From an uncultured Piscirickettsiaceae bacterium (lineage in GTDB: Bacteria; Pseudomonadota; Gammaproteobacteria; GCF-002020875), in contig CAZKCT010000004.1 in the NCBI GenBank assembly GCA_964551545.1, positions 2,569 to 58,708 of the forward strand: a DNA stretch of 56,140 nucleotides. The letters run 5' to 3'. Of the stretch, positions 1-56,140 are shown piece by piece. The translations under genes and the position numbers were made by a program. Within the stretch, counting starts at the first letter, position 1; every line of letters begins with the position of its first letter. The notes beneath the pieces are model-generated. The model ran no database searches, had not been told where the DNA came from, and was given only the letters and a program-made list of their open reading frames with translations.

Positions 1-1
1 A

Positions 2-142
2 CGTGTACTGACCAAGGCGATCGGCAAGAAGTTGGGTAAGGACAAAGGCAACAGCAAGTACCTCTACGAGCTGTTCCCATATGGCCCAGCGAAGCAGGCT
101 TGTAAGATTGGTGGCCTGCCTAAGCCTACTGGCTGTATCTAA
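2..142 (+). CDS. dsrC: DsrC sulfur carrier, 3' end only (truncated by the window edge)
   Basis: Frame 2 translates to [46 protein letters not shown]. Both C-terminal Cys of DsrC are present, and it lies directly before dsrM. Confidence 0.95.
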
Positions 143-173
143 GCTTAATAACCAACGTTATTAATGCTTGAGC

Positions 174-247
174 TCCGGGGGTGATCCTCACCCCCGGATG
201 CCCACAAAATTCCGGGTATCTGCCTCAATTTTTGAGCGTGGATACCC
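174..247 (+). other. Two tandem stem-loops between dsrC and dsrM
   Basis: TCCGGGGGTGA/TCACCCCCGGA (174-198) and GGGTATC...GATACCC with an inner CTCAA/TTGAG pair (214-247). No U-tract follows. Confidence 0.5.
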
Positions 248-287
248 TAATGGACTGTTCTGAGATGATCGCGGAGGCGAACGGCAT

Positions 288-1010
288 ATGTTAACTGAAC
301 TATTTGCCATACTTTTTTACGCAGCGACTGCCATTCTGGTGATTGGCGTTGCGATGCGAATTGCTGCTTACTGGCGCACACCAGCCCCGCTCAAGATCCC
401 GACCATGCCTGCCCCTCGCACACAAGGTGGGATGGTTTTTCGCATGGGCCGAGAGGTCGTGTTGTTTGAAAGCCTGTTCCGCTCCAATAAATGGATCTGG
501 ATCTTTGGCTGGGTATTCCATATGGCACTGTTCCTGGTGTTGTTGCGTCACGGACGCTATTTTCAGGAGACCCCTTGGTTCATCACCGAGATTGTTCAGC
601 CATTTGGTAAATATGCTGGCTTTGCGATGGTTGCAGGTCTGGCCGGACTTTGGGGGCGCCGCTTTTTGGTGGAGCGCATCCGCTATATCAGCACCCCGTC
701 TGACCACTTGATGCTGCTGTTGTTGATTGGTATTGGTGCGAGTGGTGTGATGATGACCTTTGTTGCACATACTGACATTGTTGCACTGAAGCAGTTCATG
801 ACAGGGTTGATGGTCCTTGATTGGAAGCCGCTGCCTGCAGACCCTATTTTGATTGTCCACCTCTCTCTGGTGGTTGTACTGATGGTGATTTTCCCAATCA
901 GTAAGCTGATGCATGCCCCAGGCATCTTTTTCAGCCCAACCCGTAACCAGATTGATGACTCTCGTGAGAAACGTCACATCGCCCCTTGGGCCGCTGAGAT
1001 GGAGAAATAA
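288..1010 (+). CDS. dsrM: DsrM, NarI-like membrane cytochrome b
   Basis: About five hydrophobic helices with heme-ligating His (VFHMAL, LRHG, IVHL, LMHAPG); position in the dsr operon. Confidence 0.93.
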   Translation: MLTELFAILFYAATAILVIGVAMRIAAYWRTPAPLKIPTMPAPRTQGGMVFRMGREVVLFESLFRSNKWIWIFGWVFHMALFLVLLRHGRYFQETPWFITEIVQPFGKYAGFAMVAGLAGLWGRRFLVERIRYISTPSDHLMLLLLIGIGASGVMMTFVAHTDIVALKQFMTGLMVLDWKPLPADPILIVHLSLVVVLMVIFPISKLMHAPGIFFSPTRNQIDDSREKRHIAPWAAEMEK

Positions 1011-1013
1011 GTC

Positions 1014-2552
1014 GTGGCAAAAGTAGAGATTGAAAAGCCAGAGCTGAGCGAATACCTGCAGATTCCGGTATTGCAAGAGGGCTCTATGGCCCACTCATCA
1101 CCCTTTGTGGCCAAGCCTGCACATCAGGAGCCACTGAACTTTCCGGGTGAGTTGGTTGAGGATTGGCATGATCAGGCGATCGCCAAGATGGAGGATCTGA
1201 GCAAGACTTCTCGTAGCTTTAGCCTCTTCCTCGACATCTGTGTCCACTGTGGCTCCTGTACCGACAAGTGTCACTATTTCCTCGGTACGGCTGATCCAAA
1301 GAATATGCCAGTGGCTCGTCAGGAGCTGCTGCGTAGCGTCTATCGTCGCTACTTTACCTTTGCGGGTAAATACTTCCCCAATCTGGTTGGGGCAAAAGAT
1401 CTGACCCGTGAGACGCTGGATGAGTGGCACAGCTACTACCATCAATGCTCCGAATGCCGTCGCTGCTCTCTGTTCTGCCCGTACGGGATCGATACGGCAG
1501 AGATCACCATGGCTGCACGAGATATTCTCGATGTAGTGGGCTACGGTCAGAAATATGACAATGAGATTCTGGGTAAGGTCCTGAAAATTGGTAATAATCT
1601 CGGTCTTCCGGGGCCTGCACTGGCGGCGACTCTGGAGGATTTGGAAGAGGATCTGGAGGACGATACCGGTCTGCCGATCCGTATGCCACTGAATGAGAAA
1701 GGGGCTGATGTTCTACTGATCACCCCTTCCGCAGACTTCTTTGCAGAGCCACACATTGATGGTTTGATGGGCTACGCCAAGGTGTTCCACCAGGCAGGCA
1801 TCAGCTGGACCATGAGTGATTATGCCTCTGAGGGTGCCAACTTCGGGATGTTCATTGGTAACTATCCCACCATGAAGAAGGTCGCAGAGCGCATCCGTAC
1901 TGCTGCCTTGGAATTGGGTGTGAAGCGAGTGGTAGTCGGGGAGTGTGGTCATGCATGGCGTGTTGCCTACAGCTTCTGGAATACACTGGCTGGTACTGGG
2001 CATGGTGCAGCTGCAGATGATAAGTATGCACAGATGCTGCAGAAGCAATTGGACCCTCGCTACCCAGCACCTCAACACATCATCGAGCTGACCCATAGCC
2101 TGATGCAAGACAACGTGTTGAAGATCGATAAGTCTGCCAATGATCATCGTACTGTCACTTTCCACGACTCCTGTAATGTGGCGCGTGGTACCGGTATGGG
2201 TGGCATTGAGCGCGGCCAGTTTATTCTGCCGCGTGAGGTGATCAAGAACGTGGTCAACAACTATGTGGAGATGGATAGCTCCACCATGTTTGAGGAGACC
2301 TACTGCTGTGGTGGCGGTGGTGGACTGCTGACCGATGACCTGATGGAGCTGCGTGTGAAGGGCGCAATGCCAAGAATGCACGCCTTGAAGAAGGTCTTTG
2401 ATGAAGAGGGTGTCGATACATTGGCCGCAATCTGTGCGATTTGTAAGAGCCAATTCAGCAAGGTACTGCCTTACTACGACATGCCAATGCACATGATTAC
2501 CAGTGTTCACCAGTTGGTTGGTGATGCATTGGTGTTTGAGAATAACGATTGA
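1014..2552 (+). CDS. dsrK: DsrK, HdrD-like FeS subunit
   Basis: CVHCGSCTDKC and CSECRRCSLFCP ferredoxin motifs, plus CCG-domain motifs (GECGH, HDSC, YCCGGGGG, ICAIC). Confidence 0.95.
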   Translation: MAKVEIEKPELSEYLQIPVLQEGSMAHSSPFVAKPAHQEPLNFPGELVEDWHDQAIAKMEDLSKTSRSFSLFLDICVHCGSCTDKCHYFLGTADPKNMPVARQELLRSVYRRYFTFAGKYFPNLVGAKDLTRETLDEWHSYYHQCSECRRCSLFCPYGIDTAEITMAARDILDVVGYGQKYDNEILGKVLKIGNNLGLPGPALAATLEDLEEDLEDDTGLPIRMPLNEKGADVLLITPSADFFAEPHIDGLMGYAKVFHQAGISWTMSDYASEGANFGMFIGNYPTMKKVAERIRTAALELGVKRVVVGECGHAWRVAYSFWNTLAGTGHGAAADDKYAQMLQKQLDPRYPAPQHIIELTHSLMQDNVLKIDKSANDHRTVTFHDSCNVARGTGMGGIERGQFILPREVIKNVVNNYVEMDSSTMFEETYCCGGGGGLLTDDLMELRVKGAMPRMHALKKVFDEEGVDTLAAICAICKSQFSKVLPYYDMPMHMITSVHQLVGDALVFENND

Positions 2553-2616
2553 ACTAGCAGAGGACTCGATTGATCGGGTCTTTGTTTTGACTTTATAGAG
2601 ATAGGAGCATCTGATA

Positions 2617-4596
2617 ATGGCAACGCCAAGTGATGAGATGAACACAGAGTTGAACTACCGCCGCTACGAGGATTACCCACGCGACGAAGGCGTACACTCG
2701 TATGATAATGATGAGATGATCTGGCAGGCGAGCTGGACTCACAAGTGCCCAACTTATGTTCACCAGACTCCGCCATGTCAGGCGAGCTGCCCATCCGGTC
2801 ATGACGTGCGTGGCTGGCTCGATATCGTTCGCGGCATCGATACCCCACCGGAAGGGATGACCATGGAAGACTATGCCTTCCAGCGTTACACCCAGGCCAA
2901 CCCATTCCCATCGACCATGGGTCGCGTCTGTCCTGCACCTTGTCAGGATGGCTGTAACCGTAATGAAGTGGAAGACTTCGTAGGAATCAACTCCATCGAC
3001 CAGTTCATTGGTGACAACGCACTGGAGAACGGCCTCGGTTTTGAGGCGGGTGAAGATACCGGTAAGAAGATTGCGATCATCGGTGGCGGTCCAGCAGGAC
3101 TGGCTGCGGCTTATCAGCTGCGCAAGGATGGTCACGGTGCAACCGTATTTGATGACCACGATACACTGGGCGGCATGATGGTTTACGGTATCCCAGGCTA
3201 TCGTACGCCACGTGAGATGCTGGCGGGTGAGATCAAACGTATTACAGACATGGGTGTTGAGATCAAGCTCAGCACTCGCGTGGGTACCGATATTCAGGTT
3301 GCAGACCTGGAAAAAGAGTACGACGCAATCCTCTGGGCGATTGGCGCTCAGGCAGGTCGTGCACTGCCTATTGATGGCGGTGATGCACCGAACTGTGTAA
3401 CGGGTGTTGATTTCTTGAGTGCGTTCAACTCCGGTAAGCTGAAGCATATTGACGGCAAGATTGTGGTTGTCGGTGGTGGCGATACCTCGATTGACGTCGC
3501 CTCTGTGGCGCGTCGTATCGGTAATATATCAGCCGTTAATGAGAAGGATCGTCCAGAGCATGTAATTTTGGGGAATACTGCGCATGATGTGGCAGACACA
3601 GCGGCCCGTGAAGGCGCCGACGTGGTGCTGATCTCTCGTCAGCCTGTTGAGAACATGAATGCTGCCCAGCATGAAATCGATGATGCACTGCGTGAAGGTG
3701 TTGAGATTCGCGGCTCTCTGAGTCCTGTTGAGGTGGTTGTGGATGACAGCGGTCGTGCAACAGGTCTGAAGGTGGTTCAGCTCAGCTATGAGTCTGGCAA
3801 GGCCGAGCCGGTTGAGGGAACTGAAGAGGTGATTGAGTGCACCATGATTGCTTCTGCAATTGGCCAGTCCGGTGACTTTACTGGTTACGAGGATCTTGAT
3901 AATGGTCGTGGCCTGATTGACGCGACCAAGAACTATGAAGTGAAAGGAAAGTCTGGTCACTTTGTTGCGGGCGATATCATCCGTCCACATCTGCTGACCA
4001 CTGCCATTGGTCAGGCTTCTGTTGCGGTTGAGTCCATCAATGATTATCTCAACCAGAAAGAGCTGAAGCCTCGTCCAAAGGTTGATGTGCACCACTTCCA
4101 GCTGATGGATCAGCTGAAGAAGAAGGGATTGGAGCCAGAGCATTTCCAGTCTGAGAATGACGGTAAAGAGAAGGAGGATGGCCACCGCGGAACCGCCGCC
4201 AGCAAGTATGCAATCCATAACTATGAAGATCGCTCCTTTGCGTCCATCATTACTCATGATCGTCTTTTCTTGGGACACTTCGATCATACGCCGCGTAACC
4301 ACCGCTCTTTCGTTGAGGTTGATTCCAATCAGGTGCTGCAGAATTTTGACGAGCGTATGCAGGGATTGGACAAAGATACTGCAGTTGCAGAAGCCAAGCG
4401 TTGCATGAGCTGTGGCATGTGCTTTGAGTGTGACAACTGTGTGGTCTTCTGTCCGCAGGATGCAGTCTTCAAGGTGCGTAAGAATGAGAGTGCTGTAGGG
4501 CGTTATGTCGATACAGACTACGCCAAGTGTGTCGGTTGCCACGTCTGTGCAGATGTTTGCCCGACTGGCTACATCCAGATGGGACTGGGTGAGTAA
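2617..4596 (+). CDS. dsrL: DsrL, iron-sulfur flavoprotein NAD(P)H:acceptor oxidoreductase
   Basis: GltD-like N-terminal Cys cluster (PPCQASCP, GRVCPAPCQDGC), two Rossmann motifs (GGGPAG, GGGDTS), RCMSCGMC, and C-terminal ferredoxin motifs. Confidence 0.95.
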   Translation: MATPSDEMNTELNYRRYEDYPRDEGVHSYDNDEMIWQASWTHKCPTYVHQTPPCQASCPSGHDVRGWLDIVRGIDTPPEGMTMEDYAFQRYTQANPFPSTMGRVCPAPCQDGCNRNEVEDFVGINSIDQFIGDNALENGLGFEAGEDTGKKIAIIGGGPAGLAAAYQLRKDGHGATVFDDHDTLGGMMVYGIPGYRTPREMLAGEIKRITDMGVEIKLSTRVGTDIQVADLEKEYDAILWAIGAQAGRALPIDGGDAPNCVTGVDFLSAFNSGKLKHIDGKIVVVGGGDTSIDVASVARRIGNISAVNEKDRPEHVILGNTAHDVADTAAREGADVVLISRQPVENMNAAQHEIDDALREGVEIRGSLSPVEVVVDDSGRATGLKVVQLSYESGKAEPVEGTEEVIECTMIASAIGQSGDFTGYEDLDNGRGLIDATKNYEVKGKSGHFVAGDIIRPHLLTTAIGQASVAVESINDYLNQKELKPRPKVDVHHFQLMDQLKKKGLEPEHFQSENDGKEKEDGHRGTAASKYAIHNYEDRSFASIITHDRLFLGHFDHTPRNHRSFVEVDSNQVLQNFDERMQGLDKDTAVAEAKRCMSCGMCFECDNCVVFCPQDAVFKVRKNESAVGRYVDTDYAKCVGCHVCADVCPTGYIQMGLGE

Positions 4597-4632
4597 CCGT
4601 AAAACGACTGATAGAGTAACCAGAGGCTGAAC

Positions 4633-5052
4633 ATGGTGTTGTCTAGAAAGATCAAACAGCAAATTGCTGTTATCGCAGTACTCATCGCTACCGGTTTCGG
4701 ATTCGGCTCGGTTGCTCAGGGTGACGACCAAGGAGCGAAGCGTTCCATTGGCGCCAACGCAGGAGATGCCTGTGTTCGCGATACGCAGTGGATGCGTCGC
4801 AATCACATGGACCTGCTCAAGCATGATCGGGATCGTACTTTGCGTCAGGGCATTCGTCCGGTGGAGGGAAGCCTCAAGGGGTGTGTTGATTGTCACACCA
4901 ACCAGGATGATCACGGTAGCTATATTCCAGTCAATGCTGAGGGTGAATTCTGTAGCGGTTGCCACAACTACACCGCCGTCAAGCTTGACTGCTTTGAGTG
5001 TCATGCCACCAAGCCTGATGCCAGAGCAGAGACAGCGAGGGCAGGAAAATGA
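4633..5052 (+). CDS. dsrJ: DsrJ, periplasmic triheme cytochrome c
   Basis: Signal peptide; CVDCH, CSGCH and CFECH; MRRNHMDLL motif. Confidence 0.93.
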   Translation: MVLSRKIKQQIAVIAVLIATGFGFGSVAQGDDQGAKRSIGANAGDACVRDTQWMRRNHMDLLKHDRDRTLRQGIRPVEGSLKGCVDCHTNQDDHGSYIPVNAEGEFCSGCHNYTAVKLDCFECHATKPDARAETARAGK

Positions 5053-5834
5053 GCCAGAACCAGAAGATGGACCAGAATAGAGCAGAGCATGATGTTCAGG
5101 TTGTAGACGCTGCACGCCGCCGCTTCCTGGGCCAGGCCGCAGGCGCGACTGCAGTGATTGCGCCAGGTGTGACCTTGGTGAGCATCTCTTCCTCCAGCAG
5201 CGCAGCAGAAGGTGCCAGCAGTGAAAAACGCTGGGGCATGTTGGTTGATACCAATCAGTGTGAGCAGGGTTGTAATGACTGTGTAACGGCCTGTCAGCAA
5301 GAGAATGGTTGGGGGGATGGCTCTAGTGATGAATCCAACTCTCGTTCAGGCCAGAAGGCACAGTGGATTCGTACCGTAACGGTCCGGGATACTCAGACCA
5401 GCCACACCTCACAGCTGCCGATGATGTGCCAGCATTGTGAGCAGCCGCCTTGCGTGGATGTCTGCCCAACGGGTGCATCGATGAAACGTGCGGATGGCAT
5501 TGTCCTGGTAGACAAGCATATCTGCATCGGCTGTCGTTACTGCATGATGGCCTGCCCCTACAAGGCGCGCTCTTTTATTCATGAGCCTATGCATGATCAG
5601 CGAAGCCATGCACCGCGTGGTATGGGTACCGTTGAGGCCTGTACGATGTGTGTTCACCGCGTCGATCGTGGGGATCAGCCTGCTTGTGTTGAGAAATGTA
5701 ATAAGGGAGCCATGACTTTTGGTGATCTGAATGATCCCAATAGCGAAATCTCCAAGAAGCTGGCGGCAGCCAGTTCTACGCAGATTCGTGCAGACCTTGG
5801 AACCAACCCAAGCGTACGTTACAGCGGAATCTAA
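5049..5834 (+). CDS. dsrO: DsrO, Tat-exported NrfC-like FeS protein
   Basis: RRRFL Tat motif; CQHCEQPPCVDVCP, CIGCRYCMMACP and CTMC. Confidence 0.94.
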   Translation: MSQNQKMDQNRAEHDVQVVDAARRRFLGQAAGATAVIAPGVTLVSISSSSSAAEGASSEKRWGMLVDTNQCEQGCNDCVTACQQENGWGDGSSDESNSRSGQKAQWIRTVTVRDTQTSHTSQLPMMCQHCEQPPCVDVCPTGASMKRADGIVLVDKHICIGCRYCMMACPYKARSFIHEPMHDQRSHAPRGMGTVEACTMCVHRVDRGDQPACVEKCNKGAMTFGDLNDPNSEISKKLAAASSTQIRADLGTNPSVRYSGI

Positions 5835-5870
5835 TCGAGTTAAATCGCGAACCAATCACGGAAAGACAAG

Positions 5871-7082
5871 ATGAAAAGAATCGTCTACAGCGGAATAGAA
5901 GGTCGTAGCATCGGATATTGGGGGCTCATGGCAGTCCTCGGATTTTTCATCCTGTTGGCTGCGGGATCATTTTTCTACATGCATGGCGGCCACTATGTCA
6001 CCGGAATGGATAATCAGGTGGTCTGGGGGATGCCCCATGTGTTTGCGATCTTCCTGATTGTTGCCGCCTCGGGTGCCCTGAATGTGGCCTCGATCTCTTC
6101 TGTCTTCAATCAAACCATCTACAAGCCGATGGCACGGATGTCCGCCATTTTGGCGCTGACCCTGCTTGCGGGTGGGCTTGCTGTATTGGTTCTCGATCTG
6201 GGGCGTGCGGATCGCCTCGTCGTGGCGATGACCTCGTATAACTTCAAGTCGATCTTTGCCTGGAATATCTACCTCTATACCGGCTTCTTCGTGATCGTTC
6301 TGGCTTACCTCTGGACCATGTTTGATCCTGCGATGCACCAGCATACCCGCAAGGCAGGTACAGCGGCGTTCCTCTGGCGTCTTGCATTGACCACTGGTAC
6401 AGGCTCCATCTTCGGGTTTCTAGCAGCACGTCAGGGATATGATGCTGCAGTGATGGCACCAATGTTCATTATTATGTCTTTTGCCTTCGGCAAGGCGATC
6501 TTCCTGATCCTGTTGGTTGGTATCTTCCGCTTTACCAATCGCTCTATCAGTACAGATCTGATTGTGCGTCTGAAGAAGCTGTTTGGTGTCTTTGTTGCAG
6601 CGGTACTCTACTTTACCGTGGTGTTCCACCTAACCAACCTCTATGCCGCTGAGCATGGTGGGTTCGAGCGCTTTATTCTGATGGATGGTGGGGTCTACAC
6701 CTTCCTCTTCTGGGTCGTACAGGTACTGATTGGTGGTGTCATCCCCCTGATTCTGATCTTTCACTCCGCTTTTGATCACAATTACCGTGCCCTGATTACT
6801 GCAGCCACACTCGTCATTATTGGTGGTGTTGCGCAGATCTATGGCATCGTGGTTGGTGGCCAGGCTTATCCTCTGGTGCTATTTCCAGGAAAAGAGGTGA
6901 GCAGCAGTTTCAATGATGGGGTTGTGAACAGTTATGTGCCAACACTTCCTGAGATCTTGTTGGGGTTGGGCGGTGTCGCATTGGCGATCGCACTGTTCCT
7001 CTTTGCGGTCAAGGTGCTGCGACTGATTCCTGATAACCTCAATGCTGAGCATGTTGCGACTTCTACCGAGAGCGCTCGTTAA
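5871..7082 (+). CDS. dsrP: DsrP, NrfD/PsrC-family membrane protein
   Basis: About ten hydrophobic helices; VWGMPH and LDLGRADR NrfD-type motifs; follows dsrO. Confidence 0.93.
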   Translation: MKRIVYSGIEGRSIGYWGLMAVLGFFILLAAGSFFYMHGGHYVTGMDNQVVWGMPHVFAIFLIVAASGALNVASISSVFNQTIYKPMARMSAILALTLLAGGLAVLVLDLGRADRLVVAMTSYNFKSIFAWNIYLYTGFFVIVLAYLWTMFDPAMHQHTRKAGTAAFLWRLALTTGTGSIFGFLAARQGYDAAVMAPMFIIMSFAFGKAIFLILLVGIFRFTNRSISTDLIVRLKKLFGVFVAAVLYFTVVFHLTNLYAAEHGGFERFILMDGGVYTFLFWVVQVLIGGVIPLILIFHSAFDHNYRALITAATLVIIGGVAQIYGIVVGGQAYPLVLFPGKEVSSSFNDGVVNSYVPTLPEILLGLGGVALAIALFLFAVKVLRLIPDNLNAEHVATSTESAR

Positions 7083-7115
7083 TCGGCGCGGGGATGAAAC
7101 CGCGTAGCGGATCTC

Positions 7116-8465
7116 TTGAAGCAGCTCTACCTCTCTGCTGCCCATAAGTCCTCGGGCAAAACCACAGTTACATTAGGCCTCTGTGCTGCGTATGCAGCCA
7201 GAGGCCTTTCTGTCTCCCCATTCAAAAAGGGGCCAGATTATATCGATCCGATGTGGTTATCGATGGCGGCAGGCCTTCCTTGCCATACCTTGGACTTTTA
7301 TACCATGGAGCAAGAGGAGATCCTTTCGCTCTATCATCAGGAGCGCCAGGGGAGTGACCTAGTGTTGGTGGAGGGCAACAAGGGACTCTATGATGGGCTT
7401 TCAGTAGATGGCTCGGATAGCAATGGCGCGATGGCCAAGTTGCTTAATCTGCCCGTTGCACTGGTCATCAACACCAATGGAATTACGCGCGGGATTGCGC
7501 CACTGCTCTTGGGGTATCAGCAATTTGATCCCGAGATCCGCTTTGCCGGAGTCATTCTGAACCAGACCGGAAATGCTCGCCACGAATCCAAACTGCAACA
7601 GGTAGTGGAGCACTATACCGATTTTCCGGTATTAGGGGCGATTCGTCGACATCCAGATCTAGAAATTGTGGAACGTCATCTGGGGCTGGTTCCCAGCAAT
7701 GAGGCGGATGCTGCGCGTCAGAAAATTGAGTCGATTCGTCAGGCAGTTGAGTCACAGGTGGATCTGGACCGCCTGCTAGAGTGTGCATCCGATCAGGAGG
7801 AGGCAGCCCCCCCCTCATTTGAGCCCATCTGTTTTGAGAAAGAGGAGCCGCTCCGTATCGGCATTGCGCGAGATGAGGCCTTTGGATTCTATTATGCGGC
7901 GGATCTGGAAGCTTTTCGTCAGCAGGGGGCTGAATTGGTCCCCTTCAGTCCTATCCATGATCAGCAGCTCCCCGAGGTGGATGGGTTGTTGATTGGTGGA
8001 GGATTCCCAGAGACCCATATGGCCCCACTGGAGCAGAACCACAAGATGCGGAGTCAGATCCGAGAGGCGATTGAAGCAGGGCTACCGACCTATGCCGAGT
8101 GTGGTGGACTGATGTACCTCTCTCGCCAGATTCGGTGGCAGGGTCGTGCCTCAGAGATGGTGGGGGTGATTCCAGGGGAGTGCCAGATGCACCGCCGACC
8201 TCAGGGTCGGGGATATGCCCGTTTCCAGCGCACTGGAGAGGCGCATGAGACTCCCGCGCATGAATTTCACTACTCCTCACTAGAGGGGCTTCCCACAGGA
8301 ATTGAGTACGCCTACATCATCCATCGTGGATATGGCATTGATGGAAAACAGGACGGAATGATTTACAAAAACCTGCTGGCGAGTTATGTTCATCAGCGGA
8401 ATACCCGACAGAATCCCTGGGTTAAAGGGTTTCTCGATCGGGTTCGGAAAATTAAGAATAGCTGA
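7116..8465 (+). CDS. dsrN: DsrN, siroheme amidase (cobyrinic acid a,c-diamide synthase family)
   Basis: SSGKTT P-loop, KKGPDYIDP, VEGNKGLYDG, AECGGLMYL and HEFHYS; TTG start. Confidence 0.92.
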   Translation: MKQLYLSAAHKSSGKTTVTLGLCAAYAARGLSVSPFKKGPDYIDPMWLSMAAGLPCHTLDFYTMEQEEILSLYHQERQGSDLVLVEGNKGLYDGLSVDGSDSNGAMAKLLNLPVALVINTNGITRGIAPLLLGYQQFDPEIRFAGVILNQTGNARHESKLQQVVEHYTDFPVLGAIRRHPDLEIVERHLGLVPSNEADAARQKIESIRQAVESQVDLDRLLECASDQEEAAPPSFEPICFEKEEPLRIGIARDEAFGFYYAADLEAFRQQGAELVPFSPIHDQQLPEVDGLLIGGGFPETHMAPLEQNHKMRSQIREAIEAGLPTYAECGGLMYLSRQIRWQGRASEMVGVIPGECQMHRRPQGRGYARFQRTGEAHETPAHEFHYSSLEGLPTGIEYAYIIHRGYGIDGKQDGMIYKNLLASYVHQRNTRQNPWVKGFLDRVRKIKNS

Positions 8466-8479
8466 CACAAGGAATAGTG

Positions 8480-8806
8480 ATGATTACAGTAACAGAGAGT
8501 GCACTCGGTTTTATTCGCCACTCGGCAGAGCAGGGTGGAATTGAAGAGGCGATGGGGTTGCGAATCGCCATCAAAGAGGCGAGTGATGGCGGCTATGACT
8601 ATGGCATCGGCTTTGATGAGGAGCGAGAGAAAGATCTGCAGTTCGAGTTTGATGGCGTCAAAGTACTGATCAACGAAGAGCTGCGTGATTATCTTGAGGA
8701 TGCCACATTGGACTATGTGGAGTTGGAGGGTGGGGAGATGAACCTGATTGTTCTCAACCCGAATGACCCCACCTACACCCCTCCCAAAAAGAATAAAAAA
8801 CAGTAG
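8480..8806 (+). CDS. dsrR: DsrR, IscA-like protein without the Cys ligands
   Basis: IscA/HesB-like sequence (ITVTESA, GLRIA, LDYV, LNPN) with no cysteine; follows dsrN. ATG 8480 chosen for RBS spacing; GTG 8477 is the alternative. Confidence 0.88.
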   Translation: MITVTESALGFIRHSAEQGGIEEAMGLRIAIKEASDGGYDYGIGFDEEREKDLQFEFDGVKVLINEELRDYLEDATLDYVELEGGEMNLIVLNPNDPTYTPPKKNKKQ

Positions 8807-8818
8807 GCAGCACATCCG

Positions 8819-9379
8819 ATGAGAGTGGTCCACAAATGGCACAAAAGCAGTGATCGTGACCTGAAGCAGGTCGCTGAATCACTGGCCTACAACTGCTGGA
8901 AATTCGCCCTCACCAGTGTCCGTGGGCTACAGGATGAGAAGTTCTACTTCACCTCCAAGGCGCAAGGGATGGCAGTGACCACAGAGGTGCTAATCTTTCT
9001 GATGCAGACCACTGATCGCTTGATCTATGAGGCGATGGAGCCTGAGGACCGGGCTCAGTTCATTGGGGCGATGGCCTATCGCTTTCTCGACATCATTCTC
9101 GACAACTATAATGATTTAGCCGACGGTGATGCGCCAGACCGCACCGACTTGGTGGGGTTGATCAATAAGCGGGCGAACGACTACTCAGGGTTCAGTTATG
9201 GAGAGGAGGGGCCTAGCTACCATTTCCTGCGCTACTTCGGTGAGAGCGTCGGGAAAATCATGGGGCAGGATCAGGATAACAAGTGGGTGATCGACCAGAT
9301 GATGGAGATCGAGGCACCGGACCTGATTGCCAAGCTCAAAAAGTCAATCGAGGGAATTGTCGGGATTGAGATGGCGTAG
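8819..9379 (+). CDS. dsrS: DsrS
   Basis: Last gene of the operon after dsrR; KWVIDQMMEIEAP motif; size fits DsrS. Confidence 0.82.
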   Translation: MRVVHKWHKSSDRDLKQVAESLAYNCWKFALTSVRGLQDEKFYFTSKAQGMAVTTEVLIFLMQTTDRLIYEAMEPEDRAQFIGAMAYRFLDIILDNYNDLADGDAPDRTDLVGLINKRANDYSGFSYGEEGPSYHFLRYFGESVGKIMGQDQDNKWVIDQMMEIEAPDLIAKLKKSIEGIVGIEMA

Positions 9380-9396
9380 TGGTGGGGGCGTATACC

Positions 9397-9618
9397 CTAC
9401 GCTCTTCCTTCAGGGGTTAGTGGGATGACCCAACTACAGAAGTGGCGGGTATCCCGCTCCAGCCCATCCTCAAAGCCGGTCGAGTACTCCTGCGTGATCT
9501 CACCCTCCTCACGACGAGGATTGCGCAGGTAGCCTCCCATCCACCCTTCCATATACTCCGGATCGACGTTGAGTTCGATCATTCGGCAGACCGCATCGTA
9601 GTAGCTCATTTCACCCAT
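9397..9618 (-). CDS. Small conserved protein of sulfur oxidisers, resembling the Alvin_2107 family
   Basis: YYDAV..M....VDPEY..GWMGGYLRNPRREE pattern recalled from Alvin_2107-type proteins; convergent with dsrS. Family assignment is from memory. Confidence 0.7.
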   Translation of the reverse strand: MGEMSYYDAVCRMIELNVDPEYMEGWMGGYLRNPRREEGEITQEYSTGFEDGLERDTRHFCSWVIPLTPEGRA

Positions 9619-9635
9619 GGGGCTGATTATCCGTC

Positions 9636-9669
9636 AAAAGAAAAACGCCCTCAAGTGAGGGCGTTTTCT
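9636..9669 (-). terminator. Rho-independent terminator after yccA
   Basis: Minus strand reads AAAACGCCCTCA-CT-TGAGGGCGTTTTTCTTTT. Confidence 0.75.
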
Positions 9670-9693
9670 CGATCAAACATTAATCAATGTGGA

Positions 9694-10386
9694 TCAGTCG
9701 TCACCGCCACCTGCAAAGGCCATCAGGATATGGAGCAGGCTGGTGAAGAGGTTATAGAGTGCAACATAGAGTGTCACCGTAGCGGCAATATAGTTGGTCT
9801 GGCCGCCGCGAACGATATTGCTGGTCTCCCACAGAATCAGGCCGCTGGAGAGCAGGGCAAACATGCCGGAGATTACCAGCATTCCCATGGGGAAGTGGAA
9901 GCCGAATAGTGAGGCACCGACCAACGCCAGAGAGGCGAAGAAGGCGATCATGATGCCGGACATCAGGAAGCCGGTCATGAAAGAGAAGTCCTTCTTGGTC
10001 GTCAGCACATAGCCAGACAATGCCAGGAAGATCAGGCCAGTCAGACCAAACGCAGTCGTGATGATCTGTTCACCGCCCTGCACGCCAGCATAGAAGCTCA
10101 GGGTTGGGCCAAGGCCATAGCCCAGCAGTGCAGTGAAGAGAAAGACTACGCCAATTCCGCTCGCCTTGTTCTCATGTCGAGGCATCACAAACCAGAGGAC
10201 AGCCAGTGCGGCAAAGGAGCTGACCATGCCGCCCATTGGAGAGGCGTTGGTGACCATTGCAAATGCAGCGACCATTGCAGTCCACAGTAGAGAGACAGAG
10301 AGCAACATATAGGTATTTTTCAGTACCTTATTGGTTGCAAGAATTGATTCCTGGCTTCTAGGGAGGGCTTGTTCCATTGGGTTCAT
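9694..10386 (-). CDS. yccA: Bax inhibitor-1/YccA family membrane protein
   Basis: NKVLKNTYMLL, TTKKDFSFM and GQTNYIAATVTLYVALYNLF motifs; about seven TM helices. Start moved to ATG 10386, which follows GAGGA. Confidence 0.9.
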   Translation of the reverse strand: MNPMEQALPRSQESILATNKVLKNTYMLLSVSLLWTAMVAAFAMVTNASPMGGMVSSFAALAVLWFVMPRHENKASGIGVVFLFTALLGYGLGPTLSFYAGVQGGEQIITTAFGLTGLIFLALSGYVLTTKKDFSFMTGFLMSGIMIAFFASLALVGASLFGFHFPMGMLVISGMFALLSSGLILWETSNIVRGGQTNYIAATVTLYVALYNLFTSLLHILMAFAGGGDD

Positions 10387-10527
10387 GATATTCCTCAAAA
10401 AAGTAGTCAATAGTGGTTCTATTAGAACATAAAACAGGGAATTGGTTCCGCTGTTTTGTCTGCTTCGATAGGGCTGTAGGATACGTAAAACAAGCCATTT
10501 TTCAAGCGTGAAATTGGGAGATTTAGG

Positions 10528-11868
10528 TTATGCCGCCTGCTCAACCGGATGCTGGCGAAGGTTGTCCTTCGCAGTACGAATCAGTTGGGTAATGGGGATG
10601 TTGGAGGGGCAGGCATAGCTGCAAGCACCGCACTCGACGCAATCCATTACATGGTATTCGGTAGTCTCTTCATAGCGGCGGTTGCGACTCAGTAGTGCCA
10701 GCCGTGAGGGGTTGAGGAAGTAGGGGCATGCCTCCAGGCAGCGTCCACAACGGATGCAGGTGTATTCGGGGGGGCGTGCGGTTTCGGTAGCGGTAAAGGC
10801 GAGGATGCCGGAGCTACCTTTCAGAATCGGCACATCGAGGCTGGCAATGGGGAAGCCCATCATCGGTCCGCCCATGATAATCTCTTGGGTCTGTTCATTG
10901 AGTCCGCCGCTGAAGCGTAGTACATCACGGACTGAAGTACCCAGTGGCACCAGTAGATTGGCTGGCTGGTCGACACCGGGGCCAGATACGGTGACGATGC
11001 GCTCAATCAGTGGGCTGCCGGTCTGGAATAGATCAGCGATGGCGACGATGGTGCCGACATTATTGACGGCGATGCCAATGTCACGCGGGAGCTGCCCTGC
11101 AGGAACCTCTTGGCTATAGACTGATTGGATCAGCATTTTCTCTGCACCCTGTGGGTACTTTACCTCCAGCGCGGCCACCTTGATCGGCAGGTCGGGCTGC
11201 TGGTTGAGATGTTGCTGAATGGCCTCGATCGCCTCCGGCTTGTTCTGCTCAATACCGATACAGGCTCGTTTGGCTCCCAATTTCTGGCGTAGGATCTCGG
11301 TTCCCTCAATGACAGTTTCGGGGCGTTCCACCATCAGCCGGTGATCATTGGTGAGGAAGGGCTCGCACTCCGCGCCATTGATCAGAAGATCATTGATCTG
11401 CACTCCATCGGGTAGGGAATATTTCACATGGCTGGGGAAGGCAGCCCCTCCCATGCCGACGATCCCCGCCTGTTGTACCACCTCGATAAAGGCCTCTAGC
11501 GAGAGTGTTTTCCAGGATTGCGGGGGGGGGGTCTCCAGTCGCTGGGTAGAGTAGGGATCAGCCTCAATCACAATCGCCTCTTTCAGTGCGCCATCGAGCG
11601 TACGCTGCGGACTGATTTCGACAACTGTTCCTGTCACTGGACTGTGCAGTGCGGTTGAGATGAAAGCGCCCGGATTGGCGATCAATTCGCCGCGCCGAAC
11701 CGTCTGCCCCTTCTTGACCACAGCAACGGCTGGGGCACCGATATGTTGCCCCAGAGGCATCACGTAGCGCTTGCCAAAAGGGACGCGCTGGATCGACAGC
11801 CCCTCGGTTTGTCCCTTGTGGTGTACTGGATGCACACCATGGGCAAAGCTGCGGGAGAAGAGGCCCAT
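10528..11868 (-). CDS. rnfC: RnfC/RsxC, NADH-binding flavin/FeS subunit (short form)
   Basis: QHIGAPA, GIVGMGGAAFPSHVK, NGAECEPFLT, KYPQGAEK, MGGPMMG, CIRCGRCLEACP and CVECGACSYACP. Confidence 0.93.
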   Translation of the reverse strand: MGLFSRSFAHGVHPVHHKGQTEGLSIQRVPFGKRYVMPLGQHIGAPAVAVVKKGQTVRRGELIANPGAFISTALHSPVTGTVVEISPQRTLDGALKEAIVIEADPYSTQRLETPPPQSWKTLSLEAFIEVVQQAGIVGMGGAAFPSHVKYSLPDGVQINDLLINGAECEPFLTNDHRLMVERPETVIEGTEILRQKLGAKRACIGIEQNKPEAIEAIQQHLNQQPDLPIKVAALEVKYPQGAEKMLIQSVYSQEVPAGQLPRDIGIAVNNVGTIVAIADLFQTGSPLIERIVTVSGPGVDQPANLLVPLGTSVRDVLRFSGGLNEQTQEIIMGGPMMGFPIASLDVPILKGSSGILAFTATETARPPEYTCIRCGRCLEACPYFLNPSRLALLSRNRRYEETTEYHVMDCVECGACSYACPSNIPITQLIRTAKDNLRQHPVEQAA

Positions 11869-11873
11869 CAGTG

Positions 11874-12746
11874 TTACTTCAGAAGTTCTGCCATGTGCTG
11901 CCCGATCTCGGCTGGAGAGCGGGAGACGGTGACCCCTGCTGCTTCTAGTGCAGCGATCTTGTCTTGCGCCGTCCCTTTGCCGCCTGAGATGACCGCACCA
12001 GCGTGGCCCATACGGCGCCCAGGAGGAGCAGTCACGCCAGCGATATAGGCAACGACTGGCTTGGTGACGTGCTCTTGGATAAAGGCTGCTGCCTCTTCCT
12101 CTTTGCTGCCACCAATCTCGCCAACCAGGATGATCCCTTTAGTCTGCTCATCGGCCTCAAACAGCTTGAGACAATCGATAAAATTCATGCCGTGGATGGG
12201 ATCACCACCGATGCCGATACAGGTGCTCTGTCCGAGCCCTGCGTTGGTGGTTTGGAAGACTGCCTCATAGGTGAGGGTGCCGGAGCGGGAGACGATGCCG
12301 ATTGACCCCTGCTGGTGAATGTTGCCGGGCATGATGCCGATCTTGCACTCGCCAGGGGTGATGATGCCGGGGCAGTTGGGGCCAATCAGGCGTGCCTCTG
12401 GGTACTCAGCCAGAAACGCCTTCACTTTGATCATGTCCTGAACCGGAATCCCTTCCGTGATGCATACAATGGTTGTGATGCCGGCATCGGCCGCTTCAAA
12501 GATTGCATCAGCCGCAAAGGCTGCAGGCACATAGATCATGGATGCATCAGCACCGGTAGACTCGACTGCATCAGCCACCGTATTGAAGACTGGGCGCTCA
12601 AGATGAGTCTGTCCCCCTTTGCCAGGGGTGACGCCGCCAACAATATTGGTGCCGTAGGCAATTGACTGCTCTGCGTGGAAGGTGCCCTGTTTGCCGGTGA
12701 AGCCTTGAACAATTACGCGGGTATCTTTGTTAATCAGTACGCTCAT
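11874..12746 (-). CDS. sucD: Succinyl-CoA synthetase alpha subunit
   Basis: [26 protein letters not shown] and RRMGHAGA (phospho-His). Confidence 0.96.
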
Positions 12747-12757
12747 TGTGACTCTCC

Positions 12758-13918
12758 TTATGCTGCAGAGGCGACTGCCTTCTGGGCAGCACCGGTCAAT
12801 GTATCTTCGACGACGACGTTGAGACCACTGCTCTTCAACATCTCCATCCCCTCTGCGGCATTGGTCCCCTCCAGTCGTACGATGACAGGAATGGATACAC
12901 CGACCTCCTTGATGGCGGTCATGATGCCCTTTGCAATCAGATCACAACGGACGATGCCGCCGAAGATGTTGACCAGAATGGCACGTACCTTGTTGTCACT
13001 CAGAATTAGCTTGAAAGCGGCTGCAACGCGTTCAGCGGTAGTGCCGCCACCGACGTCGAGGAAGTTGGCGGGATCACCACCGTGCAGCTTGATCAGATCC
13101 ATGGTCGCCATCGCCAGACCGGCACCGTTCACCATGCAGCCGATATTGCCGTCGAGGGTGATGTAGTTAAGCTCGTGCTGGCTCGCCTCCAGCTCTGCTG
13201 CATCCTCCTGTGAGGGGTCGTGCATCTCCTGCAGCTTGGGGTGGCGATAGAGGGCGTTGTCGTCAATATTGATCTTTGCATCGAGTGCCAGCAGTTCACC
13301 GTCACCCGTGACGACCAGCGGGTTAATCTCCACCAGACTAAAGTCGTTGTGGGTGAAGAGGCCGTGCAGTCCTTTGAGAATCTTGGTTAGCATGCCGATC
13401 TGTTTCCCTTCCAGACCGAGACCGAAGGCTAGCTGACGGCACTGGTAGGGCTGTAGCCCGGCAGCAGGGTGGGCATGTACGGTGAGGATCTTCTCGGGAG
13501 ACTCAGCAGCCACCTGTTCGATATCCATACCGCCAGCAGCAGAGGCCATGTAGACGATCTGCTCCTTATCACGATCCACCAGTGCACCGAGGTAGAACTC
13601 GCTCTTGATATCCAGTGTCTGTTCAATCAGCACCTTGTGGATTGGTAGGGCACGGCCGTGGGTCTGGTGCGTACTCAGGCTCCCACCCAGCATCTCATCG
13701 ACGATGGCTGCTAGCTCGTCCCCCTCTTTGGTGATCTTGACACCGCCCGCCTTGCCGCGGCCACCTGCATGAACCTGCGCCTTGGCGACCCAGCCGTCAC
13801 TGTCGATCTTTCTGGCGCTGCTGGCGACCTCACTAGACTGTTCCACAGTGATGCCTTGGGGGATGGGGATACCCGCACGCTCAAAGAGCTGTTTGGATTG
13901 ATACTCGTGGAGGTTCAT
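12758..13918 (-). CDS. sucC: Succinyl-CoA synthetase beta subunit
   Basis: [33 protein letters not shown] and [10 protein letters not shown]. Confidence 0.96.
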
Positions 13919-14067
13919 GGGTGGTACTTCCTCTTGCTATTTTTTGTTGATCGACTTATCCGCTTGCAGCGTATTTGCTGCAGCTGGGCAAGTATATATT
14001 TTATGTAATAGGTCTATTTGTTGAATTTATGGATAGGTGCAATTAACTTTTTTAAATTTAGCCGATG

Positions 14068-17000
14068 CTAATGTGTGCTCTCTTTGTCCGTGTCTTGATA
14101 CTGATCTACTAGTGCAGAGAGGCGATCGGTAATACGACCGGTGACTTCGGACTCCAGTTGGTCGCGTAGTGTCTGCAGCTCCTGCTGGTGTGCCTGCTTG
14201 AGTGCATCGAGTTCGGCCTGATGGCTGGCGGCAACGCTTGCCTCGGCTGCTTGCTGCACTTGGCGGGTGAACGGTGTGACGGTTCCGGCCAGCTCCTGCA
14301 ACATCTGCCACTGCTCCAGTAACTGCCCTAGGCGGCGGGCGAATGAGGGGTCGATTGCCAGCTCAGTGCCATCTATATTACAGGTCGGTGTCTTGTTATT
14401 TTTCCCACGCTGATCGAGCTCGATCCACTGCTCCAGTGGCGTTGGCCCCTTGTGATTGTGCAGCGGGGTAAATAGTCCAGCAAAGCGTGACTCACCATGT
14501 GCCCATGCGGCAATGGAGAGGGTTTCAGTGGCGGCTTTCTCCAGGGTGATGCGAGTGCCAAAGACGCCAGCCTGATCCGGGTTGTAGCGGAACAGCGGGA
14601 AAGCGTGGCTCTCTACAGCGAGTCTTGCCTGGTGGACGGTTTGGTGGGTGTCGAAGCCGTGTCGTTGCGGGCTTGGGGCATGAATTCTCAATAGGGCAGG
14701 GCCACGATAGTGGAGTGCCTCCCGCATGGCATGGTTGAGATGGCCTGGGTCTGCGATGGAACTCTGTGCGACATAGGCATTACGTTGAGCAAGGGCAGAG
14801 AGCGCTAATTCGTTGCGGGCATCACTGTGGCGATGGCTGTTGCCGTGCAATCCCTCTTCGCCGGCAAAACCGAGGTCCATCTCGGCCAGTACGATCACCT
14901 TGATTGGTAGCTCACTGTTAAGTAGCCAAGTGAGTCCACCAGAAGCGGATGCCCCCAATGTCGTGTCATTGCCAATCAGTAGTAGAGGCGGACACTGTTG
15001 TTGCTCATCATCGCTCAAGTCACGCCAGATAAGGTGATCCAGCTCTTTGCGCTCTGCTTGTGGGCCGCCTTTGAGTAGGCTATTGGCTTGATGAATCAGG
15101 CGTTGGGTGGTGGTGGCCTGCTCTAGCTGTCCCTCCATCAATCCGGAGGCGAGAGCACCAATTTCGGCGGCGTTGCCGATGGTGACTGGAACCTGGAATG
15201 GATTAAGCGGGAAGTTTCCGGCCCAGGCTGCTGCAGTGCCTGATGCAAAGGCGAGACTATAGCGGGCGCGCCCCAGTGATTGGTCTCCGGAGGCGATTAG
15301 CTGTTGCTCTTGCTGGATTGCCTCAGCCAGCTCGATCCACTCCTTCAGCAGGAAGGCATCGACTCCCTCTCCTTCGATCTCGGCGGTCTTTTCGGCCAGT
15401 GTGGTGAGGGTGAGATTGCGGTTGGAGAGCTCTCCCAGCCCTTCGGCCAAGGCAGCGAGATCATCAATATGGGAGGCGACCGCCAACTGTTCACGAATGC
15501 CCTCCATCAGTCGCTGATAGAGCCCTTCCAGTGTCTGTAACTGCTGGTGTACCAGCGGCTGTTGGCGATATTCGGTAATTCCGAGCAGCTGACGCAGCAC
15601 CAGTTTTTCTCCGGAGCCTGGTTCTGCACGGTCTCCTCCAGCGATGGCCATTCCTGCATAACGGGAGAGCAGGGTGGCCTGGATTGCACCGATGCCTCCC
15701 TCATCGGAGAGTTCGATCAAACTGCTCGATGCGGTATCGGGTAGCTGCTCCCAGGTACGCCAGTTGCGGTAGTGAGTCTCTAGCAGCGTTGTGTTGGTGG
15801 TTGCAGGTTGTAGTGCAGCAGTTGCCTGCTTTTGCCGCTCGGCCTCTTGTTGGCAGAGTGTGGTACAGATTCCGCACCCTTTGCAGCTATCCGGGTTGAT
15901 GACCAGTGTCAGCAGTTCCCCTGCCTGCGCCTTACTGCGCTCATGGGTATTGAAAAGCTTTTCGGTCAGTACCAGTGGCATGGTACCGAGGTTTTCGCCC
16001 AACTGTTCGATGGCGGCATCAGCTGCCGCACGTCGGTCGGCAGCGAGCGGTGCTTGTTCCATCAGGATCTTCCACCCTTCCTGAATCAAGATGTTGCTAT
16101 CACCACTCTCTGTGATGGTGCTCAATACCTTGGTTAGGTTGGAGAGGTGGGGGCGTAGCGCATCGGCGCCGCCCATTCGCATCCCCGCCTCCAGCAGTTG
16201 CGTTGGTGTGAGGGCAGTGGCACCAATGGCGCTGTCGGGACAGTAGCTCCAGCAGTCACCGCAGCCGCTGCAGGATTGTGGATCGAGCTCAGGAAGCAGT
16301 GTCGCCTGTGAGGTGTGGCTGTTAAAGGTAGAGGAGAGAGGAGGGATATGGCCGGTTGCCAGGTAGGGATCAACCCCCTGCTGGGCCTCCATTCCATCGC
16401 GGTAGAGGACACCATTCTGATCCCAGAAGCGGGAGAGGCTGTGGTACCCCTGTGTGTTGCCCGCTTCGCCTTGTGTCAGATGGCGCACAGCCATCGGTGT
16501 CTGTGGCGCAGTGGCGCTCTCTATGGACTGTTCTGGAAGCGGTTTTGGCGAGAGTGGCTCGAGTGCACTCTGGAATCGCTCTTTCAGTTCATTGGGATGA
16601 TAGTTGTCGACCAGGCGATTCTCACGCAACTCAATGAAGGGCGTGGTCAGAATCAGGCTGAAGAAGTTGCCAATGCGTTGTGCGGTTGCTGCAGCGGCAT
16701 CTTCTAGGCTCTCTGTGTTGTAGTCAATCCAGTAGAGGGTGATGCCCAGTTTATGGAGTTGGGCCACGGTCTTGGTGGGTAGTTCGGCAAGATACTGTTC
16801 AGGGGCAAGTGTGCCTGGGTCAACCAGCAGGCGGGTACCGCTGTGCATGCGCGCCAGTGCTGGAATGCCTTGTTGTGGGGTGTGCTCAGTGAGCAGTGCA
16901 AGATCGATCGATTGTTCCGGATCAAGTGGGGCTGTCAGCGGGGTCGTGCTGTAGCTGAAGCAGTCGGTTTGGCTCTCCCCCCATGTCGACCAGTGGTTCT

Positions 17001-18531
17001 GTTGCTGGCTGCGCAGTTCACCCTCTATGGTCTGGTAGAGCTGTTGTGCGACCTGTGTGGAGAGTGTGCGAGCGGCGCCATTGGTGTGGAGAACCGCGAC
17101 GGTAACGGTTTCATCTCTTTGAGGGAGGGCGCTGCCCTTTCCGCGTAGATGGATCTTGTCGAGATCAGGGTAGTAGCGTTCCAGCAGGTCGTGCTGTGCC
17201 TGCTGCTTTGGGTTGCTATGGCGAGGCAGTGGGTCAATGCCCAGTCGGAGTGTGCTGGCGGGGCGAGTGGTGGGTATTTGGAATACTGCCTGCAGGTCGC
17301 GATTGTGCACGGGCAGGCCACCACTGCCATAGAGGACGGAGTGGACGCGGCAGCTAGGCGAGGCCAGGGCGGTGACTTGCTGATAGAGCGGTGGCTCGTC
17401 ATCGAAGAGCGGTTCGCTTTGATCCAGTACAGTGATCACATCCGCGCGCTGGATCAGCTTGCGCAGTGCGGGTGTGGGTGCTGGAGCAATTTGCTGGATA
17501 CCGACAATGGCCAGCTCGGAACCACGTTTCTGTTTGAGTTGCTGAATCAGTTGCTGGCAGCGTTCAGTGATAGCACCTTGGGTCACCACCAGGTGCCGAC
17601 TCTTGTACTCTCCTTGGTAGGAGAGCGGTCCATACTCTCGTCCAGTCAGCTCGCTAAATTGAGCAAAGGTCTGCTCCAGCAGTGGTGTAACCTGCTTGCC
17701 GAAAAATTGGGTGTGGGCAATTTCGCCCAATCCGAAGCTGTGTGCATCCTGATAAGCACCTTGCAGCGTGGGGTGGTCCAGGTTGTGCCAGCAGGGGATG
17801 CGGCGACGGCTCTCGCCAAACAGCATCTTCTGTGCTGAATCTTTCAGTGTGATGGTGTCACTGCAATTTCCCACCAGCTGCTGAATCAGTTGCGGAGAGG
17901 GAAGCTGCAATTTCTGCATGGAAAAGGCGGTCTCATCACCATCCATTGCCACGATCACAGGTACTAGTGTCTGTTCTGCCACTGCATGCGCAATCAGGGT
18001 AAAGTCGATTGCCTGCTGTCCATTCTGTGCAAAGAGCACGCATGCACCACTATTGCGGAGTTGATGCAGAGGCTGGTGGCTGCCTCCATGGCTCTCCCCT
18101 TGTAGGGGCTGGGCACGGTTGATGGTGTGGATCACCAGTGGCAGGTGTTGCCCGACAGCTCGTCGCACCAGGTCTTGTGCGGCGGCTAAATCGCTGGACC
18201 AGAGGCTGCAGGAGCTCCTTTTTCCGGCTAGCACCAGACCCATCGCGCCAGATAGAGCTGCGCGTGGACTCTCGCTTTCGAGTTGTAGTAACGGTTGGCC
18301 AAATAGATTGAGCTGCTGACGTTGTTGCTCACCACGCAAGGCAATGGCACCCTGTTCTGGCGGGAAACTGTCACCGGTTGCGGAGGCCTCGGAGAGGATC
18401 GCTTCTACGGTAGCGATCGCAACAGTACCCTCCAGCAGGGTGGTGATCCCATGCTCATCACTCTGTGGAGTGCGCTGCAGTCCTAGCAGTTGGCGATAGA
18501 GGCGGCTGGCGATTTCAGTGAAGCTGGGCAT
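14068..18531 (-). CDS. Large PFOR/NifJ-derived protein with degenerate catalytic motifs and two intact 4Fe-4S motifs
   Basis: Colinear with PFOR domains (NLFGQP, LPLVIHTINRA, AMDGDETAF, YGSGG, NAYVAQSS, FPLFRYNP). Keeps CSGCGDCWSYCP and CKGCGICTTLC. Lacks YPITP, CxxC-GE and GDG. Confidence 0.8.
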   Translation of the reverse strand: MPSFTEIASRLYRQLLGLQRTPQSDEHGITTLLEGTVAIATVEAILSEASATGDSFPPEQGAIALRGEQQRQQLNLFGQPLLQLESESPRAALSGAMGLVLAGKRSSCSLWSSDLAAAQDLVRRAVGQHLPLVIHTINRAQPLQGESHGGSHQPLHQLRNSGACVLFAQNGQQAIDFTLIAHAVAEQTLVPVIVAMDGDETAFSMQKLQLPSPQLIQQLVGNCSDTITLKDSAQKMLFGESRRRIPCWHNLDHPTLQGAYQDAHSFGLGEIAHTQFFGKQVTPLLEQTFAQFSELTGREYGPLSYQGEYKSRHLVVTQGAITERCQQLIQQLKQKRGSELAIVGIQQIAPAPTPALRKLIQRADVITVLDQSEPLFDDEPPLYQQVTALASPSCRVHSVLYGSGGLPVHNRDLQAVFQIPTTRPASTLRLGIDPLPRHSNPKQQAQHDLLERYYPDLDKIHLRGKGSALPQRDETVTVAVLHTNGAARTLSTQVAQQLYQTIEGELRSQQQNHWSTWGESQTDCFSYSTTPLTAPLDPEQSIDLALLTEHTPQQGIPALARMHSGTRLLVDPGTLAPEQYLAELPTKTVAQLHKLGITLYWIDYNTESLEDAAAATAQRIGNFFSLILTTPFIELRENRLVDNYHPNELKERFQSALEPLSPKPLPEQSIESATAPQTPMAVRHLTQGEAGNTQGYHSLSRFWDQNGVLYRDGMEAQQGVDPYLATGHIPPLSSTFNSHTSQATLLPELDPQSCSGCGDCWSYCPDSAIGATALTPTQLLEAGMRMGGADALRPHLSNLTKVLSTITESGDSNILIQEGWKILMEQAPLAADRRAAADAAIEQLGENLGTMPLVLTEKLFNTHERSKAQAGELLTLVINPDSCKGCGICTTLCQQEAERQKQATAALQPATTNTTLLETHYRNWRTWEQLPDTASSSLIELSDEGGIGAIQATLLSRYAGMAIAGGDRAEPGSGEKLVLRQLLGITEYRQQPLVHQQLQTLEGLYQRLMEGIREQLAVASHIDDLAALAEGLGELSNRNLTLTTLAEKTAEIEGEGVDAFLLKEWIELAEAIQQEQQLIASGDQSLGRARYSLAFASGTAAAWAGNFPLNPFQVPVTIGNAAEIGALASGLMEGQLEQATTTQRLIHQANSLLKGGPQAERKELDHLIWRDLSDDEQQQCPPLLLIGNDTTLGASASGGLTWLLNSELPIKVIVLAEMDLGFAGEEGLHGNSHRHSDARNELALSALAQRNAYVAQSSIADPGHLNHAMREALHYRGPALLRIHAPSPQRHGFDTHQTVHQARLAVESHAFPLFRYNPDQAGVFGTRITLEKAATETLSIAAWAHGESRFAGLFTPLHNHKGPTPLEQWIELDQRGKNNKTPTCNIDGTELAIDPSFARRLGQLLEQWQMLQELAGTVTPFTRQVQQAAEASVAASHQAELDALKQAHQQELQTLRDQLESEVTGRITDRLSALVDQYQDTDKESTH

Positions 18532-19378
18532 AACGTTTCTGACCCTCTGTCATGTTCCGGTTGTTTTCATTGAACTGCTCTCCATCGAGCCAGAGAATGG
18601 CTCCGGTGGGGCAGCGCCAGGTGGCTTTAGGATCAGCCTTGCTTCCGCTTTGATAGTTCAGCTCTGGAAGGTTGTTGACCATCTCGATCAGCCCTGTCGT
18701 GGCATCGGCAGCGCACTTGCCGCAGCCATCACAGGCGGAGCGGCAGAGCACGGTGATCGCCTCCCCCTCCAGTGGTGCATTGCACTGCACAAAGAGATGC
18801 TCATCCATCGAGTGAATCTGGAATAGGTCCTTGGGGCAGGCCACAACACAATCTTCACAGGCGGTGCACTTTTCGGTGTCCACGACGGGCAGGCCATTCG
18901 TGTTCATGTGGATGGCGTCAAAGGTACAGGCGATCTCGCAGTCGGCCAATCCGAGGCAACCCCAAGAGCAGCCTTTTCCTCCGCCCGATACCGTTGCCGC
19001 AGCGCGACAGCTCTCAAAGCCTTGGTATTCTGCAATCTGCCACGCCTCAGCCTTTCCGCCTGCGCAGTGGAGACGGGCTACTCGCTTGACCTGTTCGCCG
19101 GCATCAACACCCAAGAGATCAGCAATCTCCTCGATCTCCTCCTTGGGGGCAACGGTGCATTTGCTTGGCTCGATATTGCCAGCGATCAGCTCCTCGGCAA
19201 AGGCGCGGCATCCCGGCTCTCCACAAGCGCCGCAGTTGGTGCCGGGAAGCATTCCCTCGGTCTGGTCAATGCGCGGGTCTTCCTCCACCTTGAGCAGGCG
19301 ATAGGCCACGGCCAACACAACCCCAAAGAAGAGGCCAATGCCGGTCATGATGGCAGGGGAGGCGAGTGCGCTATTCAT
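18515..19378 (-). CDS. rnfB: RnfB/RsxB, membrane-anchored FeS subunit
   Basis: N-terminal TM helix, LPGTNCGACGEPGC, CSWGCLGLADCEIACTFDAI, CTACEDCVVACP and further Cys motifs. Confidence 0.92.
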   Translation of the reverse strand: MNSALASPAIMTGIGLFFGVVLAVAYRLLKVEEDPRIDQTEGMLPGTNCGACGEPGCRAFAEELIAGNIEPSKCTVAPKEEIEEIADLLGVDAGEQVKRVARLHCAGGKAEAWQIAEYQGFESCRAAATVSGGGKGCSWGCLGLADCEIACTFDAIHMNTNGLPVVDTEKCTACEDCVVACPKDLFQIHSMDEHLFVQCNAPLEGEAITVLCRSACDGCGKCAADATTGLIEMVNNLPELNYQSGSKADPKATWRCPTGAILWLDGEQFNENNRNMTEGQKRYAQLH

Positions 19379-19393
19379 CGCAGCAGGGAGTCT

Positions 19394-21916
19394 CTACTGG
19401 TTGAATGGTGCGGCACGCTCAATCAGCTCATCCAGATCCGCTTCATCCTTGTTGAGCGGCATACCCGGATGGATGCAGCGTGAAGGACAGATCTCTGCCG
19501 CCTCGACCATCTGTGCATAGGTGCCGAGGTTAGGATCAGTGATGTAGGCCTGCTTATCTTCGTTGTAGACGAATAGCTGTGGGTTGATCGCCAGACAGTC
19601 GTTGCAGGTGGTGCAGAGCATAGAGTCGACCCATGGATCTTCACTAATCTCGATCACCGCCTCTGCTGCATCCTCCTCCTCTGTGGGTGCATTCGGCTCG
19701 GAGTCCACTTCACTGGACTCTTCCTGGTTCTCCTTAGTGACCGGAGCTGATGAGCTGGCAGGTGTCGCTGTGGAACTGAAACCTTGTGAGAGATCCATCT
19801 CCATCAACACTTGAGCCAGCTTGCCCATCACTTCCGTGGTGGCATTGCCTTGTAGTTCGGTGAGCTCTGCCTCATGGGCTGCATTGAGTTCGCTGATTTG
19901 GCTGTTGAGTTTGGCCTCTGCCAATAGGTTGGCTTCATTGAGGGACTGTTCAACGTGCGGGTTACGTACGCCAGAGAGCTCTTGCAGGGTATGCCAGTAG
20001 TTGAGGCGATCCTTGCAGGCGAGGATCAACTCACGGGAGACGACGACCTTGTGCAGCTCATTTTCCTCATTGATTGTCCAGACGAAGGGGATCAGTGAGA
20101 AGGTCTCCTCATCGCTCTGTCCAAGATAATCGGCAATGGGGATCAGACTGTTGGAGTCAAAGCCAGCAGGAATCTGACGGAAATGATTACGCAGTTGTGG
20201 AATCAGAAGCGCATAGTCAGCAAAGGTGAAGGCCAGCTCGGTATGCACCATCTCGCCGCTATCGTCACGGTAGCTGAAGGGGTGAATGGCCCAATCCTTT
20301 TCCGCTTGTGGATTGACACTGAAGTTCATACGCTCGGCAAAGGTATCCCCATGCTTCGGGTTGATGCGGAAGAAGGGGTGAACGCGCCCCTCCAGCGCTG
20401 CACCGGAGACCATCCAGGGGTCCATCAGGAATTGCTTGCGGGTCTTGGTGACCGATTCCCCTACCAGGTGAGGATCAGCCTCTTGCAGAATGACCTCATC
20501 CTGCATGCCGGTATTGATGAGGTGAACACTGGTACGGGGGATCTCAGTGGCCTCCAGGAAGCCCTGCATCAGGTGCTGGTAGCGTGCCGCAGAGGTCTGG
20601 CTAACGTAGCACTGACGATGCGCAGTGGCGAGGTAACCTAGCTCCAGACGGAAATCCTGGAATGGGTGCTCGTCACTGGCGGCGGGGTTGCCATGCCCCT
20701 TAATTCGTGTGAGTACCTGCACAGGGCGACCAGAGTTGAGCAGTCTGGAGAAGGCGCTCATCCCATTGTCGGCAAGGCGCAGTGAAGACTCCAGCGCAAT
20801 GGTGGCCGGGATCAGTAGCAGCTCCTCTTCGGAGAAGGCCTCCCAGCCAAAATTGTCGAACCAGGGATCGTGGACTACTGAGTCATACTGGTTGTCGATC
20901 TCCAGTCGAGCGATACGACAGGCCGAGAAGAGCGTTGCCAGTTGGCCGGCCTGTTCATCAAACAGGATGGCAGCTCGGCTGCAGGGGTCTTCATCCGAAA
21001 TGGTTTCGAAGTGTTCCGGACTACGGGTCCAAGAGCCACTAAAATCTCCACTGTGGACGAACCGGACCTGAATAGAGGGCTGTTCAAATTGGTGAATGAC
21101 TGCTGTGGCCTGCTCAATCCGATTGAGTCGATCCTCTGACATTGGTACGGTTGCGGACTGTTTCGGTAGCAAGTCGGTGAGTCGGTCGGTATTGAAATGG
21201 GCGGCTTCGTTACCCATGCTGCGACTGACCGCTGTGGCATCGATCTCTCCTCGTTTGTGTCGTTCCACATCAAGCAGCTGGTCGAGTTGGCGTTGTAGGC
21301 CTTTTACCTCATCTTCAAAGGCATCCCAGCGGGCATGGAAGCGGCCATGCACCAGATGGATCATCAGATGAATGGTGGTGTAGCGGTCATAGGGGAGCAG
21401 TTCATCTTTGGGGTGAACGCCCTCTATCAGCTGGTCAAGGTCGGCCTGCAGGTTGGCACTGTTCTCTTCCGATAGGGTGAGATGCTCCAGCAGCGCACGG
21501 TTAGACTTTTCGACAATTGGGCGCAGTAATTGTGGCCCCTCTAACGCTTCGATCTCCTTGCGAATGGCATATTCCAGCCAATCCAGGTTGTCTTTGAGAA
21601 TACGTGCGCTGTTCTCGCCCGGGGCAAAGCTCTCGATATGCTCCTTGAGGAAGCTGGCAAGTGGCTCTGCATGGCGATCCTTGTACTGGGAGTGACGAGA
21701 GAAGAGGATCAGCGGATAGTCATAGCGGATCTTGGAGGCGTCACGAAACGGACTCAACAGTGCAGGCAGGTGCTCGCTGTTGATGGAGAGTGTCTCCCGC
21801 TCCACACTGGGATCTCCCAAATGGAAGTGGTGCAGGGTTCGCAAGATTGCCGCTTCAGCTTCACGATCCGGCTGTGTGGAGGCATGCAGGGTTGGTAGAG
21901 GAGGTGCGCTACTCAT
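19394..21916 (-). CDS. Uncharacterised protein with a degenerate PFOR C-terminal domain, coiled coil, acidic linker and C-terminal ferredoxin
   Basis: LLNSGRPVQVL, CYVSQTS, HPFFRINP and WHTLQELSGV mirror the C-terminus of 14068..18531. Ends in CTTCNDC...CPSRC. Confidence 0.75.
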   Translation of the reverse strand: MSSAPPLPTLHASTQPDREAEAAILRTLHHFHLGDPSVERETLSINSEHLPALLSPFRDASKIRYDYPLILFSRHSQYKDRHAEPLASFLKEHIESFAPGENSARILKDNLDWLEYAIRKEIEALEGPQLLRPIVEKSNRALLEHLTLSEENSANLQADLDQLIEGVHPKDELLPYDRYTTIHLMIHLVHGRFHARWDAFEDEVKGLQRQLDQLLDVERHKRGEIDATAVSRSMGNEAAHFNTDRLTDLLPKQSATVPMSEDRLNRIEQATAVIHQFEQPSIQVRFVHSGDFSGSWTRSPEHFETISDEDPCSRAAILFDEQAGQLATLFSACRIARLEIDNQYDSVVHDPWFDNFGWEAFSEEELLLIPATIALESSLRLADNGMSAFSRLLNSGRPVQVLTRIKGHGNPAASDEHPFQDFRLELGYLATAHRQCYVSQTSAARYQHLMQGFLEATEIPRTSVHLINTGMQDEVILQEADPHLVGESVTKTRKQFLMDPWMVSGAALEGRVHPFFRINPKHGDTFAERMNFSVNPQAEKDWAIHPFSYRDDSGEMVHTELAFTFADYALLIPQLRNHFRQIPAGFDSNSLIPIADYLGQSDEETFSLIPFVWTINEENELHKVVVSRELILACKDRLNYWHTLQELSGVRNPHVEQSLNEANLLAEAKLNSQISELNAAHEAELTELQGNATTEVMGKLAQVLMEMDLSQGFSSTATPASSSAPVTKENQEESSEVDSEPNAPTEEEDAAEAVIEISEDPWVDSMLCTTCNDCLAINPQLFVYNEDKQAYITDPNLGTYAQMVEAAEICPSRCIHPGMPLNKDEADLDELIERAAPFNQ

Positions 21917-21931
21917 CGTTGGTTCAACCCG

Positions 21932-22894
21932 TTAAATGGCAAAGGTGTCCAGCGCCTTGTTGGTCGCTGCAATTTTCTGCTCGTCGGTGGCGTCATGGCC
22001 GACACTGGAGAGCTCGTCATAGCAGGGACGAGACGCATCCTGGTAGAGCAGGCCGACGGGGATGATTCCCTTGTCGGTCTCGTCACGGGCAATCGCCATC
22101 GCTTCATTGAAGTCAGAGGGGTCGTGCTCGCGGGTTTCCGGGAAGAGGCGGTCGATGCCGGGAGCGACCGGAATACCATTTTCATGTTGTAACAGTAGTA
22201 GACGGGAGCTGTCTTCCTGCAGCTCCTTGGTGATGCTGTCACTGAAGACCGGGCAACGCTGGATGACGCGGACAAAGCTACTCCCTTTGTGGGCGTGTGC
22301 AGCCTTGATTGTCTCGTAGAGCAGGGGTGGATTCCAGTCAACTACCTGGGCCACAAAGGAGGCGTTGGTGATCGCCATGGTGACCGTGTTGGGGTTCATC
22401 ATATCAATCGATGCCCCCTCTGGATGGGTGTTGGTGGGGAACTCCAGTGGTGTGGTTGGAGAGGTCTGCTTCTTGGTCAGTCCGTAGATCTGATTATCGA
22501 AGACCAATACGGTCATATCCATGTTGTAGCGAACCGCATGGATCCAGTGACCGGCACCGATGGAGTAGCAGTCACCATCACCGGTAGCGACCCAGACATC
22601 CAGATCGGGGCGGCGGGATTTTACACCGCAGGCGAGTGGCAGCGCGCGACCATGGATGCCATGCAGGCCGTAGGTGGCCATATAGTGGGGCATACGGCTG
22701 GAGCAGCCGATGCCGGAGACAAAGACACTCTTTTCGGGAGGGAGCTGTGCATCACGCAATACGCGGTGGGCGGTTGCCAGGACGGCGTGGTCACCACAAC
22801 CGTCACACCAGCGCGCCACGTTACCCTCGTAGTCATCGATGGTGAAGTAGCGCTCCTGAATGTCGAGAGACCAATCTGCCTTAATTCCAAACAT
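21932..22894 (-). CDS. korB: 2-oxoacid (probably 2-oxoglutarate):ferredoxin oxidoreductase beta subunit
   Basis: WCDGCGDH, SGIGCSSR, HGRALP, TPP motif GDGD...NQIYGLTKKQTSPT and QRCP. Confidence 0.9.
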   Translation of the reverse strand: MFGIKADWSLDIQERYFTIDDYEGNVARWCDGCGDHAVLATAHRVLRDAQLPPEKSVFVSGIGCSSRMPHYMATYGLHGIHGRALPLACGVKSRRPDLDVWVATGDGDCYSIGAGHWIHAVRYNMDMTVLVFDNQIYGLTKKQTSPTTPLEFPTNTHPEGASIDMMNPNTVTMAITNASFVAQVVDWNPPLLYETIKAAHAHKGSSFVRVIQRCPVFSDSITKELQEDSSRLLLLQHENGIPVAPGIDRLFPETREHDPSDFNEAMAIARDETDKGIIPVGLLYQDASRPCYDELSSVGHDATDEQKIAATNKALDTFAI

Positions 22895-22897
22895 AAC

Positions 22898-24772
22898 TTA
22901 TTCTCCTGTCTCGCTGTCGGTCAGTTGATCCAGGCGCTCTTGCAGCGCCCCCTCAATCAGGTCCGGTTGTAGCGGGTGACCATAGACTACAGACCAGCAA
23001 TCGACATCGACCAGGGTCTGTACACGCAGTACGGTAGCGAGCTGGCCGTAGCGACGGTTCTCATCGGTGACCATCGGTGCGTTGGGATCATCGCTATAGT
23101 TGACCTCCACCGTAATCACCTTGTTGAAGCGGGAGAAGATCTCCTTCAATCCCGGTTCTAGAGGAGAGAGGAAGCGTAGATGGATGGTAGAGACCTTGTT
23201 GCCTTTCTCACGCAGGTTATCGACCGCTTCGGTGATCGCGCCCCAAGTAGAACCCCAGCCGATGACTAGCATATCACCAGACTCATCCCCATGAATCTTG
23301 GGTGGGGTGAGGGTGCTCTGCAGTGTGCCCAGCTTTCGGCTGCGCATGGTGTGGCTATACTGGTTTTCAGCGGACTCATAAGAGACCTTGCTGTGTTTGG
23401 TATGAGAGAGACCAGTCATGATGTACTCACCCTTCGGCATACCCGGAATCGGACGCTGTGAGAGGCCGGTGTTCTCGTCCCACTCAAAGGGGGCTACATT
23501 GGTATCCCATTCTGACTGATCCAGTGGCGGTGCCATCATCTCGCGGGTGACATCAGGGCGTGCCCACGGCTGTACGCCGGTTGCCAGATTGGCATCGGTC
23601 AATACAATGACTGGGCCACGGAAGGTTTCGGCCAGTTTACGTGCAGTGACCACCATGCTGAAACACTCGGCAATGGTGGCAGCTGCCATGATGATTTTTG
23701 GAGCATCGCCCGGCATACCGTACAGAGAGGAGAGCAGATCCGCCTGCTCAATCTTAGTAGGCAGACCGGTAGAGGGGCCGCCACGCTGTACGTCGACAAT
23801 CACCAGTGGGATCTCGGCCATCACTGCCAGCGCGATATTCTCGGTCTTCAGCGCCATGCCAGGACCAGAGGTGATGGTGCAGGCGGTCTTGCCCGCGTAC
23901 GAGGCACCAATCGCAAAGGAGATTGCGGCAATCTCATCTTCCGCTTGATGAATGAAACCACCGGCTTCAGGATAGATTTCTGCCAGATAGTGGGTGGCAG
24001 AGGTGGCCGGGGTGATCGGATACATCGAGACCAGCTCCATGCCCGAGGCGAGGACACCGAGTCCGACCGCCTGGTTTCCGTTGGTGACCACCATCTTCTG
24101 TTGTCCCATCTCTTCTGCAGGGGGGATGTCAAAGAAGTATTCGGGAAGCTGTTCTCCGGCAAAGGCGTAACCAGCATCAAATAGATTTTGGTTGCTGGTG
24201 ATGATCGCCTCCTTCTTGCCGGCAAAGGTGAGGGCGATCTCATTGCGACCCAACTCTTTGTCTCGGTTGTAGATGCGGCAGAGCATCCCGAGTACGAACA
24301 TGTTTTTGCCCTTGCGGGGATCTTTCACCACCTTCAGGCAGGCCTCATGAATCGGCAATTCGTGAACGACCAGGCCGTGGTCACGGAACTCCTTCACAGC
24401 TTTGGCGTACATTTGTTGGATTTCTTCGGAGGCATCCGTGGCCCAGCGGTTATCCAGCAATACTACAGAGCCCTTCTTGTAGGCGCCGTTGGCGATGCGA
24501 GAGTAGAGTACCTGCTCGTTAAAGGCGACGACGAGATCGCCCTCATTGCCGACATTGGTGATGTATTTGGAGCCGAGACGAATACGGATGCCGCTGGCAC
24601 CAGACGGGGTGCGAGCGGGCGGCTGAATCTCGGCCGGAATAATCTCTACCGTCCAGACGCCGTTATTCATCTTGGAGCTGATATTTCCGAAAGTCTGGCC
24701 GCACTTCTGTGCGCCTTCGCCGGAGTCGCTAACGATCTCGACGATGTGTTCCTGAATGGTTGTTGGACTCAA
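22898..24772 (-). CDS. korA: 2-oxoacid (probably 2-oxoglutarate):ferredoxin oxidoreductase alpha subunit (gamma-alpha fusion)
   Basis: DSGEGAQ, YPITPAT, QAEDEIAA, TSGPG and QRGGPSTGLPTK. Start placed at TTG 24772 after GAGGGA. Substrate is inferred. Confidence 0.9.
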   Translation of the reverse strand: MSPTTIQEHIVEIVSDSGEGAQKCGQTFGNISSKMNNGVWTVEIIPAEIQPPARTPSGASGIRIRLGSKYITNVGNEGDLVVAFNEQVLYSRIANGAYKKGSVVLLDNRWATDASEEIQQMYAKAVKEFRDHGLVVHELPIHEACLKVVKDPRKGKNMFVLGMLCRIYNRDKELGRNEIALTFAGKKEAIITSNQNLFDAGYAFAGEQLPEYFFDIPPAEEMGQQKMVVTNGNQAVGLGVLASGMELVSMYPITPATSATHYLAEIYPEAGGFIHQAEDEIAAISFAIGASYAGKTACTITSGPGMALKTENIALAVMAEIPLVIVDVQRGGPSTGLPTKIEQADLLSSLYGMPGDAPKIIMAAATIAECFSMVVTARKLAETFRGPVIVLTDANLATGVQPWARPDVTREMMAPPLDQSEWDTNVAPFEWDENTGLSQRPIPGMPKGEYIMTGLSHTKHSKVSYESAENQYSHTMRSRKLGTLQSTLTPPKIHGDESGDMLVIGWGSTWGAITEAVDNLREKGNKVSTIHLRFLSPLEPGLKEIFSRFNKVITVEVNYSDDPNAPMVTDENRRYGQLATVLRVQTLVDVDCWSVVYGHPLQPDLIEGALQERLDQLTDSETGE

Positions 24773-24941
24773 AACAGTTCCCTCGTAGAACAAAAATTCC
24801 TTGTGTAGCCTGAGGTTCAGGCGGGTAATGACAGCCCTTAATAATCGCACTATTTGTGCGTAGAAATCAAGTTTTAGGGGATTTTGTGCTCTTCAGATGC
24901 CTGCAAAATGCCCGAAGTTTTGCTGTTTTTTGTGGAGTTTA

Positions 24942-24955
24942 TTGAAATTTATCAA
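24942..24955. promoter_or_regulatory. FNR/CRP-family-like box upstream of korA
   Basis: TTGAAATTTATCAA is TTGAT-N4-ATCAA with one mismatch; a second TTGA-N5-TCAA palindrome lies at 24960-24972. Confidence 0.35.
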
Positions 24956-25025
24956 AACATTGAAAAAATCAATGGCGTCGATTGTGTTGTTCTAATAGGG
25001 GAGATTTGTAGAGCCCCCTTAAATA

Positions 25026-26303
25026 TTAGAAAAGTGGTTGCTCACTGTGCCGGAGTGGCTGTTCGTACTCCTCCATGAAGTGGTAGAGCGAGCTATCGAG
25101 TAGTTTCATGGCACCATCGAGTAGATGACAGCGGCCGCTGCCGGGCAGGATGCGAGTGAGGTTGATCAGGGTATCCAAGTCGGCTCGAGTGCCGTTGCCG
25201 CTATCGATTCGAGTCAGCAATTGGGAGGCGTAGTGGGTGCCGGTTTTACAGGAGGGGCACTGACCACAAGATGCCGTGGCAAAGAAAGAGACATATTCGG
25301 TCACGCGGCGGACGATGCCTGTTCCCTCAGAGATGACGATCATGGCGCCAGTTCCCAGACTGGAGCGACGCTGCTGGACGGAGGTAAAGTCGAGCGGTAC
25401 ATCCAGATCTTTTGGGGTGAGAATGGTGTTCGATGGACCCCCAACAAAGACCGCTTTCAATTTGCGGTCCAGCAACATACCGCCGCCGTAGTTGTAGATG
25501 AGCTCAGAGAGCGGGGTACCCATTGGTAATTCGTAGGCGCCAGGATGGAGGACATCCCCACTGAGTGAAAAAATCTTGGTGCCGTGTGATGCCCCTTCCC
25601 CCTGATTGATGAACCACTCGGCGCCATTGCGCAGGATGTGGGAGACATTGGCGAGGGTCTCGGTGTTGTTGATCAGAGTGGGAGACTCAAACAGTCCGGA
25701 TTGTGCAGGATAAGGTGGTTTGCCGCGTGGGAAGGGGAAGTTGCCCTCAATTGACTCGATCGCTGCGGTCTCTTCGCCACCGACATAGAGGCCAGAGCTG
25801 GCCACAATATAGAACTCCAGTGGACGTCCCAGAATTCCCGAGACCTGGCTGATGTATTTAGTGTCATCCCACTGATTGACCGCCTCTCGCATCGCCTCCA
25901 TGGAGCCGGTCAAATGGGGATTGATATAGAAGACGATCTGATTAATGCCGCAGGCGAGTGCGGTGATGATGGCCCCCTCAATCACCTGGTGCGGGGTCTC
26001 CTCCAGCAGAAGGCGATCCTTGAAGGTGCCGGGTTCATCCTCGTTGCCATTGCAGATCAGGTATTTGTCCTGATTGTTGGGCTCGTTGGCAACAAACTCC
26101 CATTTGATGTGCGTGGGGAATCCGCTGCCGCCGAGTCCAAGCAGCTGCGCCTCACGAATGGCGGGGAGGATTGTTGCAGGGTCGGTAATTGCCTGCTCCA
26201 GACCATCGCCGCCCACATCAATGAGCCAGGCATCAAGGTCTGCACCAAAGCGGCGGTCGGGATGGAGTAGCACCTGGTTGAGAAGAGAGGTGTCCGAACT
26301 CAT
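25026..26303 (-). CDS. NuoF/HoxF-like NADH-binding FMN/4Fe-4S subunit
   Basis: GLGGSGFPT, NEDEPGTFKDR, YVGGEETA, PRGKPPYPA, NNTETL and SCGQCPSC...C. Confidence 0.88.
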   Translation of the reverse strand: MSSDTSLLNQVLLHPDRRFGADLDAWLIDVGGDGLEQAITDPATILPAIREAQLLGLGGSGFPTHIKWEFVANEPNNQDKYLICNGNEDEPGTFKDRLLLEETPHQVIEGAIITALACGINQIVFYINPHLTGSMEAMREAVNQWDDTKYISQVSGILGRPLEFYIVASSGLYVGGEETAAIESIEGNFPFPRGKPPYPAQSGLFESPTLINNTETLANVSHILRNGAEWFINQGEGASHGTKIFSLSGDVLHPGAYELPMGTPLSELIYNYGGGMLLDRKLKAVFVGGPSNTILTPKDLDVPLDFTSVQQRRSSLGTGAMIVISEGTGIVRRVTEYVSFFATASCGQCPSCKTGTHYASQLLTRIDSGNGTRADLDTLINLTRILPGSGRCHLLDGAMKLLDSSLYHFMEEYEQPLRHSEQPLF

Positions 26304-27937
26304 GAGGAGCCGCTCCTGCGGTTGCGATGGAGTCCGGCATAGTCGGAGTCGAGATCAAATTTTGCGTACTCCGGGAAGAGAAGAGGACCTTCGTGGTCTA
26401 GTCCGAGCCCGGCAATGGTGATCTCCCGACGTAGTTGGTTAATATGTTCAATCGAGAGCTGTGTACGTCGTTTGGTTTTGCGTCGTTCCGCAGCGGTCAG
26501 ACCAGCGCGTCGTCCATAGCTGATGATCTCCAGCAGCGCATTGCCCATCAGTCGGTTCTTGCCGTGAATGCCGCCGGTGACCTCGCCGACACAGAGGAGG
26601 CCAGGAACCGAAGTTTCACACTGCTCATTAATAACGACCCCCCCGTTCTGATAGTGGAGGGTGGGGTAGATCAGCATCGGTTTTTGGGTCAGGTCGACCC
26701 CTGCTTTTTTGCCCAGATGCATCAGTTTTGGAAACCGTTTTTCGATAATTCCGGGGTGGCGTAGATTGAGGCCGGGTGTATCGAGCCAGACGCCAACCTG
26801 ATTGTCGTCAGTGACGATGCCACGCCCCTCCTGGCATTCACGAATGATGGATGCCGCAACAATATCGCGTGGCTGCAGCTCATCGACGAAGCGTTCTCCG
26901 TGGCCATTCAGTAGATAGGCGCCGTTGGAGCGGACCCCTTCGGTAATCAGTGTTCCAGCGAGGTGGTAGGGATGAGCCAGGCCGGTGGGGTGGTACTGAA
27001 AGCTGTCGAGGTCTCGCAGTTTTGTCCCCATGCGGTAGGCAAGTACCAGTCCATCTCCTGTGGCACCAAAGTGGTTGGAGGTGGGGAATTGGTTGAGATG
27101 CATTCGACCGATGCCGCCTGTGGCAAGGATGACCGACTTGGCATTGACCTGAATATATTTTCGATCTTTGAGGGAGGAGAGGACGGCGCCCGAGCAGCCA
27201 CCATGGTCATCTCCCAATAACTCTACGGTTGGGGAGTAGTTCCATACCTCGACCCCGCTGTTGTAGACTGTCTCGCGCAGGACACGCATCATCTCCAGTC
27301 CAGTGTAGTCCCGGTAGAAACAGATGCGCTCATTGCTGGTACCACCGGCACGACGGGTCAGTAGGTCTCCAAATTCGTCGAGATCAAACTGCATACCCTG
27401 CTGAATCAGCCAGCGTATGGTATCTGGGCCATCCAGTGCCAACTGCTCTACCAGACCGGGATCGGAGTGGTTGTGTCCCGCCTGGATGGTGTCGTTATAG
27501 TGAAGCTGGGGAGAGTCCCCTTTGTTGATGGAGGCCTGTATGCCCCCCTCGGCCATAATGGTGTTGCTGTCACCCAGACGCAGTTTGGTGGCCAGAATGA
27601 CACTTGCACCCTGTTGCTTTGCAATCAATGCGGCAGCGCAGCCAGCCCCACCGCCGCCGATGACCAGGACATCGGTGTTGACGGTGGCCGCTCCTGCGAG
27701 ATCGGACTCATTGATGCGCGAGTCAGACTGTAGCTGCTGTGCCAATTGGGTGTGACATGCGGCGCCGGCATTGGGACCGATCTCTAGATGAGTCAGAGAG
27801 GACTCAATATGGTCTGGGTGAAAGCGACTCAGCAGAATGTGGTTGTCCAGTGCTGGGTCGGGCAGGGGAAGTGTCTCATTGGGCTGATAGGATTCGAGCG
27901 CTTGCTGGTAAGCAGTACCCGGTTGGAGGTCGGTCAT
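26300..27937 (-). CDS. Soluble fumarate reductase-type flavoprotein (SdhA/FrdA/TfrA family, non-covalent FAD)
   Basis: GGGGAG; SNTIMAEGG (no covalent-FAD His); catalytic motifs QYHPTG, TEGVR, PRDIVA, HYQNGG and NRLMGN; no long C-terminal helical domain. Confidence 0.85.
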   Translation of the reverse strand: MTDLQPGTAYQQALESYQPNETLPLPDPALDNHILLSRFHPDHIESSLTHLEIGPNAGAACHTQLAQQLQSDSRINESDLAGAATVNTDVLVIGGGGAGCAAALIAKQQGASVILATKLRLGDSNTIMAEGGIQASINKGDSPQLHYNDTIQAGHNHSDPGLVEQLALDGPDTIRWLIQQGMQFDLDEFGDLLTRRAGGTSNERICFYRDYTGLEMMRVLRETVYNSGVEVWNYSPTVELLGDDHGGCSGAVLSSLKDRKYIQVNAKSVILATGGIGRMHLNQFPTSNHFGATGDGLVLAYRMGTKLRDLDSFQYHPTGLAHPYHLAGTLITEGVRSNGAYLLNGHGERFVDELQPRDIVAASIIRECQEGRGIVTDDNQVGVWLDTPGLNLRHPGIIEKRFPKLMHLGKKAGVDLTQKPMLIYPTLHYQNGGVVINEQCETSVPGLLCVGEVTGGIHGKNRLMGNALLEIISYGRRAGLTAAERRKTKRRTQLSIEHINQLRREITIAGLGLDHEGPLLFPEYAKFDLDSDYAGLHRNRRSGSS

Positions 27938-28569
27938 GGAGACTCCTCCTTGATAATGCTGAACCCACCCTTGCGGATCTTCTCTAGACGGTTGATCAGA
28001 TTGGAGGGGCGAGCGTGAAAGTAGGCTGTGACCCGGCGGGCAAAGAGGCCGACACGGTTAGGGGCGATCGATTCAGGACAGCCCGTCATGCAGAGGTCAC
28101 ACATGATGCACTCGATAAAGAGCTCTCCAGCCTCTTTGAAGCGTCCCTTGACGGCCAGCTCGACCCCTTTTTCGACATCAATTCCCTTGGGGCAGGCGGT
28201 GGTGCAGCCATGGCAGTGACGGCACTGTTGTGCCTCGGGGAATATGTTGTGGAATTCTGTCTGCACCTCCCAGGAGTTTGGAATCTGCTCCAGCTGGTAG
28301 CTATGCTGGGAGGGGGAGGGGAAGATCAGGAACATCACCTCCATGCCTTCCTCAACCAGTGTCTGGCACCCCATCTCCATGGAGACCTGCTGAGTGTCGG
28401 CACGGCGAACCAGGACACGACAAGAGCCACAAACACCTTCTAGGCAGCCAACCCCCTGAACGCGGGGATAACCGGCGTGCCACAACGCCTGAATGACAGA
28501 GAGCGTTGAAGGTACGGTGATCTGGTTGCCGTTAATGGTAACGGTGACTTCGGTTTTTTGGGCGCTCAT
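27934..28569 (-). CDS. FeS subunit (2Fe-2S plus 2x4Fe-4S) of the soluble fumarate reductase
   Basis: GCLEGVCGSC...C, CRHCHGCTTACP and CIMCDLCMTGCP. Start is MSAQKT at 28569; the longer ORF runs through the tRNA. Overlaps the flavoprotein start by 4 nt. Confidence 0.85.
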   Translation of the reverse strand: MSAQKTEVTVTINGNQITVPSTLSVIQALWHAGYPRVQGVGCLEGVCGSCRVLVRRADTQQVSMEMGCQTLVEEGMEVMFLIFPSPSQHSYQLEQIPNSWEVQTEFHNIFPEAQQCRHCHGCTTACPKGIDVEKGVELAVKGRFKEAGELFIECIMCDLCMTGCPESIAPNRVGLFARRVTAYFHARPSNLINRLEKIRKGGFSIIKEESP

Positions 28570-28619
28570 ACTGGGCAATTTGAGTGTCCTGAAATCGAAA
28601 AGGGGGGCGAATACTACCA

Positions 28620-28660
28620 TAAAAAAGCCGGTCTTCGCGTTGAGGCAAAGACCGGCTTTA
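28620..28660 (-). terminator. Terminator after tRNA-Glu
   Basis: Minus strand reads AAAGCCGGTCTT...AAGACCGGCTTTTTT. Confidence 0.8.
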
Positions 28661-28667
28661 GATCTGT

Positions 28668-28742
28668 TGGTACTCCCTAGGGGAATCGAACCCCTGTTAC
28701 CGGCGTGAGAGGCCAGCGTCCTAACCGCTAGACGAAGAGAGC
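28668..28742 (-). tRNA. tRNA-Glu (anticodon CTC)
   Basis: 75-nt cloverleaf GCTCTCTTCGTCTAGCGGTTAGGACGCTGGCCTCTCACGCCGGTAACAGGGGTTCGATTCCCCTAGGGAGTACCA; loop CT-CTC-AC; encoded CCA. Confidence 0.95.
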
Positions 28743-28812
28743 ATTTCAGGTTGTTCGCATTAACGAACGGGTGCGTATTCTGCCACGCCGGTAAAACAAG
28801 TACAATACGCGG

Positions 28813-30231
28813 ATGATGAAAATTGCAGGTACCAAAAACGGCCAGGGGAATCACTCTGGGAAACGGAAAAAAGGGTGGATTCGACGCCTCTTCTCTGCTG
28901 ATAAACCGAAGCAGCAGAGTGTGGAAAAACAGATCTTTACCCGTGATGAGCACCCGATCTCTCGAAGACAGATGAGTCGTAATGCAGTGAAGGTGCTGAA
29001 TCGTATTCACCAGGGGGGATATAGTGCTTATCTGGTTGGTGGTGGGGTTCGTGACCTGATGCTGGAGCGCGAACCGAAAGATTTTGATGTTGCCACCGAT
29101 GCAACTCCGGAGGAGGTGAAGGCGCTATTTCGCAACTGTCGACTGATTGGTCGCCGTTTTCGCCTGGCACATGTCCACTTTGGGCGAGAGATTATCGAGG
29201 TGGCCACGTTCCGGTCGGGGCAGGATGGAACAGACCAAAATGCGGCACAGAGCGAGCAGGGGATGATCCTGCGGGACAACCAGTATGGCTCGTTGGAAGA
29301 GGATGCCTGGCGTCGCGATTTCACCATCAATGCGCTCTACTACAATATCGCCGATTTCTCGGTGGTTGACTACACTGGCGGTATCGAGGATCTCAAGCGG
29401 GGGCAGATTCGGCTGATTGGTGACCCAGATCAGCGCTATCAGGAAGATCCGGTGCGGATGTTGAGAGCGGTCCGTTTTGCGGTCAAATTGGGTTTCCAGG
29501 TTGAGCATGAAACGGAAGAACCGATTATCCGTTTGGCCCATCTGTTGGAGCAGATTCCGCAGGCGCGGCTCTATGAGGAGTTCCTCAAGATGTTCCAGGC
29601 GGGGCAGGCATTGGAGACTTTTGAGCGACTTCGCCATTATGGACTGTTCCGTTATCTGTTTCCGATTACAGATCATGTGTTGGATCAGCAAGAGGGGTTT
29701 CCGCATAACTTCTTGATGCGTGCCCTGGAGAACACGGATCAGAGAGTTGCAGCCGGCAAGCCCATTACGCCAGCCTTCCTGATTGCGGCACTGTTGTGGG
29801 AGGAGGTGCGGCAGCAGGCGGATCGCTCACAAGAGAAGAACCCAGACAGCGGTCAGCGCCTGCCAGAGAATGTGCGCCTGCATCGAGCCGGGCAGAATGT
29901 GCTGCGTCAACAGCGCAAGAGTCTGTCAATGCCGAAGCGGTTTGCCATCATGGCGCAGGAGATTTGGGAGCTGCAACCTCGCTTCATTCGACGCCGAGGG
30001 CGTCAACCCTACCGTTTTATGGAGCACCCACGCTTCCGCGCCGCCTATGATTTTATGCTGTTGCGCGCCGAGGTGGGGGAGTGTGATACCGAATTGGCGC
30101 AGTGGTGGACCGATTTCCAGAAGGTGGGGAGCAAGGAGCGGGAGCAGATGTCGAATGAGGCGCCGGGAGAGGGTCGTCCCAAAAAACGCCGCCGCCGACG
30201 CCGCAAAAAGGCGCCCGCCTCTAACGACTGA
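28813..30231 (+). CDS. pcnB: Poly(A) polymerase I
   Basis: LVGGGVRD, PKDFDVAT, PAP signature LIGRRFRLAHVHF, RRDFTINAL, HPRFRAAYDF and a basic tail. Confidence 0.95.
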   Translation: MMKIAGTKNGQGNHSGKRKKGWIRRLFSADKPKQQSVEKQIFTRDEHPISRRQMSRNAVKVLNRIHQGGYSAYLVGGGVRDLMLEREPKDFDVATDATPEEVKALFRNCRLIGRRFRLAHVHFGREIIEVATFRSGQDGTDQNAAQSEQGMILRDNQYGSLEEDAWRRDFTINALYYNIADFSVVDYTGGIEDLKRGQIRLIGDPDQRYQEDPVRMLRAVRFAVKLGFQVEHETEEPIIRLAHLLEQIPQARLYEEFLKMFQAGQALETFERLRHYGLFRYLFPITDHVLDQQEGFPHNFLMRALENTDQRVAAGKPITPAFLIAALLWEEVRQQADRSQEKNPDSGQRLPENVRLHRAGQNVLRQQRKSLSMPKRFAIMAQEIWELQPRFIRRRGRQPYRFMEHPRFRAAYDFMLLRAEVGECDTELAQWWTDFQKVGSKEREQMSNEAPGEGRPKKRRRRRRKKAPASND

Positions 30232-30239
30232 GAGAAGGG

Positions 30240-30725
30240 TTGAGTCCCATCTACATTGGCCTTGGGAGCAATCTCGGGGATTCTGCGGCAGAGATCCAGT
30301 TAGCGATTGACCATCTGCGTCAGAGTGATGGAATCAGTGTGGTGAGGATCTCTTCGCTCTACCAAACGCCACCAATGGGACCGCAGGATCAACCGGATTA
30401 CCTCAATGCCGTCGTCGAGCTGCAGAGTACACTGGATCCCATTGTGCTTCTGGATCGGTTGCAAGAGATTGAGCGGCAGCAAGGGCGGGTGCGAGGGCGT
30501 CGTTGGGGGGAGCGAACGATCGATCTGGATTTGCTGCTCTATGGTGATGTGGTGGTGGACCATCCACGTCTGCAGGTGCCGCATCCGGGGGTTGGGGTAC
30601 GGGCCTTTGTGCTGGTGCCACTTCAAGAGTTGGCAGGAGATCAACTGAAAATTCCCGGTGTCGGATCGGTTGGTGAGCAGTTAACATACTGCGACTGTGG
30701 GGAGATCGTAAGGATGACAGAATGA
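30240..30725 (+). CDS. folK: 2-amino-4-hydroxy-6-hydroxymethyldihydropteridine pyrophosphokinase
   Basis: YIGLGSNLGD, QPDYLNAV, RWGERTIDLDLL and RAFVLVPL. Confidence 0.95.
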   Translation: MSPIYIGLGSNLGDSAAEIQLAIDHLRQSDGISVVRISSLYQTPPMGPQDQPDYLNAVVELQSTLDPIVLLDRLQEIERQQGRVRGRRWGERTIDLDLLLYGDVVVDHPRLQVPHPGVGVRAFVLVPLQELAGDQLKIPGVGSVGEQLTYCDCGEIVRMTE

Positions 30726-31531
30726 GTGCAAAAGAGCGGAAAGTGACCGTCTCGACGCTGATCGAGATGAAGCAGGCGCAGCAGAAAATTGCGATGCTGA
30801 CCGCCTATGATTTCAGTTTCGCGCAGCAGGTGGATCGGGCTGGGGTCGATGTGGTGCTGGTCGGGGACTCCCTGGGGATGGTGATTCAGGGTAAAGAGAC
30901 AACGATCCCGGTCACGATGGATGAGATGGTCTACCACACTCGCTCGGTTGGGCGTGGTTTGAAGCGTGCGCTGCTGCTGGCTGATCTTCCATTTATGAGT
31001 TATGCCACACCGGATGAGGGACTTCGTAACGCGGGTCGTCTGATGAAAGAGGCGGGAGCACAGATGGTCAAGCTCGAAGGGGGGGCAGACCAAGTGGGCA
31101 CTGTGGAGCTGCTGGTGAGTCGTAATATTCCGGTCTGTGCCCATCTTGGATTGCAGCCGCAATCGGTTCATCGCCTTGGAGGATACAAGGTGCAAGGGCG
31201 GGAAGAGAACGCAGCCCAGCAGATGATTGAAGATGCGGTGACACTGGAGCAGGCAGGGGCCTCGATGCTGGTGTTGGAGTGCGTGCCGTCCCTGTTGGCT
31301 GCAGAGATCAGTGCGGCACTGCAGATTCCTGTCATCGGGATTGGTGCCGGTGTCGACTGTGATGGTCAGGTGCTGGTGCTCTATGACATGCTGGGGATTA
31401 CCGGAGGGACAGTGCCCCGTTTTGTGAAGAACTTTATGGTTGGTGCTGGCTCGGTTCCAACGGCACTACAGGGATATGTTGAGGCGGTGCGTGGCCGGGC
31501 ATTTCCTACTGAGGAGGAGAGTTTCTCCTGA
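30722..31531 (+). CDS. panB: 3-methyl-2-oxobutanoate hydroxymethyltransferase
   Basis: MLTAYD, LVGDSLGM, VKLEGG, HLGLQPQ and GIGAG..CDGQVLV. Confidence 0.96.
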   Translation: MSAKERKVTVSTLIEMKQAQQKIAMLTAYDFSFAQQVDRAGVDVVLVGDSLGMVIQGKETTIPVTMDEMVYHTRSVGRGLKRALLLADLPFMSYATPDEGLRNAGRLMKEAGAQMVKLEGGADQVGTVELLVSRNIPVCAHLGLQPQSVHRLGGYKVQGREENAAQQMIEDAVTLEQAGASMLVLECVPSLLAAEISAALQIPVIGIGAGVDCDGQVLVLYDMLGITGGTVPRFVKNFMVGAGSVPTALQGYVEAVRGRAFPTEEESFS

Positions 31532-32382
31532 TGGAGGTGGTGGAGCAGATTGAGCCGCTGCGGGCGCTGCTCGGAGGCTTTCGCCAGCATGGGGAGCGGA
31601 TTGCCTTTGTGCCGACCATGGGAAACCTGCATCAAGGCCATCTTGAGCTGGTGCGTCAGGCGCGGCAGCGAGCAGATCGAGTGGTGGCCTCTATCTATGT
31701 CAATCCAACCCAGTTTGGTGAAGGGGAAGATCTTGACGCTTATCCCCGTACACTCAAACGAGACGCGGATTTATTGACAGCAGAGGGGTGTGATCTGCTC
31801 TTTACTCCCAATGATCAGATCATGTATGGCAGTGCCGATCGTGCGATGCTGGCCCGGATTGAGGTGCCTGGAATCTCGGATCAACTGTGCGGTGCCTCTC
31901 GTCCGGGACACTTTGCTGGAGTCGCCACAGTGGTGGCAAAGCTATTCAATATCGTGCAGCCCGATTTAGCGCTATTTGGAGAGAAAGATTTTCAGCAGCT
32001 GCTGGTGATTCGAAGGCTGGTGGAGGCGCTCAATTTTCCGCTGGAGATTGTCGGAGTGTCGACGATGCGAGAGGAAGATGGGTTGGCGATGAGCTCCAGA
32101 AATGGCTACTTGAGTCCTAATGAGCGATCAATTGCACCTGCGTTGAATCGTCTGTTACAGGCAATGTGTCGACAATTGTTGGGTGGGCGAACCGATTACG
32201 CCACCTTGGAAGCAGAGGGTGAGGCGCAGTTGAGGGCCGCCGGTTTTGAATCTGATTACCTCTCGATTCGGCAGCAGGATCTCAAAATTCCGTTAGAAGG
32301 GGCAAAAAAACTGGTGATTTTGGCGGCTGCACGGCTTGGAACGACACGATTAATTGATAATTGTCCACTGGATCTGGGATAA
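31531..32382 (+). CDS. panC: Pantoate-beta-alanine ligase
   Basis: [32 protein letters not shown] and RLIDN. Confidence 0.96.
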
Positions 32383-32390
32383 TAGGAATC

Positions 32391-32771
32391 ATGCAAGTAA
32401 CGATGTTGAAGACCAAATTGCACCGTGCCACGGTCACCCACTCCGAGCTGGAGTATGAGGGGTCGTGCGCGATTGATGGCGTGCTACTGGATGCCTCAGG
32501 GATTCGGGAGTATGAGCAGATTCATATCTATAATGTCGACAATGGCGAGCGTTTCGTCACCTACGCAATTCGTGCCGAAGATCGTTCTGGTGTTATTTCC
32601 GTGAATGGTGCGGCGGCTCACAAAGCGGATCCAGGTGATATCATTATTATCTGCGCCTATGGAGCAATGGAGCAGGCAGAGGCGGACCAGTTCAAGCCAC
32701 GTCTGATCTATATGGCCGAGGACAACACCATCAAGCGTACCGCCAATACCATTCCTGTACAGGCAGCCTGA
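32391..32771 (+). CDS. panD: Aspartate 1-decarboxylase
   Basis: [16 protein letters not shown] cleavage site, NGERFVTY and NGAAA; start at ATG 32391. Confidence 0.96.
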
Positions 32772-32801
32772 CCCCGACTCGCTGCACAGCCCTTAATCAA
32801 G

Positions 32802-32840
32802 CAAAAAGCCCGCTCTTCGTATGAGGAGCGGGCTTTTTTG
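32802..32840. terminator. Bidirectional terminator between panD and the rhodanese gene
   Basis: AAAAAGCCCGCTCTTC-GTAT-GAGGAGCGGGCTTTTTT. Confidence 0.85.
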
Positions 32841-32857
32841 TGCAGGCCATGACCCGT

Positions 32858-33151
32858 CTAACAGCTCATATAATTACGGAATGAACCGAGATCGTGTACG
32901 TTCTCAAAGCCCATTGCCTCAAGATAGGTTTTTGCCATGCGGGTACGGGTCCCGGTGACACAATAGAGGATGATCGGGCGCCTTTTTTCGAGCAGGTCAT
33001 TGGCAACATGAATGGTCTGCAGAGGGACATTGACGGCATTAGGGAGTGAGCCCTGTGCGTACTCCATTGGGCTGCGAACGTCGACCAGCTGCCCGTTTTC
33101 CTCTTTCAGTAGCCGCTGCGCGTCTTCACAACTGATGTTTTGTGGAAACAT
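32858..33151 (-). CDS. Single-domain rhodanese (sulfurtransferase)
   Basis: LVDVRSPMEY, GSLPNAVNVP, active-site loop YCVTGTR and GFENVHDLG. Confidence 0.9.
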   Translation of the reverse strand: MFPQNISCEDAQRLLKEENGQLVDVRSPMEYAQGSLPNAVNVPLQTIHVANDLLEKRRPIILYCVTGTRTRMAKTYLEAMGFENVHDLGSFRNYMSC

Positions 33152-33290
33152 ACCAAATTAATCCTTTACTTTCTGAGTCTTTACTCGATTCGACTGAGGG
33201 TCGAGTTGGTGTCGTAGCACCAGAGCGGAGTGGTTCTATCAATCAAAATTATGGCGTGATTCTACCATATTCAACGGATTTATTCAATGC

Positions 33291-33389
33291 TTATCTTGAA
33301 TGGTTTTTGGTCGATTTTCGACCTCGGCGTAGCGCAATGATGATGCCGACTGCAAATAGCAGCGCAAGCAGGATGAATAGTTTTCCCAT
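33291..33389 (-). CDS. Possible 32-aa single-TM small protein
   Basis: MGKLFILLALLFAVGIIIALRRGRKSTKNHSR; starts just downstream of the previous stop and follows AGAGAG. Confidence 0.4.
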   Translation of the reverse strand: MGKLFILLALLFAVGIIIALRRGRKSTKNHSR

Positions 33390-33417
33390 CGCAGACTCTC
33401 TGGTTTTAAGTTTTGGT

Positions 33418-33789
33418 TTATTGGGTGATCGTGGTCGTTGGGATGGCAACTTTCTCGACCGGTCCCTCGTCTTGTTGTTCGGGTGGATCAATGTGCACCA
33501 GCTCGGAGTAGGGTCCAAGCATGGCGACCGACCCTTGATGGCGCTCGTCGCCATGATAGCTGTAATCGAACCGGTAGCTGCGGTGGAACTGCAGTCGTCC
33601 TCGGGGGTTTCTGCGCAGTCCGATCTTCTGCAGTGAAACGGTCTGATCGAGAAGCTGGGCACCAAAATTCTTGCAGGTAAGATTACAGACAGTAATGGCG
33701 CGCTCGCGGGCCTTCATCGAGTCGTACCAGAAGAGGGCGATACCCACCGGGGTGCCAATCATCAACAGAGTCTCGATCAGTTCGCGCAT
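33418..33789 (-). CDS. DUF3301-like membrane-anchored protein
   Basis: N-terminal TM helix, ARERA....C.....QLLDQTV and Y.FDYS..G.ER..G pattern; start at ATG 33789. Confidence 0.7.
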   Translation of the reverse strand: MRELIETLLMIGTPVGIALFWYDSMKARERAITVCNLTCKNFGAQLLDQTVSLQKIGLRRNPRGRLQFHRSYRFDYSYHGDERHQGSVAMLGPYSELVHIDPPEQQDEGPVEKVAIPTTTITQ

Positions 33790-33859
33790 AGCGGGCCACT
33801 CTAACAGATTCAAAGGGGGTGAACCATTTTCTGGTATGGTGTTTCCTGATGATTGAGAA

Positions 33860-33885
33860 GGAATAAAGCATCGTTGTGCGGATCA
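33860..33885 (+). promoter_or_regulatory. Candidate ECF-type promoter upstream of the sigma gene
   Basis: GGAATAA-N13-GGATCA; a similar element lies at 35733-35759. Confidence 0.35.
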
Positions 33886-33917
33886 GTATGAGGGAGTGAG
33901 AGGATGAGGGGAGATGT

Positions 33918-34496
33918 GTGAAAATTGTTGAGCTGTTTACAAAAAATCGAGAGCTGAAAGAGCGAATTGTTGGCTCAAGGGAGCGACTGTTTCGTCTGGC
34001 CTACTCATGGTGTCATGATCGTCATCATGCAGATGACCTCTGTCAGGAGACGGTGATTACTGCACTGGAGAAGGTGGATCAGCTCAAGTCAGAGGATGCA
34101 CTGGATGCCTGGATGTTTCGCATCATGCAGAACGCCTACCGAAAGCATTTTCGCAAGATGCGTCCCCAGGTCGATGTGGAGTCGCTCGAGGCTCATATGG
34201 AGAAAGAGGATCCTGCAGAGCGCGATATTGAGCGCGCAGAAGAGATTCTTCAGGTGCGTAGTGGTCTTGCTCAGCTCAAGGAGGGGCAGCGGATGATTAT
34301 CACCTTGGTCGACATTGAAGGGGTTAGTTACAAGGAGGCGGCAGAGATTCTAGAGATTCCTATTGGCACCGTGATGAGTCGGCTGGCAAGAGCACGAACA
34401 GCGCTGAGCCAATATATTGATCGGCGCGAAGCAAATCGTGAGACAGGGCGGGCGACGAAGGATGATCGCAGAGCCCATCTTAAAGTGATGAAGTAA
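33918..34496 (+). CDS. ECF (sigma-24-type) RNA polymerase sigma factor
   Basis: Region 2 ADDLCQET...AWMFRIMQN; region 4 EGVSYKEAAEILEIPIGTVMSRLARAR. Confidence 0.94.
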   Translation: MKIVELFTKNRELKERIVGSRERLFRLAYSWCHDRHHADDLCQETVITALEKVDQLKSEDALDAWMFRIMQNAYRKHFRKMRPQVDVESLEAHMEKEDPAERDIERAEEILQVRSGLAQLKEGQRMIITLVDIEGVSYKEAAEILEIPIGTVMSRLARARTALSQYIDRREANRETGRATKDDRRAHLKVMK

Positions 34497-34506
34497 CAGG
34501 ATGTAA

Positions 34507-35259
34507 ATGATGAAGCCATACGAAATTTCAGATGAGATCCTCAACGCCTTTATTGATGGCGAGATTGAGTCAGAAGAGAAGATTGAAATCTTGCGGCAGC
34601 TGGGTGGAAACCCGGAACTGACGCAACGAGCCTGTGAGCTGGTGCGAACCAAGGAGTTGGTCCGGGCCGCATACAAGTCTGCGCTCCCTGACCCAGTGGC
34701 TCAGGCTGCTCAACCACGACGTGCCTCCATGGGAGGAAAAAAGTGGGGCGCACTTGCCGCCTCCCTGCTTGTCGCTGTGGTTCTGTTAGGTGGAATGCAG
34801 AATACATCGCAGCAGACGACTGATCTGACTCAGATGGAGAGGATGGGAGATGGGTTTTCTCCCGTTGCATTTCAACAGGCGGAGCAGGCGGCAGCTCTGA
34901 GAATCGTATTTCATCTGACCTCCTCGGATCCACTGCGGATGGGGAAACTATTGGATGATGTCTCTTCACTGCTGGAGCAGACCCGTAACCTGGAGCAGCG
35001 CTCTGTGGTTGAGGTGATTGCCAACGGAGAGGGTCTCGGGATGTTCCGTTCAGATGTCAGTGGATTTGGTGAACAGATTCACGAGATGCGCGTGGAAAAT
35101 CCCAATTTGCGATTTGTGGCCTGCCAGCGAACGATTGATCAGTTGGAGTCTGAAGGGGTGGGTGAAATTCATCTGTTGCCGGATGTGGTCCGGGCAGGCT
35201 CTGGAATTTCACGCGTGATTCAGCGCCAGCAGCAGGGGTGGTCCTACATCCAGATCTGA
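34507..35259 (+). CDS. Transmembrane anti-sigma factor with a C-terminal DsrE/DsrF-like domain
   Basis: N-terminal LNAFIDGEI anti-sigma motif, one TM helix (WGALAASLLVAVVLLGG), then RIVFHL...VEVIANGEGL...FVACQRT...QQQGWSYIQI. Confidence 0.82.
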   Translation: MMKPYEISDEILNAFIDGEIESEEKIEILRQLGGNPELTQRACELVRTKELVRAAYKSALPDPVAQAAQPRRASMGGKKWGALAASLLVAVVLLGGMQNTSQQTTDLTQMERMGDGFSPVAFQQAEQAAALRIVFHLTSSDPLRMGKLLDDVSSLLEQTRNLEQRSVVEVIANGEGLGMFRSDVSGFGEQIHEMRVENPNLRFVACQRTIDQLESEGVGEIHLLPDVVRAGSGISRVIQRQQQGWSYIQI

Positions 35260-35263
35260 GCAG

Positions 35264-35716
35264 ATGCGGCTTCTCCTGTTCTTGTTGGCACTACTTGCTT
35301 CACCGCTGGAGTGGGCAGATGCTAGAGAGCAACCGGATGTGCTGGTGGCATACCACCTCAGTACGGCGGATGAGCATCGGCAGCAGATTGCGTTACTCAA
35401 TATAAAGAACCACCTTGAGGACCTGTATGAGCAGGGGAGGAGCTTCTCCATTAAGGTGGTACTGGATGGTGGTGGGGTTGCCTTATTGGTGCGTGCACAG
35501 CAGCAACTACGGATACAGCAGCAGCTGAAACGGCTGCGCTCGCAGGGGATCGACTTTCTGGTCGAGCGCCAGTCGCTACAAGAGGCGGATGCTGACTGGG
35601 GTGGATGGGAAGAGGCGTTGCGACTGGTAGAAGGAGAGCTGGTTGAGAGTAGCATTCTGGCGCTGGTGGCGTTGCAGCAACAGGGATATTCCTATATCCC
35701 TTATCCGGTCAAATAA
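35264..35716 (+). CDS. Secreted DsrE/DsrF-like protein without cysteine
   Basis: Signal peptide; VAYHL, LLNIKNHL, IKVVLDGGGV and LQQQGYSYI; VERQS replaces ACxxT. Confidence 0.75.
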   Translation: MRLLLFLLALLASPLEWADAREQPDVLVAYHLSTADEHRQQIALLNIKNHLEDLYEQGRSFSIKVVLDGGGVALLVRAQQQLRIQQQLKRLRSQGIDFLVERQSLQEADADWGGWEEALRLVEGELVESSILALVALQQQGYSYIPYPVK

Positions 35717-35732
35717 AAAGCCCCAATCGGGT

Positions 35733-35759
35733 GGAATAACCCAGTATGGTTGTGGGTCA
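35733..35759 (+). promoter_or_regulatory. Candidate ECF-type promoter upstream of cytochrome c/sox
   Basis: GGAATAA-N14-GGGTCA, resembling 33860-33885. Confidence 0.35.
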
Positions 35760-35840
35760 TAGTTTGAGTGATGTAGAATCGAGGGCCCCATCCGGGAATG
35801 GATGAAAGGGATTTTCAAACAGAAACACAGGAAGGAAAAG

Positions 35841-36158
35841 ATGAAAAAGAATTTGATGGTATTGGGTACTGTCGCGACAACGCTTTTTTCTGCAAATGTT
35901 TTTGCAGATGCGGCTGCGGACTACATGGGGGCATGCAATAGCTGCCACTTTAGTGCAGTTGCTCCTGCTTTGGGTGCCCCAGGTCTTGGTGACAAAGCGG
36001 CCTGGGCACCACGTATTGCCAAAGGGATGGATGCCCTTTATAACACCGCGATCAACGGTTCTACAGTGAATCCAGTGATGATGCCTCGTGGTGGGTCCGC
36101 TTTGAGTGATGATGCACTGAAGGCCGTGGTGGACTATATGGTCAACCAGTCCAAGTAA
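35841..36158 (+). CDS. Monoheme cytochrome c5/c-555-like protein, probable Sox electron acceptor
   Basis: Signal peptide, CNSCH, GAP..GDKAAWAPRIAKG and MMPRGG; start at ATG 35841. Confidence 0.9.
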   Translation: MKKNLMVLGTVATTLFSANVFADAAADYMGACNSCHFSAVAPALGAPGLGDKAAWAPRIAKGMDALYNTAINGSTVNPVMMPRGGSALSDDALKAVVDYMVNQSK

Positions 36159-36181
36159 GATCAGAAGAGCTGCATAGACCA

Positions 36182-36213
36182 TCAGCCCGGCAGAGAGGCC
36201 TCTGCCGGGCTGA
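36182..36213 (+). other. Perfect 14-bp stem-loop between cytochrome c and soxB
   Basis: TCAGCCCGGCAGAG-AGGC-CTCTGCCGGGCTGA, followed by an A-run rather than a T-run. Confidence 0.6.
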
Positions 36214-36294
36214 ATAAAAAAATAGAAAAATAATCAACGATAAAGGGACCGTAGCGAAGATTGCGGCCTAGGAAATCAAAGGAGAGTTGTGACA

Positions 36295-38082
36295 ATGTCA
36301 CTGAATCGACGTGAATTTATCCGTCTGATGGGGATGGCTGGTGCAGCGGGGCTGGTCCCTACGGCAGCACTGGCAGATCGAAACCCCGCAGAAGCGCTCT
36401 ATCGGCGTCCGATGAAAGGGAATGTGCGTATTCTGCACATCACGGATACTCACGCACAGCTGCTCCCGATCCATTTTCGTGAACCCAATGTCAATCTGGG
36501 ATTCGGCTATGGCTATGGCAAGGCGCCTCACGTTGTAGGAAAGCGCTTTCTGGATCACTTCGGGGTCCCGGCCAACAGCCACCAGAGCCACGCATTTACC
36601 TATCTTGATTTTGATGAGGCAGCGCGCCGCTACGGTAAGGTCGGTGGGTTTGCCCACATGAAGACGTTGGTTGACAGCCTGCGTAGTGAGGCGGGGGATG
36701 GCAATAGTCTATTGCTGGACGGTGGAGATACCTGGCAAGGTAGCGGAACCTCTTACAAAACTCGTGGCATGGATATGGTGAAGGCCTGTAATGAGCTGGG
36801 CGTCGATGTGATGACTGGCCACTGGGAATACACCTACCTCGATCACGAAGTACTGAAAAATGTGAATGCCTTCAATGGCGATTTTGTGGCGCAGAACGTG
36901 CGGGTCCGGGATGAGTCACTGTTTGATTACAACTACGCCGATTTTGATGGCTTTGATGAGGATAGCGGTCACGCCTTCAAACCTTACGTGATGAAAGAGG
37001 TGGGGGGCGCGCGCATTGCGGTGATTGGGCAGGCCTTCCCTTATACCCCGATCGCCAACCCGGGCCGCTTCATGCCGGACTGGACCTTCGGGATCAGTGA
37101 CGACACCATGCAAGAGCTGGTCGATGAGGTGCGTGAGAATGAGCGCCCTGATGCGGTGATCGTGCTCTCCCATAACGGCATGGATGTTGACCTGAAGATG
37201 GCCTCCGTGGTCTCTGGGATTGATGCGATTTTTGGCGGCCATACCCATGACGGGATGCCGGCCCCAACGTTGGTGAAGAATGCGGGCGGCAAGACCCTGG
37301 TGACCAATGCTGGCTCCAACGGCAAGTTCGTCGGGGTGATGGATTTTGTCATCCGTAATGGCAAGGTGCAGGATTTTGAGTACTCGCTGCTGCCAGTCTT
37401 CTCAAACCTGCTGGAGGCAGATGCGGGAATGAATCGCCTGATTGAGGAAGTTCGCCAACCGTATGGTGACTGGCTCAATGAGGAGTTGGCGGTCGCTGAT
37501 CAGTTGCTCTACCGTCGCGGAAACTTCAACGGCACCTTTGACCAGATTATCTGCGACTCTCTGAACACCCATTATGATTCCCAGATCTCTCTCTCTCCCG
37601 GCTTCCGCTGGGGAACCACAGTGATGGAGGGGCAGAAGATCACCATGGATAATGTCCTGGACCAGACCTGTATCACCTATCCAGAGACCTATAGCCGAGA
37701 GATGCGTGGTGCCGATATCAAGAATATTCTTGAGGATGTCTCTGATAATCTCTTTAATGCGGACCCTTACTACCAGCAGGGTGGAGACATGGTCCGTGTT
37801 GGTGGGCTGGATTACGTCTGTGATCCGATGGCATCGATGGGAAATCGGGTGAGTGAGATGACACTCGACAATGGAGAGAAGGTTGAGGCCAGCAAGATGT
37901 ACAAAGTCTCTGGCTGGGCGACCGTTGGATCGAAGTCTCCAGGCCCTGCAATCTGGGATGTTGTGGCCGGTTATCTGCGAGACCAGAAGGTGGCCTCCGT
38001 GAAGAAACTCAATGTTCCAGCGCTCAAAGGAGCAAAAGGAAATCCGGGGATTAACAATTACCCGGGGAATCTGGTAAGTTAG
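36295..38082 (+). CDS. soxB: SoxB thiosulfohydrolase
   Basis: Tat signal NRREF, HITDTHAQL, DGGDTWQGS, GHWE, LSHNG, GGHTHD and SPGFRWG; ATG 36295 (GTG 36289 alternative). Confidence 0.96.
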   Translation: MSLNRREFIRLMGMAGAAGLVPTAALADRNPAEALYRRPMKGNVRILHITDTHAQLLPIHFREPNVNLGFGYGYGKAPHVVGKRFLDHFGVPANSHQSHAFTYLDFDEAARRYGKVGGFAHMKTLVDSLRSEAGDGNSLLLDGGDTWQGSGTSYKTRGMDMVKACNELGVDVMTGHWEYTYLDHEVLKNVNAFNGDFVAQNVRVRDESLFDYNYADFDGFDEDSGHAFKPYVMKEVGGARIAVIGQAFPYTPIANPGRFMPDWTFGISDDTMQELVDEVRENERPDAVIVLSHNGMDVDLKMASVVSGIDAIFGGHTHDGMPAPTLVKNAGGKTLVTNAGSNGKFVGVMDFVIRNGKVQDFEYSLLPVFSNLLEADAGMNRLIEEVRQPYGDWLNEELAVADQLLYRRGNFNGTFDQIICDSLNTHYDSQISLSPGFRWGTTVMEGQKITMDNVLDQTCITYPETYSREMRGADIKNILEDVSDNLFNADPYYQQGGDMVRVGGLDYVCDPMASMGNRVSEMTLDNGEKVEASKMYKVSGWATVGSKSPGPAIWDVVAGYLRDQKVASVKKLNVPALKGAKGNPGINNYPGNLVS

Positions 38083-38161
38083 TACTGATAATAAAAAAAG
38101 GTAGAGAAGATCTGGAAAACAGACGCCTGCCAAAATAATCACCAACAAAGGAGAAAATAGA

Positions 38162-38974
38162 GTGACGAAACCACACCAAGCCTTGTCGGGGGTCTGTCTG
38201 ACACTCTCCCTGATGGCGGCCTCCGTCTCTGCGGTGGCCTCTGGACCGGGAAAGATTGAGCAGCAGAAAATGGAAGGGGCAATCGCTGCAGCCAAGGCTG
38301 CAATCAAGGGAGCTAAAAGTGTTGGCTTCGAGTGGCGAGACTCCGGAAAAATTCTGAAGCAGGCTGAGGTTGCAATGGCAGAGGGGAATGTCGACAAGGC
38401 ACTCTCATTGGCGGCTAAGGCGCAATTTCAGGGGGAAGCGGGACAGGCCCAAGCGGTCTCTCAGGCCAATGCCAGCCCCCGTTTTGAGACCATCATTCGC
38501 AACATCCACATCTATGAGCAAGAGATGGCAATGGCCAAATCGGCACAGAAGGTGGCAGCGGATGCGGGATTTGAGTGGCGAGACCTGGGGAAGGTGATCA
38601 AGAAGGCTGAGAAAGCTGCAGCCAAAGGTCAGCTGCCAAAGGCGATCAAGTTGGCCAAGAAAGCACACTTCCAGGGTGAGGCAGGACAGGCCCAAGCGAT
38701 TAACCAGGCCAGTGCAGCCCCTCGGTTTGATGCGATTATCGAGAAGATGAACGCATTTGATCAAGAGATTGCTGCTGCTGAGCAGGCTCGTAAAGGGGCG
38801 GCCAAGGTTGGTTTTGAGTGGCGTGACACCGGGAAGATGATCAAAAAGGCTCGGACGGCAGCGAATAGCAGCCACTACGACAAGGCGATCAAACTGGCCA
38901 AGAAGGCTCGCTTCCAGGGGGAGGCCGGACAGCAGCAGGCCAAAGGTCAGGCCAGTGCCGGTCCACGGTTTTAA
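38162..38974 (+). CDS. soxK: SoxK-like (SoxAX-binding) protein with three tandem 81-aa repeats
   Basis: Signal peptide; the GFEWRD...A.KA.FQGEAGQ.QA..QA.A.PRF unit occurs three times at exact 243-nt spacing (38324, 38567, 38810); lies in the sox operon. Confidence 0.75.
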   Translation: MTKPHQALSGVCLTLSLMAASVSAVASGPGKIEQQKMEGAIAAAKAAIKGAKSVGFEWRDSGKILKQAEVAMAEGNVDKALSLAAKAQFQGEAGQAQAVSQANASPRFETIIRNIHIYEQEMAMAKSAQKVAADAGFEWRDLGKVIKKAEKAAAKGQLPKAIKLAKKAHFQGEAGQAQAINQASAAPRFDAIIEKMNAFDQEIAAAEQARKGAAKVGFEWRDTGKMIKKARTAANSSHYDKAIKLAKKARFQGEAGQQQAKGQASAGPRF

Positions 38975-39016
38975 TTTCAGAATTCTAATAACAAGCGAAA
39001 AGCAGACAAAGGAGAA

Positions 39017-39385
39017 ATGGATATGAAGCTGATCAAACAAGCAATGGTCGGGGCAGTGATGACAGCCCTGTTGGTACCTGTTACCGCCTCTGCGGATGGC
39101 CATGGTGCAGACAAGGTAATTGAGGAGGGCAAGGCCATTGCCTTCAATAAAAAGAAGGGAAACTGCCTGGCATGCCACCGCATTGAGGGCGGCAAGATGG
39201 CAGGTGATATTGCACCGCCCATCCTGATGATGAAGATGCGTTATCCCAATAAGGCAGACCTGCGTGCGCAGATTTGGGATGCGACGGCAGTCAACCCTGA
39301 TACGGTGATGCCTCCATTTGGGCGTCACAAAGTGATGAGCGAATCAGAGATCGACAAGGTGACTGAATTTATTTACAGTCTGTAG
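39017..39385 (+). CDS. soxX: SoxX cytochrome c
   Basis: KKGNCLACH, G.IAPP and TVMPPFG. Confidence 0.94.
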   Translation: MDMKLIKQAMVGAVMTALLVPVTASADGHGADKVIEEGKAIAFNKKKGNCLACHRIEGGKMAGDIAPPILMMKMRYPNKADLRAQIWDATAVNPDTVMPPFGRHKVMSESEIDKVTEFIYSL

Positions 39386-39439
39386 TTCTTGCGGTAGACA
39401 AACCTAAAGAAAATATTATTTCAAAGAAGGAGAGCGATA

Positions 39440-39883
39440 GTGAAAAGACGGCTATTTATGAAGGGAACTCTTGCGGGTAGTGCAGTCACTGCAGCCCTGG
39501 GAGCGGGTCTGTTGGCACCTCGTGCAGTATTGGCAGCGTGGCCAAAGGCTGTCATGGAGTCCGATAACTTTGGGGACACTGGCATGGCCAGCGGCTCTGT
39601 AAAGATCAAGGCCCCTGAGATTGCAGAGAATGGTGCGGTTGTACCAGTTACTGTAGATGCAACAGGCGTAGACGGCATTGTTGAGAGCATCAGCATTGTA
39701 GCGGCAGCGAATGGTCGTCCTCTGGCGGCAACCTACAACATGGGTGAAGGCGCAGTTCCATTCGTCTCTACTCGACTGAAAATGGGTAAGACTGGTGATG
39801 TCTATGGTGTAGTGAAGACTGCATCTGGCCTGCTGAATGCAAAGTCTCAGGTTAAGGTCACCATCGGTGGTTGTGGCGGTTAG
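39440..39883 (+). CDS. soxY: SoxY sulfur carrier
   Basis: Tat RRLF, PEIAENGAVVPV and C-terminal VKVTIGGCGG. Confidence 0.97.
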   Translation: MKRRLFMKGTLAGSAVTAALGAGLLAPRAVLAAWPKAVMESDNFGDTGMASGSVKIKAPEIAENGAVVPVTVDATGVDGIVESISIVAAANGRPLAATYNMGEGAVPFVSTRLKMGKTGDVYGVVKTASGLLNAKSQVKVTIGGCGG

Positions 39884-39935
39884 TCCCGTTACTGAACGTT
39901 AATACCCCATTACAAAGAATAGAGAGGAAAAGAAA

Positions 39936-40250
39936 ATGGCAAAGAGTGCAGTAAAGCTGAGAGCCAAGGCAAAGAAAGGCGTCATCGATATCAAATGTCT
40001 GATGAGTCATCCAATGGAGACAGGTCTGAGAAAAGACAAGAAGACTGGACAGAAGATCCCTGAGCACTTCATCCAGAGCGTTGTTGTAGAGAAGAATGGC
40101 ACACCATTCATGCATGCAGACTTCAACTCAACCATTTCCAAAAACCCATACCTGAGAGTCAAGGTTGCAGGCGACAAGGGTGACAAGATCACCGTCACCT
40201 GGACTGATAACAAGGGTGAGTCTGGTAGCGGAACCAAGGCAGCAAAATAA
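39936..40250 (+). CDS. soxZ: SoxZ
   Basis: HPMETGLRKD, SKNPY and WTDNKG. Confidence 0.96.
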   Translation: MAKSAVKLRAKAKKGVIDIKCLMSHPMETGLRKDKKTGQKIPEHFIQSVVVEKNGTPFMHADFNSTISKNPYLRVKVAGDKGDKITVTWTDNKGESGSGTKAAK

Positions 40251-40262
40251 TAAGATTGCCGA

Positions 40263-40293
40263 ATAACCCCCTCCATAAAGGAGGGGGTGTTAT
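40263..40293 (+). other. Stem-loop between soxZ and soxA
   Basis: ACCCCCTCC-ATAAA-GGAGGGGGT, followed by an A-run. Confidence 0.5.
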
Positions 40294-40315
40294 AAAAAAA
40301 CCAAAGGAGAATAGT

Positions 40316-41173
40316 ATGAAGCAGTTTCTGATGGCTGTAACCGCGACTGCGCTTGCAATGGGGGGGATTGCGGGTGCACAGGCGAGCCCGGAAGAAGATC
40401 TGAAGGCTTTTCGTGCCTACTTTGTAGAGAAGTTCCCGAATACGGAATTTTCTGATTTCAGAAATGGTGTTTACTCCATTAACGAGAGTTTCCGCCAGCA
40501 GTGGGAAGCGATTGAGGAGTTCCCCCCTTATGAGCAATTTGTCGAGCAAGGTGAAGAGATATGGGGCACCCCTTTTGCGAACGGTAAAGGCTATGCGGAC
40601 TGCTTTGGCGATGATGTCTCTGCCATTCGTGCCCGCTATCCACACTGGGATGCCAAAAGCGAGCAGGTGGTGACGCTGGAGGGAGACATCAACAAGTGTC
40701 GTAAGGCCAATGGCGAGAAGCCACTGAAGTGGAAGAAAGGGGCGATGGCTCACCTCTCTGCCTACATCAGCTATGAGGCCCGTGGCCAGGTGATCAACGT
40801 GGTGATTCCTGATGACCCCAAGGCCAAGGCGGCCTATGAAGATGGTAAGCGCTTCTTCTATGCCAAGCGTGGGCAGCTCAATCTTGCCTGTGCAGATTGT
40901 CATGTCTACCAGTCTGGTCAGCACATCCGTGCCGATCTGCTCTCACCAGCGGTGGGCCAGTCTACAGGATTCCCTGTATTCCGTGCCAAGTGGTCCGGTA
41001 AAGACAAGAATGGTGATGGACTCGGTACATTGCACCGCCGCTATGGTGGCTGTAACAAACAGGTTCGCGCAAAGCCATTCAAGGCGCAGAGTGAGCAGTA
41101 TCGGAACCTGGAGTTCTTCCACACTTACATGAGTAATGGTCTGGAGTTCAATGGCCCATCCTATCGTAAGTGA
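40316..41173 (+). CDS. soxA: SoxA, monoheme type
   Basis: Signal peptide from ATG 40316; RGQLNLACADCH; active-site RRYGGCNKQVRA; a single CxxCH. Confidence 0.95.
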   Translation: MKQFLMAVTATALAMGGIAGAQASPEEDLKAFRAYFVEKFPNTEFSDFRNGVYSINESFRQQWEAIEEFPPYEQFVEQGEEIWGTPFANGKGYADCFGDDVSAIRARYPHWDAKSEQVVTLEGDINKCRKANGEKPLKWKKGAMAHLSAYISYEARGQVINVVIPDDPKAKAAYEDGKRFFYAKRGQLNLACADCHVYQSGQHIRADLLSPAVGQSTGFPVFRAKWSGKDKNGDGLGTLHRRYGGCNKQVRAKPFKAQSEQYRNLEFFHTYMSNGLEFNGPSYRK

Positions 41174-41190
41174 CCGATAGCAACTTCCTG

Positions 41191-41217
41191 AAAACCCGGT
41201 GACTTGCCGGGTTTTTT
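41191..41217 (+). terminator. Terminator after soxA
   Basis: AAAACCCGG-TGACTTG-CCGGGTTTTTT. Confidence 0.85.
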
Positions 41218-41433
41218 ATGTCTGTTACTTTTAGAGATGGCGAATAAATCGCAGTTAGCGTGAAGTGGGCATTGGCAGGAGGGAGAGGGGGGCGTTTGTT
41301 AAGGGTTGCCAGACATCTACCCCTAACTCCCTGCTATACCTGAAACGGATTTCTGTAAGGGCAGATGACCGGCAACCATTAACAGTAGTGCTCACTTAAG
41401 AATTGGGGCCAAGCGCGTGATACAGTAAGAGGT

Positions 41434-42105
41434 ATGTATCGACTACTACACCTCTTTCAAACTTCGATCGGGCGTAAGCTGATGATGGCCCTGAGTGGGT
41501 TGGTTCTGCTGCTGTTCATTGTGGGTCATCTGGCGGGTAATATGACCATCTTCTTCGGTGCACCGATCCTCAACAGTTACGCCCACTGGCTACAACACAG
41601 TGTGATGTTGTGGCCCTTCCGCTTGGTGATGTTGTCCCTGTTGGGGTTGCATATTGTGATGGGGATGGAGTTGGCACGTGAGAACCGACAGTCAGCTACC
41701 GCAGGCAGTCACTATCCTGGCTGGTTTACCCGCCATATTCGTAACCACCATATGGTCTGGAGTGGTGTCGCAGTACTGCTCTTTATTCTGTTTCATGTCG
41801 GGCATCTGACATTGGGGGTCGGAGCCGATGCCAGCTTCAGAGCGCTCGACAGCAACCAGATGGTTGATGTCTACCGGCGGGTGGTGGAGGGGTTTCGAAA
41901 CCCCTGGATCTCGGGCTTCTATGTCGTCTCCATGTTGTTGATCTGGACCCATTTGTTGCATGTGATTCGCGGCCTGTTTCAGACTCTGGGCTTCTATCAT
42001 GAAAACTATCTTCCGCTACTGGAGCGTGTTGCACAATTGTTGAGTGTGTTGATCGTGTGTGGGTTTCTCTCTATTCCGTTTTCCGTATGGCTGGGAGTGG
42101 TCTGA
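41434..42105 (+). CDS. sdhC: Succinate dehydrogenase/fumarate reductase cytochrome b anchor (single five-TM subunit)
   Basis: [27 protein letters not shown] and FQTLG motifs. Confidence 0.85.
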
Positions 42106-44009
42106 TGTTGGATGCCAGAATTCCAGGGGGACCACTGGAGCAGAAGTGGGAGCGTTGCCTTGATGGGCTCAAACTGATTAGTCCCAATAATAAACGTAAG
42201 TACAAGGTGTTGGTGGTGGGCACCGGGCTGGCGGGATCCTCGGCAGCAGCAACCATGGCGGAGCTGGGATATCAGGTGGAGAGTTTCACCTTTCATGATT
42301 CCCCCCGTCGTGCTCACTCAGTGGCAGCACAAGGGGGGATCAATGCGGCCAAGAATTACCGGGGGGATGGCGATAGCATTCACCGCCTCTTCTACGACAC
42401 CATCAAGGGGGGAGACTTCCGCTCCCGTGAGGCCAACGTCTACCGTTTGGCACAGATTAGCAACAACATCATCGATCAGTGCGTGGCGCAGGGAGTGCCG
42501 TTTGCACGAGAGTATGGGGGATTGCTGGATAATCGCTCTTTTGGTGGAGCACTGGTCTCTCGCACCTTCTATGCGCGCGGACAGACCGGTCAACAGCTGC
42601 TGCTGGGGGCCTATGGAGCACTCAATCGACAGATCCATAGCGGACAGATCAAACTCCATACTCGCACCGAGATGGTTGATCTGCTGGTAGAGGATGGGGT
42701 GGCACGTGGCATCATTACCCGGGATCTGGTGAATGGAACCATTCAGGCCCACTGGGGGGATGCGGTGGTGCTGGCAACCGGAGGCTATAGCAACGCCTTC
42801 TATCTTTCCACCAATGCGGCCACCTGTAATGTCACCGCGAGCTACCGGGCCTACAAGCGAGGGGCTCTGTTTGCCAATCCCGGCTTTACTCAGATCCATC
42901 CTACCTGTATCCCGATGAGCCATGAGGGGCAATCCAAGCTGACACTGATGTCAGAGTCGCTACGCAACCATGGACGAATCTGGGTACCCAAACAGGCCAA
43001 CGATCAGCGACCACCACAGCAGATTCCAGAGGCGGAGCGGGACTACTTTCTGGAGCGCAAGTATCCTGCCTATGGCAATCTCTCGCCCCGTGATATCTCC
43101 TCCAGAGCGGTCAAGGAGGTGTGTGATGAGGGGCGTGGTGTCGGTGAGATGGGGCGCAGTGTCTATCTTGATTTCGGCGAGGCGATTGAGCGGCTTGGCA
43201 TGGAGAAGATTCAGGAGCACTACGGCAACCTGTTTGAGATGTATCACCATATCACTGACGAGAATCCCTACCAGAGTCCGATGCGTATCTATCCCGCAGC
43301 CCACTATACGATGGGTGGTCTCTGGGTCGACTACCATCTGATGAGCAATCTGCCGGGGTTGTTTGTGATCGGCGAGGCCAACTTCTCCGACCATGGTGCC
43401 AACCGTCTCGGCGCCAGTGCGTTGATGCAGGGATTAGCCGATGGGTACTTTATCCTGCCGCAGACAATGGCGGGCTATCTGGCCGATCGTCCCCCTATTG
43501 CAGGGCAGGAGCCGACCACTGCAGCGGATGCTGTGGCGCAGAACCAACAACAGACCGAAGTACTGCTTTCACTCAATGGAGATCGTTCCATCCGTTCACT
43601 GCATAGAGAGCTGGGGGAGATCCTCTGGAACGGGTGCGGTATGTCGAGAACAGCAGAAGGCCTTCGTGATGCAATGACCCGGCTGGAGGCGCTGCAGCAG
43701 ACTTTCTGGCAGAAAGGTTATGTGGGCGGTCGTGGTGAGGTTCTCAATCAAGAGCTGGAACAGGCGGGGCGTGTGGCTGACTTTATCGAGTTTGGCACGC
43801 TGATGTGCCAGGATGCACTGCAACGCGAGGAATCGTGTGGTGCTCACTTCCGTGAAGAGTATCAGCAGGGTGGAGAGGCGGCGCGCAATGATGTCGAGTT
43901 CTCCCATGTCACGGCATGGGAGTATCAAGGAGAAGAGGGACTGCCGGCAGAGCATCGTGAACCCCTGCAGTTTGAGTCGATCCATGTTGGGCGGAGGAAC
44001 TACCAATGA
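42105..44009 (+). CDS. sdhA: Succinate dehydrogenase/fumarate reductase flavoprotein
   Basis: [16 protein letters not shown] (covalent-FAD His), QIHPT, SESLR, PRDISSR, HYTMGG, NRLGA and ESCGAHFR; ATG 42105 overlaps the sdhC stop. Confidence 0.92.
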
Positions 44010-44791
44010 GGTTTCATCTGAAAATCTGGCGGCAGTTGGATCGTAACAGTAAGGGACAGTTTGAGGATTTCTGGATTGATGGAATCGGTCCTGACCTCTC
44101 ATTTTTGGAGTTGATGGATTGCCTCAATGAGGATTTGATACGTAAGAAAGCACGTCCAGTTGCTTTTGAGCATGATTGCCGTGAGGGGATCTGCGGGGCC
44201 TGTTCGCTGATCATCAATGGCGTGCCGCATGGCCCAGTGGGAGCAACCACCACCTGCCAGCTCTATATGCGCCACTTTGAGGAGGATGCAGAAATTACCG
44301 TAGAGCCGTGGCGAGCTGGGCCATTTAAGGTGATCCAGGATCTTGTGGTCGACCGTTCGCCGTTTGAACGTATCCTGCAGGCGGGAGGCTATGTCTCGGT
44401 GCATACCGGGGAGGCGCCTGATGCCAATGCATTGCTGGTATCGAAAGAGGTGGCAGATCGTGCTTTTGAGGCGGCCAACTGTATTGGCTGTGGCGCTTGT
44501 GTCGCCGCCTGTCCCAATGCCTCGGCAATGCTCTTTGTCGCCGCCAAGGTGACTCACTTGGCGTTGCTGCCGCAAGGGCAGCCGGAGCGGGAACATCGGG
44601 TGCTCAAGATGGTTAAGGCGATGGATGCCGAGGGATTCGGGAACTGCAGTAACCACTATCAGTGTGCTGATGCCTGCCCTAAGCAAATCCCAGTCTCGCT
44701 GATTGCGCGGCTTAACCGGGAGTTCCTGCAATCTGCACTGTTGGGGAGAGAATTCGGTGAGGAGGATCACCACTGTTGCCATCAGGAGTAA
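44006..44791 (+). CDS. sdhB: Succinate dehydrogenase/fumarate reductase iron-sulfur subunit
   Basis: [10 protein letters not shown]...[17 protein letters not shown] and [14 protein letters not shown]. Confidence 0.92.
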
Positions 44792-44989
44792 AGATGAAGA
44801 CGGTCTCCTCATCTTTGCTGATTGTTCATCCGTTAATAAAACAATGACTGAAAAAGGAAGGGTATGAGCAACAGAAGCTTCATGCCAATCTGTCACGGCT
44901 GATTGTGAAAGAGTGGCTCAGTCATCCAATGCTCCGCGTTGCAGTGGGGAGTGGAAAGATTTGGCACAACACTCTACTGCAGCAAGCAT

Positions 44990-45021
44990 AAAAAACCCCG
45001 GATCAGATCCGGGGTTTTTTT
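44990..45021. terminator. Bidirectional terminator between sdhB and fccB
   Basis: AAAAAACCCCGGATC-A-GATCCGGGGTTTTTTT. Confidence 0.85.
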
Positions 45022-45041
45022 GTTACTCATGAAAGAGTTGG

Positions 45042-46370
45042 TTACAGCTTTTTGCCGTCGTTGAAAGCATCAGTAGAGATGTTCTCATACCAGCTCAGTG
45101 CATAGGCAACCTCACGCTCACGGAACTTCGCGTTGCGCTTGTCACCACTTGGAGTAAGACCACCAGAGACCTTCATCACCTTGGACTTGTCCGCTGCCAG
45201 CTGGTAAACCGCTGCAACAGAGAACGCGTCATTTGGTGCCACAACACTGTAGCAGGTGTTGGTGTAGGCAGGGATTGGTGCGCTGTTGCCATTCAGGGCA
45301 GCAACGACTGAAGCAGCACAGACTTTCGCCTCTGAAGCTGCAGCGTAGCCGGACTTCGGCAGACCCTTGGCAGCACTGGAATCACCAATGACGTGGATAT
45401 TTGCACGCTTCTTGGATTCGAAAGTCTGCAGATCAACTGGACACCAGTCACCATCCGTCAGGCCAGCAGCATGTGCAATGTTTCCTGCCTTCATGTCAGG
45501 GATAACGTTCAGTACGTCACCCTTGAACTCCTCGATGGAGCAGACAGCAGTGTTGCTGTCTGCCTCAACGGCCTCAATGGCACCGCCAGCAGCACCCTTG
45601 ACCCACTGGATCATGGAGCCTTCACCGCCGTCCTTTGCAGGATCGAAGCCGTAGTGGATCTTCCAAGCCTCACGGAACAGGCCGAACTTGGAGAACTTGT
45701 CCTTTGGATCAAGAACAATGATCTTGGATTTTGGCTTGTTGGCTTTGAGGTAGGAAGCGATCTGGCTAACACGCTCGTATGGTCCAGGAGGGCAGCGGAA
45801 TGGGTTGCGTGGCGCAGCGATGACGACTGTACCGCCATCCTTCATTGCCTTCAGCTGTTTACCCAGCAGATTCATCTGGTGACCAGATTTGTATGCGTGA
45901 GTGACAGAGTTGTTTGCAACCTCTTCACTGTGACCTTCAACGAATTTGAAGTCGACACCTGGAGAGACAACGCAACGGTCGAAGCCGTAGCTGCCGCCGC
46001 CCGCAGTCTTCACGCTGTTGTCACCAATCTCAGTCACTGCATCGTGAACGATATTGATGCCCATGGCCTGCAGACCCTCATAGGTGTGGGCCAGCTGATC
46101 CATAGTAACCATGCCAGAGAGGGTGAGGTTACTGGTGAAGCCAGTGTAGTAAGTCTTGTTTGGCTCGATGATGGTGACATCAATGGAGGCATCGCCACGC
46201 TTGATGTACTTGGCGGCAGTTGCGCCACCCAGACCACCACCAACGACAACAACACGTCCCTTGGAGCCCGCGAAAGAGCTGCTGGCAAAACCCATGCCTG
46301 CTGCAACAGAGGCGGCACCCAGTGCGCCACCGGATACCTTCATAAAGTCTCTACGATTGAACTTGCTCAT
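45042..46370 (-). CDS. fccB: Flavocytochrome c sulfide dehydrogenase, flavoprotein subunit
   Basis: Tat NRRDF, VVGGGLGGATAAKY, RCPPGPYER, PKSGYAA and NTCYS. Confidence 0.93.
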   Translation of the reverse strand: MSKFNRRDFMKVSGGALGAASVAAGMGFASSSFAGSKGRVVVVGGGLGGATAAKYIKRGDASIDVTIIEPNKTYYTGFTSNLTLSGMVTMDQLAHTYEGLQAMGINIVHDAVTEIGDNSVKTAGGGSYGFDRCVVSPGVDFKFVEGHSEEVANNSVTHAYKSGHQMNLLGKQLKAMKDGGTVVIAAPRNPFRCPPGPYERVSQIASYLKANKPKSKIIVLDPKDKFSKFGLFREAWKIHYGFDPAKDGGEGSMIQWVKGAAGGAIEAVEADSNTAVCSIEEFKGDVLNVIPDMKAGNIAHAAGLTDGDWCPVDLQTFESKKRANIHVIGDSSAAKGLPKSGYAAASEAKVCAASVVAALNGNSAPIPAYTNTCYSVVAPNDAFSVAAVYQLAADKSKVMKVSGGLTPSGDKRNAKFREREVAYALSWYENISTDAFNDGKKL

Positions 46371-46385
46371 TCTATTAGCTCCTCC

Positions 46386-46982
46386 TTAGCGCTGGCTGGC
46401 GTAGTAGTTGATGAGAGCTTCCTCACCCGCTGCGCCTGCCTTCTTGTTCAGTTTCTTCAGCTTCTTCTTCATCTTCTTCGGTACAGCACGGTCTCCACTG
46501 TGGAAGTCATCCATTGCGTAACGGAGGTAAGGAGCAAGCTGTCCGGAGAGCTGACCTGAATCATCGTCTGCAAGGGTGCCGCCTTCGCTGTGGCACTTCT
46601 CACAGTACTTATCATGCAGCTTCTGGCCCTTGGCAACCTGTGCCTCGTCGAAGCTTTGCTCTGACATGTGAACCTGCTGAGCTGCGAAATGAGATGCCAT
46701 TGCGGCAACCTCATCGTCACTGTAGCCCTTGGCGATACGAGTCATGATAGTGCTCTTGGTGTCGCCAGATTTGTAGGCAGCCATCATGTCGGTGATGTAA
46801 GTCTGAGACATACCGGCAAGTGACGGAATTGCAGGACCGCTACTGGCACCATCGGTACCGTGGCAACCTGCGCAAGTGTTGGCCAGCATAGTAGCACTGG
46901 CACCAGTCATGTTCCCTGCAAGTGCAGAAAAACTAAGCGCACATCCACCGATCACGGCCATTGCGAGTTTCGTTGGTTTCAT
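46386..46982 (-). CDS. fccA: Flavocytochrome c diheme cytochrome subunit
   Basis: Signal peptide, CAGCHG, STIM.RIAKGY and CEKCH; directly upstream of fccB. Confidence 0.92.
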   Translation of the reverse strand: MKPTKLAMAVIGGCALSFSALAGNMTGASATMLANTCAGCHGTDGASSGPAIPSLAGMSQTYITDMMAAYKSGDTKSTIMTRIAKGYSDDEVAAMASHFAAQQVHMSEQSFDEAQVAKGQKLHDKYCEKCHSEGGTLADDDSGQLSGQLAPYLRYAMDDFHSGDRAVPKKMKKKLKKLNKKAGAAGEEALINYYASQR

Positions 46983-47089
46983 ATCTCCTCCTAAGAATCT
47001 AGAGATGTTTTTTTTCGAAAATTAATATTAATTTTGCTCTTTGTTATGGCGTTCAGCACTAGGCAGAAAACCATACACAGAACAGGTCG

Positions 47090-47119
47090 ATCATATCTTG
47101 CTTATAACTTTTCATGCAA
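47090..47119 (-). promoter_or_regulatory. Candidate sigma70 promoter for fccAB
   Basis: Minus strand reads TTGCAT-N18-TATGAT, about 110 nt upstream of the fccA start. Confidence 0.35.
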
Positions 47120-47252
47120 GGAAAATATCAATAAAGCCAGGGTTTTTTGAAGGCGTGTGTTTGCGATGATCAGGCGAGTGTCTGGCGGGCGCAATAAAGG
47201 GGGCTCCACCCTTAAAAGCCAAGGGTGGGGGAGGAGGTTTGGGGGAGGTGGC

Positions 47253-48191
47253 TTACTGCCGGATGAGTGTTTTTAGATGTTTAGCCAGTTTGTGATGGCG
47301 GTTCATCTCTGCGATCAGTGCTAGATCGAGCCCCTCTTGGTCACGGACCTGGATGCTGGCACCACGTTCGATGAAGAGCTGTACCAGAGCACTGTTGCCT
47401 CGGCTGACAGCTTCCATCAATGGTGTCCAGCCATCTCGGTCTTGTGCATCCAGTGTGGCGCCATGACCGAGTAGCAGAGAGGCCGCCTTCGTTCCTTTTC
47501 TGGATACGGCATAGTGAAGGGCGGTTGCCCCATGATCATCTTTGACTTCAGTGGCTGCGCCACGTTGAAGCAGGGCAGTGAGGATTTCCAGGTTATTGTT
47601 GCCGGCTGCAATCATCATTGCCGTGCGTCCATTTTTGTCACGAATGTCGAGACCAGCATCGGCCAGCAACAGCATGTGAGCGACATTGATATTGTTGTGT
47701 TTGGTGGCAATCATCAATGCGGTCTGTCCGTGGCGGTCTGCGGTGTTGATGTTACTGTTGTAGGCCATCAGGATGGAGATGACATCGGCCTCACCGCTAC
47801 GAATTGCGATCATTAGGGCATCGAGTCCATTGCGGCTTTTGGTGTGTGGGTCGGCTCCTGCCTTCAGTAGCAGAGAGACTAAGGCAATGCTTCCTTCGTC
47901 AGCTGCAGCGGAGAGGGCAGTGTAGCCACCATCGGTCTGTTGGTTGATGCTGGCCCCATGGTCAATCAGCAGCTGAGCAATCTCCTGGTACCCATCTTCT
48001 GCGGCATAGATCAGTGGTGTGTGCCCCAATTTTCCTTGAGTGTTGGGGTTGGCACCCTGTAGCAGGAGCTGTTCACTCTGCTGCAGGTCTCCGTTGAGGA
48101 CTGCTTTTCGTAGTGCCTCATCCTGTGCTGGGTCAGCAATTACAGTGCTAGAAGAGAGAAGGGCAAGTAGCGCAATGGCTGTCTTTTTCAT
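47253..48191 (-). CDS. Secreted ankyrin-repeat protein (about 8 repeats)
   Basis: Signal peptide MKKTAIALLALLSSSTVIA from ATG 48191; repeated G.TPL/TAL..AA..G....V.LLL..GA units. Confidence 0.92.
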   Translation of the reverse strand: MKKTAIALLALLSSSTVIADPAQDEALRKAVLNGDLQQSEQLLLQGANPNTQGKLGHTPLIYAAEDGYQEIAQLLIDHGASINQQTDGGYTALSAAADEGSIALVSLLLKAGADPHTKSRNGLDALMIAIRSGEADVISILMAYNSNINTADRHGQTALMIATKHNNINVAHMLLLADAGLDIRDKNGRTAMMIAAGNNNLEILTALLQRGAATEVKDDHGATALHYAVSRKGTKAASLLLGHGATLDAQDRDGWTPLMEAVSRGNSALVQLFIERGASIQVRDQEGLDLALIAEMNRHHKLAKHLKTLIRQ

Positions 48192-48219
48192 GTCGTTGCT
48201 CCGTTGTCTAGCCATGTGA

Positions 48220-48918
48220 TCAGGATGCCTCAGGCTCGTCTTCTTCATCCTCATCCGGCTCATCCGGTTCGGTATGAGCGATGCCCTTGTGACAGTCGAT
48301 ACAAGTCTGTCCCTTCTCTGTGGCGCGTCCATGTTTCTTTCGAGCGCTACGGTCCTGTTCGTCCAGATTCATGTTGTCGAAGTCGTGGCAGTTGCGGCAC
48401 TCGCGAGAGTCTGTCGCCTTCATCTTGTCCCAGACCCGGTTGGCCATGTTCCAGCGGTAGGCCTCAAACTTTTTCAGTGCTGCCTCGCGACGTTCCTCAG
48501 CCTCTTCGCTCATCTCATCCGAGAATGGCTCGCCATAGTTGGGGACGCAGAGATTGGAGCCAGCCTCGACAGGAACAAAGAGCTCTGGACAGTTGCCGCT
48601 CTCGTCAGTGGCAACTAGCTGGGATTCATCGGGTTCAATAGTGCCAAGTACCCAATGGTAGACATCCTTGGCTGCGATGATCTTGGCTGCAATTTTGGGG
48701 AAGAATTGAGTTGGCACATGGCAGTCAGAGCAGGTGGCCTGAACACCGGACTGATTCTTGTAGTGGACCGTGTGGCGATACTCTTCCAGATTGACCTTCA
48801 TGGAGTGACAGGAGGTACAGAACTCCATTTCATTGGTCGCTGAAAAGAAGACATTGGCTGCGCCAAGGGCAGCCATGCCGGCGAAGAAGATGATGGCTGG
48901 GATCAATAGTTTTTTCAT
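48220..48918 (-). CDS. NapC/NirT-family membrane-anchored tetraheme cytochrome c
   Basis: N-terminal TM helix; FCTSCHSM, CSDCHVP, CRNCH and CIDCHKGIAH. Confidence 0.92.
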   Translation of the reverse strand: MKKLLIPAIIFFAGMAALGAANVFFSATNEMEFCTSCHSMKVNLEEYRHTVHYKNQSGVQATCSDCHVPTQFFPKIAAKIIAAKDVYHWVLGTIEPDESQLVATDESGNCPELFVPVEAGSNLCVPNYGEPFSDEMSEEAEERREAALKKFEAYRWNMANRVWDKMKATDSRECRNCHDFDNMNLDEQDRSARKKHGRATEKGQTCIDCHKGIAHTEPDEPDEDEEDEPEAS

Positions 48919-48972
48919 CGATGGTTCCTCCTGAAATATCGGTTACTGCGGTGAGTGAGTCATTTCCTGGGC

Positions 48973-49647
48973 TTAGTTCCTATTGCCAAGGCGAGAGGAA
49001 TAGTCAATGACCGCCTTCATCTCACTATATCTGAAATCCTGAATCTGCTTGACCATCTTGGGGTTGGCGTTACGGCGTTTGCCGTCCTTGATCCAGATGA
49101 ACTGGCGCAGCATATATTGGTAGTGTTGATTAGAGAGTCGTGGGTAGAAATTCTCTGCGTCTCCCTCTCCATTGGTGCCATGACACTGTTCACAGTGTGT
49201 CTCATAGAGTTGTTTGCCTAACTCTAAGTCGTCCCCAGCGCCATGTTGGTTGTCGTTGCTCATCGATAGGGTGGTGATGTATCCCGTGACGTCAGCAATG
49301 TCCTGTGGCTCGCCAATATACTGTGGCAGGGTAAAGGGGTACATGGTTGGATTATCTCGATTAAGGCGGCGAATATCTGAAAGCTGTTTGATCAGCACGG
49401 ACTGGTGTTGCCCCGCCAGCTGGGGGAATGCGCCGGGAACGCGATATTCCCCAATGCCGGGTTCCATACCCCATCCATTACTAGTGTGACAGAAAGCGCA
49501 GGTTTGGTAGATTTTTTGGCCATTTTCCATATTTGGGGCCAAATGCATCGCCTCATCCGCTTCACCACCACGATCCAGACCGTTCCATGCCTGAGTGGTG
49601 GCTGATAATAGCGAGCCGAATAGCAGCGCTGTTGCCGTTCTGATCAT
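48973..49647 (-). CDS. Diheme cytochrome c4-like protein
   Basis: Signal peptide; CAFCH...PQLAGQH...NPTM and CEQCH...PRLSNQH...NPKM. Confidence 0.9.
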   Translation of the reverse strand: MIRTATALLFGSLLSATTQAWNGLDRGGEADEAMHLAPNMENGQKIYQTCAFCHTSNGWGMEPGIGEYRVPGAFPQLAGQHQSVLIKQLSDIRRLNRDNPTMYPFTLPQYIGEPQDIADVTGYITTLSMSNDNQHGAGDDLELGKQLYETHCEQCHGTNGEGDAENFYPRLSNQHYQYMLRQFIWIKDGKRRNANPKMVKQIQDFRYSEMKAVIDYSSRLGNRN

Positions 49648-49868
49648 TTTGTCTCCTCCTTGCTTGCACCTAATATTATTTTGTTTTTTGTAGAGTGCCT
49701 AACTCCACATTTCTGGTGCGCACATTTGAATCTGATTAATCATACCCAGAAAGAGGGAGACTGCAACCTTTGAGAGAGTTGGATCTCTTTCCCCCGCAGG
49801 GTGATTTTTTGCTACGATACGCTGCTTTCTCGGCCTGCTCACGATTAGTGCAGACCGCCCATTTAGTA

Positions 49869-50011
49869 CTGAGACCTTTGCACAGAAGATGATTTTGTTT
49901 TCAGGCAAGGCAAAAGTGCACGGAGAGAGGGAGTTGACTGGCGTCAATGACCGATTGAGTACACTTTTAACGTAGCATGAAAGCAAAAGAGCTTTTGTGC
50001 AAAGGTCTCAG
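49869..50011. mobile_element. MITE-like nested inverted-repeat element upstream of tig
   Basis: Perfect 16-bp terminal inverted repeat CTGAGACCTTTGCACA/TGTGCAAAGGTCTCAG, extending imperfectly to ~35 bp; inner repeats AAAAGTGCAC/GTACACTTTT and TTGAC/GTCAA; no transposase. Confidence 0.7.
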
Positions 50012-50040
50012 ACTGTTAACCACTGAATCGAGAGTTAGAC

Positions 50041-51342
50041 ATGGAAGTATCTGTAGAAACTACCCAGGGCCTTGAGCGCGCAATGACCATTACCGTTCCC
50101 GCGGAGCGTGTGGAGAAAGAGGTGAATCAACGCCTCAACCGGTTGAAAAACAGTGTGAAACTCAATGGTTTCCGCCCAGGTAAGGTTCCGATGTCCGTGG
50201 TCAAGAAGCAGTTTGATACCACAGTTCGTTATGAGGTGGCTGAAGAGCTGATTCAGGCGACTTTTGGTGAGGCGGTGAATCAGGAAAATCTTGCGCCAGC
50301 CGGTACGCCACAGATTACTCCAGAAGAGATTGGGGATGGTGAGGGGCTGAAGTACAAGGCTGTGTTTGAGGTCTATCCAGAGTTTGAGGTGGCTGCATTT
50401 GATGGCATCAAGGTTGAGAAGCCGAAGGTTGATTTGAGTGATGCCGATCTCGATAAGATGGTTGATAACCTGAGAGAGCAGCAGAAGAGCTGGGAGACTG
50501 TCGAGCGTGAGGCTGCCGATGGTGATCAGGTCAATGTTGATTTCAAGGGTTCTATCGATGGTGAGGTCTTTGATCGTGGTTCTGCGGAAGGGGTACCGCT
50601 CACACTGGGTTCAGGCTCCATGATTGGTGGTTTCGAAGATGGCATTATTGGTATGAAGGCCGGGGAAGAGAAGAGCATTGATGTGACGTTCCCTGAAGAC
50701 TACTCCGCGGAAGAGCTGGCAGGTAAAGAGGCTCAGTTTGAAATCAAGGTGAATAGTGTTGCTGAGGCGGTATTGCCCAAGATCGATGATGAATTTATCG
50801 AAAAGTATGGTGTGAAAAAGGGAGGCATGGAGGCATTCCGTAAGCAGATTCAAGAGAATATGCAGCGTGAGTGTGATCAGGCACTGACTCAAGTGAGCAA
50901 AGATCAGGTGATGGATGGACTCTATGAGGCGCATGATTTCGATATTCCTGGCGCACTGATTGATGAAGAGGCGAAGCGCATGGCCGAGAACATGCAGCAG
51001 CAGATGGGTGGTCAGGGCGCTGAATTGAGTGCTGATCTCTTCAAGGGGCAGGCGGAGCGTCGTGTCAAACTGGGGTTGGTATTGGCTGAGGTGGTGCGTG
51101 AGCATAATGTTCAGGTTGATCCGGTTCGTGTTCAGCAGCAGATCGAGACCATGGCTGCCAGTTACGAAAACCCATCCGAAGTGTTGGAGTGGTACAACCA
51201 GAATCCTCAGTACCTTGAGGGGATCCAGAATCTGGTGATGGAAGAGCAGGTGGTGGACCTGGTGATGAAAAATGCAGCAGTCTCTGAAGCAGAGATGGGC
51301 TTTGAGGAGCTAATGACAAAGGCCAATGCCAACCGCCAGTAA
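50041..51342 (+). CDS. tig: Trigger factor
   Basis: GFRPGKVP ribosome-binding motif; FKBP domain (MIGGFEDG, VTFPEDY.AEELAGK). Confidence 0.97.
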   Translation: MEVSVETTQGLERAMTITVPAERVEKEVNQRLNRLKNSVKLNGFRPGKVPMSVVKKQFDTTVRYEVAEELIQATFGEAVNQENLAPAGTPQITPEEIGDGEGLKYKAVFEVYPEFEVAAFDGIKVEKPKVDLSDADLDKMVDNLREQQKSWETVEREAADGDQVNVDFKGSIDGEVFDRGSAEGVPLTLGSGSMIGGFEDGIIGMKAGEEKSIDVTFPEDYSAEELAGKEAQFEIKVNSVAEAVLPKIDDEFIEKYGVKKGGMEAFRKQIQENMQRECDQALTQVSKDQVMDGLYEAHDFDIPGALIDEEAKRMAENMQQQMGGQGAELSADLFKGQAERRVKLGLVLAEVVREHNVQVDPVRVQQQIETMAASYENPSEVLEWYNQNPQYLEGIQNLVMEEQVVDLVMKNAAVSEAEMGFEELMTKANANRQ

Positions 51343-51424
51343 TTCAGAGCACTTCACGTTTGGCGAAAGTGAAGAGTGAGTTGTGTGGCTATATCAAATA
51401 AGAAGACCAAAGGATAGGAACCGA

Positions 51425-52036
51425 ATGACAGATTCAATCATTGAGAACTCCGGAATGGTGCCAATGGTGGTGGAGCAATCCTCTCGCGGGGAGCGCGCTT
51501 ATGACATTTACTCTCGTCTGCTGAAGGAGCGGGTGATCTTCATGGTGGGGCAGGTGGAAGATCACATGGCGAACTTGGTGGTGGCGCAGCTACTGTTTCT
51601 GGAGTCGGAAAATCCAGATAAGGACATTCATCTCTACATCAATTCACCGGGTGGTTCGGTGACTGCTGGCATGTCGATCTATGACACCATGCAGTTCATC
51701 AAGCCTGATGTGAGCACTATGTGTATTGGCCAGGCGGCAAGCATGGGAGCGCTGTTGCTCGCAGGGGGTGCGGAAGGGAAACGTTACTGTTTACCACACT
51801 CACGGATGATGATTCATCAGCCTCTGGGTGGGTTCCAGGGGCAGGCCTCCGATATTGAGATCCACGCCAAGGAGATTCTCAGTGTGCGTGAACGACTCAA
51901 TACTGTTTTGGCGCACCATACTGGCCAACCAATTGAACAAATTCGTCAAGATACTGACCGTGATAACTTTATGAGTGGTGATGAATCCGTGGAATATGGC
52001 CTGATTGATCAGGTGCTTACCAGTCGAGACGAATAA
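51425..52036 (+). CDS. clpP: ClpP protease proteolytic subunit
   Basis: [28 protein letters not shown] and DRDNFM; start at ATG 51425. Confidence 0.97.
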
Positions 52037-52230
52037 CCGATAAAAATGGTTGGTCTTTGCGGTATGGTTCTTGTATTATTTCTGAGGATTTTCGGGTATG
52101 GGATGTTGAGAAATCGACGTTCCCCCTTACAGGAAAAGATAGCCATTGATGGCTTTTCACAGTAGTCTACCTACCCATATAGGGAGTGACGACTTCAGTG
52201 AAACGATGAAATCATGAAGGTATAGATCGG

Positions 52231-53508
52231 ATGAGTGATAAAGACGAAAACGACGGCAAGCTACTCTACTGCTCTTTCTGCGGAAAGAGCCAGAACGAGG
52301 TCAGAAAACTGATTGCAGGCCCTTCAGTCTATGTCTGTGACGAGTGTGTGGAACTCTGCAATGACATCATTCGTGAGGAGCAGGAGGGAAGTGAGGAGCA
52401 GGCTGAGCAGTCTGCGTTACCGGTTCCCGAGAAAATTCGCACCACGCTCGATGACTATGTCATCAGCCAGGATCGGGCAAAGAAAACCCTCTCTGTTGCC
52501 GTCTATAACCACTACAAGCGCGTTGAGTCTGGTTATAAGAAGGATGATGTCGAGCTGGCCAAGAGTAATGTCTTATTGATTGGTCCAACTGGATCTGGCA
52601 AGACACTGCTGGCCGAGACGCTCGCCCGAATTCTTAATGTCCCCTTCACTATGGCCGATGCCACTACGCTGACCGAGGCGGGTTATGTCGGTGAGGATGT
52701 GGAGAATATCATCCAGAAATTGCTGATGAAGTGTGACTATGATGTCGAGAAGGCAGAGAGTGGCATCATCTATATTGACGAGATTGACAAGATCACCCGC
52801 AAATCAGACAACCCCTCCATTACCCGAGACGTCTCTGGTGAAGGGGTACAGCAGGCGCTGTTGAAATTGGTTGAAGGCACGATCGCCTCGGTGCCGCCGC
52901 AAGGTGGGCGCAAGCATCCACAACAGGAGTTCCTGCAGGTGGACACCAGCAAGATCCTCTTTATTTGTGGCGGGGCCTTCGCAGGATTAGACAAGATTAT
53001 TCGTGACCGCTCCGAGAAGAGTGGCATTGGCTTTGCCGCTGAAGTGAAGAGTAAGGACAATGAACGTACTGTGAGTGAGGTCCTTGCAGAGGTAGAGCCA
53101 GAAGATCTGATTCGTTACGGCCTGATTCCAGAGTTCGTTGGCCGACTGCCGGTTGAGGCTACGCTGGAAGAGCTGGATGAGGATGCACTGGTCCAGATTT
53201 TGACTGAACCAAAGAATGCACTGACCAAGCAGTACGGAAAGCTTTTTGAAATGGAGGGGGTTGAACTCGATATTCGCGAGGATGCCCTGCGTGCGGTTGC
53301 CAAGAAGGCGATCAAGCGCAAGACAGGCGCGCGTGGCCTGCGTTCTATTCTTGAGCATGCATTGCTGGACACCATGTATCACCTCCCTTCCCAGGAGGAT
53401 GTTGAGAAGGTGGTAGTGGATGACTCGGTAATTGATGGAAATTCGGAGCCACTGCTGATCTTTGAAGGGGGAGAACAGGCAAAATTGGCCGCAGCGGTTT
53501 CGGAATAG
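52231..53508 (+). CDS. clpX: ClpX ATPase
   Basis: CSFCGK...CDECVELC zinc finger, [15 protein letters not shown] and IGF loop. Confidence 0.98.
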
Positions 53509-53520
53509 GAGATCAACCAC

Positions 53521-55974
53521 ATGGGCAGAGCTGACCATCACTTCGATTCCGAGAACCCTCTGGAGCAAAATTTCTCCCTGTTGCCACTGCGTGATGTAGT
53601 GGTCTATCCACATATGGTGATCCCGCTCTTTGTCGGGCGTCCTGGGTCGATTGCTGCACTGGAAGCGGCGATGGCGGAGGAGAAGAGAATCCTGCTGGTG
53701 GCGCAGAAGAGTGCCACGGAGGATGAGCCGACCGCTGGGGATCTTTATGGTGCAGGCACTATTGCCACCATTCTCCAGTTGTTGAAATTGCCAGATGGCA
53801 CCGTCAAGGTGTTGGTCGAGGGGAATAGTCGGGCGCTGGTTCACCGAATCGATGAGGAGCGTGGCTACATGCGTGGCCAAGTGACGATTCAGCGTGAGCA
53901 GATCGAAAACGAACAAGAAGTCGATGTGCTGGCTCGATCGATTCAAGGGCAGTTTGAGCACTACGTCAAAATGAACAAGAAGATCCCGCCAGAGGTGCTG
54001 AGCTCCCTCTCCGGGATTGATGATCCGGCCCGTCTGAGTGATACCGTGGCGGCCCACATGACCCTGAAGATTGATGAGAAGCAGGAGTTGCTGGAGACCT
54101 TCAATGTTCAAGAGCGGATGGAGCATATCCTCTCTATCATGGAGGGAGAGCTTGATATTCTCGAAGTGGAGAAGCGGGTTCGCGGCCGGGTGAAAAAGCA
54201 GATGGAGCGCAATCAGCGCGAGTTCTATCTCAACGAACAGATCAAGGCAATCCAGAAAGAGCTGGGTGACTCGGAAGATGGCACCAATGAGGCGGAAGAG
54301 CTGGAACAGAAGGTGCGTGACGCAGAGATGTCGCAGGAGGCACGGGAGAAGGCAGAGTCTGAGCTGAAGAAGCTGAAGATGATGTCTCCCACCTCGGCAG
54401 AGGCGGCCGTGGTGCGCACCTATATCGAGACTTTGATTGAGGTGCCGTGGAAGAAGCGCTCTCGTCTCAAGAGTGATCTGGCACGTGCCGAGAAGGTGCT
54501 GAATGAGGACCATTATGGTCTTGAAGAGGTTAAGGAGCGCATTCTCGAATATCTGGCGGTGCAGAAACGAGTCGGCAAGATCAAGGGGGCAATCCTCTGC
54601 CTGGTGGGCCCTCCCGGTGTGGGCAAGACCTCACTGGGGCAATCGATTGCTCGTGCGACCAGTCGAAAGTTTGTGCGCATGGCATTGGGCGGTGTGCGTG
54701 ATGAGGCGGAGATTCGTGGTCATCGCCGGACCTACATCGGCTCAATGCCGGGCAAGATCATTCAGAATATGAGTAAAGTGGGAGTGAAAAACCCACTCTA
54801 CCTGCTGGATGAGATCGACAAGATGGCAATGGATTTCCGTGGAGATCCGGCCTCTGCACTACTTGAGGTGTTGGATCCTGAGCAGAACCACACCTTCGGG
54901 GACCACTATCTGGAGGTCGATTATGATCTTTCGGATGTGATGTTTGTCGCCACCGCCAACAGCATGAATATTCCTGGCCCCTTGCGGGACCGTATGGAGG
55001 TGATTCGTATCCCCGGTTATACCGAGGAGGAGAAGCTCAATATTGCGAAGCAGTATCTCGTTCCAAAGCAGATGAAGAATAGCGGGCTGAAGGAGAAAGA
55101 GGCCTCGATCAGCGAAGGGGTGATCCGCGACATTATTCGCTACTACACCCGTGAGGCGGGAGTCCGGAATCTGGAGCGTGAGATCTCCAAGGTGTTGCGC
55201 AAAGTGGTCAAGGAGCTGGTGCTGAAGAAACAGCAGAAAAAGATCTCGGTCACGGTACGCAACCTAGAGCACTATCTTGGTGTGAAGAAATTCCGCTATG
55301 GGCTTGCCGATGAGAAAAATCAAATTGGTCAGGTCACCGGTCTGGCATGGACTGAGGTAGGGGGCGATCTGCTCACTATTGAGGGAGCCGTGATGCCGGG
55401 TAAAGGAAAATTCTCAGTCACTGGGCAGCTGGGTGACGTGATGAAAGAGTCGATTCAGGCCGCCACCACGGTGGTACGGAGTCGCTCTGCTGCACTGGGC
55501 ATTGAGCCAGAGAGCTATGACAAGAGTGATATCCACATCCACGTGCCAGAGGGGGCAATCCCCAAGGATGGGCCAAGTGCTGGTATTGGCATGTGTACAG
55601 CGCTGGTCTCGGTGTTGACCGAGATCCCTGTGCGGGCGGATGTGGCGATGACGGGCGAGATTACGCTACGTGGCGAGGTGTTGCCGATTGGCGGGCTGAA
55701 AGAGAAGATGCTGGCGGCTCACCGTGGAGGTATTCGTACTGTGCTGATTCCGCACGAGAATCGAAAAGATCTGAAAGAGATTCCAGATAACATCCTCAAG
55801 GATATTGAGGTCAAGCCAGTACGCTGGATTGATGAGGTGCTGGAGATCGCACTGCAGCATTCACCTGAGCCTCTCAAGGAGGAAGAGCGTGCTGCGGAAG
55901 CGGCTGAAGAGCCGGCGGATTCCACTGCCGCTAAGAAGAAACCGGGCAAAGGGCGCCGCGTACGGACCCACTGA
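53521..55974 (+). CDS. lon: Lon protease
   Basis: [27 protein letters not shown] and GGLKEK. Confidence 0.98.
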
Positions 55975-56091
55975 TTCCATGGTGAATAGAGATCCAAAAA
56001 AAGTCTCGATTAAGCTGGAAAAAGGGGAAAGGATACCTTACACTTGCGCGCGCTATCTGAGTGGGGATCAGCCAATGAGAGCCACGAGATA

Positions 56092-56140
56092 GGGTGCTTA
56101 GCTCAGCTGGGAGAGCATCGCCCTTACAAGGCGAGGGTCG
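56092..56140 (+). tRNA. tRNA-Val (anticodon TAC), truncated by the window end
   Basis: GGGTGCTTAGCTCAGCTGGGAGAGCATCGCC-CTTACAA-GGCGAGGGTCG. Confidence 0.9.

What the first reader, a model, noticed from the sequence alone, without database searches (positions are those of the whole stretch)
10528..28569. Co-oriented 18 kb module for the reductive arm fumarate to succinate to succinyl-CoA to 2-oxoglutarate, with its own electron-transfer proteins
Seen: eleven genes on one strand, encoding a soluble FeS/flavoprotein/NuoF-like trio, KorA, KorB, an 840-aa PFOR-fragment-ferredoxin protein, RnfB, a 1487-aa degenerate PFOR, SucC, SucD and RnfC. sucCD sits with kor rather than sucAB. Established: Frd, SucCD and Kor catalyse three consecutive reductive-TCA steps, and rTCA gene clusters are known in some sulfur-oxidising gammaproteobacteria such as tubeworm symbionts. 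Inference: this is a CO2-fixing or anaplerotic module fed by NADH, possibly from the neighbouring DsrL, with dedicated low-potential electron delivery to Kor. No citrate-cleaving enzyme, Idh, Mdh or fumarase is in the window, so a full rTCA cycle is not shown.
Basis: partly seen in the sequence, partly recalled or inferred. Interest (0 to 1): 0.8.

Follow-up and report, generated by a model that had tools for sequence, protein, structure and literature searches.

The report
Rnf-linked 2-oxoglutarate synthase module with dead PFORs
A marine sulfur-oxidising bacterium keeps eleven co-oriented genes that couple a ferredoxin-dependent 2-oxoglutarate enzyme, succinyl-CoA synthetase and a soluble fumarate-reductase-like enzyme to parts of an Rnf ion-pump complex through two large, catalytically dead relatives of pyruvate:ferredoxin oxidoreductase, which points to how such bacteria may feed very low-potential electrons to a CO2-adding enzyme.

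Summary
In detail: eleven genes lie on the minus strand at 10528-28569 with the stated identities. New here: the 1487-aa and 840-aa proteins are PFOR pseudoenzymes. In 50 aligned relatives, 0 keep the catalytic Glu or any of the four proximal-cluster Cys, and the thiamine-diphosphate loop is deleted. Their ferredoxin cysteines are invariant. Their nearest intact relative is a 1642-aa oxidoreductase inside a second rnf operon of the same genome. In relatives the conserved core is korAB-P840-rnfB-P1487, usually followed by rnfCDGEA. sucCD and the FeS/flavoprotein/NuoF-like trio are optional additions. In this genome the matching rnfDGEA lies on a separate 5-kb contig. The genome also has RuBisCO, 2-oxoglutarate dehydrogenase and two membrane succinate/fumarate enzymes. 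No ATP-citrate lyase, citryl-CoA synthetase or NAD-malate dehydrogenase was found. Best reading: an Rnf-fed, NADH-driven reductive branch from fumarate to 2-oxoglutarate, serving anaplerosis rather than a full rTCA cycle. Direction is inferred, not shown. Kor plus Frd in thiotrophs is already in print; the pseudo-PFOR/Rnf architecture was not found in the papers searched.

The parts
27934..28569 (-). FeS subunit, 211 aa from the ATG at 28569: one [2Fe-2S] (Fer2_4) site and two CxxCxxCxxxC motifs
   Evidence: Pfam Fer2_4 and Fer4_9. Cys pattern read. The start is fixed by the tRNA and terminator upstream. A 4-base overlap joins it to the next gene.
26300..27937 (-). Fumarate-reductase/aspartate-oxidase-type flavoprotein, 545 aa, with no covalent-FAD histidine and no Succ_DH_flav_C domain
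   Evidence: FAD_binding_2 261 bits. Best NCBIfam hits are TfrA (352 bits) and NadB (308 bits), both under their cut-offs. In the alignment to E. coli SdhA (1nek), the HPTG, TEGxR, HY..GG and NRL.GN stretches are kept, and Asn125 stands where SdhA has the His of SHT.
25026..26303 (-). NuoF-like NADH/FMN/[4Fe-4S] subunit, 425 aa
   Evidence: Complex1_51K 143 bits, SLBB, NADH_4Fe-4S 71 bits. TIGR01959 379 bits, under its cut-off of 558. It is 39% identical to the genome's own NuoF on C6.
22898..24850 (-). KorA, alpha subunit of a two-subunit 2-oxoacid:ferredoxin oxidoreductase. Relatives align from about residue 25-30, so the true start may lie downstream.
   Evidence: POR, POR_N, PFOR_II. TIGR03710 is over its cut-off. 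The best solved relative is Magnetococcus marinus OGOR 6n2n_A, E 5.8e-80.
21932..22894 (-). KorB, beta subunit with an intact GDG thiamine-diphosphate motif and four Cys (30, 33, 64, 214)
   Evidence: TPP_enzyme_C 94 bits, PFO_beta_C. Sequence read.
19394..21916 (-). P840: helical N-terminal part, a degenerate PFOR domain-VI (beta-subunit) fold without thiamine-diphosphate or cluster ligands, a long helix, an acidic linker and a C-terminal single-cluster ferredoxin domain
   Evidence: Fer4_13. Residues 353-704 align to P1487 residues 1164-1471, E 8e-11. Alignment with the intact 1642-aa enzyme. AF2 model with pLDDT 80.4. Foldseek top hits are PFOR 6cio and OFOR beta subunits. Five ferredoxin-domain Cys are invariant in 77 of 77 sequences.
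18515..19378 (-). RnfB-like polyferredoxin, 287 aa, with a hydrophobic N-terminal segment and 20 Cys
   Evidence: PF04060 FeS and Fer4 families. TIGR01944 is over its cut-off. It is 54% identical to the RnfB of the C27 rnf operon and 28% to the canonical one on C11. Sequence read.
14068..18531 (-). P1487: PFOR pseudoenzyme that keeps domains I and II and the 2x[4Fe-4S] domain V. The catalytic Glu, the proximal-cluster Cys and the thiamine-diphosphate loop are lost.
   Evidence: Pfam, PDB phmmer, alignment A1. Counts over 50 relatives: 0 of 50 have Glu, 0 of 50 have Cys at each of 4 sites, and 50 of 50 have Cys at the 8 ferredoxin sites.
12758..13918 (-). SucC, succinyl-CoA synthetase beta subunit
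   Evidence: NF001913 557 bits against a cut-off of 370. It is the only copy in the genome.
11874..12746 (-). SucD, succinyl-CoA synthetase alpha subunit
   Evidence: NF004230 477 bits against a cut-off of 336. It is the only copy in the genome.
10528..11868 (-). RnfC, the NADH/FMN subunit of an Rnf complex. The membrane genes do not follow it here.
   Evidence: RnfC_N, Complex1_51K, SLBB, Fer4. TIGR01945 527 bits. It is 48% identical to the RnfC of C27. The rnfDGEA orthologues lie on contig C79.
28624..28742 (-). tRNA-Glu(CUC) gene and a strong terminator-like hairpin directly upstream of the module. They mark its 5' border.
   Evidence: ARAGORN, Rfam tRNA 58.4 bits, terminator scan.

Best explanation
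The cluster is a real, conserved unit of sulfur-oxidising Gammaproteobacteria. [quoted passage not shown]

RnfC takes electrons from NADH. The Rnf membrane core (rnfDGEA, here on contig C79) uses the ion gradient to lift them to ferredoxin potential. The membrane-anchored RnfB-like polyferredoxin passes them on.

Two PFOR-derived pseudoenzymes have lost catalysis but keep iron-sulfur ferredoxin domains. They are P1487, with two [4Fe-4S] clusters, and P840, with a tethered C-terminal ferredoxin. They act as built-in carriers or scaffolds between RnfB and KorAB.

In this lineage two further enzymes were added. One is a soluble NuoF-like/FeS/flavoprotein enzyme that reduces fumarate with NADH. 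The other is the genome's only SucCD.

Together they would run fumarate -> succinate -> succinyl-CoA -> 2-oxoglutarate at the cost of 2 NADH, 1 ATP and ion-motive force. This branch supplies 2-oxoglutarate for biosynthesis in a Calvin-cycle autotroph. It works beside the irreversible oxidative enzymes (2-oxoglutarate dehydrogenase, membrane succinate dehydrogenase) and is not a complete rTCA cycle.

Shown: gene identities, loss of catalytic sites, retained clusters, synteny with rnf, and genome content. Inferred: physical association, electron path and direction.
For: Dead PFORs:
- In alignment A1, the genome's own PFOR and the 1642-aa enzyme keep the catalytic Glu, GDG...SNTGGQ and four Cys. 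Seven members of the P1487 family do not.
- Over 50 relatives, 0 of 50 have Glu at the catalytic position, 0 of 50 have Cys at each proximal-cluster site, and 50 of 50 have Cys at all 8 ferredoxin sites.
- P840 likewise lacks these ligands, while 77 of 77 sequences keep the C-terminal ferredoxin Cys. Its fold matches PFOR domain VI and OFOR beta subunits.

Rnf link:
- The same genome has rnfB-OFOR(1642 aa, intact)-rnfCDGEA on C27.
- The window's RnfB and RnfC are nearest to that set, at 54% and 48% identity.
- In distant genomes the order is korAB-P840-rnfB-P1487-(sucCD)-rnfC-rnfD.., with rnfD after rnfC in 4 of the 4 loci that have rnfC.
- rnfDGEA follows rnfC in 4 of the 4 close loci that reach that far.
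- A third rnfDGEA set lies on C79.

Direction:
- The flavoprotein has Asn where SdhA has the FAD-linking His. By established work on E. coli Frd His44 mutants (recalled), non-covalent FAD supports fumarate reduction but not succinate oxidation.
- Its partners are an NADH module and not a quinone anchor.
- The genome holds separate oxidative enzymes: sucA, sucB and sdhCAB.
- No PEP carboxylase was found.
- In the Riftia symbiont a dimeric korAB and a 'PFOR-like' gene fall together with nirB and glnL when sulfide is limiting (PMC11636981, passages seen). I did not verify that these genes are the homologues.

Expression, weak evidence: contigs of two seawater metatranscriptome runs match at 99% or more. 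Some bridge korB/P840 and the FeS/flavoprotein junction.
Against: - No experiment or raw-read expression profile shows direction. KorAB, SucCD and Rnf are all reversible.
- In this genome rnfC is not followed by rnfDGEA. The C79 set is on a separate 5-kb contig, so coupling in this organism rests on orthology.
- The route to fumarate is thin. No Ldh-type malate dehydrogenase and no class II fumarase or aspartase C-domain were found. Only a class I fumarase, a malic-enzyme match and an Mqo-like gene are present.
- The trio is separable from kor. It stands apart in G009 and G343, probably also in G048, and without a NuoF-like gene in G009.
- The flavoprotein scores nearly as well as an L-aspartate oxidase.
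- RNA-library contigs can contain DNA and cannot rank genes.
- KorAB substrate specificity rests on homology and on the sucCD neighbourhood only.
Confidence: 0.55

Rival explanations
1. Same parts, opposite direction. Under anoxia KorAB oxidises 2-oxoglutarate. SucCD makes ATP. Reduced ferredoxin domains feed Rnf, which reduces NAD+ and pumps ions. The soluble flavoprotein enzyme re-oxidises NADH by reducing fumarate. Both branches end in succinate, giving an energy-conserving branched fermentation for life at oxic-sulfidic interfaces.
For: - KorAB, SucCD and Rnf are reversible (established knowledge).
- All enzymes converge on succinate.
- A fumarate-only, non-covalent flavoprotein fits this reading equally well.
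- The organism comes from seawater metagenomes. A named relative of the P840 protein, Ca. Thiopontia, belongs to a clade that peaks at euxinic interfaces (PMC8359478, passage seen).
- The intact sister enzyme inside the C27 rnf operon could equally be an oxidative, energy-conserving unit.
Against: - The genome already has 2-oxoglutarate dehydrogenase.
- In respiring proteobacteria Rnf is usually read as ferredoxin-reducing (recalled: nif-linked Rnf, Rsx).
- In the Riftia symbiont korAB and the 'PFOR-like' gene fall together under sulfide limitation with nitrogen-assimilation genes. That fits an assimilatory role better, but homology of those genes was not verified.
Confidence: 0.3
2. The module is part of a complete autotrophic reductive or reversed-oxidative TCA cycle that runs beside the Calvin cycle, as in tubeworm symbionts.
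For: - OGOR, a fumarate-reductase-like enzyme, SucCD, an intact 1182-aa PFOR on C21, three citrate-synthase-family genes, an isocitrate-dehydrogenase-family gene and a class I fumarase are all present.
- rTCA plus CBB is documented in tubeworm symbionts and Thioflavicoccus (PMC6315080, whole main text read).
Against: - No Citrate_bind domain was found (the control rang nowhere, so this is weak).
- There is no SucC or SucD paralogue that could be ACL or citryl-CoA synthetase in a genome that is 98% complete.
- No Ldh-type NAD-malate dehydrogenase was found, only an Mqo-like gene.
- The known symbiont rTCA cluster uses korABCD, tfrAB and flx-hdr. None of these is the architecture here.
Confidence: 0.05
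3. The neighbourhood is not one functional unit. P840 and P1487 are decaying remnants of a duplicated oxidoreductase, and the trio, kor, suc and rnf genes merely lie together.
For: - The catalytic sites are lost.
- The trio and sucCD are optional.
- Gaps of 175 and 149 bases split the cluster into three blocks.
- Same-genus relatives carry a version of P1487 about 200 residues shorter.
Against: - The reading frames of 1487 and 840 codons are intact.
- Relatives are spread across many clusters: 114 proteins at E<=0.001 for P1487, about 60 of them full-length family members by my reading, and 226 proteins at E<=1e-10 for P840.
- Many columns are invariant, including all ferredoxin Cys.
- The order korAB-P840-rnfB-P1487 is kept in 6 of 6 distant and 5 of 5 close loci.
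- The genes are translationally coupled by overlaps or gaps of 3-17 bases.
Confidence: 0.05

Closest known systems
Dimeric korAB cluster and 'PFOR-like' gene of tubeworm symbionts (Rubin-Blum et al. 2019, PMC6315080; Mitchell et al. 2024, PMC11636981)
   Same: - A two-subunit OGOR co-localised with other TCA enzymes in a sulfur-oxidising gammaproteobacterium that also has RuBisCO.
- A homologue of P840 is recorded from the endosymbiont of Riftia pachyptila (P0165, 46% identity).
- korAB and a 'PFOR-like' gene change expression together.
   Different: - The main texts name neither the pseudoenzyme nature of the large ORFs nor the embedding in an rnf operon.
- The details are in Text S1 Note 2, Fig. 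S4 and supplementary tables, which I could not open.
- I did not verify that the 'PFOR-like' gene is a homologue of P840 or P1487.
Symbiont rTCA cluster aclAB-korABCD-tfrAB-flxABCD-hdrABC (PMC6315080)
   Same: - The idea that electron-transfer complexes are interleaved with OGOR and a soluble fumarate reductase to deliver electrons directly.
- The flavoprotein's best NCBIfam match is TfrA.
   Different: - Here the OGOR has two subunits.
- The electron module is Rnf-type plus PFOR-derived proteins, not Flx-Hdr.
- The fumarate enzyme has a NuoF-like NADH subunit and a Fer2_4 FeS subunit, not TfrB.
- No ACL was found.
Rnf complex RnfABCDGE (nif-linked Rnf of Rhodobacter and Azotobacter; Rsx of E. 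coli)
   Same: - RnfC and RnfB pass their NCBIfam cut-offs.
- Relatives carry rnfDGEA directly downstream.
- In those systems Rnf is read as using the ion gradient to reduce a low-potential acceptor (recalled).
   Different: - Two giant PFOR-derived genes and korAB (plus sucCD) are inserted around rnfB and rnfC.
- RnfB is 287 aa with 20 Cys.
- In this genome the membrane genes are on another contig.
Pyruvate:ferredoxin oxidoreductase (Desulfovibrio africanus 1b0p, Moorella thermoacetica 6cin)
   Same: P1487 aligns to domains I, II, V and VI. The P840 model matches domain VI.
   Different: - The catalytic Glu, the thiamine-diphosphate loop and the proximal [4Fe-4S] ligands are missing.
- There is a long helical insertion and a C-terminal helix. 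In P840 there is also an extra ferredoxin domain, shared only with the 1642-aa Rnf-embedded enzyme.
Magnetococcus marinus OGOR (6n2n/6n2o), a two-subunit rTCA 2-oxoglutarate synthase
   Same: It is the best solved relative of KorA (E 5.8e-80, residues 36-587), with the same alpha/beta architecture and no delta ferredoxin subunit.
   Different: The substrate and catalytic bias of the window's enzyme are untested. The genomic partners differ.
Soluble NADH-dependent fumarate reductase of Hydrogenobacter thermophilus (Miura et al. 2008; paper not held; composition recalled)
   Same: A cytoplasmic, NADH-linked fumarate reductase serving a reductive TCA branch.
   Different: That enzyme is recalled as having five subunits and no NuoF-type subunit. 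Here there are three subunits: NuoF-like, a Fer2_4/2x4Fe-4S protein, and a flavoprotein that lacks the C-terminal domain. No sequence comparison was possible.

Membership tests
[quoted passage not shown] | Alpha subunit with domains III, I and II; beta subunit with the thiamine-diphosphate domain; no delta ferredoxin subunit | tested here: met
   KorA has POR, POR_N and PFOR_II; KorB has TPP_enzyme_C and PFO_beta_C. TIGR03710 is over its cut-off.
[quoted passage not shown] | Intact GDG motif and four Cys for one [4Fe-4S] in the beta subunit | tested here: met
   Read from the KorB sequence: GDG at 104-106 and Cys 30, 33, 64, 214. The assignment of these Cys as ligands is recalled, not computed.
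[quoted passage not shown] | Specificity for 2-oxoglutarate/succinyl-CoA | not testable with these tools
   Only indirect support: the best solved relative is M. marinus OGOR, and the genome's only sucCD lies in the cluster.
Pyruvate:ferredoxin oxidoreductase (for P1487 and P840) | Thiamine-diphosphate/Mg binding motif GDG...N in domain VI | tested here: not met
   P1487 reads G-N-D-T, and the loop aligned to SNTGGQ is deleted in 7 of 7 family members in A1. P840 has E-S-S at the aligned place.
Pyruvate:ferredoxin oxidoreductase (for P1487 and P840) | Four Cys ligands of the proximal [4Fe-4S] and the catalytic Glu of domain I | tested here: not met
   0 of 50 relatives have Cys at each of the four columns, and 0 of 50 have Glu (P 42, A 5, G 2, Q 1). 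The genome's own PFOR and the 1642-aa enzyme keep them.
Pyruvate:ferredoxin oxidoreductase (for P1487 and P840) | Homology and fold of PFOR domains | tested here: met
   phmmer to 6cin gives E 7.7e-29. Foldseek of the P840 model to 6cio gives E 1.6e-5, probability 1.00.
Rnf complex | RnfC (RnfC_N, FMN/NADH domain, 2x4Fe-4S) and RnfB (N-terminal anchor, FeS domain, ferredoxin domains) | tested here: met
   TIGR01945 527.5 bits against 245.95; TIGR01944 81.8 bits against 68.7. The hydrophobic N-terminus of RnfB was read.
Rnf complex | Membrane subunits RnfD, G, E and A encoded with B and C | tested here: inconclusive
   They are absent from the window. They are present on the 5-kb contig C79, 49% identical in RnfD to the C27 set. 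They follow rnfC in 8 of the 9 loci that reach beyond rnfC, the window being the exception.
Autotrophic reductive TCA cycle | Citrate cleavage (ACL, or citryl-CoA synthetase plus lyase) | tested here: not met
   PF16114 gave no match, but its control rang in 0 of 14 genomes. tblastn with SucC and SucD found no paralogue at E<=1e-5. The genome is 98% complete.
Autotrophic reductive TCA cycle | NAD(P)-malate dehydrogenase for oxaloacetate to malate | tested here: not met
   PF02866 gave no match, and its control rang in 13 of 14 genomes. Only an Mqo-family gene is on C10. The Ldh_2 type was not searched.
Fumarate reductase/succinate dehydrogenase flavoprotein | FAD_binding_2 domain with the conserved His/Arg substrate and proton-transfer residues | tested here: met
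   261 bits. The HPTG, TEGxR, HY..GG and NRL.GN stretches align with E. coli SdhA 1nek. Residue roles are recalled. L-aspartate oxidases share these stretches.
Fumarate reductase/succinate dehydrogenase flavoprotein | Covalent 8-alpha-histidyl FAD and the C-terminal helical domain, as in membrane-bound enzymes | tested here: not met
   Asn125 aligns with the His of SHT in 1nek. No Succ_DH_flav_C hit. The C10 SdhA and the window's second flavoprotein (42057-44009) both have that domain.

The most novel reading that the evidence does not exclude
KorAB, RnfB/RnfC, the Rnf membrane core and the two PFOR pseudoenzymes form one membrane-bound supercomplex. It would be an NADH-fed, ion-gradient-driven 2-oxoglutarate synthase. 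Electrons would never leave on free ferredoxin. They would run through the retained clusters of P1487 and the tethered ferredoxin of P840 straight to the KorB cluster. The sister operon rnfB-OFOR(1642 aa)-rnfCDGEA would be the ancestral, self-contained form of the same machine. This would be a previously unrecognised way for oxygen-exposed autotrophs to power a ferredoxin-dependent carboxylation.
Probability: 0.25. Interest if true: 0.8.

Novelty: new variant of a known kind. Interest (0 to 1): 0.62.

Why it matters
Ferredoxin-dependent carboxylases such as OGOR need electrons near -500 mV. How respiring, oxygen-exposed bacteria deliver them is an open question for symbionts and pelagic sulfur oxidisers that carry 'reductive' TCA enzymes without a full rTCA cycle.

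This cluster offers a concrete, conserved candidate: an Rnf variant with built-in carriers derived from a dead PFOR, next to the enzyme it would serve.

It is directly testable. According to source names, cultivable bacteria carry P840 relatives, for example Thiocystis violacea and Endothiovibrio diazotrophicus.

It also gives a function-bearing annotation to two large protein families now labelled 'ferredoxin', 'pyruvate decarboxylase', '4Fe-4S binding protein' or 'hypothetical'. It affects how Kor/Frd genes are read in carbon budgets of oxygen-deficient waters and chemosynthetic symbioses.

Tried and rejected
- **Complex prediction**, P1487 residues 1080-1487 with P840 residues 300-720 (alignments A3, A2): no verdict, score 0.16 against a mark of 0.32, controls not folded. 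This is no evidence either way.
- **Parts without RNA-contig cover.** Bins 10728-12055 had no cover in X6 or X7, and cover over P1487/sucCD/rnfC was sparse in X7. Contigs cannot show absence, and I had no second read-laying run for a silent control stretch.
- **AprA guess.** My first guess that the flavoprotein at 42057-44009 was AprA was wrong. It is a b558-type SdhA/FrdA.
- **Orphan rnfC.** The idea that rnfC is orphaned in the genome was rejected after finding rnfDGEA on C79.
- **DsrL link.** No support beyond adjacency here.
- **Electron bifurcation by the trio** (NADH + fumarate + ferredoxin): considered, but nothing tested speaks for it.
- **ESM Atlas look-alikes of P1487** gave only generic names.
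- **Literature.** Five searches looked for a description of PFOR-like genes in rnf operons or of a NuoF-type fumarate reductase.
  - rnfB/rnfC/korA/korB.
  - PFOR-like/Rnf complex/sulfur.
  - NADH-dependent fumarate reductase/NuoF.
  - M. marinus/OGOR.
  - Thiodiazotropha/Rnf/oxoglutarate.
  - I also read passages in PMC10734462, the 2026 Ferrigenium preprint, PMC13147460 and PMC13768988. None described this architecture.
  - This covers open-access main texts only. The supplements of PMC6315080 and PMC11636981 may describe the cluster and were closed.

**Tools unavailable:**
- pdb_via_wide was not on the machine.
- PMC2580677 is not held.

**Not done:**
- No tree of the OFOR family.
- No dN/dS.
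- No search for pyruvate carboxylase, aconitase or Ldh_2-type malate dehydrogenase.
- No family search on the C21 PFOR or the C79 genes, which were named by tblastn and alignment only.
- I did not use the third homologous-protein search, the representative-library search, the second structure job or the metagenome scan.

Full report
**What is there.** Eleven ORFs lie head to tail on the minus strand between 10528 and 28569.
- A 211-aa FeS protein with Fer2_4 and two 4Fe-4S motifs.
- A 545-aa flavoprotein of the fumarate-reductase/aspartate-oxidase family.
- A 425-aa NuoF-like protein.
- KorA and KorB.
- An 840-aa protein in which Pfam sees only a C-terminal Fer4_13 domain.
- A 287-aa RnfB-like polyferredoxin.
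- A 1487-aa protein with POR_N, PFOR_II and Fer4 only.
- SucC, SucD and RnfC.

Gene junctions are overlaps or gaps of 3-17 bases. The exceptions are 175 bases before korA and 149 before sucC. The 5' border is set by a tRNA-Glu(CUC) gene at 28668-28742 and a strong hairpin with a T-run at 28659-28624. This confirms 28569 as the start of the first gene. Downstream lies a co-oriented Bax1-I family gene, then the convergent dsrMKL..OPN genes. Upstream lies divergent pcnB. The module has 55.5-57.6% G+C in 2-kb bins. The flanks mostly have 51-53%, though one bin just to its right reaches 57.0%.

**The trio.**
- The NuoF-like protein carries the FMN/NADH domain, SLBB and the 4Fe-4S domain.
- The FeS protein has a NuoG-N-terminus-type 2Fe-2S site and two ferredoxin-type motifs.
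- The flavoprotein aligns with E. coli SdhA over residues 88-484. It keeps the HPTG, TEGxR, HY..GG and NRL.GN stretches. It has Asn125 where SdhA has the His that links FAD covalently, and it lacks the Succ_DH_flav_C domain.
- No membrane anchor is encoded beside it.
- By established work on E. coli fumarate reductase (recalled), loss of the covalent link leaves fumarate reduction but abolishes succinate oxidation. A soluble NADH:fumarate reductase is therefore the simplest reading. L-aspartate oxidases share these residues and score almost as high, so the substrate is inferred.
- The FeS subunit was found in 13 of 400 sampled gammaproteobacterial genomes.
- The trio lies beside korAB in the window, L002 (where the FeS gene lies off the contig end), L004, L005, G044, G084, G181 and G342.
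- It stands apart from kor in G009 (on another contig and without the NuoF-like gene, next to men-type genes) and in G343. It is followed by under 1 kb of contig in G048. In G215 the contig ends inside it.
- It is therefore a separable enzyme recruited to the cluster.

**KorAB and SucCD.** KorA passes the 2-oxoacid:acceptor oxidoreductase subfamily cut-off. Its best solved relative is the Magnetococcus marinus 2-oxoglutarate:ferredoxin oxidoreductase (E 5.8e-80). KorB keeps GDG and four Cys. SucC and SucD pass their equivalog cut-offs and are the only copies in the genome.

**The two large proteins are PFOR pseudoenzymes.** I aligned three kinds of sequence: the genome's own 1182-aa PFOR (contig C21), a 1642-aa relative on contig C27, and seven members of the P1487 family.
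- The first two keep the domain-I Glu, the two Cys of the GACxGC stretch, the third and fourth Cys, and GDG...SNTGGQ.
- The P1487 family has Pro at the Glu position, Glu/Ser/Thr/Ser at the Cys positions, and G-N-D-T for G-G-D-G. The loop carrying SNTGGQ is deleted.
- Over 50 family members (31-83% identical to the query): 0 of 50 have Glu, 0 of 50 have Cys at any of the four sites, and 50 of 50 keep all eight Cys of the two ferredoxin-type clusters of domain V.
- Residues 353-704 of P840 are homologous to P1487 residues 1164-1471 (E 8e-11).
- P840 residues 143-838 are homologous to the C-terminal 660 residues of the 1642-aa protein.
- P840 too lacks the motif and the Cys ligands.
- All 77 aligned members keep five Cys of the C-terminal ferredoxin domain.
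- An AlphaFold2 model (pLDDT 80.4) matches PFOR and OFOR beta subunits by Foldseek (best E 1.6e-5; TM-scores are low because only one domain matches).
- Both families are large. For P1487, 114 proteins scored E<=0.001, about 60 of them full-length family members by my reading of the table. For P840, 226 proteins scored E<=1e-10.
- Sources name P840 relatives from the Riftia and Lamellibrachia endosymbionts, a Solemya pervernicosa symbiont, lucinid symbionts, Sedimenticola, Thiocystis violacea, Endothiovibrio and Ca. Thiopontia. The labels are 'ferredoxin' or 'pyruvate decarboxylase'.

**The Rnf connection.** tblastn of the genome with the window's proteins found a paralogous operon on C27. Its order is rnfB, the intact 1642-aa OFOR, then rnfC, D, G, E, A. 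The OFOR has POR_N, PFOR_II, POR, Fer4, TPP_enzyme_C and the same C-terminal extension and Fer4_13 domain as P840.
- The window's RnfB and RnfC are 54% and 48% identical to that set. They are 28% and 38% identical to the canonical rnf genes on C11.
- Close MAGs (L001-L005, labelled Piscirickettsiaceae or Methylophaga by their records) share the gene order. In the 4 that reach beyond rnfC, rnfDGEA follows, after a 1.3-kb insert in two of them.
- In six distant genomes, korA-korB-P840-rnfB-P1487 is kept in 6 of 6. rnfC follows in 4 of 6, and rnfD follows rnfC in 4 of those 4. sucCD is present in 2 of 6 and the trio in 3 of 6.
- The intact type sits in rnf operons in 3 of 3 genomes fetched.
- In the 400-genome sample, by my reading of the rows, 11 genomes including this one carry the degenerate type, 17 carry the long intact type, and 5 carry both.
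- In this genome rnfC is followed by the Bax1-I gene instead. An rnfDGEA set 49% identical in RnfD to that of C27 lies on the 5,045-base contig C79. That identity resembles the kor-linked sets of relatives. I cannot tell whether this is a rearrangement or an assembly break.

**Genome context.** The genome is 2.02 Mb and 98% complete.
- Present:
  - RuBisCO.
  - sucA, sucB, sdhCAB, an Mqo-family gene and gltA on C10.
  - Two further citrate-synthase-family genes.
  - Two Iso_dh-family genes.
  - A class I fumarase.
  - A malic-enzyme match.
  - An intact PFOR.
- In the window itself, a b558-type succinate/fumarate oxidoreductase lies at 41434-44791.
- Not found:
  - ACL Citrate_bind (its control rang nowhere).
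  - Any SucC or SucD paralogue.
  - Monomeric IDH.
  - FumaraseC_C.
  - Ldh-type malate dehydrogenase.
  - PEP carboxylase.

The organism is thus a Calvin-cycle sulfur oxidiser with a complete set of oxidative TCA enzymes plus 'reverse' counterparts for the two steps that are otherwise irreversible or quinone-linked. A canonical rTCA cycle is not supported.

**Expression.** The stretch is held at 100% of sampled words by five DNA runs of two studies, which may be its source. Two seawater metatranscriptome runs hold 56% and 33% of the words. Their contigs match at 99% or more in 28 of 32 (X6) and 18 of 18 (X7) laid records. They include pieces bridging P840/korB (21476-22652) and the flavoprotein/FeS junction (27888-28515 and 27821-28066). 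RNA libraries can hold DNA, and contigs show neither level nor single transcripts, so this is a weak hint of transcription only.

**Mechanism and direction.** The anatomy suggests the following path. NADH enters at RnfC. The membrane core spends ion-motive force. RnfB hands electrons to the retained clusters of P1487 and the tethered ferredoxin of P840, which serve KorAB. KorAB, unlike PFOR, has no ferredoxin domain of its own.

With the trio and SucCD, the lineage-specific sum is fumarate + CO2 + 2 NADH + ATP + ion gradient -> 2-oxoglutarate.

I favour the reductive, anaplerotic direction at 0.55 for four reasons:
- The flavoprotein looks fumarate-only.
- The oxidative enzymes exist separately.
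- No PEP carboxylase was found.
- The symbiont's korAB and 'PFOR-like' genes fall with nitrogen-assimilation genes under sulfide limitation (passages of PMC11636981; homology not verified).

The same parts would equally serve an anoxic, succinate-forming, energy-conserving branch (0.30). Physical association is inferred from synteny alone. The one complex prediction gave no verdict.

**What is known.**
- Seah et al. 2019 (PMC6593406, passages) already list 'Kor and Frd (reductive TCA)' with Rnf, and without citrate cleavage, in several thiotrophic symbionts.
- Rubin-Blum et al. 2019 (main text read) note a dimeric korAB co-localised with TCA genes. The details are in supplements I could not open.
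- I found no main-text description of the pseudo-PFOR proteins, of korAB inside an rnf operon, or of an intact OFOR inside an rnf operon.
- The 2026 review of PFOR diversity has no occurrence of 'pseudoenzyme' or 'catalytically inactive', and mentions Rnf only generically.

I therefore rate this a new variant of a known kind.

**Limits.**
- Counts rest on my reading of rows.
- Residue roles are recalled from the PFOR and SdhA/FrdA literature.

Noticed in passing
window 41434-44791 (+): A second membrane succinate:quinone/quinol:fumarate oxidoreductase. It has a b558-family cytochrome b (TIGR02046 146.8 bits against 96), a flavoprotein (NF005749 1089 bits against 866) and an FeS subunit (NF005746 401 bits against 243). 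Together with sdhCAB on C10 and the soluble trio, this gives three fumarate/succinate enzymes in a 2-Mb genome.
   Followed up: partly
L010 (G000:C27) 7912-18211 (-): The operon rnfB-OFOR(1642 aa)-rnfC-D-G-E-A. The OFOR is an intact 2-oxoacid:ferredoxin oxidoreductase with a C-terminal extension and a ferredoxin domain, sitting inside an rnf operon. The same arrangement occurs in 3 of 3 other genomes fetched. Its substrate is unknown, and it scores under the PFOR equivalog cut-off (424 against 911 bits).
   Followed up: partly
G000 contig C79 (5,045 bases), about 710-3610 (-): A third rnfDGEA set lies alone on a short contig. Upstream are two small plus-strand ORFs. It looks like the membrane half of the window's rnf genes, separated by rearrangement or by an assembly break.
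   Followed up: partly
window 28624-28742 (-): A tRNA-Glu(CUC) gene and a terminator lie directly upstream of a cluster that would make the glutamate precursor. tblastn of the spurious long ORF suggests the tRNA is also upstream in L004 and L005. This is probably coincidence.
   Followed up: no
window 288-8806 (+): A dsr-type gene row. It has a NarI-like membrane protein, a DsrK-like FeS protein, a 659-aa DsrL-like NAD(P)H oxidoreductase, a DsrO-like ferredoxin, a NrfD-family DsrP-like protein, a CobB/CobQ-type amidase (DsrN-like) and an Fe-S assembly-type small protein. It is convergent on the module. The names are my reading of Pfam domains.
   Followed up: no
window 40256-41173 (+), 45042-46982 (-), 47253-48332 (-): A SoxA/TsdA-type cytochrome c, a flavocytochrome c sulfide dehydrogenase pair (FCSD flavoprotein plus a cytochrome c) and a 359-aa ankyrin-repeat protein.
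   Followed up: no
L016, L017 (G229, G379), L002, L004, L005: Same-genus and close relatives carry a P1487 version of about 1,260-1,290 aa that lacks the equivalent of residues about 466-676, the remnant of PFOR domain III. This is further erosion of a non-catalytic protein.
   Followed up: no
L064 (G009:C18) 4595-14961: In a same-family genome the FeS-flavoprotein pair stands without a NuoF-like gene and away from korAB. It lies upstream of genes with MenF-, MenB-, MenD- and MenC-like domains.
   Followed up: no
L043 (G044:C1) 13262-15142: KorA of this complete 3.4-Mb genome matches in three overlapping tblastn pieces. This suggests frameshifts or sequencing errors in the gene.
   Followed up: no
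L003 1-5300: In this relative the ORFs upstream of korA look by their N-termini like NiFe-hydrogenase large and small subunits and Isp-type proteins, not the trio. That is my recognition; no family search was run.
   Followed up: no

What the first reader, a model, noticed from the sequence alone, without database searches (positions are those of the whole stretch)
14068..18531. 1487-aa PFOR pseudoenzyme: catalytic motifs lost, both ferredoxin motifs kept
Seen by manual alignment to canonical NifJ/PFOR. YPITP is replaced by GDSFPP. The TPP-activating Glu of QSEAGA aligns with Pro (ESPRAA). The proximal-cluster CAGCGE is EPGSGE. NATGC is ASGTA. The TPP/Mg GDG motif is GND. CSGCGDCWSYCP and CKGCGICTTLC remain, separated by a ~115-120-aa insert, and the ORF is intact over 4.4 kb. 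Inference: the protein is kept as a scaffold or electron wire between RnfB (whose stop it overlaps) and KorAB. It would probably be mis-annotated as pyruvate synthase.
Basis: partly seen in the sequence, partly recalled or inferred. Interest (0 to 1): 0.82.

Follow-up and report, generated by a model that had tools for sequence, protein, structure and literature searches.

The report
Dead PFOR paralogue wired to Rnf
This large gene encodes a pyruvate:ferredoxin-oxidoreductase look-alike that has lost its catalytic site yet is strongly conserved, and it always sits among genes for a membrane Rnf redox pump and a real 2-oxoglutarate enzyme, so it most likely joins the two.

Summary
Window 14068-18531 (minus strand) is an intact 1487-aa PFOR homologue. 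It lacks YPITP, the TPP-activating Glu, all four proximal-cluster Cys and the GDG/Mg loop, but keeps both ferredoxin CxxCxxCxxxCP motifs.

It is not decaying. At least 200 homologues share these losses, about 200 positions are at least 85% conserved, and dN/dS is 0.05-0.36.

Three new points:
- The gene belongs to an operon conserved across two phyla: korA-korB-p840-rnfB-psPFOR-(sucCD)-rnfC-rnfDGEA.
- A sister paralogue ("type 2", also in this genome) lies between rnfB and rnfC of a full rnf operon. It keeps every catalytic motif, so the window's protein is the dead twin of an Rnf-linked live enzyme.
- The 840-aa neighbour is a second dead paralogue of the C-terminal half, with an invariant single-cluster ferredoxin domain.

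Best reading: a non-catalytic adaptor that docks KorAB on a dedicated Rnf complex and, in most members, relays electrons through its two clusters. Binding is inferred, not shown. 15 of 206 homologues have lost four of the eight ferredoxin Cys, so scaffolding may be the core role.

I found no description in print. This is a new variant of a known kind, of high interest.

The parts
14068..18531 (-). psPFOR (type 1): 1487-aa PFOR-derived protein without a catalytic site
   Evidence: ORF. Pfam POR_N 78 bits, PFOR_II below cut-off, Fer4 x2, no POR and no TPP_enzyme_C. TIGR02176 122 bits against a cut-off of 911. Family profile vs 6cin E 1e-95.
17242..18531 (-). Residues 1-430, domains I-II; YPITP is G53DSFP and the catalytic Glu is P89
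16432..17241 (-). Residues 431-700, degenerate domain III (the CoA-binding domain in PFOR); the least constrained part, deleted in some same-genus homologues
   Evidence: Aligned to PFOR domain III only by the family profile. No Pfam POR hit. dN/dS 0.13-0.36. The 1258-1297-aa forms lack it.
16237..16272 (-). First ferredoxin motif, CSGCGDCWSYCP (C754, 757, 760, 764)
15853..15885 (-). Second ferredoxin motif, CKGCGICTTLC (C883, 886, 889, 893)
14452..15741 (-). Residues 931-1360, domain VI-like (TPP 'PP' fold kept). The cluster-A ligands are E970, S973, T1099 and S1287. GGDG is GNDT. The Mg loop is deleted. A helical insert of about 97 aa spans 983-1089.
   Evidence: AF2 model pLDDT 82. Foldseek 6cin E 7e-17 and OFOR beta subunits..
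14068..14451 (-). Residues 1361-1487, C-terminal extension ending in a long helix; shared with type 2 and p840
18515..19378 (-). RnfB' : membrane-anchored, multi-cluster RnfB paralogue; its 3' end overlaps the psPFOR start
   Evidence: TIGR01944 81.8 bits, above cut-off. N-terminal hydrophobic helix. Conserved Cys motifs. Directly upstream of psPFOR in 12 of 12 type-1 loci with upstream sequence.
19394..21916 (-). p840: dead paralogue of the psPFOR C-terminal half plus a C-terminal single-cluster ferredoxin (Fer4_13)
   Evidence: Pfam Fer4_13. hhalign of the p840 family vs the psPFOR C-half E 2.5e-59. Foldseek to PFOR and OFOR beta. C768, C771, C774, C810 and C814 invariant in 33 of 33.
21932..22894 (-). 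KorB, live OFOR beta subunit (CxxC, GDG and other catalytic motifs present)
   Evidence: Pfam TPP_enzyme_C 94 bits and PFO_beta_C. Sequence shows CDGCGD, GIGCSS, TGDGD.
22898..24850 (-). KorA, OFOR alpha subunit (domains III-I-II)
   Evidence: TIGR03710 497 bits, above cut-off
12758..13918 (-). SucC, succinyl-CoA synthetase beta subunit, inserted between psPFOR and rnfC'
   Evidence: NF001913 557 bits
11874..12746 (-). SucD, succinyl-CoA synthetase alpha subunit
   Evidence: NF004230 477 bits
10528..11868 (-). RnfC' (NADH/FMN subunit) of the dedicated Rnf set; its rnfDGEA partners lie on another contig (G000:C79)
   Evidence: TIGR01945 527 bits
25026..29010 (-). NuoF-like (25026-26303), TfrA-like fumarate reductase flavoprotein (26300-27937) and Fer2/Fer4 protein (27934-29010), upstream in the same direction
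   Evidence: Also upstream of korA in L045, L048, L051, L059 and L060.

Best explanation
psPFOR is the catalytically dead paralogue of a PFOR-type enzyme that is genetically built into an Rnf complex. It cannot bind TPP or the proximal [4Fe-4S] cluster, so it does not turn over 2-oxoacids.

It is kept as a large cytoplasmic adaptor subunit of a dedicated Rnf complex: RnfB' and RnfC' in the window, RnfD'G'E'A' on contig C79. Together with p840, a second dead paralogue carrying an invariant ferredoxin domain, it holds the two-subunit, single-cluster 2-oxoglutarate:ferredoxin oxidoreductase KorAB next to RnfB'.

Low-potential electrons made by Rnf from NADH plus the ion gradient would then reach KorAB without free ferredoxin. 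Succinyl-CoA + CO2 would give 2-oxoglutarate, or the reverse reaction would run. In most members the two ferredoxin-type clusters of psPFOR would be part of this path.

Shown: loss of motifs, retained fold, purifying selection, operon conservation, the live sister paralogue, and the paralogy of p840. Inferred: physical association, the electron path and its direction.
For: (1) Motif loss is family-wide.
- In 206 homologues, E970 is in 196, S973 in 196 and S1287 in 188, and no Glu stands at position 89.
- 0 of 17 type-1 sequences keep YPITP, the Glu, NATGC's Cys, GGDG, the VYSNTGGQ loop or the fourth Cys. One has a single Cys at 973.

(2) Purifying selection.
- 201 positions are at least 85% conserved.
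- dN/dS is 0.05-0.36 in five pairs, and the dead domain VI is among the most constrained parts at 0.07-0.13. dS is above 1, so the values are rough.

(3) The fold is kept.
- AF2 C-half model: pLDDT 82, pTM 0.79.
- Foldseek: PFOR E 7e-17 and OFOR beta subunits.

(4) Operon.
- korA-korB-p840-rnfB lie upstream in 11 of 11 type-1 loci that reach that far.
- rnfC lies downstream in 10 of 12 loci with at least 2 kb downstream.
- rnfD-G-E-A follow in 4 of 4 loci tested for them, including a Phycisphaerales chromosome and Ca. Thiodiazotropha MAGs. In G059 and G360 rnfD follows rnfC directly.
- The psPFOR start overlaps the rnfB end.

(5) Live sister.
- Type 2 (~1640-1660 aa) lies between rnfB and rnfC of rnfB-X-rnfCDGE(A).
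- It keeps all motifs in 13 of 13 sequences.
- It hits Pfam POR, TPP_enzyme_C and Fer4_13.
- It shares with type 1 the inserts at 796-865 and 983-1089 and the C-terminal extension, which canonical PFOR lacks.
- Each type is one clade with SH-aLRT 100, and type 1 has the longer stem.

(6) A dedicated Rnf set.
- The window's RnfB'/RnfC' and the orphan rnfDGEA on C79 are closest to the type-2 operon's subunits (48-57% for B, C, D and E; 36% for G).
- They are further from the canonical rnf operon on C11 (35-42%, no hit for RnfB).

(7) KorAB is of the two-subunit type, which lacks domain V and holds one cluster (review PMC13768988, section 3 read). KorB here keeps its motifs.

(8) The neighbours TfrA/NuoF and SucCD supply the steps from fumarate to succinyl-CoA. 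The genome also has 2-oxoglutarate dehydrogenase E1, so KorAB is not needed for the oxidative direction.
Against: - No physical evidence of a complex exists.
- 15 of 206 homologues, including the 5 Planctomycetota proteins, keep only C754, C764, C883 and C893. They probably cannot hold two [4Fe-4S] clusters, yet the Phycisphaerales operon is complete. Electron relay through psPFOR's own clusters is therefore not universal.
- In two loci (L049, L050) no rnfC was found within 2.2-4.5 kb downstream.
- In the window's own assembly rnfDGEA are unlinked, on contig C79.
- The operon's presence in two phyla may reflect one transfer and is not independent support.
- The replaced residues (E970, S973, S1287, D967, R980, H1291) are themselves highly conserved, which could mark a new ligand site rather than a mere scar.
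- R139, the equivalent of the substrate-binding Arg, is kept in 144 of 206.
- The direction (synthase or oxidase) is inferred from neighbours only.
Confidence: 0.5

Rival explanations
1. Pure scaffold or assembly subunit. psPFOR only positions KorAB and p840 at the Rnf complex. Electrons pass RnfB' -> p840 ferredoxin domain -> KorB, and psPFOR's own clusters, where present, are structural.
For: 15 of 206 homologues lost four of the eight ferredoxin Cys while the operon stays intact. The p840 ferredoxin Cys are invariant in 33 of 33 and present in the Phycisphaerales copy. The family-specific inserts and the long C-terminal helix shared by psPFOR, type 2 and p840 look like interaction elements.
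Against: 191 of 206 keep all eight Cys, with 93-100% conservation per position. That is a strong constraint for merely structural clusters.
Confidence: 0.25
2. Still an enzyme or ligand-binding protein with new chemistry. The remodelled former TPP/cluster pocket binds another cofactor, metal or metabolite.
For: The substitutions are not random. E970 (196 of 206), G972, S973 (196), G974, S1287 (188), H1291, R1290, N1110 and W1103 are highly conserved. The Asp of GDG stays acidic in 155 of 206 (D117 + E38). R139 is kept in 144 of 206.
Against: The Mg/diphosphate loop is deleted. YPITP and the Glu are gone. Domain III is dispensable in some lineages. No match to any other enzyme family was found. 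A live KorAB is always encoded beside it.
Confidence: 0.1
3. Regulatory sensor. The dead active site still binds a 2-oxoacid or CoA and gates Rnf or KorAB activity.
For: R139 is retained and most members keep a domain III remnant.
Against: Domain III is the least constrained part and is deleted in a same-genus clade. The other substrate-contact motif, YPITP, is lost. There is no precedent in the passages read.
Confidence: 0.07
4. A decaying gene: a PFOR copy on its way to loss.
For: All catalytic motifs are gone.
Against: The frame is intact at 4.4 kb. At least 120 homologues score above 749 bits. 201 positions are at least 85% conserved. dN/dS is 0.05-0.36. Synteny is conserved in two phyla.
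Confidence: 0.01

Closest known systems
One-subunit pyruvate:ferredoxin oxidoreductase (PFOR/NifJ; Moorella thermoacetica 6CIN, Desulfocurvibacter africanus 1B0P)
   Same: Same domain order I-II-III-IV-V-VI. The family profile matches 6cin at E 1e-95. The domain VI fold is recovered by Foldseek at E 7e-17. The two domain V cluster motifs are kept.
   Different: No YPITP, no catalytic Glu, no proximal-cluster Cys, no GDG or Mg loop. TIGR02176 scores 122 bits against a cut-off of 911. Extra inserts in domains V and VI and a C-terminal helical extension. The genome has a separate canonical PFOR with all motifs.
'Type 2' Rnf-operon PFOR-like enzyme (uncharacterised; own-genome copy G000:C27 = L052 4158-9083)
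   Same: Closest relative, at about 1150 bits to the type-1 profile against about 170 for canonical PFOR. It shares the inserts and tail and the position between rnfB and rnfC.
   Different: Type 2 keeps every catalytic motif in 13 of 13 sequences, has Pfam POR and TPP_enzyme_C hits and a fused C-terminal Fer4_13 domain. No korAB or p840 lies beside it.
Two-subunit KorAB 2-oxoglutarate:ferredoxin oxidoreductase (Magnetococcus marinus type, 6N2N)
   Same: This is the live enzyme encoded next to psPFOR. It lacks domain V and has one cluster, so it needs an external electron carrier (review PMC13768988, section 3).
   Different: psPFOR is not this enzyme. It would act as its partner or carrier.
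Ferredoxin-like delta subunits and polyferredoxins of OFORs (PorD/OorD; PorE of Methanococcus)
   Same: Fe-S proteins encoded with an OFOR that carry its electrons. psPFOR's domain V is homologous to PorD/KorD (TIGR02179 hit).
   Different: psPFOR is 1487 aa and carries whole dead catalytic domains, not a small ferredoxin.
RnfH, the extra cytoplasmic subunit of Azotobacter vinelandii Rnf1
   Same: A precedent for a non-core subunit of an Rnf complex (review PMC12174285, passages seen).
   Different: RnfH holds no cofactor and is unrelated to OFORs.

Membership tests
Catalytic PFOR/OFOR (TPP-dependent 2-oxoacid:ferredoxin oxidoreductase) | Domains I, II, III and VI present ('essential for activity', PMC13768988 section 3) | tested here: inconclusive
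   Domains I and II are clear (Pfam POR_N; profile alignment). The domain VI fold is kept. Domain III is seen only by the family profile, with no Pfam POR hit, and is deleted in some homologues.
Catalytic PFOR/OFOR (TPP-dependent 2-oxoacid:ferredoxin oxidoreductase) | TPP/Mg site: GDG followed by the xVYSNTGGQ loop in domain VI (motif names as in the finding and as seen in 6 of 6 canonical PFORs) | tested here: not met
   GGDG is GNDT and the loop is deleted in 17 of 17 type-1 sequences. No Pfam TPP_enzyme_C hit.
Catalytic PFOR/OFOR (TPP-dependent 2-oxoacid:ferredoxin oxidoreductase) | Glu of domain I that activates TPP (role recalled; position from alignments) and the YPITP substrate loop | tested here: not met
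   P89 stands at the Glu column, with no Glu in 206 homologues. YPITP is GDSFP.
Catalytic PFOR/OFOR (TPP-dependent 2-oxoacid:ferredoxin oxidoreductase) | Four Cys ligands of the proximal [4Fe-4S] cluster in domain VI | tested here: not met
   They are E970, S973, T1099 and S1287. In 206 homologues at most one of them is Cys in any sequence.
Catalytic PFOR/OFOR (TPP-dependent 2-oxoacid:ferredoxin oxidoreductase) | Eight Cys of the medial and distal clusters (domain V) | tested here: met
   C754, 757, 760, 764 and C883, 886, 889, 893. All eight are present in 191 of 206 homologues.
Catalytic PFOR/OFOR (TPP-dependent 2-oxoacid:ferredoxin oxidoreductase) | Curated model score (NCBIfam TIGR02176) | tested here: not met
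   121.9 bits against a cut-off of 911.35. The genome's canonical PFOR scores 1720.8.
Pseudoenzyme (dead paralogue kept by selection) | Catalytic residues lost while a live paralogue keeps them | tested here: met
   66 positions at least 90% conserved in both type 2 and canonical PFOR are changed in type 1, including all the motif residues.
Pseudoenzyme (dead paralogue kept by selection) | Purifying selection after the loss | tested here: met
   dN/dS 0.05-0.36. 201 positions at least 85% conserved in 206 sequences.
Subunit of an Rnf complex | Gene inside an rnf operon | tested here: met
   rnfB lies directly upstream and rnfC downstream in the window. The full order rnfB-psPFOR-rnfC-D-G-E-A is seen in L061, L062 and L064. 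In this genome rnfDGEA are on another contig.
Subunit of an Rnf complex | Physical association with RnfB/RnfC | not testable with these tools
   This needs co-purification or a structure. See Tried and rejected for the one prediction job.

The most novel reading that the evidence does not exclude
A separate lineage of Rnf complexes carries PFOR-derived subunits as fixed parts.

In the 'type 2' form, a live 2-oxoacid oxidoreductase is plugged into RnfB/RnfC. This would give an ion-translocating 2-oxoacid:NAD+ oxidoreductase, or in reverse a 2-oxoacid synthase driven by NADH and the ion gradient.

In the 'type 1' form, seen in the window, the plugged-in enzyme has died. It now serves, with p840, as the socket for KorAB. 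The result would be a membrane-bound 2-oxoglutarate synthase supercomplex that needs no soluble ferredoxin.
Probability: 0.35. Interest if true: 0.88.

Novelty: new variant of a known kind. Interest (0 to 1): 0.78.

Why it matters
Reductive carboxylation by 2-oxoacid:ferredoxin oxidoreductases needs electrons at about -500 mV. How aerobic or microaerobic sulfur oxidisers supply them is an open problem for the reverse TCA cycle and for heterotrophic CO2 assimilation. An Rnf pump hard-wired to its client enzyme through dead and live PFOR modules would be a new way to channel such electrons, and a new class of Rnf accessory subunit.

It also has practical weight. These genes are widely annotated as 'pyruvate:ferredoxin oxidoreductase' or 'ferredoxin'. 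Metabolic reconstructions of symbionts (Riftia, Solemya, lucinid and Lamellibrachia symbionts) and of large sulfur bacteria may therefore count PFOR isoforms that cannot work as PFOR.

One transcriptome study of the Riftia symbiont reports a 'PFOR-like' gene co-regulated with a dimeric korAB, without explanation (PMC11636981, passages seen).

Tried and rejected
Decaying gene: rejected.

Complex prediction: psPFOR residues 720-1440 with RnfB' residues 35-270 (collected). The verdict was 'no answer' with score 0.00, and the controls were not run. It counts neither for nor against binding. The N-terminal half, p840 and KorAB could not be tested because the cap is one job.

The search for related loci with the 57-sequence alignment A1 failed, as there was no conserved 7-10-column stretch. 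I used the genome search and later the single Planctomycetota protein P0117.

Global-mode hhalign placed the third cluster Cys (NATGC) inside the helical insert. I rejected that placement in favour of the MAFFT alignments with type 2. There NATGC lines up with F/A-S-G-T and the following GGNxPxxPW-like stretch with AGNFPLNPF.

Expression:
- Four RNA-library runs of one study hold 7-10% of the gene's sampled words.
- Their contigs, mostly at least 99% alike, lie on parts of the cluster, including inside psPFOR at 16071-16281, 16654-16882 and 17168-17360.
- Contigs of an RNA library may contain DNA and give no strand, ends or level. This is only a hint that the operon is transcribed. Uncovered bins mean nothing.

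ATP-citrate lyase: the Pfam Citrate_bind search of the genome found nothing, but the control genomes rang nowhere, so it is uninformative.

dN/dS: dS exceeds 1 in all pairs and was undefined in two regions. The ratios are therefore approximate.

Literature:
- Seven answered full-text searches found no paper that describes a non-catalytic PFOR homologue or an OFOR-like gene inside rnf operons.
- The terms covered were PFOR-like; rnfB/rnfC/korA/korB; Rnf complex + PFOR + pseudoenzyme; Rnf + korAB + operon; Thiodiazotropha + Rnf; and rnf gene cluster + rnfB.
- I read sections 2 and 3 of the PFOR review PMC13768988.
- I read passages only of PMC11636981, PMC4914600, PMC6593406 and PMC12174285.
- Supplements are closed. 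Supplementary Tables 4-7 of PMC11636981 may identify the 'PFOR-like' and korAB(3) genes and could bear on whether they are this family.
- Subscription journals are not covered.

Full report
THE OBSERVATION

The ORF at 14068..18531 is real, intact and 1487 aa long, but it lies on the minus strand.

Pfam sees POR_N (78 bits), a sub-threshold PFOR_II and two Fer4 motifs. It sees no POR (domain III) and no TPP_enzyme_C. NCBIfam's PFOR model TIGR02176 gives 122 bits against a cut-off of 911.

phmmer against solved structures finds Moorella PFOR 6CIN (E 8e-29) and D. africanus 1B0P. It aligns YPITP with GDSFP and the Glu of QSEAGA with P89.

The genome's own canonical PFOR (contig C21, 1182 aa, 1721 bits to TIGR02176) has YPITP, SEAG, CTGCAE, NATGC, GDG, SNTGGQ and APC. 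hhalign puts its CTGCAE on E970-P-G-S973-G-E and its APC on P-S1287-P.

MAFFT alignment with motif-complete relatives gives three further mappings:
- The Cys of NATGC falls on T1099.
- GGDG falls on G-N-D-T (1187-1190).
- The xVYSNTGGQ loop is simply deleted.

NOT A DECAYING GENE BUT A FAMILY

A word-indexed search returned at least 120 full-length homologues above 749 bits. An exhaustive search with residues 289-1487 found 562 representatives at E <= 1e-30. These include type 2 and canonical PFORs.

In a MAFFT alignment of the 206 stored homologues of 1380-1620 aa, 201 positions are at least 85% conserved.

The substituted positions are themselves conserved: E970 in 196 of 206, S973 in 196, S1287 in 188. 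Position 89 is P, A or G and never Glu. No sequence has more than one Cys at the four former cluster positions.

Nei-Gojobori dN/dS in five same-genus pairs is 0.08-0.19 overall. It is 0.07-0.13 for the dead domain VI and highest, at 0.13-0.36, for domain III. dS is saturated, so these are rough values. A same-genus clade has deleted domain III altogether, giving 1258-1297-aa forms.

FOLD

An AlphaFold2 model of residues 720-1487, built on 30 aligned relatives, reached pLDDT 82 and pTM 0.79. Its best Foldseek matches are PFOR (E 7e-17) and the TPP-binding beta subunits of other OFORs.

The former Mg loop (residues ~1224-1238) and part of a long helical insert are of low confidence. The protein ends in a helix of about 60 residues.

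CONTEXT

In the window the minus-strand run is:
- Fer2/Fer4 protein
- TfrA-like flavoprotein
- NuoF-like protein
- KorA
- KorB
- p840
- RnfB'
- psPFOR
- SucC
- SucD
- RnfC'

. RnfB' has the N-terminal membrane helix and many Cys motifs. KorB keeps its CxxC, GDG and other motifs.

I ran tblastn with the window's proteins on 13 type-1 loci from other genomes:
- RnfB' is directly upstream in 12 of 12 loci that have upstream sequence.
- KorA-KorB-p840 lie upstream in 11 of 11 that reach that far.
- RnfC lies downstream in 10 of 12 with at least 2 kb downstream. It is absent in L049 and L050.
- SucCD lie between psPFOR and rnfC in 4 of 13.

In a Phycisphaerales chromosome (CP070772.1), two Ca. Thiodiazotropha MAGs and a Planctomycetota MAG, rnfC is followed by rnfD, rnfG, rnfE and a second RnfE/A-like gene. 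In G059 and G360, rnfD follows rnfC directly.

The unit is therefore korA-korB-p840-rnfB-psPFOR-(sucCD)-rnfCDGEA.

In a sample of 400 genomes of the same class, 22 carry a family member at E <= 1e-150.

THE LIVE SISTER

The same searches revealed a second group, 'type 2', of about 1640-1660 aa. It scores about 1150 bits to the type-1 profile, against about 170 bits for canonical PFOR.

In 7 of 7 loci it is followed by rnfC, and in 6 of 7 it is preceded by an rnfB. NCBIfam confirms rnfD, rnfG and rnfE next in the two loci tested, one of them the window's own genome, contig C27. One complete genome (G128) has this as its only rnfC/rnfD.

Type 2 keeps YPITP, the Glu, CxGCxE, N[AS]TGC, GGDG, DTQVYSNTGGQ and the fourth Cys in 13 of 13 sequences. 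17 type-1 sequences keep none of them, apart from one stray Cys.

The own-genome type-2 protein hits Pfam POR_N, POR, PFOR_II, TPP_enzyme_C and a C-terminal Fer4_13.

Types 1 and 2 share inserts that canonical PFOR lacks. In query numbering these are 225-237, 452-464, 680-689, 796-865 in domain V and 983-1089 in domain VI, plus C-terminal extensions.

66 positions conserved in both type 2 and canonical PFOR are changed in type 1.

In a quick ML tree rooted on six canonical PFORs, each type is one clade (SH-aLRT 100). Type 1 has the longer stem, 1.09 against 0.55. With three groups the sister relation is given by the rooting. The shared inserts and operon position are the real argument for it.

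p840

The 840-aa neighbour has only a Pfam Fer4_13 hit. However, its family profile aligns with the psPFOR C-terminal half at E 2.5e-59: p840 residues 48-710 with psPFOR residues 727-1477.

The alignment covers a domain V remnant without Cys, a domain VI without GDG and the helical tail. Its AF2 model (pLDDT 71) finds PFOR and OFOR beta subunits.

The five Cys of its ferredoxin domain are invariant in 33 of 33 and are present in the Phycisphaerales copy.

It is closer to the C-terminus of type 2 (222-251 bits, Fer4_13 included) than to that of type 1 (62-110 bits).

At least 120 homologues exist. They are named 'ferredoxin', 'pyruvate decarboxylase' (Solemya symbiont) or 'putative pyruvate flavodoxin/ferredoxin oxidoreductase' (Riftia endosymbiont).

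THREE Rnf SETS IN THIS GENOME

Family searches find three rnfC, three rnfB and three rnfA:
- A canonical operon on C11.
- The type-2 operon on C27.
- The window's rnfB'/rnfC', plus an orphan rnfD-G-E-A on the 5-kb contig C79.

The window and C79 subunits are closest to those of C27: RnfC 48%, RnfB 54%, RnfD 49%, RnfE 57%, RnfG 36%. They are further from C11: 38%, no hit, 35%, 42%, no hit. The whole pump was therefore duplicated together with its PFOR-like subunit.

HOW IT MOST LIKELY WORKS

Shown:
- psPFOR cannot be a TPP enzyme.
- It keeps the PFOR fold and, in 191 of 206 members, all eight ferredoxin Cys.
- It is selected.
- It is encoded with a dedicated Rnf, a live single-cluster KorAB and a second dead paralogue with an invariant ferredoxin.
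- Its nearest relative is a live enzyme in the same place of an rnf operon.

Inferred:
- The ancestor was an OFOR docked on RnfB/RnfC that passed electrons directly to or from the pump.
- After duplication, catalysis was handed to KorAB.
- The old enzyme body survived as the docking platform (psPFOR plus p840) and, in most lineages, as part of the electron path.

TfrA/NuoF and SucCD lie beside it, and the genome has 2-oxoglutarate dehydrogenase and RuBisCO. This favours the reductive direction from fumarate to 2-oxoglutarate, but does not prove it.

Against a universal 'wire': 15 of 206 members, all five Planctomycetota proteins among them, keep only four of the eight Cys.

WHAT IS KNOWN

A 2026 review of PFOR diversity states that all PFORs need domains I, II, III and VI and that two-subunit forms lack domain V. 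It mentions no non-catalytic homologue (sections 2 and 3 read, term search).

A 2025 Rnf review names RnfH as an extra subunit. In the passages seen it names no OFOR-like one.

A Riftia-symbiont transcriptome paper lists a 'PFOR-like' gene falling together with a dimeric korAB under sulfide limitation. It treats the OGOR/PFOR isoforms as of unknown function (passages seen). Whether that gene is this family I could not check, because supplements are closed.

Seven answered searches found nothing closer.

VERDICT

- Observation: confirmed.
- Pseudoenzyme: well supported.
- Adaptor or wire between Rnf and KorAB: the best reading at about 0.5, with 'pure scaffold' the main rival.
- The discovery of the live Rnf-embedded sister and of the dead p840 makes the system more interesting than the finding stated.

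Noticed in passing
G000:C27 (L052 4158-9083, minus strand): A second, motif-complete PFOR-like gene (1642 aa, with a fused C-terminal Fer4_13) lies between rnfB and rnfC of a full rnfB-X-rnfCDGE(A) operon in the same genome. It looks like an enzyme hard-wired to Rnf and is uncharacterised as far as I could find.
   Followed up: yes
window 19394-21916 (-): The 840-aa 'ferredoxin' is a dead paralogue of the PFOR C-terminal half with an invariant single-cluster ferredoxin domain. The stored cluster representative is 803 aa (96% coverage), so the true start may lie about 37 codons downstream of the first ATG.
   Followed up: yes
L014, L015, L016, L032, L033, L059, L060: Same-genus homologues of 1258-1297 aa have cleanly lost domain III (query residues ~493-676). 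They form one clade in the tree.
   Followed up: partly
P0114, P0115, P0117, P0118, P0120 and 10 others; L061 10001-14638: A subgroup including all five Planctomycetota proteins keeps only the first and last Cys of each ferredoxin motif (pattern C-x-x-C-C-x-x-C over the eight positions). It has probably lost both clusters or gained another metal site.
   Followed up: partly
G000:C79 (5045 bp): An orphan rnfD-rnfG-rnfE-rnfA operon with no rnfB or rnfC. It is closest to the type-2 set and is presumably the membrane part for the window's RnfB'/RnfC'.
   Followed up: yes
window 25026-29010 (-): NuoF-like (425 aa), TfrA-like fumarate reductase flavoprotein (545 aa) and a Fer2/Fer4 protein (358 aa) form a trio. 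It recurs upstream of korA in five other loci and may be a soluble NADH-linked fumarate reductase.
   Followed up: partly
window 1014-8465 (+): A dsr-type run: a CCG/Fer4 protein (DsrK-like), a 659-aa Pyr_redox_2/Fer4 protein (DsrL-like), a Fer4_11 protein (DsrO-like), an NrfD protein (DsrP-like) and a CobB/CobQ-type amidotransferase (DsrN-like). The names are recalled from the domain content.
   Followed up: no
window 42057-48332: A second SdhA/FrdA-type flavoprotein (650 aa), a flavocytochrome c sulfide dehydrogenase flavoprotein (442 aa) and a 359-aa protein made almost wholly of ankyrin repeats, which is unusual for a free-living bacterium.
   Followed up: no
L049 and L050: In two type-1 loci no rnfC or sucCD was found within 2.2-4.5 kb downstream of psPFOR, so the operon is not always contiguous.
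   Followed up: no

Follow-up and report, generated by a model that had tools for sequence, protein, structure and literature searches.

As far as the accessible parts of PMC13768988 describe it, the PFOR of Desulfovibrio africanus ends in a C-terminal extension, domain VII, that protects the enzyme against O2. Magnetococcus marinus has an alpha' beta' PFOR (Mmc1_1741/1742), a split enzyme of which one polypeptide corresponds to (IV)-V-VI, and a KorAB-type OGOR, which has one cluster and misses domain V (both in excerpts of PMC12337175 and PMC13768988). For Endoriftia, seven OFORs were counted in one survey (PMC13147460, in the part available). The available sections of PMC11636981 report that a 'PFOR-like' gene of this organism, possibly an orthologue of one of the two proteins described below (P0001 or P0002), and the dimeric korAB fall together in expression, and that this module goes down when the rTCA genes go up; this opposite behaviour suggests that the module is not simply 'the rTCA enzyme'. 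Ferredoxin-dependent carboxylations require electrons near -500 mV, which raises the question of how micro-aerobic sulfur oxidisers and chemosynthetic symbionts (those of tubeworms, lucinids and nematodes, Thiomargarita, Sedimenticola) supply and protect them. Our literature search found no published description of a system combining korAB, P0001, P0002 and Rnf.

P0001 is encoded by an 840-aa open reading frame with an ATG start (19394-21916, minus strand) in the window, a 56,140-nucleotide stretch of DNA from an uncultured Piscirickettsiaceae bacterium. The true start may lie a few tens of residues away, since an identical database entry has 803 aa. Database names within the family range from ferredoxin, 'pyruvate decarboxylase' and PFOR to 'putative pyruvate flavodoxin/ferredoxin oxidoreductase'. 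Pfam recognised a single family, Fer4_13 (residues 763-816, E 1.1e-8), and a search of NCBIfam matched zero families. An AlphaFold2 model, with 138 relatives as input, reached a mean pLDDT of 90.7 and a pTM of 0.81.

The protein begins with a remnant of the PFOR linker domain IV and of the ferredoxin-like domain V, the second half of the latter being deleted (residues 1-165; 21422..21916, this and all following segments on the minus strand). Next comes a degenerate PFOR domain VI, which carries the helical insert characteristic of the clade of long PFORs (residues 166-500; 20417..21421), and then a strand-rich C-terminal domain, delimited by alignments and by the secondary structure of the model (residues 501-652; 19961..20416). 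The model continues with one long helix (residues 653-706; 19799..19960) and the tether, an acidic and disordered linker with many Ser, Thr, Ala, Pro and Glu residues (707-753; 19658..19798). The last segment is a single-cluster ferredoxin domain of the Fer4_13 family with the pattern CxxCxxC...CP (residues 754-840; 19397..19657). The initial annotation had left the N-terminal ~330 aa unrecognised; hhalign and BLASTP identify them as PFOR domains IV and V plus the first half of VI, all degenerate. Of the 'coiled coil' that it had proposed, the single long predicted helix at 653-706 stands, in which a clear heptad pattern was not seen. Its Ser/Thr/Glu-rich linker and ferredoxin-like end are confirmed by a stretch of pLDDT <50 at about 707-753 of the model and by the Fer4_13 match.

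The ancestry of P0001 can be read from P0126, an intact PFOR of 1642 aa encoded on another contig (C27) of the same genome. Columns 12-835 of the family profile (A2) align by hhalign to residues 704-1642 of P0126 (probability 100, E 3.2e-86), a span that runs from domain IV through V, VI and the C-terminal domain to the ferredoxin. BLASTP aligns P0001 143-838 to P0126 983-1641 (27% identity over 744 alignment columns, E 2e-76), and gives a weak match of residues 50-68 to P0126 762-780, just ahead of the first domain-V Cys motif. With Foldseek the model matched PFOR 6cin (E 7.7e-7) and also the OFOR beta subunits 9bt4_C, 5exd_F and 6n2n_B. By its domain VI, which has the PP-type thiamine-diphosphate fold, P0001 is a homologue of the PFOR/OFOR enzymes.

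The motifs expected of an active enzyme are missing from P0001. Aligned to P0126, the GDG columns of the thiamine-diphosphate/Mg motif (GDG...N) hold ESS and the Mg loop falls into a gap; GDG is likewise absent from the consensus of the 138-sequence family, and Pfam TPP_enzyme_C, POR_N and POR have no match in the protein. All four positions that align to the proximal [4Fe-4S] cluster ligands of P0126 are non-Cys, and among the 138 relatives no Cys outside the ferredoxin is conserved in more than 80%. The domain-V cluster motifs are lacking as well: residues 1-311 contain no Cys, the first being C312, and the cysteine-free segment 1-165 therefore binds no cluster. Domains I (Pyr) and III (CoA binding) are not present in P0001, the family profile aligning from P0126 704 on. 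Judged by these alignments, P0001 is a predicted non-catalytic pseudo-PFOR that matches domains IV-V-VI and the C-terminal domain of the long Rnf-associated PFOR, and it has lost all thiamine-diphosphate and Fe-S ligands save those of its ferredoxin.

A second pseudo-PFOR, P0002 (1487 aa; 14068..18531, minus strand), is full-length in the alignment to P0126, although it lacks the ferredoxin tail, and shares 24% identity with that protein end to end (E 2e-128). The initial annotation had claimed that the C-terminal halves of P0001 and P0002 are paralogous. Indeed, BLASTP aligns P0001 353-704 to P0002 1164-1471 with 80 identities in 362 columns (22%; 53 bits; E 8e-11 as a single comparison), well beyond chance, and the five motif pairs quoted in support were all found in the two translations. 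A helix homologous to P0001 653-706 ends P0002 (BLASTP). The strand-rich C-terminal domain is common to P0001, P0002 and the long PFOR P0126 and is the best-conserved part of the family; R511, P514, N535, W542, F563, T564, A566, D567, P610 and W641 of P0001 mark its (nearly) invariant columns.

The catalytic cofactor sites are gone from both proteins in the alignments to P0126, in line with their earlier description as degenerate. P0002 has kept the eight Cys of the two domain-V clusters, but neither the proximal-cluster Cys nor the thiamine-diphosphate motif. In an alignment of 38 sequences (A3) C754, C757, C760, C764, C883, C886, C889 and C893 are invariant, and so are E970 and S1287, which take the place of two proximal Cys. 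A motif table for 45 orthologues shows the GDG-Mg loop deleted throughout, in all 46 P0002-type sequences; among 26 further metagenome orthologues both domain-V motifs occur in 25, and GDG or the four proximal Cys in none (0/26). The domain-I Glu has a role in activating the cofactor in PFOR; at this position the P0002 orthologues have Glu or Asp in the variants tabulated, save one variant (2 sequences). The two clusters kept by P0002 would lead to an empty proximal site, a point against the explanation proposed below.

In the ferredoxin domain of P0001 the ligands C768, C771, C774 and C810 are conserved in 138/138 relatives, and C814 in 120 of the 138. The family profile matches D. africanus ferredoxin I (1dax, E 2e-6). 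The model has a confident fold at 755-840, for which Foldseek finds 1fxr (TM 0.84, rmsd 1.8), and the domain shares 43% identity with the ferredoxin end of P0126. Ligand set and fold place it with the Fer4_13/ferredoxin I type, and a [4Fe-4S]-type domain with a single cluster is predicted. The spacer between helix and ferredoxin (residues 707-760) measures 39-81 aa, with a median of 51.5, in 138/138 relatives; its composition in the same set (Ala 22%, Glu 16%, Pro 13%) comes with a median net charge of -11. Such a linker, long, flexible and conserved in length and composition and not in sequence, is that of a tethered carrier. In one genome (G049) the ferredoxin is a separate ORF of 98 aa directly downstream, which suggests that the arm is modular.

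The genes korA (22898-24850; NCBIfam TIGR03710, 497 bits, above cut-off) and korB (21932-22894; TIGR02177, 233 bits) lie directly upstream of P0001 on the same, minus strand, as had been stated initially. Their products contain the Pfam domains POR, POR_N, PFOR_II, TPP_enzyme_C and PFO_beta_C, and Pfam found no Fer4 domain in either. Their sequences predict a two-subunit 2-oxoacid:ferredoxin oxidoreductase without a ferredoxin domain, which would be the catalytic unit of the module. Downstream of P0001, also on the minus strand, follows rnfB' (18515..19378), which encodes a membrane-anchored RnfB paralogue (TIGR01944, 81.8 bits, cut-off 68.7; Pfam FeS and Fer4) that shares 54% identity with the RnfB encoded in the PFOR-rnf operon of contig C27; the gene runs 17 nt into that of P0002. 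Beyond P0002, still on the minus strand, lie sucC (12758-13918) and sucD (11874-12746), both recognised by Pfam and NCBIfam, and rnfC' (10528-11868; TIGR01945, 527 bits), with a product 48% identical to the RnfC of C27. In this assembly the operon stops after rnfC', without rnfDGEA, and matching rnfD'G'E'A' genes are found on contig C79. The RnfD of C79 is 84-86% identical to that encoded after rnfC' in close relatives, whereas the C27 copy reaches 49-50%, indicating that the missing genes have their orthologues in the orphan rnfDGEA of C79. Directly upstream of korA, the window holds the trio FeS358-FAD545-NuoF425, a NuoF/TfrA-like putative NADH:fumarate reductase.

The conserved order, drawn from 80 genome loci retained of 314 found, is korA-korB-P0001-rnfB'-P0002-(sucCD)-rnfC'-rnfD'G'E'A'. 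Among loci with enough flank, korB lies within 4 kb upstream of the P0001 homologue in 57 of 61, rnfB' within 3 kb downstream in 55 of 68 and a pseudo-PFOR within 6 kb downstream in 47 of 57. The pseudo-PFOR and korB are thus missing from the neighbourhood in 10/57 and 4/61 loci, respectively, and a tight stoichiometric coupling is not universal in gene order. Counted over all 80 loci, korB occurs in 72, rnfB' in 60 and a downstream, same-strand rnfD in 38, with G, E and A as well where the contig continues. The sucCD genes are found in 17-18 and, of the putative fumarate reductase, the FAD gene in 26 and the Fe-S gene in 21; 3 of these 26 FAD genes are weak opposite-strand matches. The same ten-gene order occurs in distant metagenome loci (L128-L130, L138), and complete ten-gene operons also at L154 and L164. 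The initial annotation had seen the link with KorAB, which in gene order is very strong, and had overlooked that rnfB' separates the two pseudo-PFOR genes and that rnfC'DGEA follow them: by position P0001 belongs to an rnf operon, and it is homologous to no Rnf subunit. The RNA evidence consists of contigs from the RNA libraries of one study and may include DNA carry-over.

With the long PFORs counted in, the P0001 family comprises 854 clusters when grouped at 50% identity (E <= 1e-30), and it was found in 314 species genomes. The carriers are, by name, micro-aerobic sulfur oxidisers; Sedimenticola and Thiorhodococcus are cultivable examples. Co-occurrence profiling, by which the pairing of the two proteins was to be checked, found the P0001 and P0002 families in the same 11 of 400 sampled Gammaproteobacteria genomes. 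In 5 genomes the two are non-adjacent, and in 5/5 the partner is encoded elsewhere. Fused relatives (1120-1565 aa) carry degenerate domains I and II of their own ahead of the P0001-like part, and locus L204 combines a fused form with a second pseudo-PFOR after rnfB.

The intact, parent-like P0126 lies within a second rnf operon, in the order rnfB-PFOR-rnfCDGEA, and has the same tethered ferredoxin. It matches the Moorella PFOR 6cin (E 4e-79) and looks catalytic, since GDG, Mg loop, proximal Cys and both domain-V motifs are kept. In 6/6 other genomes examined, rnf genes flank the long PFOR: four have the full rnfB-PFOR-rnfCDGEA, one has rnfB displaced after rnfA, and in one the contig ends after the PFOR. 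The genome further encodes a 2-oxoglutarate dehydrogenase E1, RuBisCO and a canonical 1188-aa PFOR.

P0001 is a fixed component of a conserved kor-rnf operon, and we consider it rather likely that this pseudo-PFOR serves as a scaffold with a tethered-ferredoxin electron shuttle between KorAB and Rnf. It probably passes electrons between KorAB, the 2-oxoglutarate enzyme, and the Rnf membrane ion pump. With rnfB' between the pseudo-PFORs and rnfC'DGEA behind them, the other end of the arm is most likely Rnf. The physical association and the electron path we infer as follows. The pseudo-PFOR body, probably paired with P0002, would hold KorAB, a one-cluster enzyme lacking its own ferredoxin domain, beside the cytoplasmic RnfB'/RnfC' arm of a dedicated Rnf. 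In this arrangement the tethered ferredoxin would swing between the RnfB' clusters, possibly via the two domain-V clusters of P0002, and the KorB cluster, so that low-potential electrons would stay inside the assembly throughout. The direction of electron flow is argued from neighbouring genes only. We propose the reductive one because the operon contains sucCD and the NuoF/TfrA-like putative NADH:fumarate reductase and because the genome has a separate 2-oxoglutarate dehydrogenase E1: Rnf would use NADH and the ion gradient to reduce ferredoxin, and this in turn would drive the conversion of succinyl-CoA and CO2 to 2-oxoglutarate.

The two proteins could also form a PFOR-like heterodimer, descended from a PFOR homodimer, whose arm serves KorAB directly and for which Rnf is inessential. 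Their C-terminal halves are paralogous up to and including the terminal helix, their phyletic profiles are identical (the same 11/400 genomes), and the fused relatives and the second pseudo-PFOR of L204 would fit two full-length paralogues that replaced a homodimer. We regard this as unlikely, as it ignores most of the operon, with rnfB' between the genes in 55/68 loci and rnfC'DGEA after them, and as the domains that build the PFOR dimer core, I-III, are missing from P0001. A pair that remains catalytically active as a 2-oxoacid oxidoreductase, be it through an unconventional cofactor site or on an as yet unknown substrate, appears highly improbable. The names 'pyruvate decarboxylase' and 'putative pyruvate flavodoxin/ferredoxin oxidoreductase' in the databases, the fold of P0001, retained with high model confidence, and the Glu or Asp at the domain-I position of all but one (2 sequences) of the tabulated P0002 variants would agree with it. 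However, all 46 P0002-type sequences have the GDG-Mg loop deleted, GDG and the four proximal Cys are found in 0/26 more, and the invariant E970 and S1287 stand for two of the proximal Cys (38 sequences); P0001 has neither the motifs nor domains I and III, and the genome encodes a genuine KorAB and two intact PFORs.

Pseudoenzymes often turn into regulators, and the pocket of P0001 might be a ligand sensor in a regulatory or protective subunit that gates KorAB or Rnf, or shields them against oxygen or redox stress, with the ferredoxin as redox sensor. The carriers are micro-aerobic sulfur oxidisers, and domain VII of the D. africanus PFOR protects against O2 (PMC13768988, in the portion available). 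Nevertheless, a long flexible tether that is conserved, together with a strict set of [4Fe-4S] ligands, suits a mobile carrier better, and the conserved residues around the pocket are mostly common to the active PFOR P0126, suggesting structural conservation and not a new site; we think such a sensor improbable. The arm might, finally, serve another neighbour, either the NuoF/TfrA-like putative NADH:fumarate reductase, as the trio directly upstream of korA would allow, or an NAD(P)-linked enzyme such as Nfn. This has very little to recommend it in probability: of the 80 loci, only 26 carry the FAD gene and 21 the Fe-S gene, whereas korB is present in 72 and rnfB' in 60, and fumarate reduction needs no low-potential ferredoxin.

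An operon that joins a 2-oxoglutarate:ferredoxin oxidoreductase to Rnf via two dead PFOR relatives, one of them with a ferredoxin arm, suggests direct channelling as opposed to a free ferredoxin pool. If P0001 is indeed the scaffold and shuttle between KorAB and Rnf, it would represent a new class of accessory subunits for Rnf and OFORs and a clear example of a pseudoenzyme put to new use as redox wiring. The 'PFOR' and 'OFOR' gene counts in genome surveys would then have to be read differently, because proteins of the P0001 type are annotated as ferredoxin, pyruvate decarboxylase or PFOR. More tentatively, and with some doubt on our side, KorAB, P0001, P0002 and the dedicated Rnf (B'C'D'G'E'A') might form one membrane-bound supercomplex, in which the ion gradient and NADH drive the reductive carboxylation of succinyl-CoA via an internal ferredoxin that is never released. 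It might have evolved from an Rnf-bound PFOR whose dead core was replaced by KorAB, the two pseudoenzymes being left as wiring and scaffold, and would amount to a hard-wired CO2-fixing or 2-oxoglutarate-forming machine.

Compared with the described systems, P0001 has the span of the (IV)-V-VI polypeptide of M. marinus, a likeness drawn from the description in the available excerpts and not from sequence. That two-subunit PFOR is active, with three clusters per catalytic unit (PMC12337175, in part), whereas P0001 lacks the core sites. The KorAB-type OGOR of M. marinus (6N2N) is of the same type as the neighbouring KorAB, and the KorB fold is among the Foldseek matches to P0001; it is described with a free ferredoxin, and the accessible text makes no mention of a pseudo-PFOR or Rnf partner. 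Domain VII of D. africanus is an extension different from that of P0001 (PMC13768988, in part). The canonical homodimeric PFORs of Moorella thermoacetica (6CIN) and D. africanus (1B0P/7PLM) share the domain VI fold with P0001 (Foldseek E 7.7e-7 to 3e-4) and the domain order IV-V-VI, and a search with the P0001 family profile retrieved no solved PFOR at E <= 0.01. In contrast to these enzymes, P0001 is predicted to lack thiamine diphosphate and the core clusters, and has an additional C-terminal domain, helix and tethered ferredoxin.

The uncharacterised long-form PFORs (about 1640-1720 aa, e.g. P0126) resemble P0001 in the domain VI insert, the C-terminal domain and the helix-linker-ferredoxin end, and their operons follow the same logic, with rnfB before and rnfC after. 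P0126, however, is full length with all cofactor motifs, whereas P0001 lacks domains I-III and those sites. D. africanus ferredoxin I (1DAX/1FXR) has the fold and ligand motif of P0001 755-840, but it is free and soluble, whereas the domain of P0001 is covalently tethered (except in G049). In the E2 cores of the 2-oxoacid dehydrogenases, lipoyl domains on Ala/Pro-rich linkers act as swinging-arm carriers. Like P0001, these arms combine a small carrier, a long low-complexity linker and a scaffold body in 2-oxoacid chemistry; the lipoyl group moves acyl groups, whereas the carrier of P0001 is an Fe-S ferredoxin for electrons, on an arm whose motion is presumed.

The 840-aa protein P0001 (19394-21916, minus strand) is genuine and conserved: it is a pseudo-PFOR carrying a tethered ferredoxin, belongs to a family that is uncharacterised, and is encoded in a korAB-rnf operon. 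A Pfam search recognised Fer4_13 alone (residues 763-816, E 1.1e-8), and a search of NCBIfam returned no family match. The AlphaFold2 model, based on an alignment of 138 sequences (mean pLDDT 90.7, pTM 0.81), contains a single long helix (653-706), a segment with a pLDDT below 50 (~707-753) and a compact ferredoxin domain (755-840), which together with the Fer4_13 match bears out the linker and terminal ferredoxin described in the initial annotation. The "coiled coil" described there held up only in part: the long helix is indeed predicted, but since it is a single helix with no clear a/d heptad pattern on inspection, the term is not adopted here. The tether comprises ~40-80 residues and is rich in Ala, Pro and Glu. 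Four of the ferredoxin cysteines (C768, C771, C774 and C810) are kept in 138 of the 138 relatives and C814 in 120; the ferredoxin cysteines are the only ones conserved across the family.

The remainder of the protein could be traced through a third relative, P0126, a 1642-aa protein encoded on contig C27 of the same genome and found by searching that genome with P0001. By its Pfam domains (POR_N, PFOR_II, POR, TPP_enzyme_C and a C-terminal Fer4_13), its match to the Moorella PFOR 6cin (E 4e-79) and the retention of the GDG motif, the Mg loop, the proximal-cluster cysteines and both domain-V motifs, P0126 is to be regarded as a genuine PFOR. BLASTP aligned residues 143-838 of P0001 with residues 983-1641 of P0126 (27% identity, E 2e-76), and the P0001 family profile aligned with residues 704-1642 over 783 columns (probability 100, E 3.2e-86); the N-terminal ~330 residues, which had been left unrecognised, are thereby identified as well. 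By these alignments P0001 corresponds to the rear portion of a long PFOR, with a domain IV linker, a Cys-free and partly deleted domain V, and a domain VI with its helical insert, followed by a strand-rich C-terminal domain, the helix, the linker and the ferredoxin. In the alignment with P0126, P0001 retains neither the GDG motif nor the Mg loop, and each of the four cysteines of the proximal cluster is replaced. A Foldseek search with the P0001 model retrieved PFORs (6cin, E 7.7e-7), OFOR beta subunits and ferredoxin I of D. africanus (TM 0.84). Because a search of the solved structures with the family profile gave no PFOR, its only matches being ferredoxin I and, spuriously, designed helical repeats, the link to PFOR is made via P0126. 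Two ORFs at related loci, one between korB and the P0001 homologue (L031) and one upstream (L068), were considered as split-off N-terminal halves of a PFOR and rejected (BLASTP against P0126 E >1, no Pfam match).

The partner protein P0002 (14068-18531, 1487 aa), encoded on the same strand as P0001, aligns end to end with P0126 (24% identity, E 2e-128). Every pair of motifs quoted earlier from P0001 and P0002 was found in the two translations, and the proposed similarity of their C-terminal parts was recovered by BLASTP (P0001 353-704 against P0002 1164-1471, 22% identity, 53 bits, E 8e-11). The eight cysteines of both domain-V motifs are invariant in 38 aligned P0002 orthologues, as are a Glu and a Ser at two of the former proximal-Cys positions. 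The Mg loop is deleted throughout 46 P0002-type sequences, and the proximal cysteines and the GDG motif are absent from every variant listed. Further partner ORFs from metagenomes (n=26, a distant group included) contain both domain-V motifs in 25 cases and the GDG motif or the four cysteines in none; among all 71 readable partner ORFs (45 + 26) there was no intact giant PFOR following a P0001-type gene. As far as can be judged from the sequences, these motif losses make both P0001 and P0002 conserved pseudoenzymes, P0002 with two core clusters and P0001 with the tethered ferredoxin only. A complex prediction for residues 300-712 of P0001 with residues 1085-1487 of P0002 scored 0.25 against a mark of 0.32, and neither favours nor disfavours binding. 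In two genomes of the window's genus the pseudo-PFOR orthologues are shorter (G234:C17:7556-11365 and G384:C23:31213-35055, ORFs of 1276 and 1292 aa); since they align to P0002 only at 1-483 and ~667-1483, they seem to have lost the greater part of the domain III region.

The two proteins, initially proposed to form a heterodimer, do co-occur. Among 400 genomes sampled evenly across the class, 11 contain a full-length P0001 orthologue, and P0002 orthologues (E <= 1e-150) occur in exactly these 11, which do not represent 11 independent events because they fall in six families. Where a P0001 locus has no adjacent partner, a full-length P0002 orthologue is present elsewhere in the genome (5/5 genomes checked). 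A phylum-wide sample of 401 genomes searched with the P0001 family profile yielded no P0001-type genes outside the source genome of the window, only long PFORs. An all-against-all search of representatives gave 1914 matches at E <= 1e-3 and 854 at E <= 1e-30, the top ones including fused forms of 1120-1565 aa, one of which is labelled Candidatus Riflebacteria. All of the seven fused forms scanned end in Fer4_13, five contain a degenerate PFOR_II and one carries POR_N in front. A natural untethered variant occurs at G049:C1:2168648-2171105, where the orthologue consists of two ORFs, one for the body (755 aa) and, directly downstream, one for the ferredoxin (98 aa). A metagenome locus (L204:10001-12421 and neighbours) encodes a fused 1379-aa protein of the P0001 type that begins with a PFOR-like part of its own and ends in a ferredoxin. 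Downstream of it lie rnfB, the gene for another pseudo-PFOR (1449 aa) and rnfCDGEA; this layout, in which both paralogues are full-length, may be the ancestral one.

The operon in the window (minus strand) runs from a trio of genes for an Fe-S protein, a TfrA-like flavoprotein and a NuoF-like protein through korA, korB, P0001, rnfB', P0002, sucC and sucD to rnfC'. Neighbouring genes from korA through P0002 are spaced 3 to 15 nt apart, except that rnfB' and P0002 overlap by 17 nt; a gap of 149 nt precedes sucC, and gaps of 5 to 11 nt follow up to rnfC'. Of 314 loci found in species-representative genomes, 80 were kept; korB, rnfB' and the pseudo-PFOR were counted only where the flank was long enough. 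By name, carriers of the gene include the cultivable Sedimenticola thiotaurini, Thiorhodococcus minor and Thiocystis violacea. korB lies within 4 kb upstream of the P0001 homologue in 57/61 loci, rnfB' within 3 kb downstream in 55/68 and a pseudo-PFOR within 6 kb downstream in 47/57, whereas rnfD is found downstream on the same strand in 38/80, accompanied by rnfG, rnfE and rnfA where the contig runs on. The initial annotation, right in its description and partly right in its interpretation, missed the Rnf link as well as the nature of the N-terminus. The ten-gene order also recurs in metagenome loci around distant family members (e.g. L128-L130 and L138). At five further loci the rnf membrane genes are near but on the opposite strand only, in four of them upstream of korA. 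These four (L027, L036, L043 and L064, of the Thiomargarita/Parabeggiatoa type) contain korAB and the P0001 homologue without rnfB' or a pseudo-PFOR downstream, and have rnfD and rnfG upstream of korA; in the two that were checked, L027 and L064, a pseudo-PFOR is present elsewhere in the genome. The genes sucC and sucD (11874-13918, minus), inserted between the pseudo-PFOR and rnfC', are found in only 18/80 and 17/80 related loci.

The trio upstream of korA (25026-29010, minus) may constitute a soluble NADH-linked fumarate reductase. Its Fe-S protein carries 2Fe-2S and 4Fe-4S motifs, the TfrA-like flavoprotein is 545 aa long and the NuoF-like protein 425 aa; the family match of the NuoF/TfrA-like set is below the NCBIfam cut-off. 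The Fe-S gene occurs in 21/80 and the FAD gene in 26/80 related loci, the NuoF count being mixed with weak cross-hits to rnfC'. As listed, the Fe-S ORF (27934-29010, minus, 358 aa, GTG start) overlaps the start of a pcnB-like poly(A) polymerase gene (28813-30231, plus) by ~200 nt. Its true start is probably later, since relatives align to the 358-aa protein only from residues 69-155 onward.

In the assembly of the source genome the korAB operon ends after rnfC'. The 5-kb contig C79 (L103:698-3616) carries an orphan rnfD-G-E-A set that lacks both rnfB and rnfC. The RnfD encoded there shares 84-86% identity with the rnfD product encoded after rnfC' in close relatives, the C27 copy only 49-50%. 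The C79 genes are orthologous to those downstream of rnfC' in the relatives' korAB operon, so that the genome does encode the whole module, with the operon split between rnfC' and rnfD' in this assembly. Three sets of Rnf/Nqr-type membrane subunits are present in this genome. On C27 (L005:3912-14211) the intact 1642-aa PFOR with its tethered C-terminal Fer4_13 lies between rnfB and rnfCDGEA. A long PFOR is flanked by rnf genes in all six other gammaproteobacterial genomes examined, in the order rnfB-PFOR-rnfCDGEA in four, with rnfB displaced in one and with the contig ending after the PFOR in one. Compared with their C27 counterparts, the RnfB' and RnfC' proteins of the window show 54% and 48% identity. 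The simplest history would begin with the duplication of a PFOR module that was bound to Rnf and had a tethered ferredoxin, after which the korAB-linked copy would have lost its PFOR chemistry and KorAB would have become the catalytic unit.

We propose that P0001 acts as a scaffold, probably paired with P0002, and that its tethered ferredoxin would shuttle electrons between the RnfB' side, to which the two clusters that P0002 retains may belong, and the cluster of KorB. Rnf, driven by NADH and the ion gradient, would reduce the ferredoxin. We favour the reductive direction (succinyl-CoA + CO2 -> 2-oxoglutarate), although this is the weakest part of the reading. It is suggested by the succinyl-CoA synthetase that the operon encodes here and by the NuoF/TfrA-like set, which on a thermodynamic argument we take to be workable only as an NADH-linked fumarate reductase. 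It is also suggested by the presence in the 2.0-Mb genome of a canonical PFOR (ORF of 1188 aa), a 2-oxoglutarate dehydrogenase E1 and a RuBisCO large subunit (C21:14087-14779, C10:16668-17093 and C2:34658-35584). A search for ATP-citrate lyase (PF16114) gave no match in this genome, but none in the control genomes either, so that it carries no weight.

RNA-library contigs from two metatranscriptome libraries of one study match the operon at >=99% identity in 25/30 and 21/30 bins, and two of them span the korB-P0001 junction (21476-22652 and 21518-21964). Such contigs cannot prove a transcript, and bins without cover carry no meaning, so that they give a hint of operon expression only. Our literature search, which covered mainly open journals, found no account of the P0001 family, of pseudo-PFORs encoded within rnf operons or of an intact PFOR built into one; the only candidate mention was of a "PFOR-like" gene of Endoriftia, which, according to PMC11636981, falls in expression together with a dimeric korAB when the rTCA cluster rises. 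The accessible parts of a 2026 review of PFORs (PMC13768988) mention no cofactor-less or ferredoxin-tethered form, and present Rnf as a consumer of ferredoxin only. The two-subunit OFORs have a single cluster and no ferredoxin domain, as described in PMC13768988 and PMC12337175, and the KorAB of the window likewise has no ferredoxin domain by Pfam.

Follow-up and report, generated by a model that had tools for sequence, protein, structure and literature searches.

How chemolithotrophic sulfur oxidisers sense the substrate present in their periplasm is, to our knowledge, poorly understood, and regulation of the sox genes has been described mainly through SoxR, a cytoplasmic ArsR-type repressor. 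A different arrangement is found in an uncultured Piscirickettsiaceae bacterium (GCA_964551545.1, contig CAZKCT010000004.1, positions 2,569-58,708 of the forward strand; these 56,140 nt are hereafter called the window). Three genes lie at positions 33918-35716. The first encodes an ECF sigma factor, the second a single-pass anti-sigma factor, and the third a secreted protein that is paralogous to the C-terminal domain of the anti-sigma factor but Cys-less. These genes are followed in the same orientation by a cytochrome c gene, soxB, the gene of a SoxAX-binding protein (SAXB, or SoxK) and soxXYZA. The original prediction had placed three closely packed reading frames upstream of, and co-oriented with, a cytochrome c-sox cluster; the frames are present (192, 250 and 150 aa, with gaps of 10 nt between the first two genes and 4 nt between the last two), and NCBIfam and Pfam calls on the downstream genes bear out the rest (Table 1). 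The question is what this module reads and whether the sox genes are its output. The reading preferred here, with a probability of about one half, is that of an ECF26-like module with a periplasmic MTH1491-type sensor on its anti-sigma factor, which has the cytochrome c-soxB-SAXB-soxXYZA unit as its output and reads reduced sulfur at Cys206.

Table 1. Features of the module and the sox unit, in window coordinates unless residues are given.
Feature	Position	Strand	Basis or remark
Candidate autoregulatory ECF promoter P1 (GGAATAAA, spacer, GGATCA)	33860..33885	+	33 nt 5' of the sigma start codon
ECF (group IV) sigma factor, ECF26-like	33918..34496	+	Sigma70_r2 and r4_2, TIGR02937; 192 aa
Single-pass anti-sigma factor	34507..35259	+	250 aa; profile, AlphaFold model, topology, Cys conservation
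Cytoplasmic anti-sigma domain	residues 1 to ~60 of anti-sigma	+	residues 2-64 align with EcfR6
TM segment of anti-sigma	residues ~80-98 (34744-34800)	+	sole hydrophobic segment
Periplasmic DsrE-like domain of anti-sigma	residues 128-250 (34888-35256)	+	profile and fold match
Codon of invariant Cys206 of anti-sigma	35122-35124	+	within FVACQRT, residues 203-209
Secreted Cys-less DsrE-like paralogue (partner)	35264..35716	+	150 aa; Pfam DsrE, paralogy, signal-peptide-like N-terminus
Candidate ECF promoter P2 (GGAATAA, N16, GTC)	35733..35758	+	5' of the cytochrome c gene
Small secreted c-type cytochrome	35802..36158	+	Pfam Cytochrome_CBB3 and Cytochrom_C; likely true start ATG at 35823
14-bp GC-rich hairpin, no U-tract	36182..36213	+	between cytochrome c gene and soxB; z -4.9; not called as terminator
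soxB (thiosulfohydrolase)	36289..38082	+	TIGR04486, 843 bits (cut-off 550)
SoxAX-binding protein (SAXB/SoxK), three tandem repeats	38162..38974	+	NF052674, 181 bits, 3 stretches
soxX	39017..39385	+	TIGR04485, 88 bits
soxY, C-terminal GGCGG	39440..39883	+	Pfam SoxY, 96 bits; TIGR04488, 120.7 bits, just below cut-off of 125
soxZ	39936..40250	+	TIGR04490, 125 bits
soxA	40256..41173	+	TIGR04484, 236 bits
Intrinsic terminator closing the unit	41190..41226	+	sole + strand terminator-like site in 33000-41600

The sigma factor belongs to ECF group IV, since it consists of sigma-2 and sigma-4 domains only (Pfam Sigma70_r2, 48 bits; r4_2, 59 bits) and passes the ECF superfamily model TIGR02937 with 87.2 bits against a cut-off of 42.9; the best NCBIfam match, PRK12511, remains under its own cut-off. 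In a comparison confined to the ECF26 group, it shares 34% identity (E 1.6e-25) with the product of the rpoE6 locus of pSymA, which was recognised on NC_003037 by similarity and by the presence of two published promoter strings in this locus (L119). The best plasmid match lies in a divergent S8 protease context, as reported for ECF26.

The original prediction knew of no characterised example of such a mechanism, which holds for the sensor domain and the Sox regulon but not for the type of switch. According to three papers, the ECF26 pairs RpoE4-EcfR4 and RpoE1-EcfR1 of S. meliloti and SigE of Starkeya novella are induced by thiosulfate, taurine or sulfite, respond to sulfite-generating compounds and drive a periplasmic sulfite dehydrogenase together with a cytochrome c (PMC3511301, PMC6527743, PMC6180224). 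As here, their sigma factors are co-transcribed with a single-pass anti-sigma factor, their promoters have the form GGAATA(A)...CGTC, and the periplasmic sulfur-oxidising enzyme and the c-type cytochrome are encoded just downstream. These pairs are described, however, with a COG5662/RsiW-type periplasmic domain, a sorT or sorAB regulon and alpha- or betaproteobacterial hosts, whereas the anti-sigma factor studied here lacks the COG5662/RsiW-like C-domain that characterises ECF26 and carries instead a DsrE-like fold in which one Cys is invariant, its regulon is Sox, the hosts are gammaproteobacterial sulfur oxidisers and a secreted paralogue of the sensor belongs to the module. The DsrE-like sensor domain and the Sox regulon are thus new elements on a known ECF26 type of switch. 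In Arcobacter butzleri, mutants of the ECF factors sigma2 and sigma7 have altered sox transcript levels and Sox activity, and the available text of that study describes neither a sulfur sensor domain nor a sox promoter motif (PMC3445524). A search of the open-access literature found no paper on the anti-sigma-DsrE-like fusion, on its Sox regulon or on an ECF promoter upstream of gammaproteobacterial sox genes.

The anti-sigma factor has no Pfam match at E up to 0.1, the DsrE model PF02635 included, and no NCBIfam match. Its first part, with the LNAFIDGE stretch at residues 12-19, aligns over residues 2-64 with the product of the anti-sigma gene beside rpoE6 (EcfR6; 32% identity, E 2.4e-6), beyond which nothing aligns. 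The zinc-binding anti-sigma (ZAS) motif H-x3-C-x2-C is absent from this N-domain, which has no match to Pfam zf-HC2 and a single Cys, C43, kept in 121 of 151 representative fusions. In the C-terminal part, positions 128-246 match PDB 1L1S (MTH1491) with E 1.4e-18 when a profile built from 21 homologues is used, and the Cys is aligned in this match. The AlphaFold model (pLDDT 82 overall, above 90 in the C-domain) superposes on 1L1S with a TM score of 0.89 and on 2PD2 with 0.85 in Foldseek, where 3PNX, 2QS7 and 3MC3 are also among the matches listed; in this model Cys206 closes the strand 201-206 and precedes the helix 207-218, at a strand-to-helix junction. Profile and predicted fold both assign the domain to the MTH1491/COG1416 'DsrE-like' branch and not to the canonical DsrE subunits of DsrEFH, similarity to 2HY5 being weak in Foldseek (E 0.077). 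MTH1491 and ST0148 (COG1416; 1L1S and 2PD2) share with it the fold, the motifs FH..., ..AC.NT and RQ..GW.YI and the aligned Cys, but these archaeal proteins are small, soluble and cytoplasmic and have no known function, whereas the domain is exported here and fused to an anti-sigma factor; MTH1491 is reported to be a homotrimer (PMC5495134).

In 29 of 31 homologues, 2-6 Lys/Arg residues precede the single TM segment and 0-2 follow it. Because of this charge bias, and of the Sec signal on the paralogous partner, the C-domain is placed in the periplasm. The predicted topology thus agrees with the proposed periplasmic DsrE-like domain, and the proposed architecture, with LNAFIDGE domain, one TM segment and a DsrE-like domain bearing the Cys in FVACQRT, is upheld by sequence, profile and fold.

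The Cys is present in all 32 fusions derived from genomes and in all 151 representative fusions, which are mutually less than 50% identical. It is one of just three invariant positions among those tallied in the representatives, along with D17 and W245 (151/151 each), while Y247 is found in 150 and H136 in 137 of the 151. It is this invariance (151/151) that suggests sulfuration of Cys206 as the signal, and the DsrE-family Cys is reported to be able to carry a thiosulfonate (PMC4175335). The same module could, alternatively, control the same Sox regulon in response to sulfite, thiol-disulfide redox state or a non-covalent ligand, with the Cys in a structural or binding role. The response of the ECF26 relatives to sulfite-generating compounds (PMC3511301) and the promoter consensus that is common to ECF26 would fit such a signal, as would the nearly equal conservation of D17, W245, Y247 and H136, and the Cys kept by partners outside the window's own group of loci (group A) would permit intermolecular disulfides. 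However, the characterised ECF26 anti-sigma factors differ in the periplasmic domain, given that only residues 2-64 align with EcfR6, a partner-sensor disulfide cannot be the general mechanism since the group A partners are Cys-less, and the chemistry described for the DsrE-family Cys is sulfur carriage (PMC4175335). This alternative seems unlikely, although it is the best placed of those considered.

The partner passes the Pfam DsrE model narrowly (24.1 bits against a cut-off of 22.7) and is a paralogue of the anti-sigma C-domain (21% identity, E 2e-6), with a signal-peptide-like N-terminus and a Glu at the position equivalent to the Cys. The original description of a Cys-less partner applies to this protein and to the sox-adjacent clade, where the column holds Glu, Gly or Ala in 9/9 close loci, but not to the family: the Cys is found in 17/17 other aligned partners and, over the 21 partners of other clades, is kept in 20 and unreadable in one. 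A role in binding or modulating the sensor is proposed for it; the predicted complex of the anti-sigma C-domain with the mature partner (score 0.02, mark 0.32) has no bearing on this either way. DsrEFH and TusBCD are built from paralogous subunits, and the active Cys is retained by only part of these. Both complexes belong to the same superfamily, and their mixed subunits resemble the Cys-bearing sensor and Cys-less partner of group A; unlike the module, they are cytoplasmic hetero-hexamers that have no part in transcription and hand sulfur on to DsrC or TusE. The RseA-RseB-sigmaE system, which has no sequence or fold relation to the module, likewise pairs a single-pass anti-sigma factor with a secreted protein of the same operon, and provides an analogy only for a possible modulating role of the partner, whose binding to the sensor we infer.

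A word-based homologue search recovered only 22 proteins and understates the family: in a profile search, 2818 proteins pass an E limit of 0.001 and 491 a limit of 1e-30, and the best 150 are all full-length fusions. Grouped at 50% identity, the fusions make up at least 150 clusters, and their hosts are gammaproteobacterial sulfur oxidisers; the labels of the MAGs that carry the module suggest relatives of Acidiferrobacterales, Chromatiales and Thiotrichales. The module itself is well conserved, with a sigma gene upstream of the fusion in 30/31 loci and a partner gene in 28/31. As for the proposed linkage to sulfur genes, a survey found all nine close loci adjoining sox and SoxB in 21 of 23 distant genomes with the fusion, although the latter count is not an independent association because all the genomes concerned are those of sulfur oxidisers. 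As a general rule, adjacency to sulfur genes fails outside the close clade when the neighbourhoods of the distant loci are clustered: 22/31 loci have no sox gene within 10 kb, and in two conserved distant sub-groups the neighbours are housekeeping genes (purM, purN, NAD synthase, a BamD-like gene and others).

It could also be argued that the DsrE-like domain, tethered to the membrane, serves the Sox pathway chiefly as a sulfur carrier or an enzyme, acting with its paralogue, and that the sigma factor is freed by generic proteolysis upon envelope or growth-phase cues. In six MAG loci of Burkholderiales, soxB has a secreted stand-alone DsrE-like gene as its immediate neighbour, a sulfurtransferase role has been discussed for a periplasmic DsrE-like gene that belongs to a sox operon (PMC9371685), and the partner gene of clade C has its own ECF promoter motif and resembles an output of the regulon. 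Nevertheless, conservation of the fusion over so many clusters is hard to explain without a coupling between the state of the domain and sigma release, and most loci lie outside sox clusters, which makes this explanation improbable.

With regard to the output, the cluster encodes a truncated Sox system, with SoxB, SoxX, SoxA, SoxZ and a SoxY ending in GGCGG, and soxCD was not found in it. The cytochrome c gene that precedes it is conserved in 8/8 close loci by tblastn. The -35 element of P1, GGAATA(A/T), is conserved upstream of the sigma gene in 8/9 close loci, and P2 is a conserved block of ~30 nt in 8/9 within an otherwise unalignable intergenic region. In the distant loci, GGAATA-N15-19-[CG][GA]TC, mostly with CGTC, is found at the same place 5' of the sigma gene in 20/22. 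The family autoregulatory consensus, GGAATAA-N14-16-CGTCT, equals the published ECF26 consensus (-35 GGAAT, -10 CGTC; PMC6527743) and matches the rpoE4 promoter form (PMC6180224, Table 1). The -10 elements in the window and in group A are GATCA and GGTCA instead of CGTCT, and the promoter assignment there rests on conservation. No sigma-70-like promoter is predicted on the + strand in 33000-39350.

That the sigma factor drives sox, as originally proposed, gains support from P1 and P2, from the RNA coverage described below and from distant genomes. A strict scan of 20 of these gave 35 matches, against 7 in a reversed control; 13 precede the sigma gene and 2 the partner gene, while the other 20 include five that precede soxB and one that precedes soxY. 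A relaxed motif occurs within 450 nt 5' of soxB in 11/22 regions from distant genomes in which the module does not adjoin sox (controls: reverse complement 1, reversed 0, inside gene 0, shuffles mean 0.51), and is absent from the other 11, including all five of clade C. A regulon for the source genome itself, sought with GGAATAA-N14-17-[AG]TCA, was discarded, with 12 matches against a rough chance estimate of ~8, only the two local sites being well placed.

Seawater metatranscriptomes also contain signs that the module is expressed in situ. One RNA contig (X5) spans 33897-41282, from the sigma promoter to the terminator past soxA, at depth 90 with flanks of at most 4.8 and a drop to below 3 past 41282. 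A second one (X6) begins at 33914, and a piece of X8 (35767-36326, depth 37) begins just past P2; Logan contigs of this kind prove neither where a transcript starts nor that it is a single one, and X7 and X8 may be DNA. The sigma factor has a cognate anti-sigma factor and a candidate autoregulated promoter, from which transcription may start, as the contig starts weakly indicate. That the module merely adjoins sox, regulating itself and at most the cytochrome c gene while sox has its own regulator, is very improbable. In its favour are the strong hairpin in the spacer between the cytochrome c gene and soxB, the lack of a GGAATAA motif in this spacer, and the depth of the cytochrome c segment, which in X7 and X8 exceeds that of the adjoining segments. 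Against it, the first terminator called is the one at 41190, the hairpin having no U-tract, X5 continues at its full depth through soxA, and the family motif stands directly 5' of soxB or soxY in distant genomes.

Under the preferred reading of an ECF26-like module that reads reduced sulfur, the sigma factor would be held at rest by the cytoplasmic N-domain of the anti-sigma factor. On the periplasmic side, Cys206 would read a reduced sulfur species, likely a thiosulfonate derived from thiosulfate or tetrathionate, polysulfide, SoxY-bound sulfane sulfur or sulfite, most likely by covalent modification, with the secreted paralogue as modulator or oligomer partner. The freed sigma factor would then transcribe from the two GGAATAA-type promoters; P1 would provide positive feedback, perhaps with transcription continuing into sox, and P2 would serve the cytochrome c gene. 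The stronger claim that an ECF anti-sigma factor has acquired a DsrE-like sulfur-carrier fold as its extracytoplasmic receptor, so that sulfuration of one periplasmic Cys directly sets Sox transcription, is put forward tentatively. If true, lineages without a described Sox regulator would have their main one in this module, and a first function would be suggested for the exported DsrE-like proteins of MTH1491 type (COG1416), a large and uncharacterised family. The sensing step of the sulfite-responsive ECF26 systems is described as still hypothetical (PMC6180224), and the module offers a concrete receptor, with one domain, one invariant Cys, two promoters and a defined output; it also provides a compact switch, responsive to sulfur, for transfer to reporter strains.

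Two minor observations concern the distant loci. Apparent sigma-anti-sigma fusions in high-GC loci (ORFs of 409-503 aa) were rejected as over-extended ORFs, running across the sigma gene in a different reading frame. Outside the close clade, one locus (L030) is accompanied by soxYZ and another (L014) has a SAXB-like gene 5 kb away.

There is good in silico support for the architecture of the module and for the link between its sigma factor and sox. The three open reading frames were confirmed as originally predicted, with 10 nt between the sigma and anti-sigma genes and 4 nt between the anti-sigma and partner genes, and the genes that follow 3' encode a small cytochrome c, SoxB, a three-repeat SoxAX-binding protein, SoxX, SoxY, SoxZ and SoxA. 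The SAXB/SoxK gene (38162-38974, + strand) places three tandem SAXB domains in one 270-aa protein; close relatives give 2-3 repeat matches. The anti-sigma protein has no match in Pfam or NCBIfam. A profile built from an alignment of 21 homologues matched PDB 1L1S (MTH1491) over positions 128-246 (E 1.4e-18), with the FxAC cysteine aligned, as well as ST0148 (E 3.7e-6). In structure superposition, the AlphaFold model (mean pLDDT 82, above 90 through the C-terminal domain) fitted 1L1S best (TM 0.89, 30% identity), followed by other DsrE/DsrF-like entries. The partner is a paralogue of this C-terminal domain (21% identity, E 2e-6).

Coordinates of the module and of other genes around it (window positions unless a contig is named)
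Feature	Position	Strand	Remarks
ECF sigma gene	33918-34496	+	Pfam Sigma70_r2 and r4_2; TIGR02937, 87 bits
Anti-sigma gene	34507-35259	+	C-domain: profile match to PDB 1L1S
DsrE-like partner gene	35264-35716	+	Pfam DsrE, 24.1 bits (narrow pass)
dsr-type gene set	288-8465	+	DsrM-like nitrate-reductase-gamma protein, Fe-S proteins, DsrL-like flavoprotein, DsrO-like ferredoxin, DsrP-like NrfD, CobB/CobQ-type amidotransferase
Two canonical DsrE-family genes	contig C4:1200-2014		just 5' of window
Large pyruvate/2-oxoacid:ferredoxin oxidoreductase-like cluster	10528-24850	-	1487-aa ORF with POR_N and ferredoxin domains; RnfC-like protein
Single-domain rhodanese and DUF3301 protein	32858-33151 and 33418-33813	-	divergent, just 5' of sigma gene
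Flavocytochrome c sulfide dehydrogenase flavoprotein	45042-49647	-	near 359-aa ankyrin-repeat protein and dihaem-like cytochrome c

With regard to topology, a single hydrophobic segment is present in every anti-sigma homologue (residues 80-98 of the one in the window), and 29 of 31 carry 2-6 Lys/Arg in the 15 residues before it and 0-2 after. A Sec-type signal begins all 26 partner proteins examined, two of which have a lipobox-like Cys. The positive-inside rule and the secretion of its paralogue both predict a periplasmic DsrE-like domain, in agreement with the original prediction.

When each species was represented by one genome, the full-length fusion turned up at 31 loci, all from MAGs. 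Nearly all of these bear gammaproteobacterial labels (Piscirickettsiaceae, Acidiferrobacterales, Chromatiaceae, Thiotrichales or Ca. Muproteobacteria); the exceptions are one 'beta proteobacterium' and one labelled only 'Proteobacteria'. The sigma gene lies immediately 5' in 30 loci, the remaining one being at a contig edge, and the secreted partner gene is present in 28. Against 1.84 billion representatives the profile returned 491 proteins at E <=1e-30, and the best 150 of these are all full-length (228-303 aa). Cys206 of the DsrE-like domain, W245 and D17 are each kept in 151/151 full-length representatives. Cys43 (codon 34633-34635), the lone cytoplasmic Cys of the anti-sigma domain, is kept in 121/151, with no ZAS motif. 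The predicted Cys-less partner holds for the window and its 8 close relatives (9/9) but not elsewhere, where 20 of 21 sequences keep the Cys and one is unreadable, which makes Cys loss in the partner a derived feature of that sox-adjacent group. Stand-alone secreted DsrE-like proteins keep the Cys motif in 47/48 cases, and in the Burkholderiales/betaproteobacterial MAG loci L037, L038, L041, L057, L060 and L061 such a gene adjoins soxB (VVACENT or VIACENT). The distant loci L011, L014 and L033 have another ECF sigma gene after the partner gene, less closely related than the first (31-33% identity). The sulfur-sensing chemistry of the DsrE-like domain is plausible and remains putative.

The signalling is a variant of the known ECF26 type in which the sensor domain and the regulon, Sox, are new. 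The window sigma is 34% identical (E 1.6e-25) to that of the pSymA locus in which both published RpoE6-dependent promoter strings occur. The next gene there is ecfR6, whose product aligns with anti-sigma residues 2-64 (32% identity) but not with the C-terminal domain. The best plasmid match lies in a divergent serine-protease context, as reported for ECF26. S. meliloti RpoE1/RpoE4 are activated by sulfite-generating compounds and drive sorT, cytochrome c and pseudoazurin (PMC3511301), Starkeya SigE drives sorAB (PMC6527743), the ECF26 activation mechanism is still hypothetical (PMC6180224), sox expression is altered in Arcobacter ECF mutants (PMC3445524), and a periplasmic DsrE-like gene is noted in a sox operon (PMC9371685). 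No publication describing a DsrE-like domain in an anti-sigma factor came up in the open-access literature searched.

By gene position, the fusion is linked to sox in the close loci but not throughout the family. In the 8 close relatives, whose anti-sigma is 54-68% identical to that of the window, the order is sigma, anti-sigma, partner, cytochrome c and soxB onward; they count as one lineage because they share wider synteny. In locus L030 a divergent anti-sigma gene is followed immediately by soxYZ. The remaining 22 fusion loci have no sox gene within 10 kb, except a SAXB-like gene in L014, and housekeeping genes are the conserved neighbours in two sub-groups examined. Gene position alone would therefore support the link only weakly. 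Of the 23 distant genomes with the fusion, 21 encode SoxB.

A promoter motif, GGAATA-N15-19-[CG][GA]TC, mostly GGAATAAA...CGTCT, precedes the sigma gene in 20/22 distant loci. It is the published ECF26 consensus, given as -35 GGAAT and -10 CGTC (PMC6527743), or across species as GGAATA and GT, with GGAATAA-N15-CGTCT for the rpoE4 promoter (PMC6180224). GGAATA(A/T) precedes the sigma gene in 8/9 close loci, the window among them, and a block of ~30 nt starting TGGAATAAC and ending GGGTC precedes the cytochrome c gene in 8/9, in an intergenic region otherwise unalignable. Clade C, a distant fusion clade, and locus L027 carry the motif before the partner gene too. In 20 distant genomes the strict form GGAATAA-N14-16-CGTCT gave 35 matches (reversed control: 7). 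The sigma gene accounts for 13 of them and the partner gene for 2, each with the motif on its 5' side; the other 20 include five at 39-203 nt 5' of soxB and one 76 nt 5' of soxY (identities confirmed by NCBIfam). Matches also stand before another secreted DsrE-like gene, before genes for periplasmic thioredoxin-like proteins (two genomes) and before one for a SoxH-related metallohydrolase. A relaxed motif occurs within 450 nt 5' of soxB in 11/22 regions (controls: reverse complement 1, reversed 0, inside gene 0, shuffle mean 0.51) and is absent from the other 11, including all five of clade C.

Two distant genomes encode a secreted thioredoxin-like protein of ~500 aa or more (L109:1536-3026 and L110:485-1975; CxxC; only a weak NCBIfam match) with the strict motif 7-8 nt in front, a possible further regulon member. 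The same motif stands before a secreted SoxH-related metallo-beta-lactamase-fold protein at L116:511-1458 (-) and, at L117:1587-2009 (+), before an additional DsrE-like protein that is secreted and bears the Cys.

The region was found in two seawater metatranscriptome runs. Run X5 has one contig of 7387 nt (depth 90) that spans 33897-41282, starting 12 nt past the -10 of P1, the candidate promoter before the sigma gene, and ending ~60 nt past the only + strand terminator predicted (41190-41216); flanking contigs have depth 4.8 or less. A hairpin at 36182-36213 has no U-tract. The X6 contig starts at 33914. Depth is strongly uneven, which speaks for RNA as the source of X5 and X6. Runs X7 and X8 may be DNA; their contigs begin at 33871 and 33867, and an X8 piece (35767-36326, depth 37) begins 9 nt after P2, the candidate promoter before the cytochrome c gene. 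Since contigs are no proof of where transcription starts or of one continuous transcript, these data are a weak hint. Together, the family motif before soxB and soxY in distant genomes and the X5 contig running through soxA support, in silico, the prediction that the sigma factor acts on sox.

Apart from four longer frames (240-609 aa), taken to be putative larger sigma-70-family genes, the host genome (2.0 Mb, 98% complete) contains just two sigma genes of ECF size, and dsr genes lie in the same window. Together, these make the module a likely principal regulator of host sulfur metabolism. With the dsr-type set and the nearby DsrE-family genes, the organism combines rDsr and flavocytochrome c with a Sox cluster that has no soxCD close by. 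The rhodanese/DUF3301 pair is kept at the same place, after panBCD, in 6-8 close loci.
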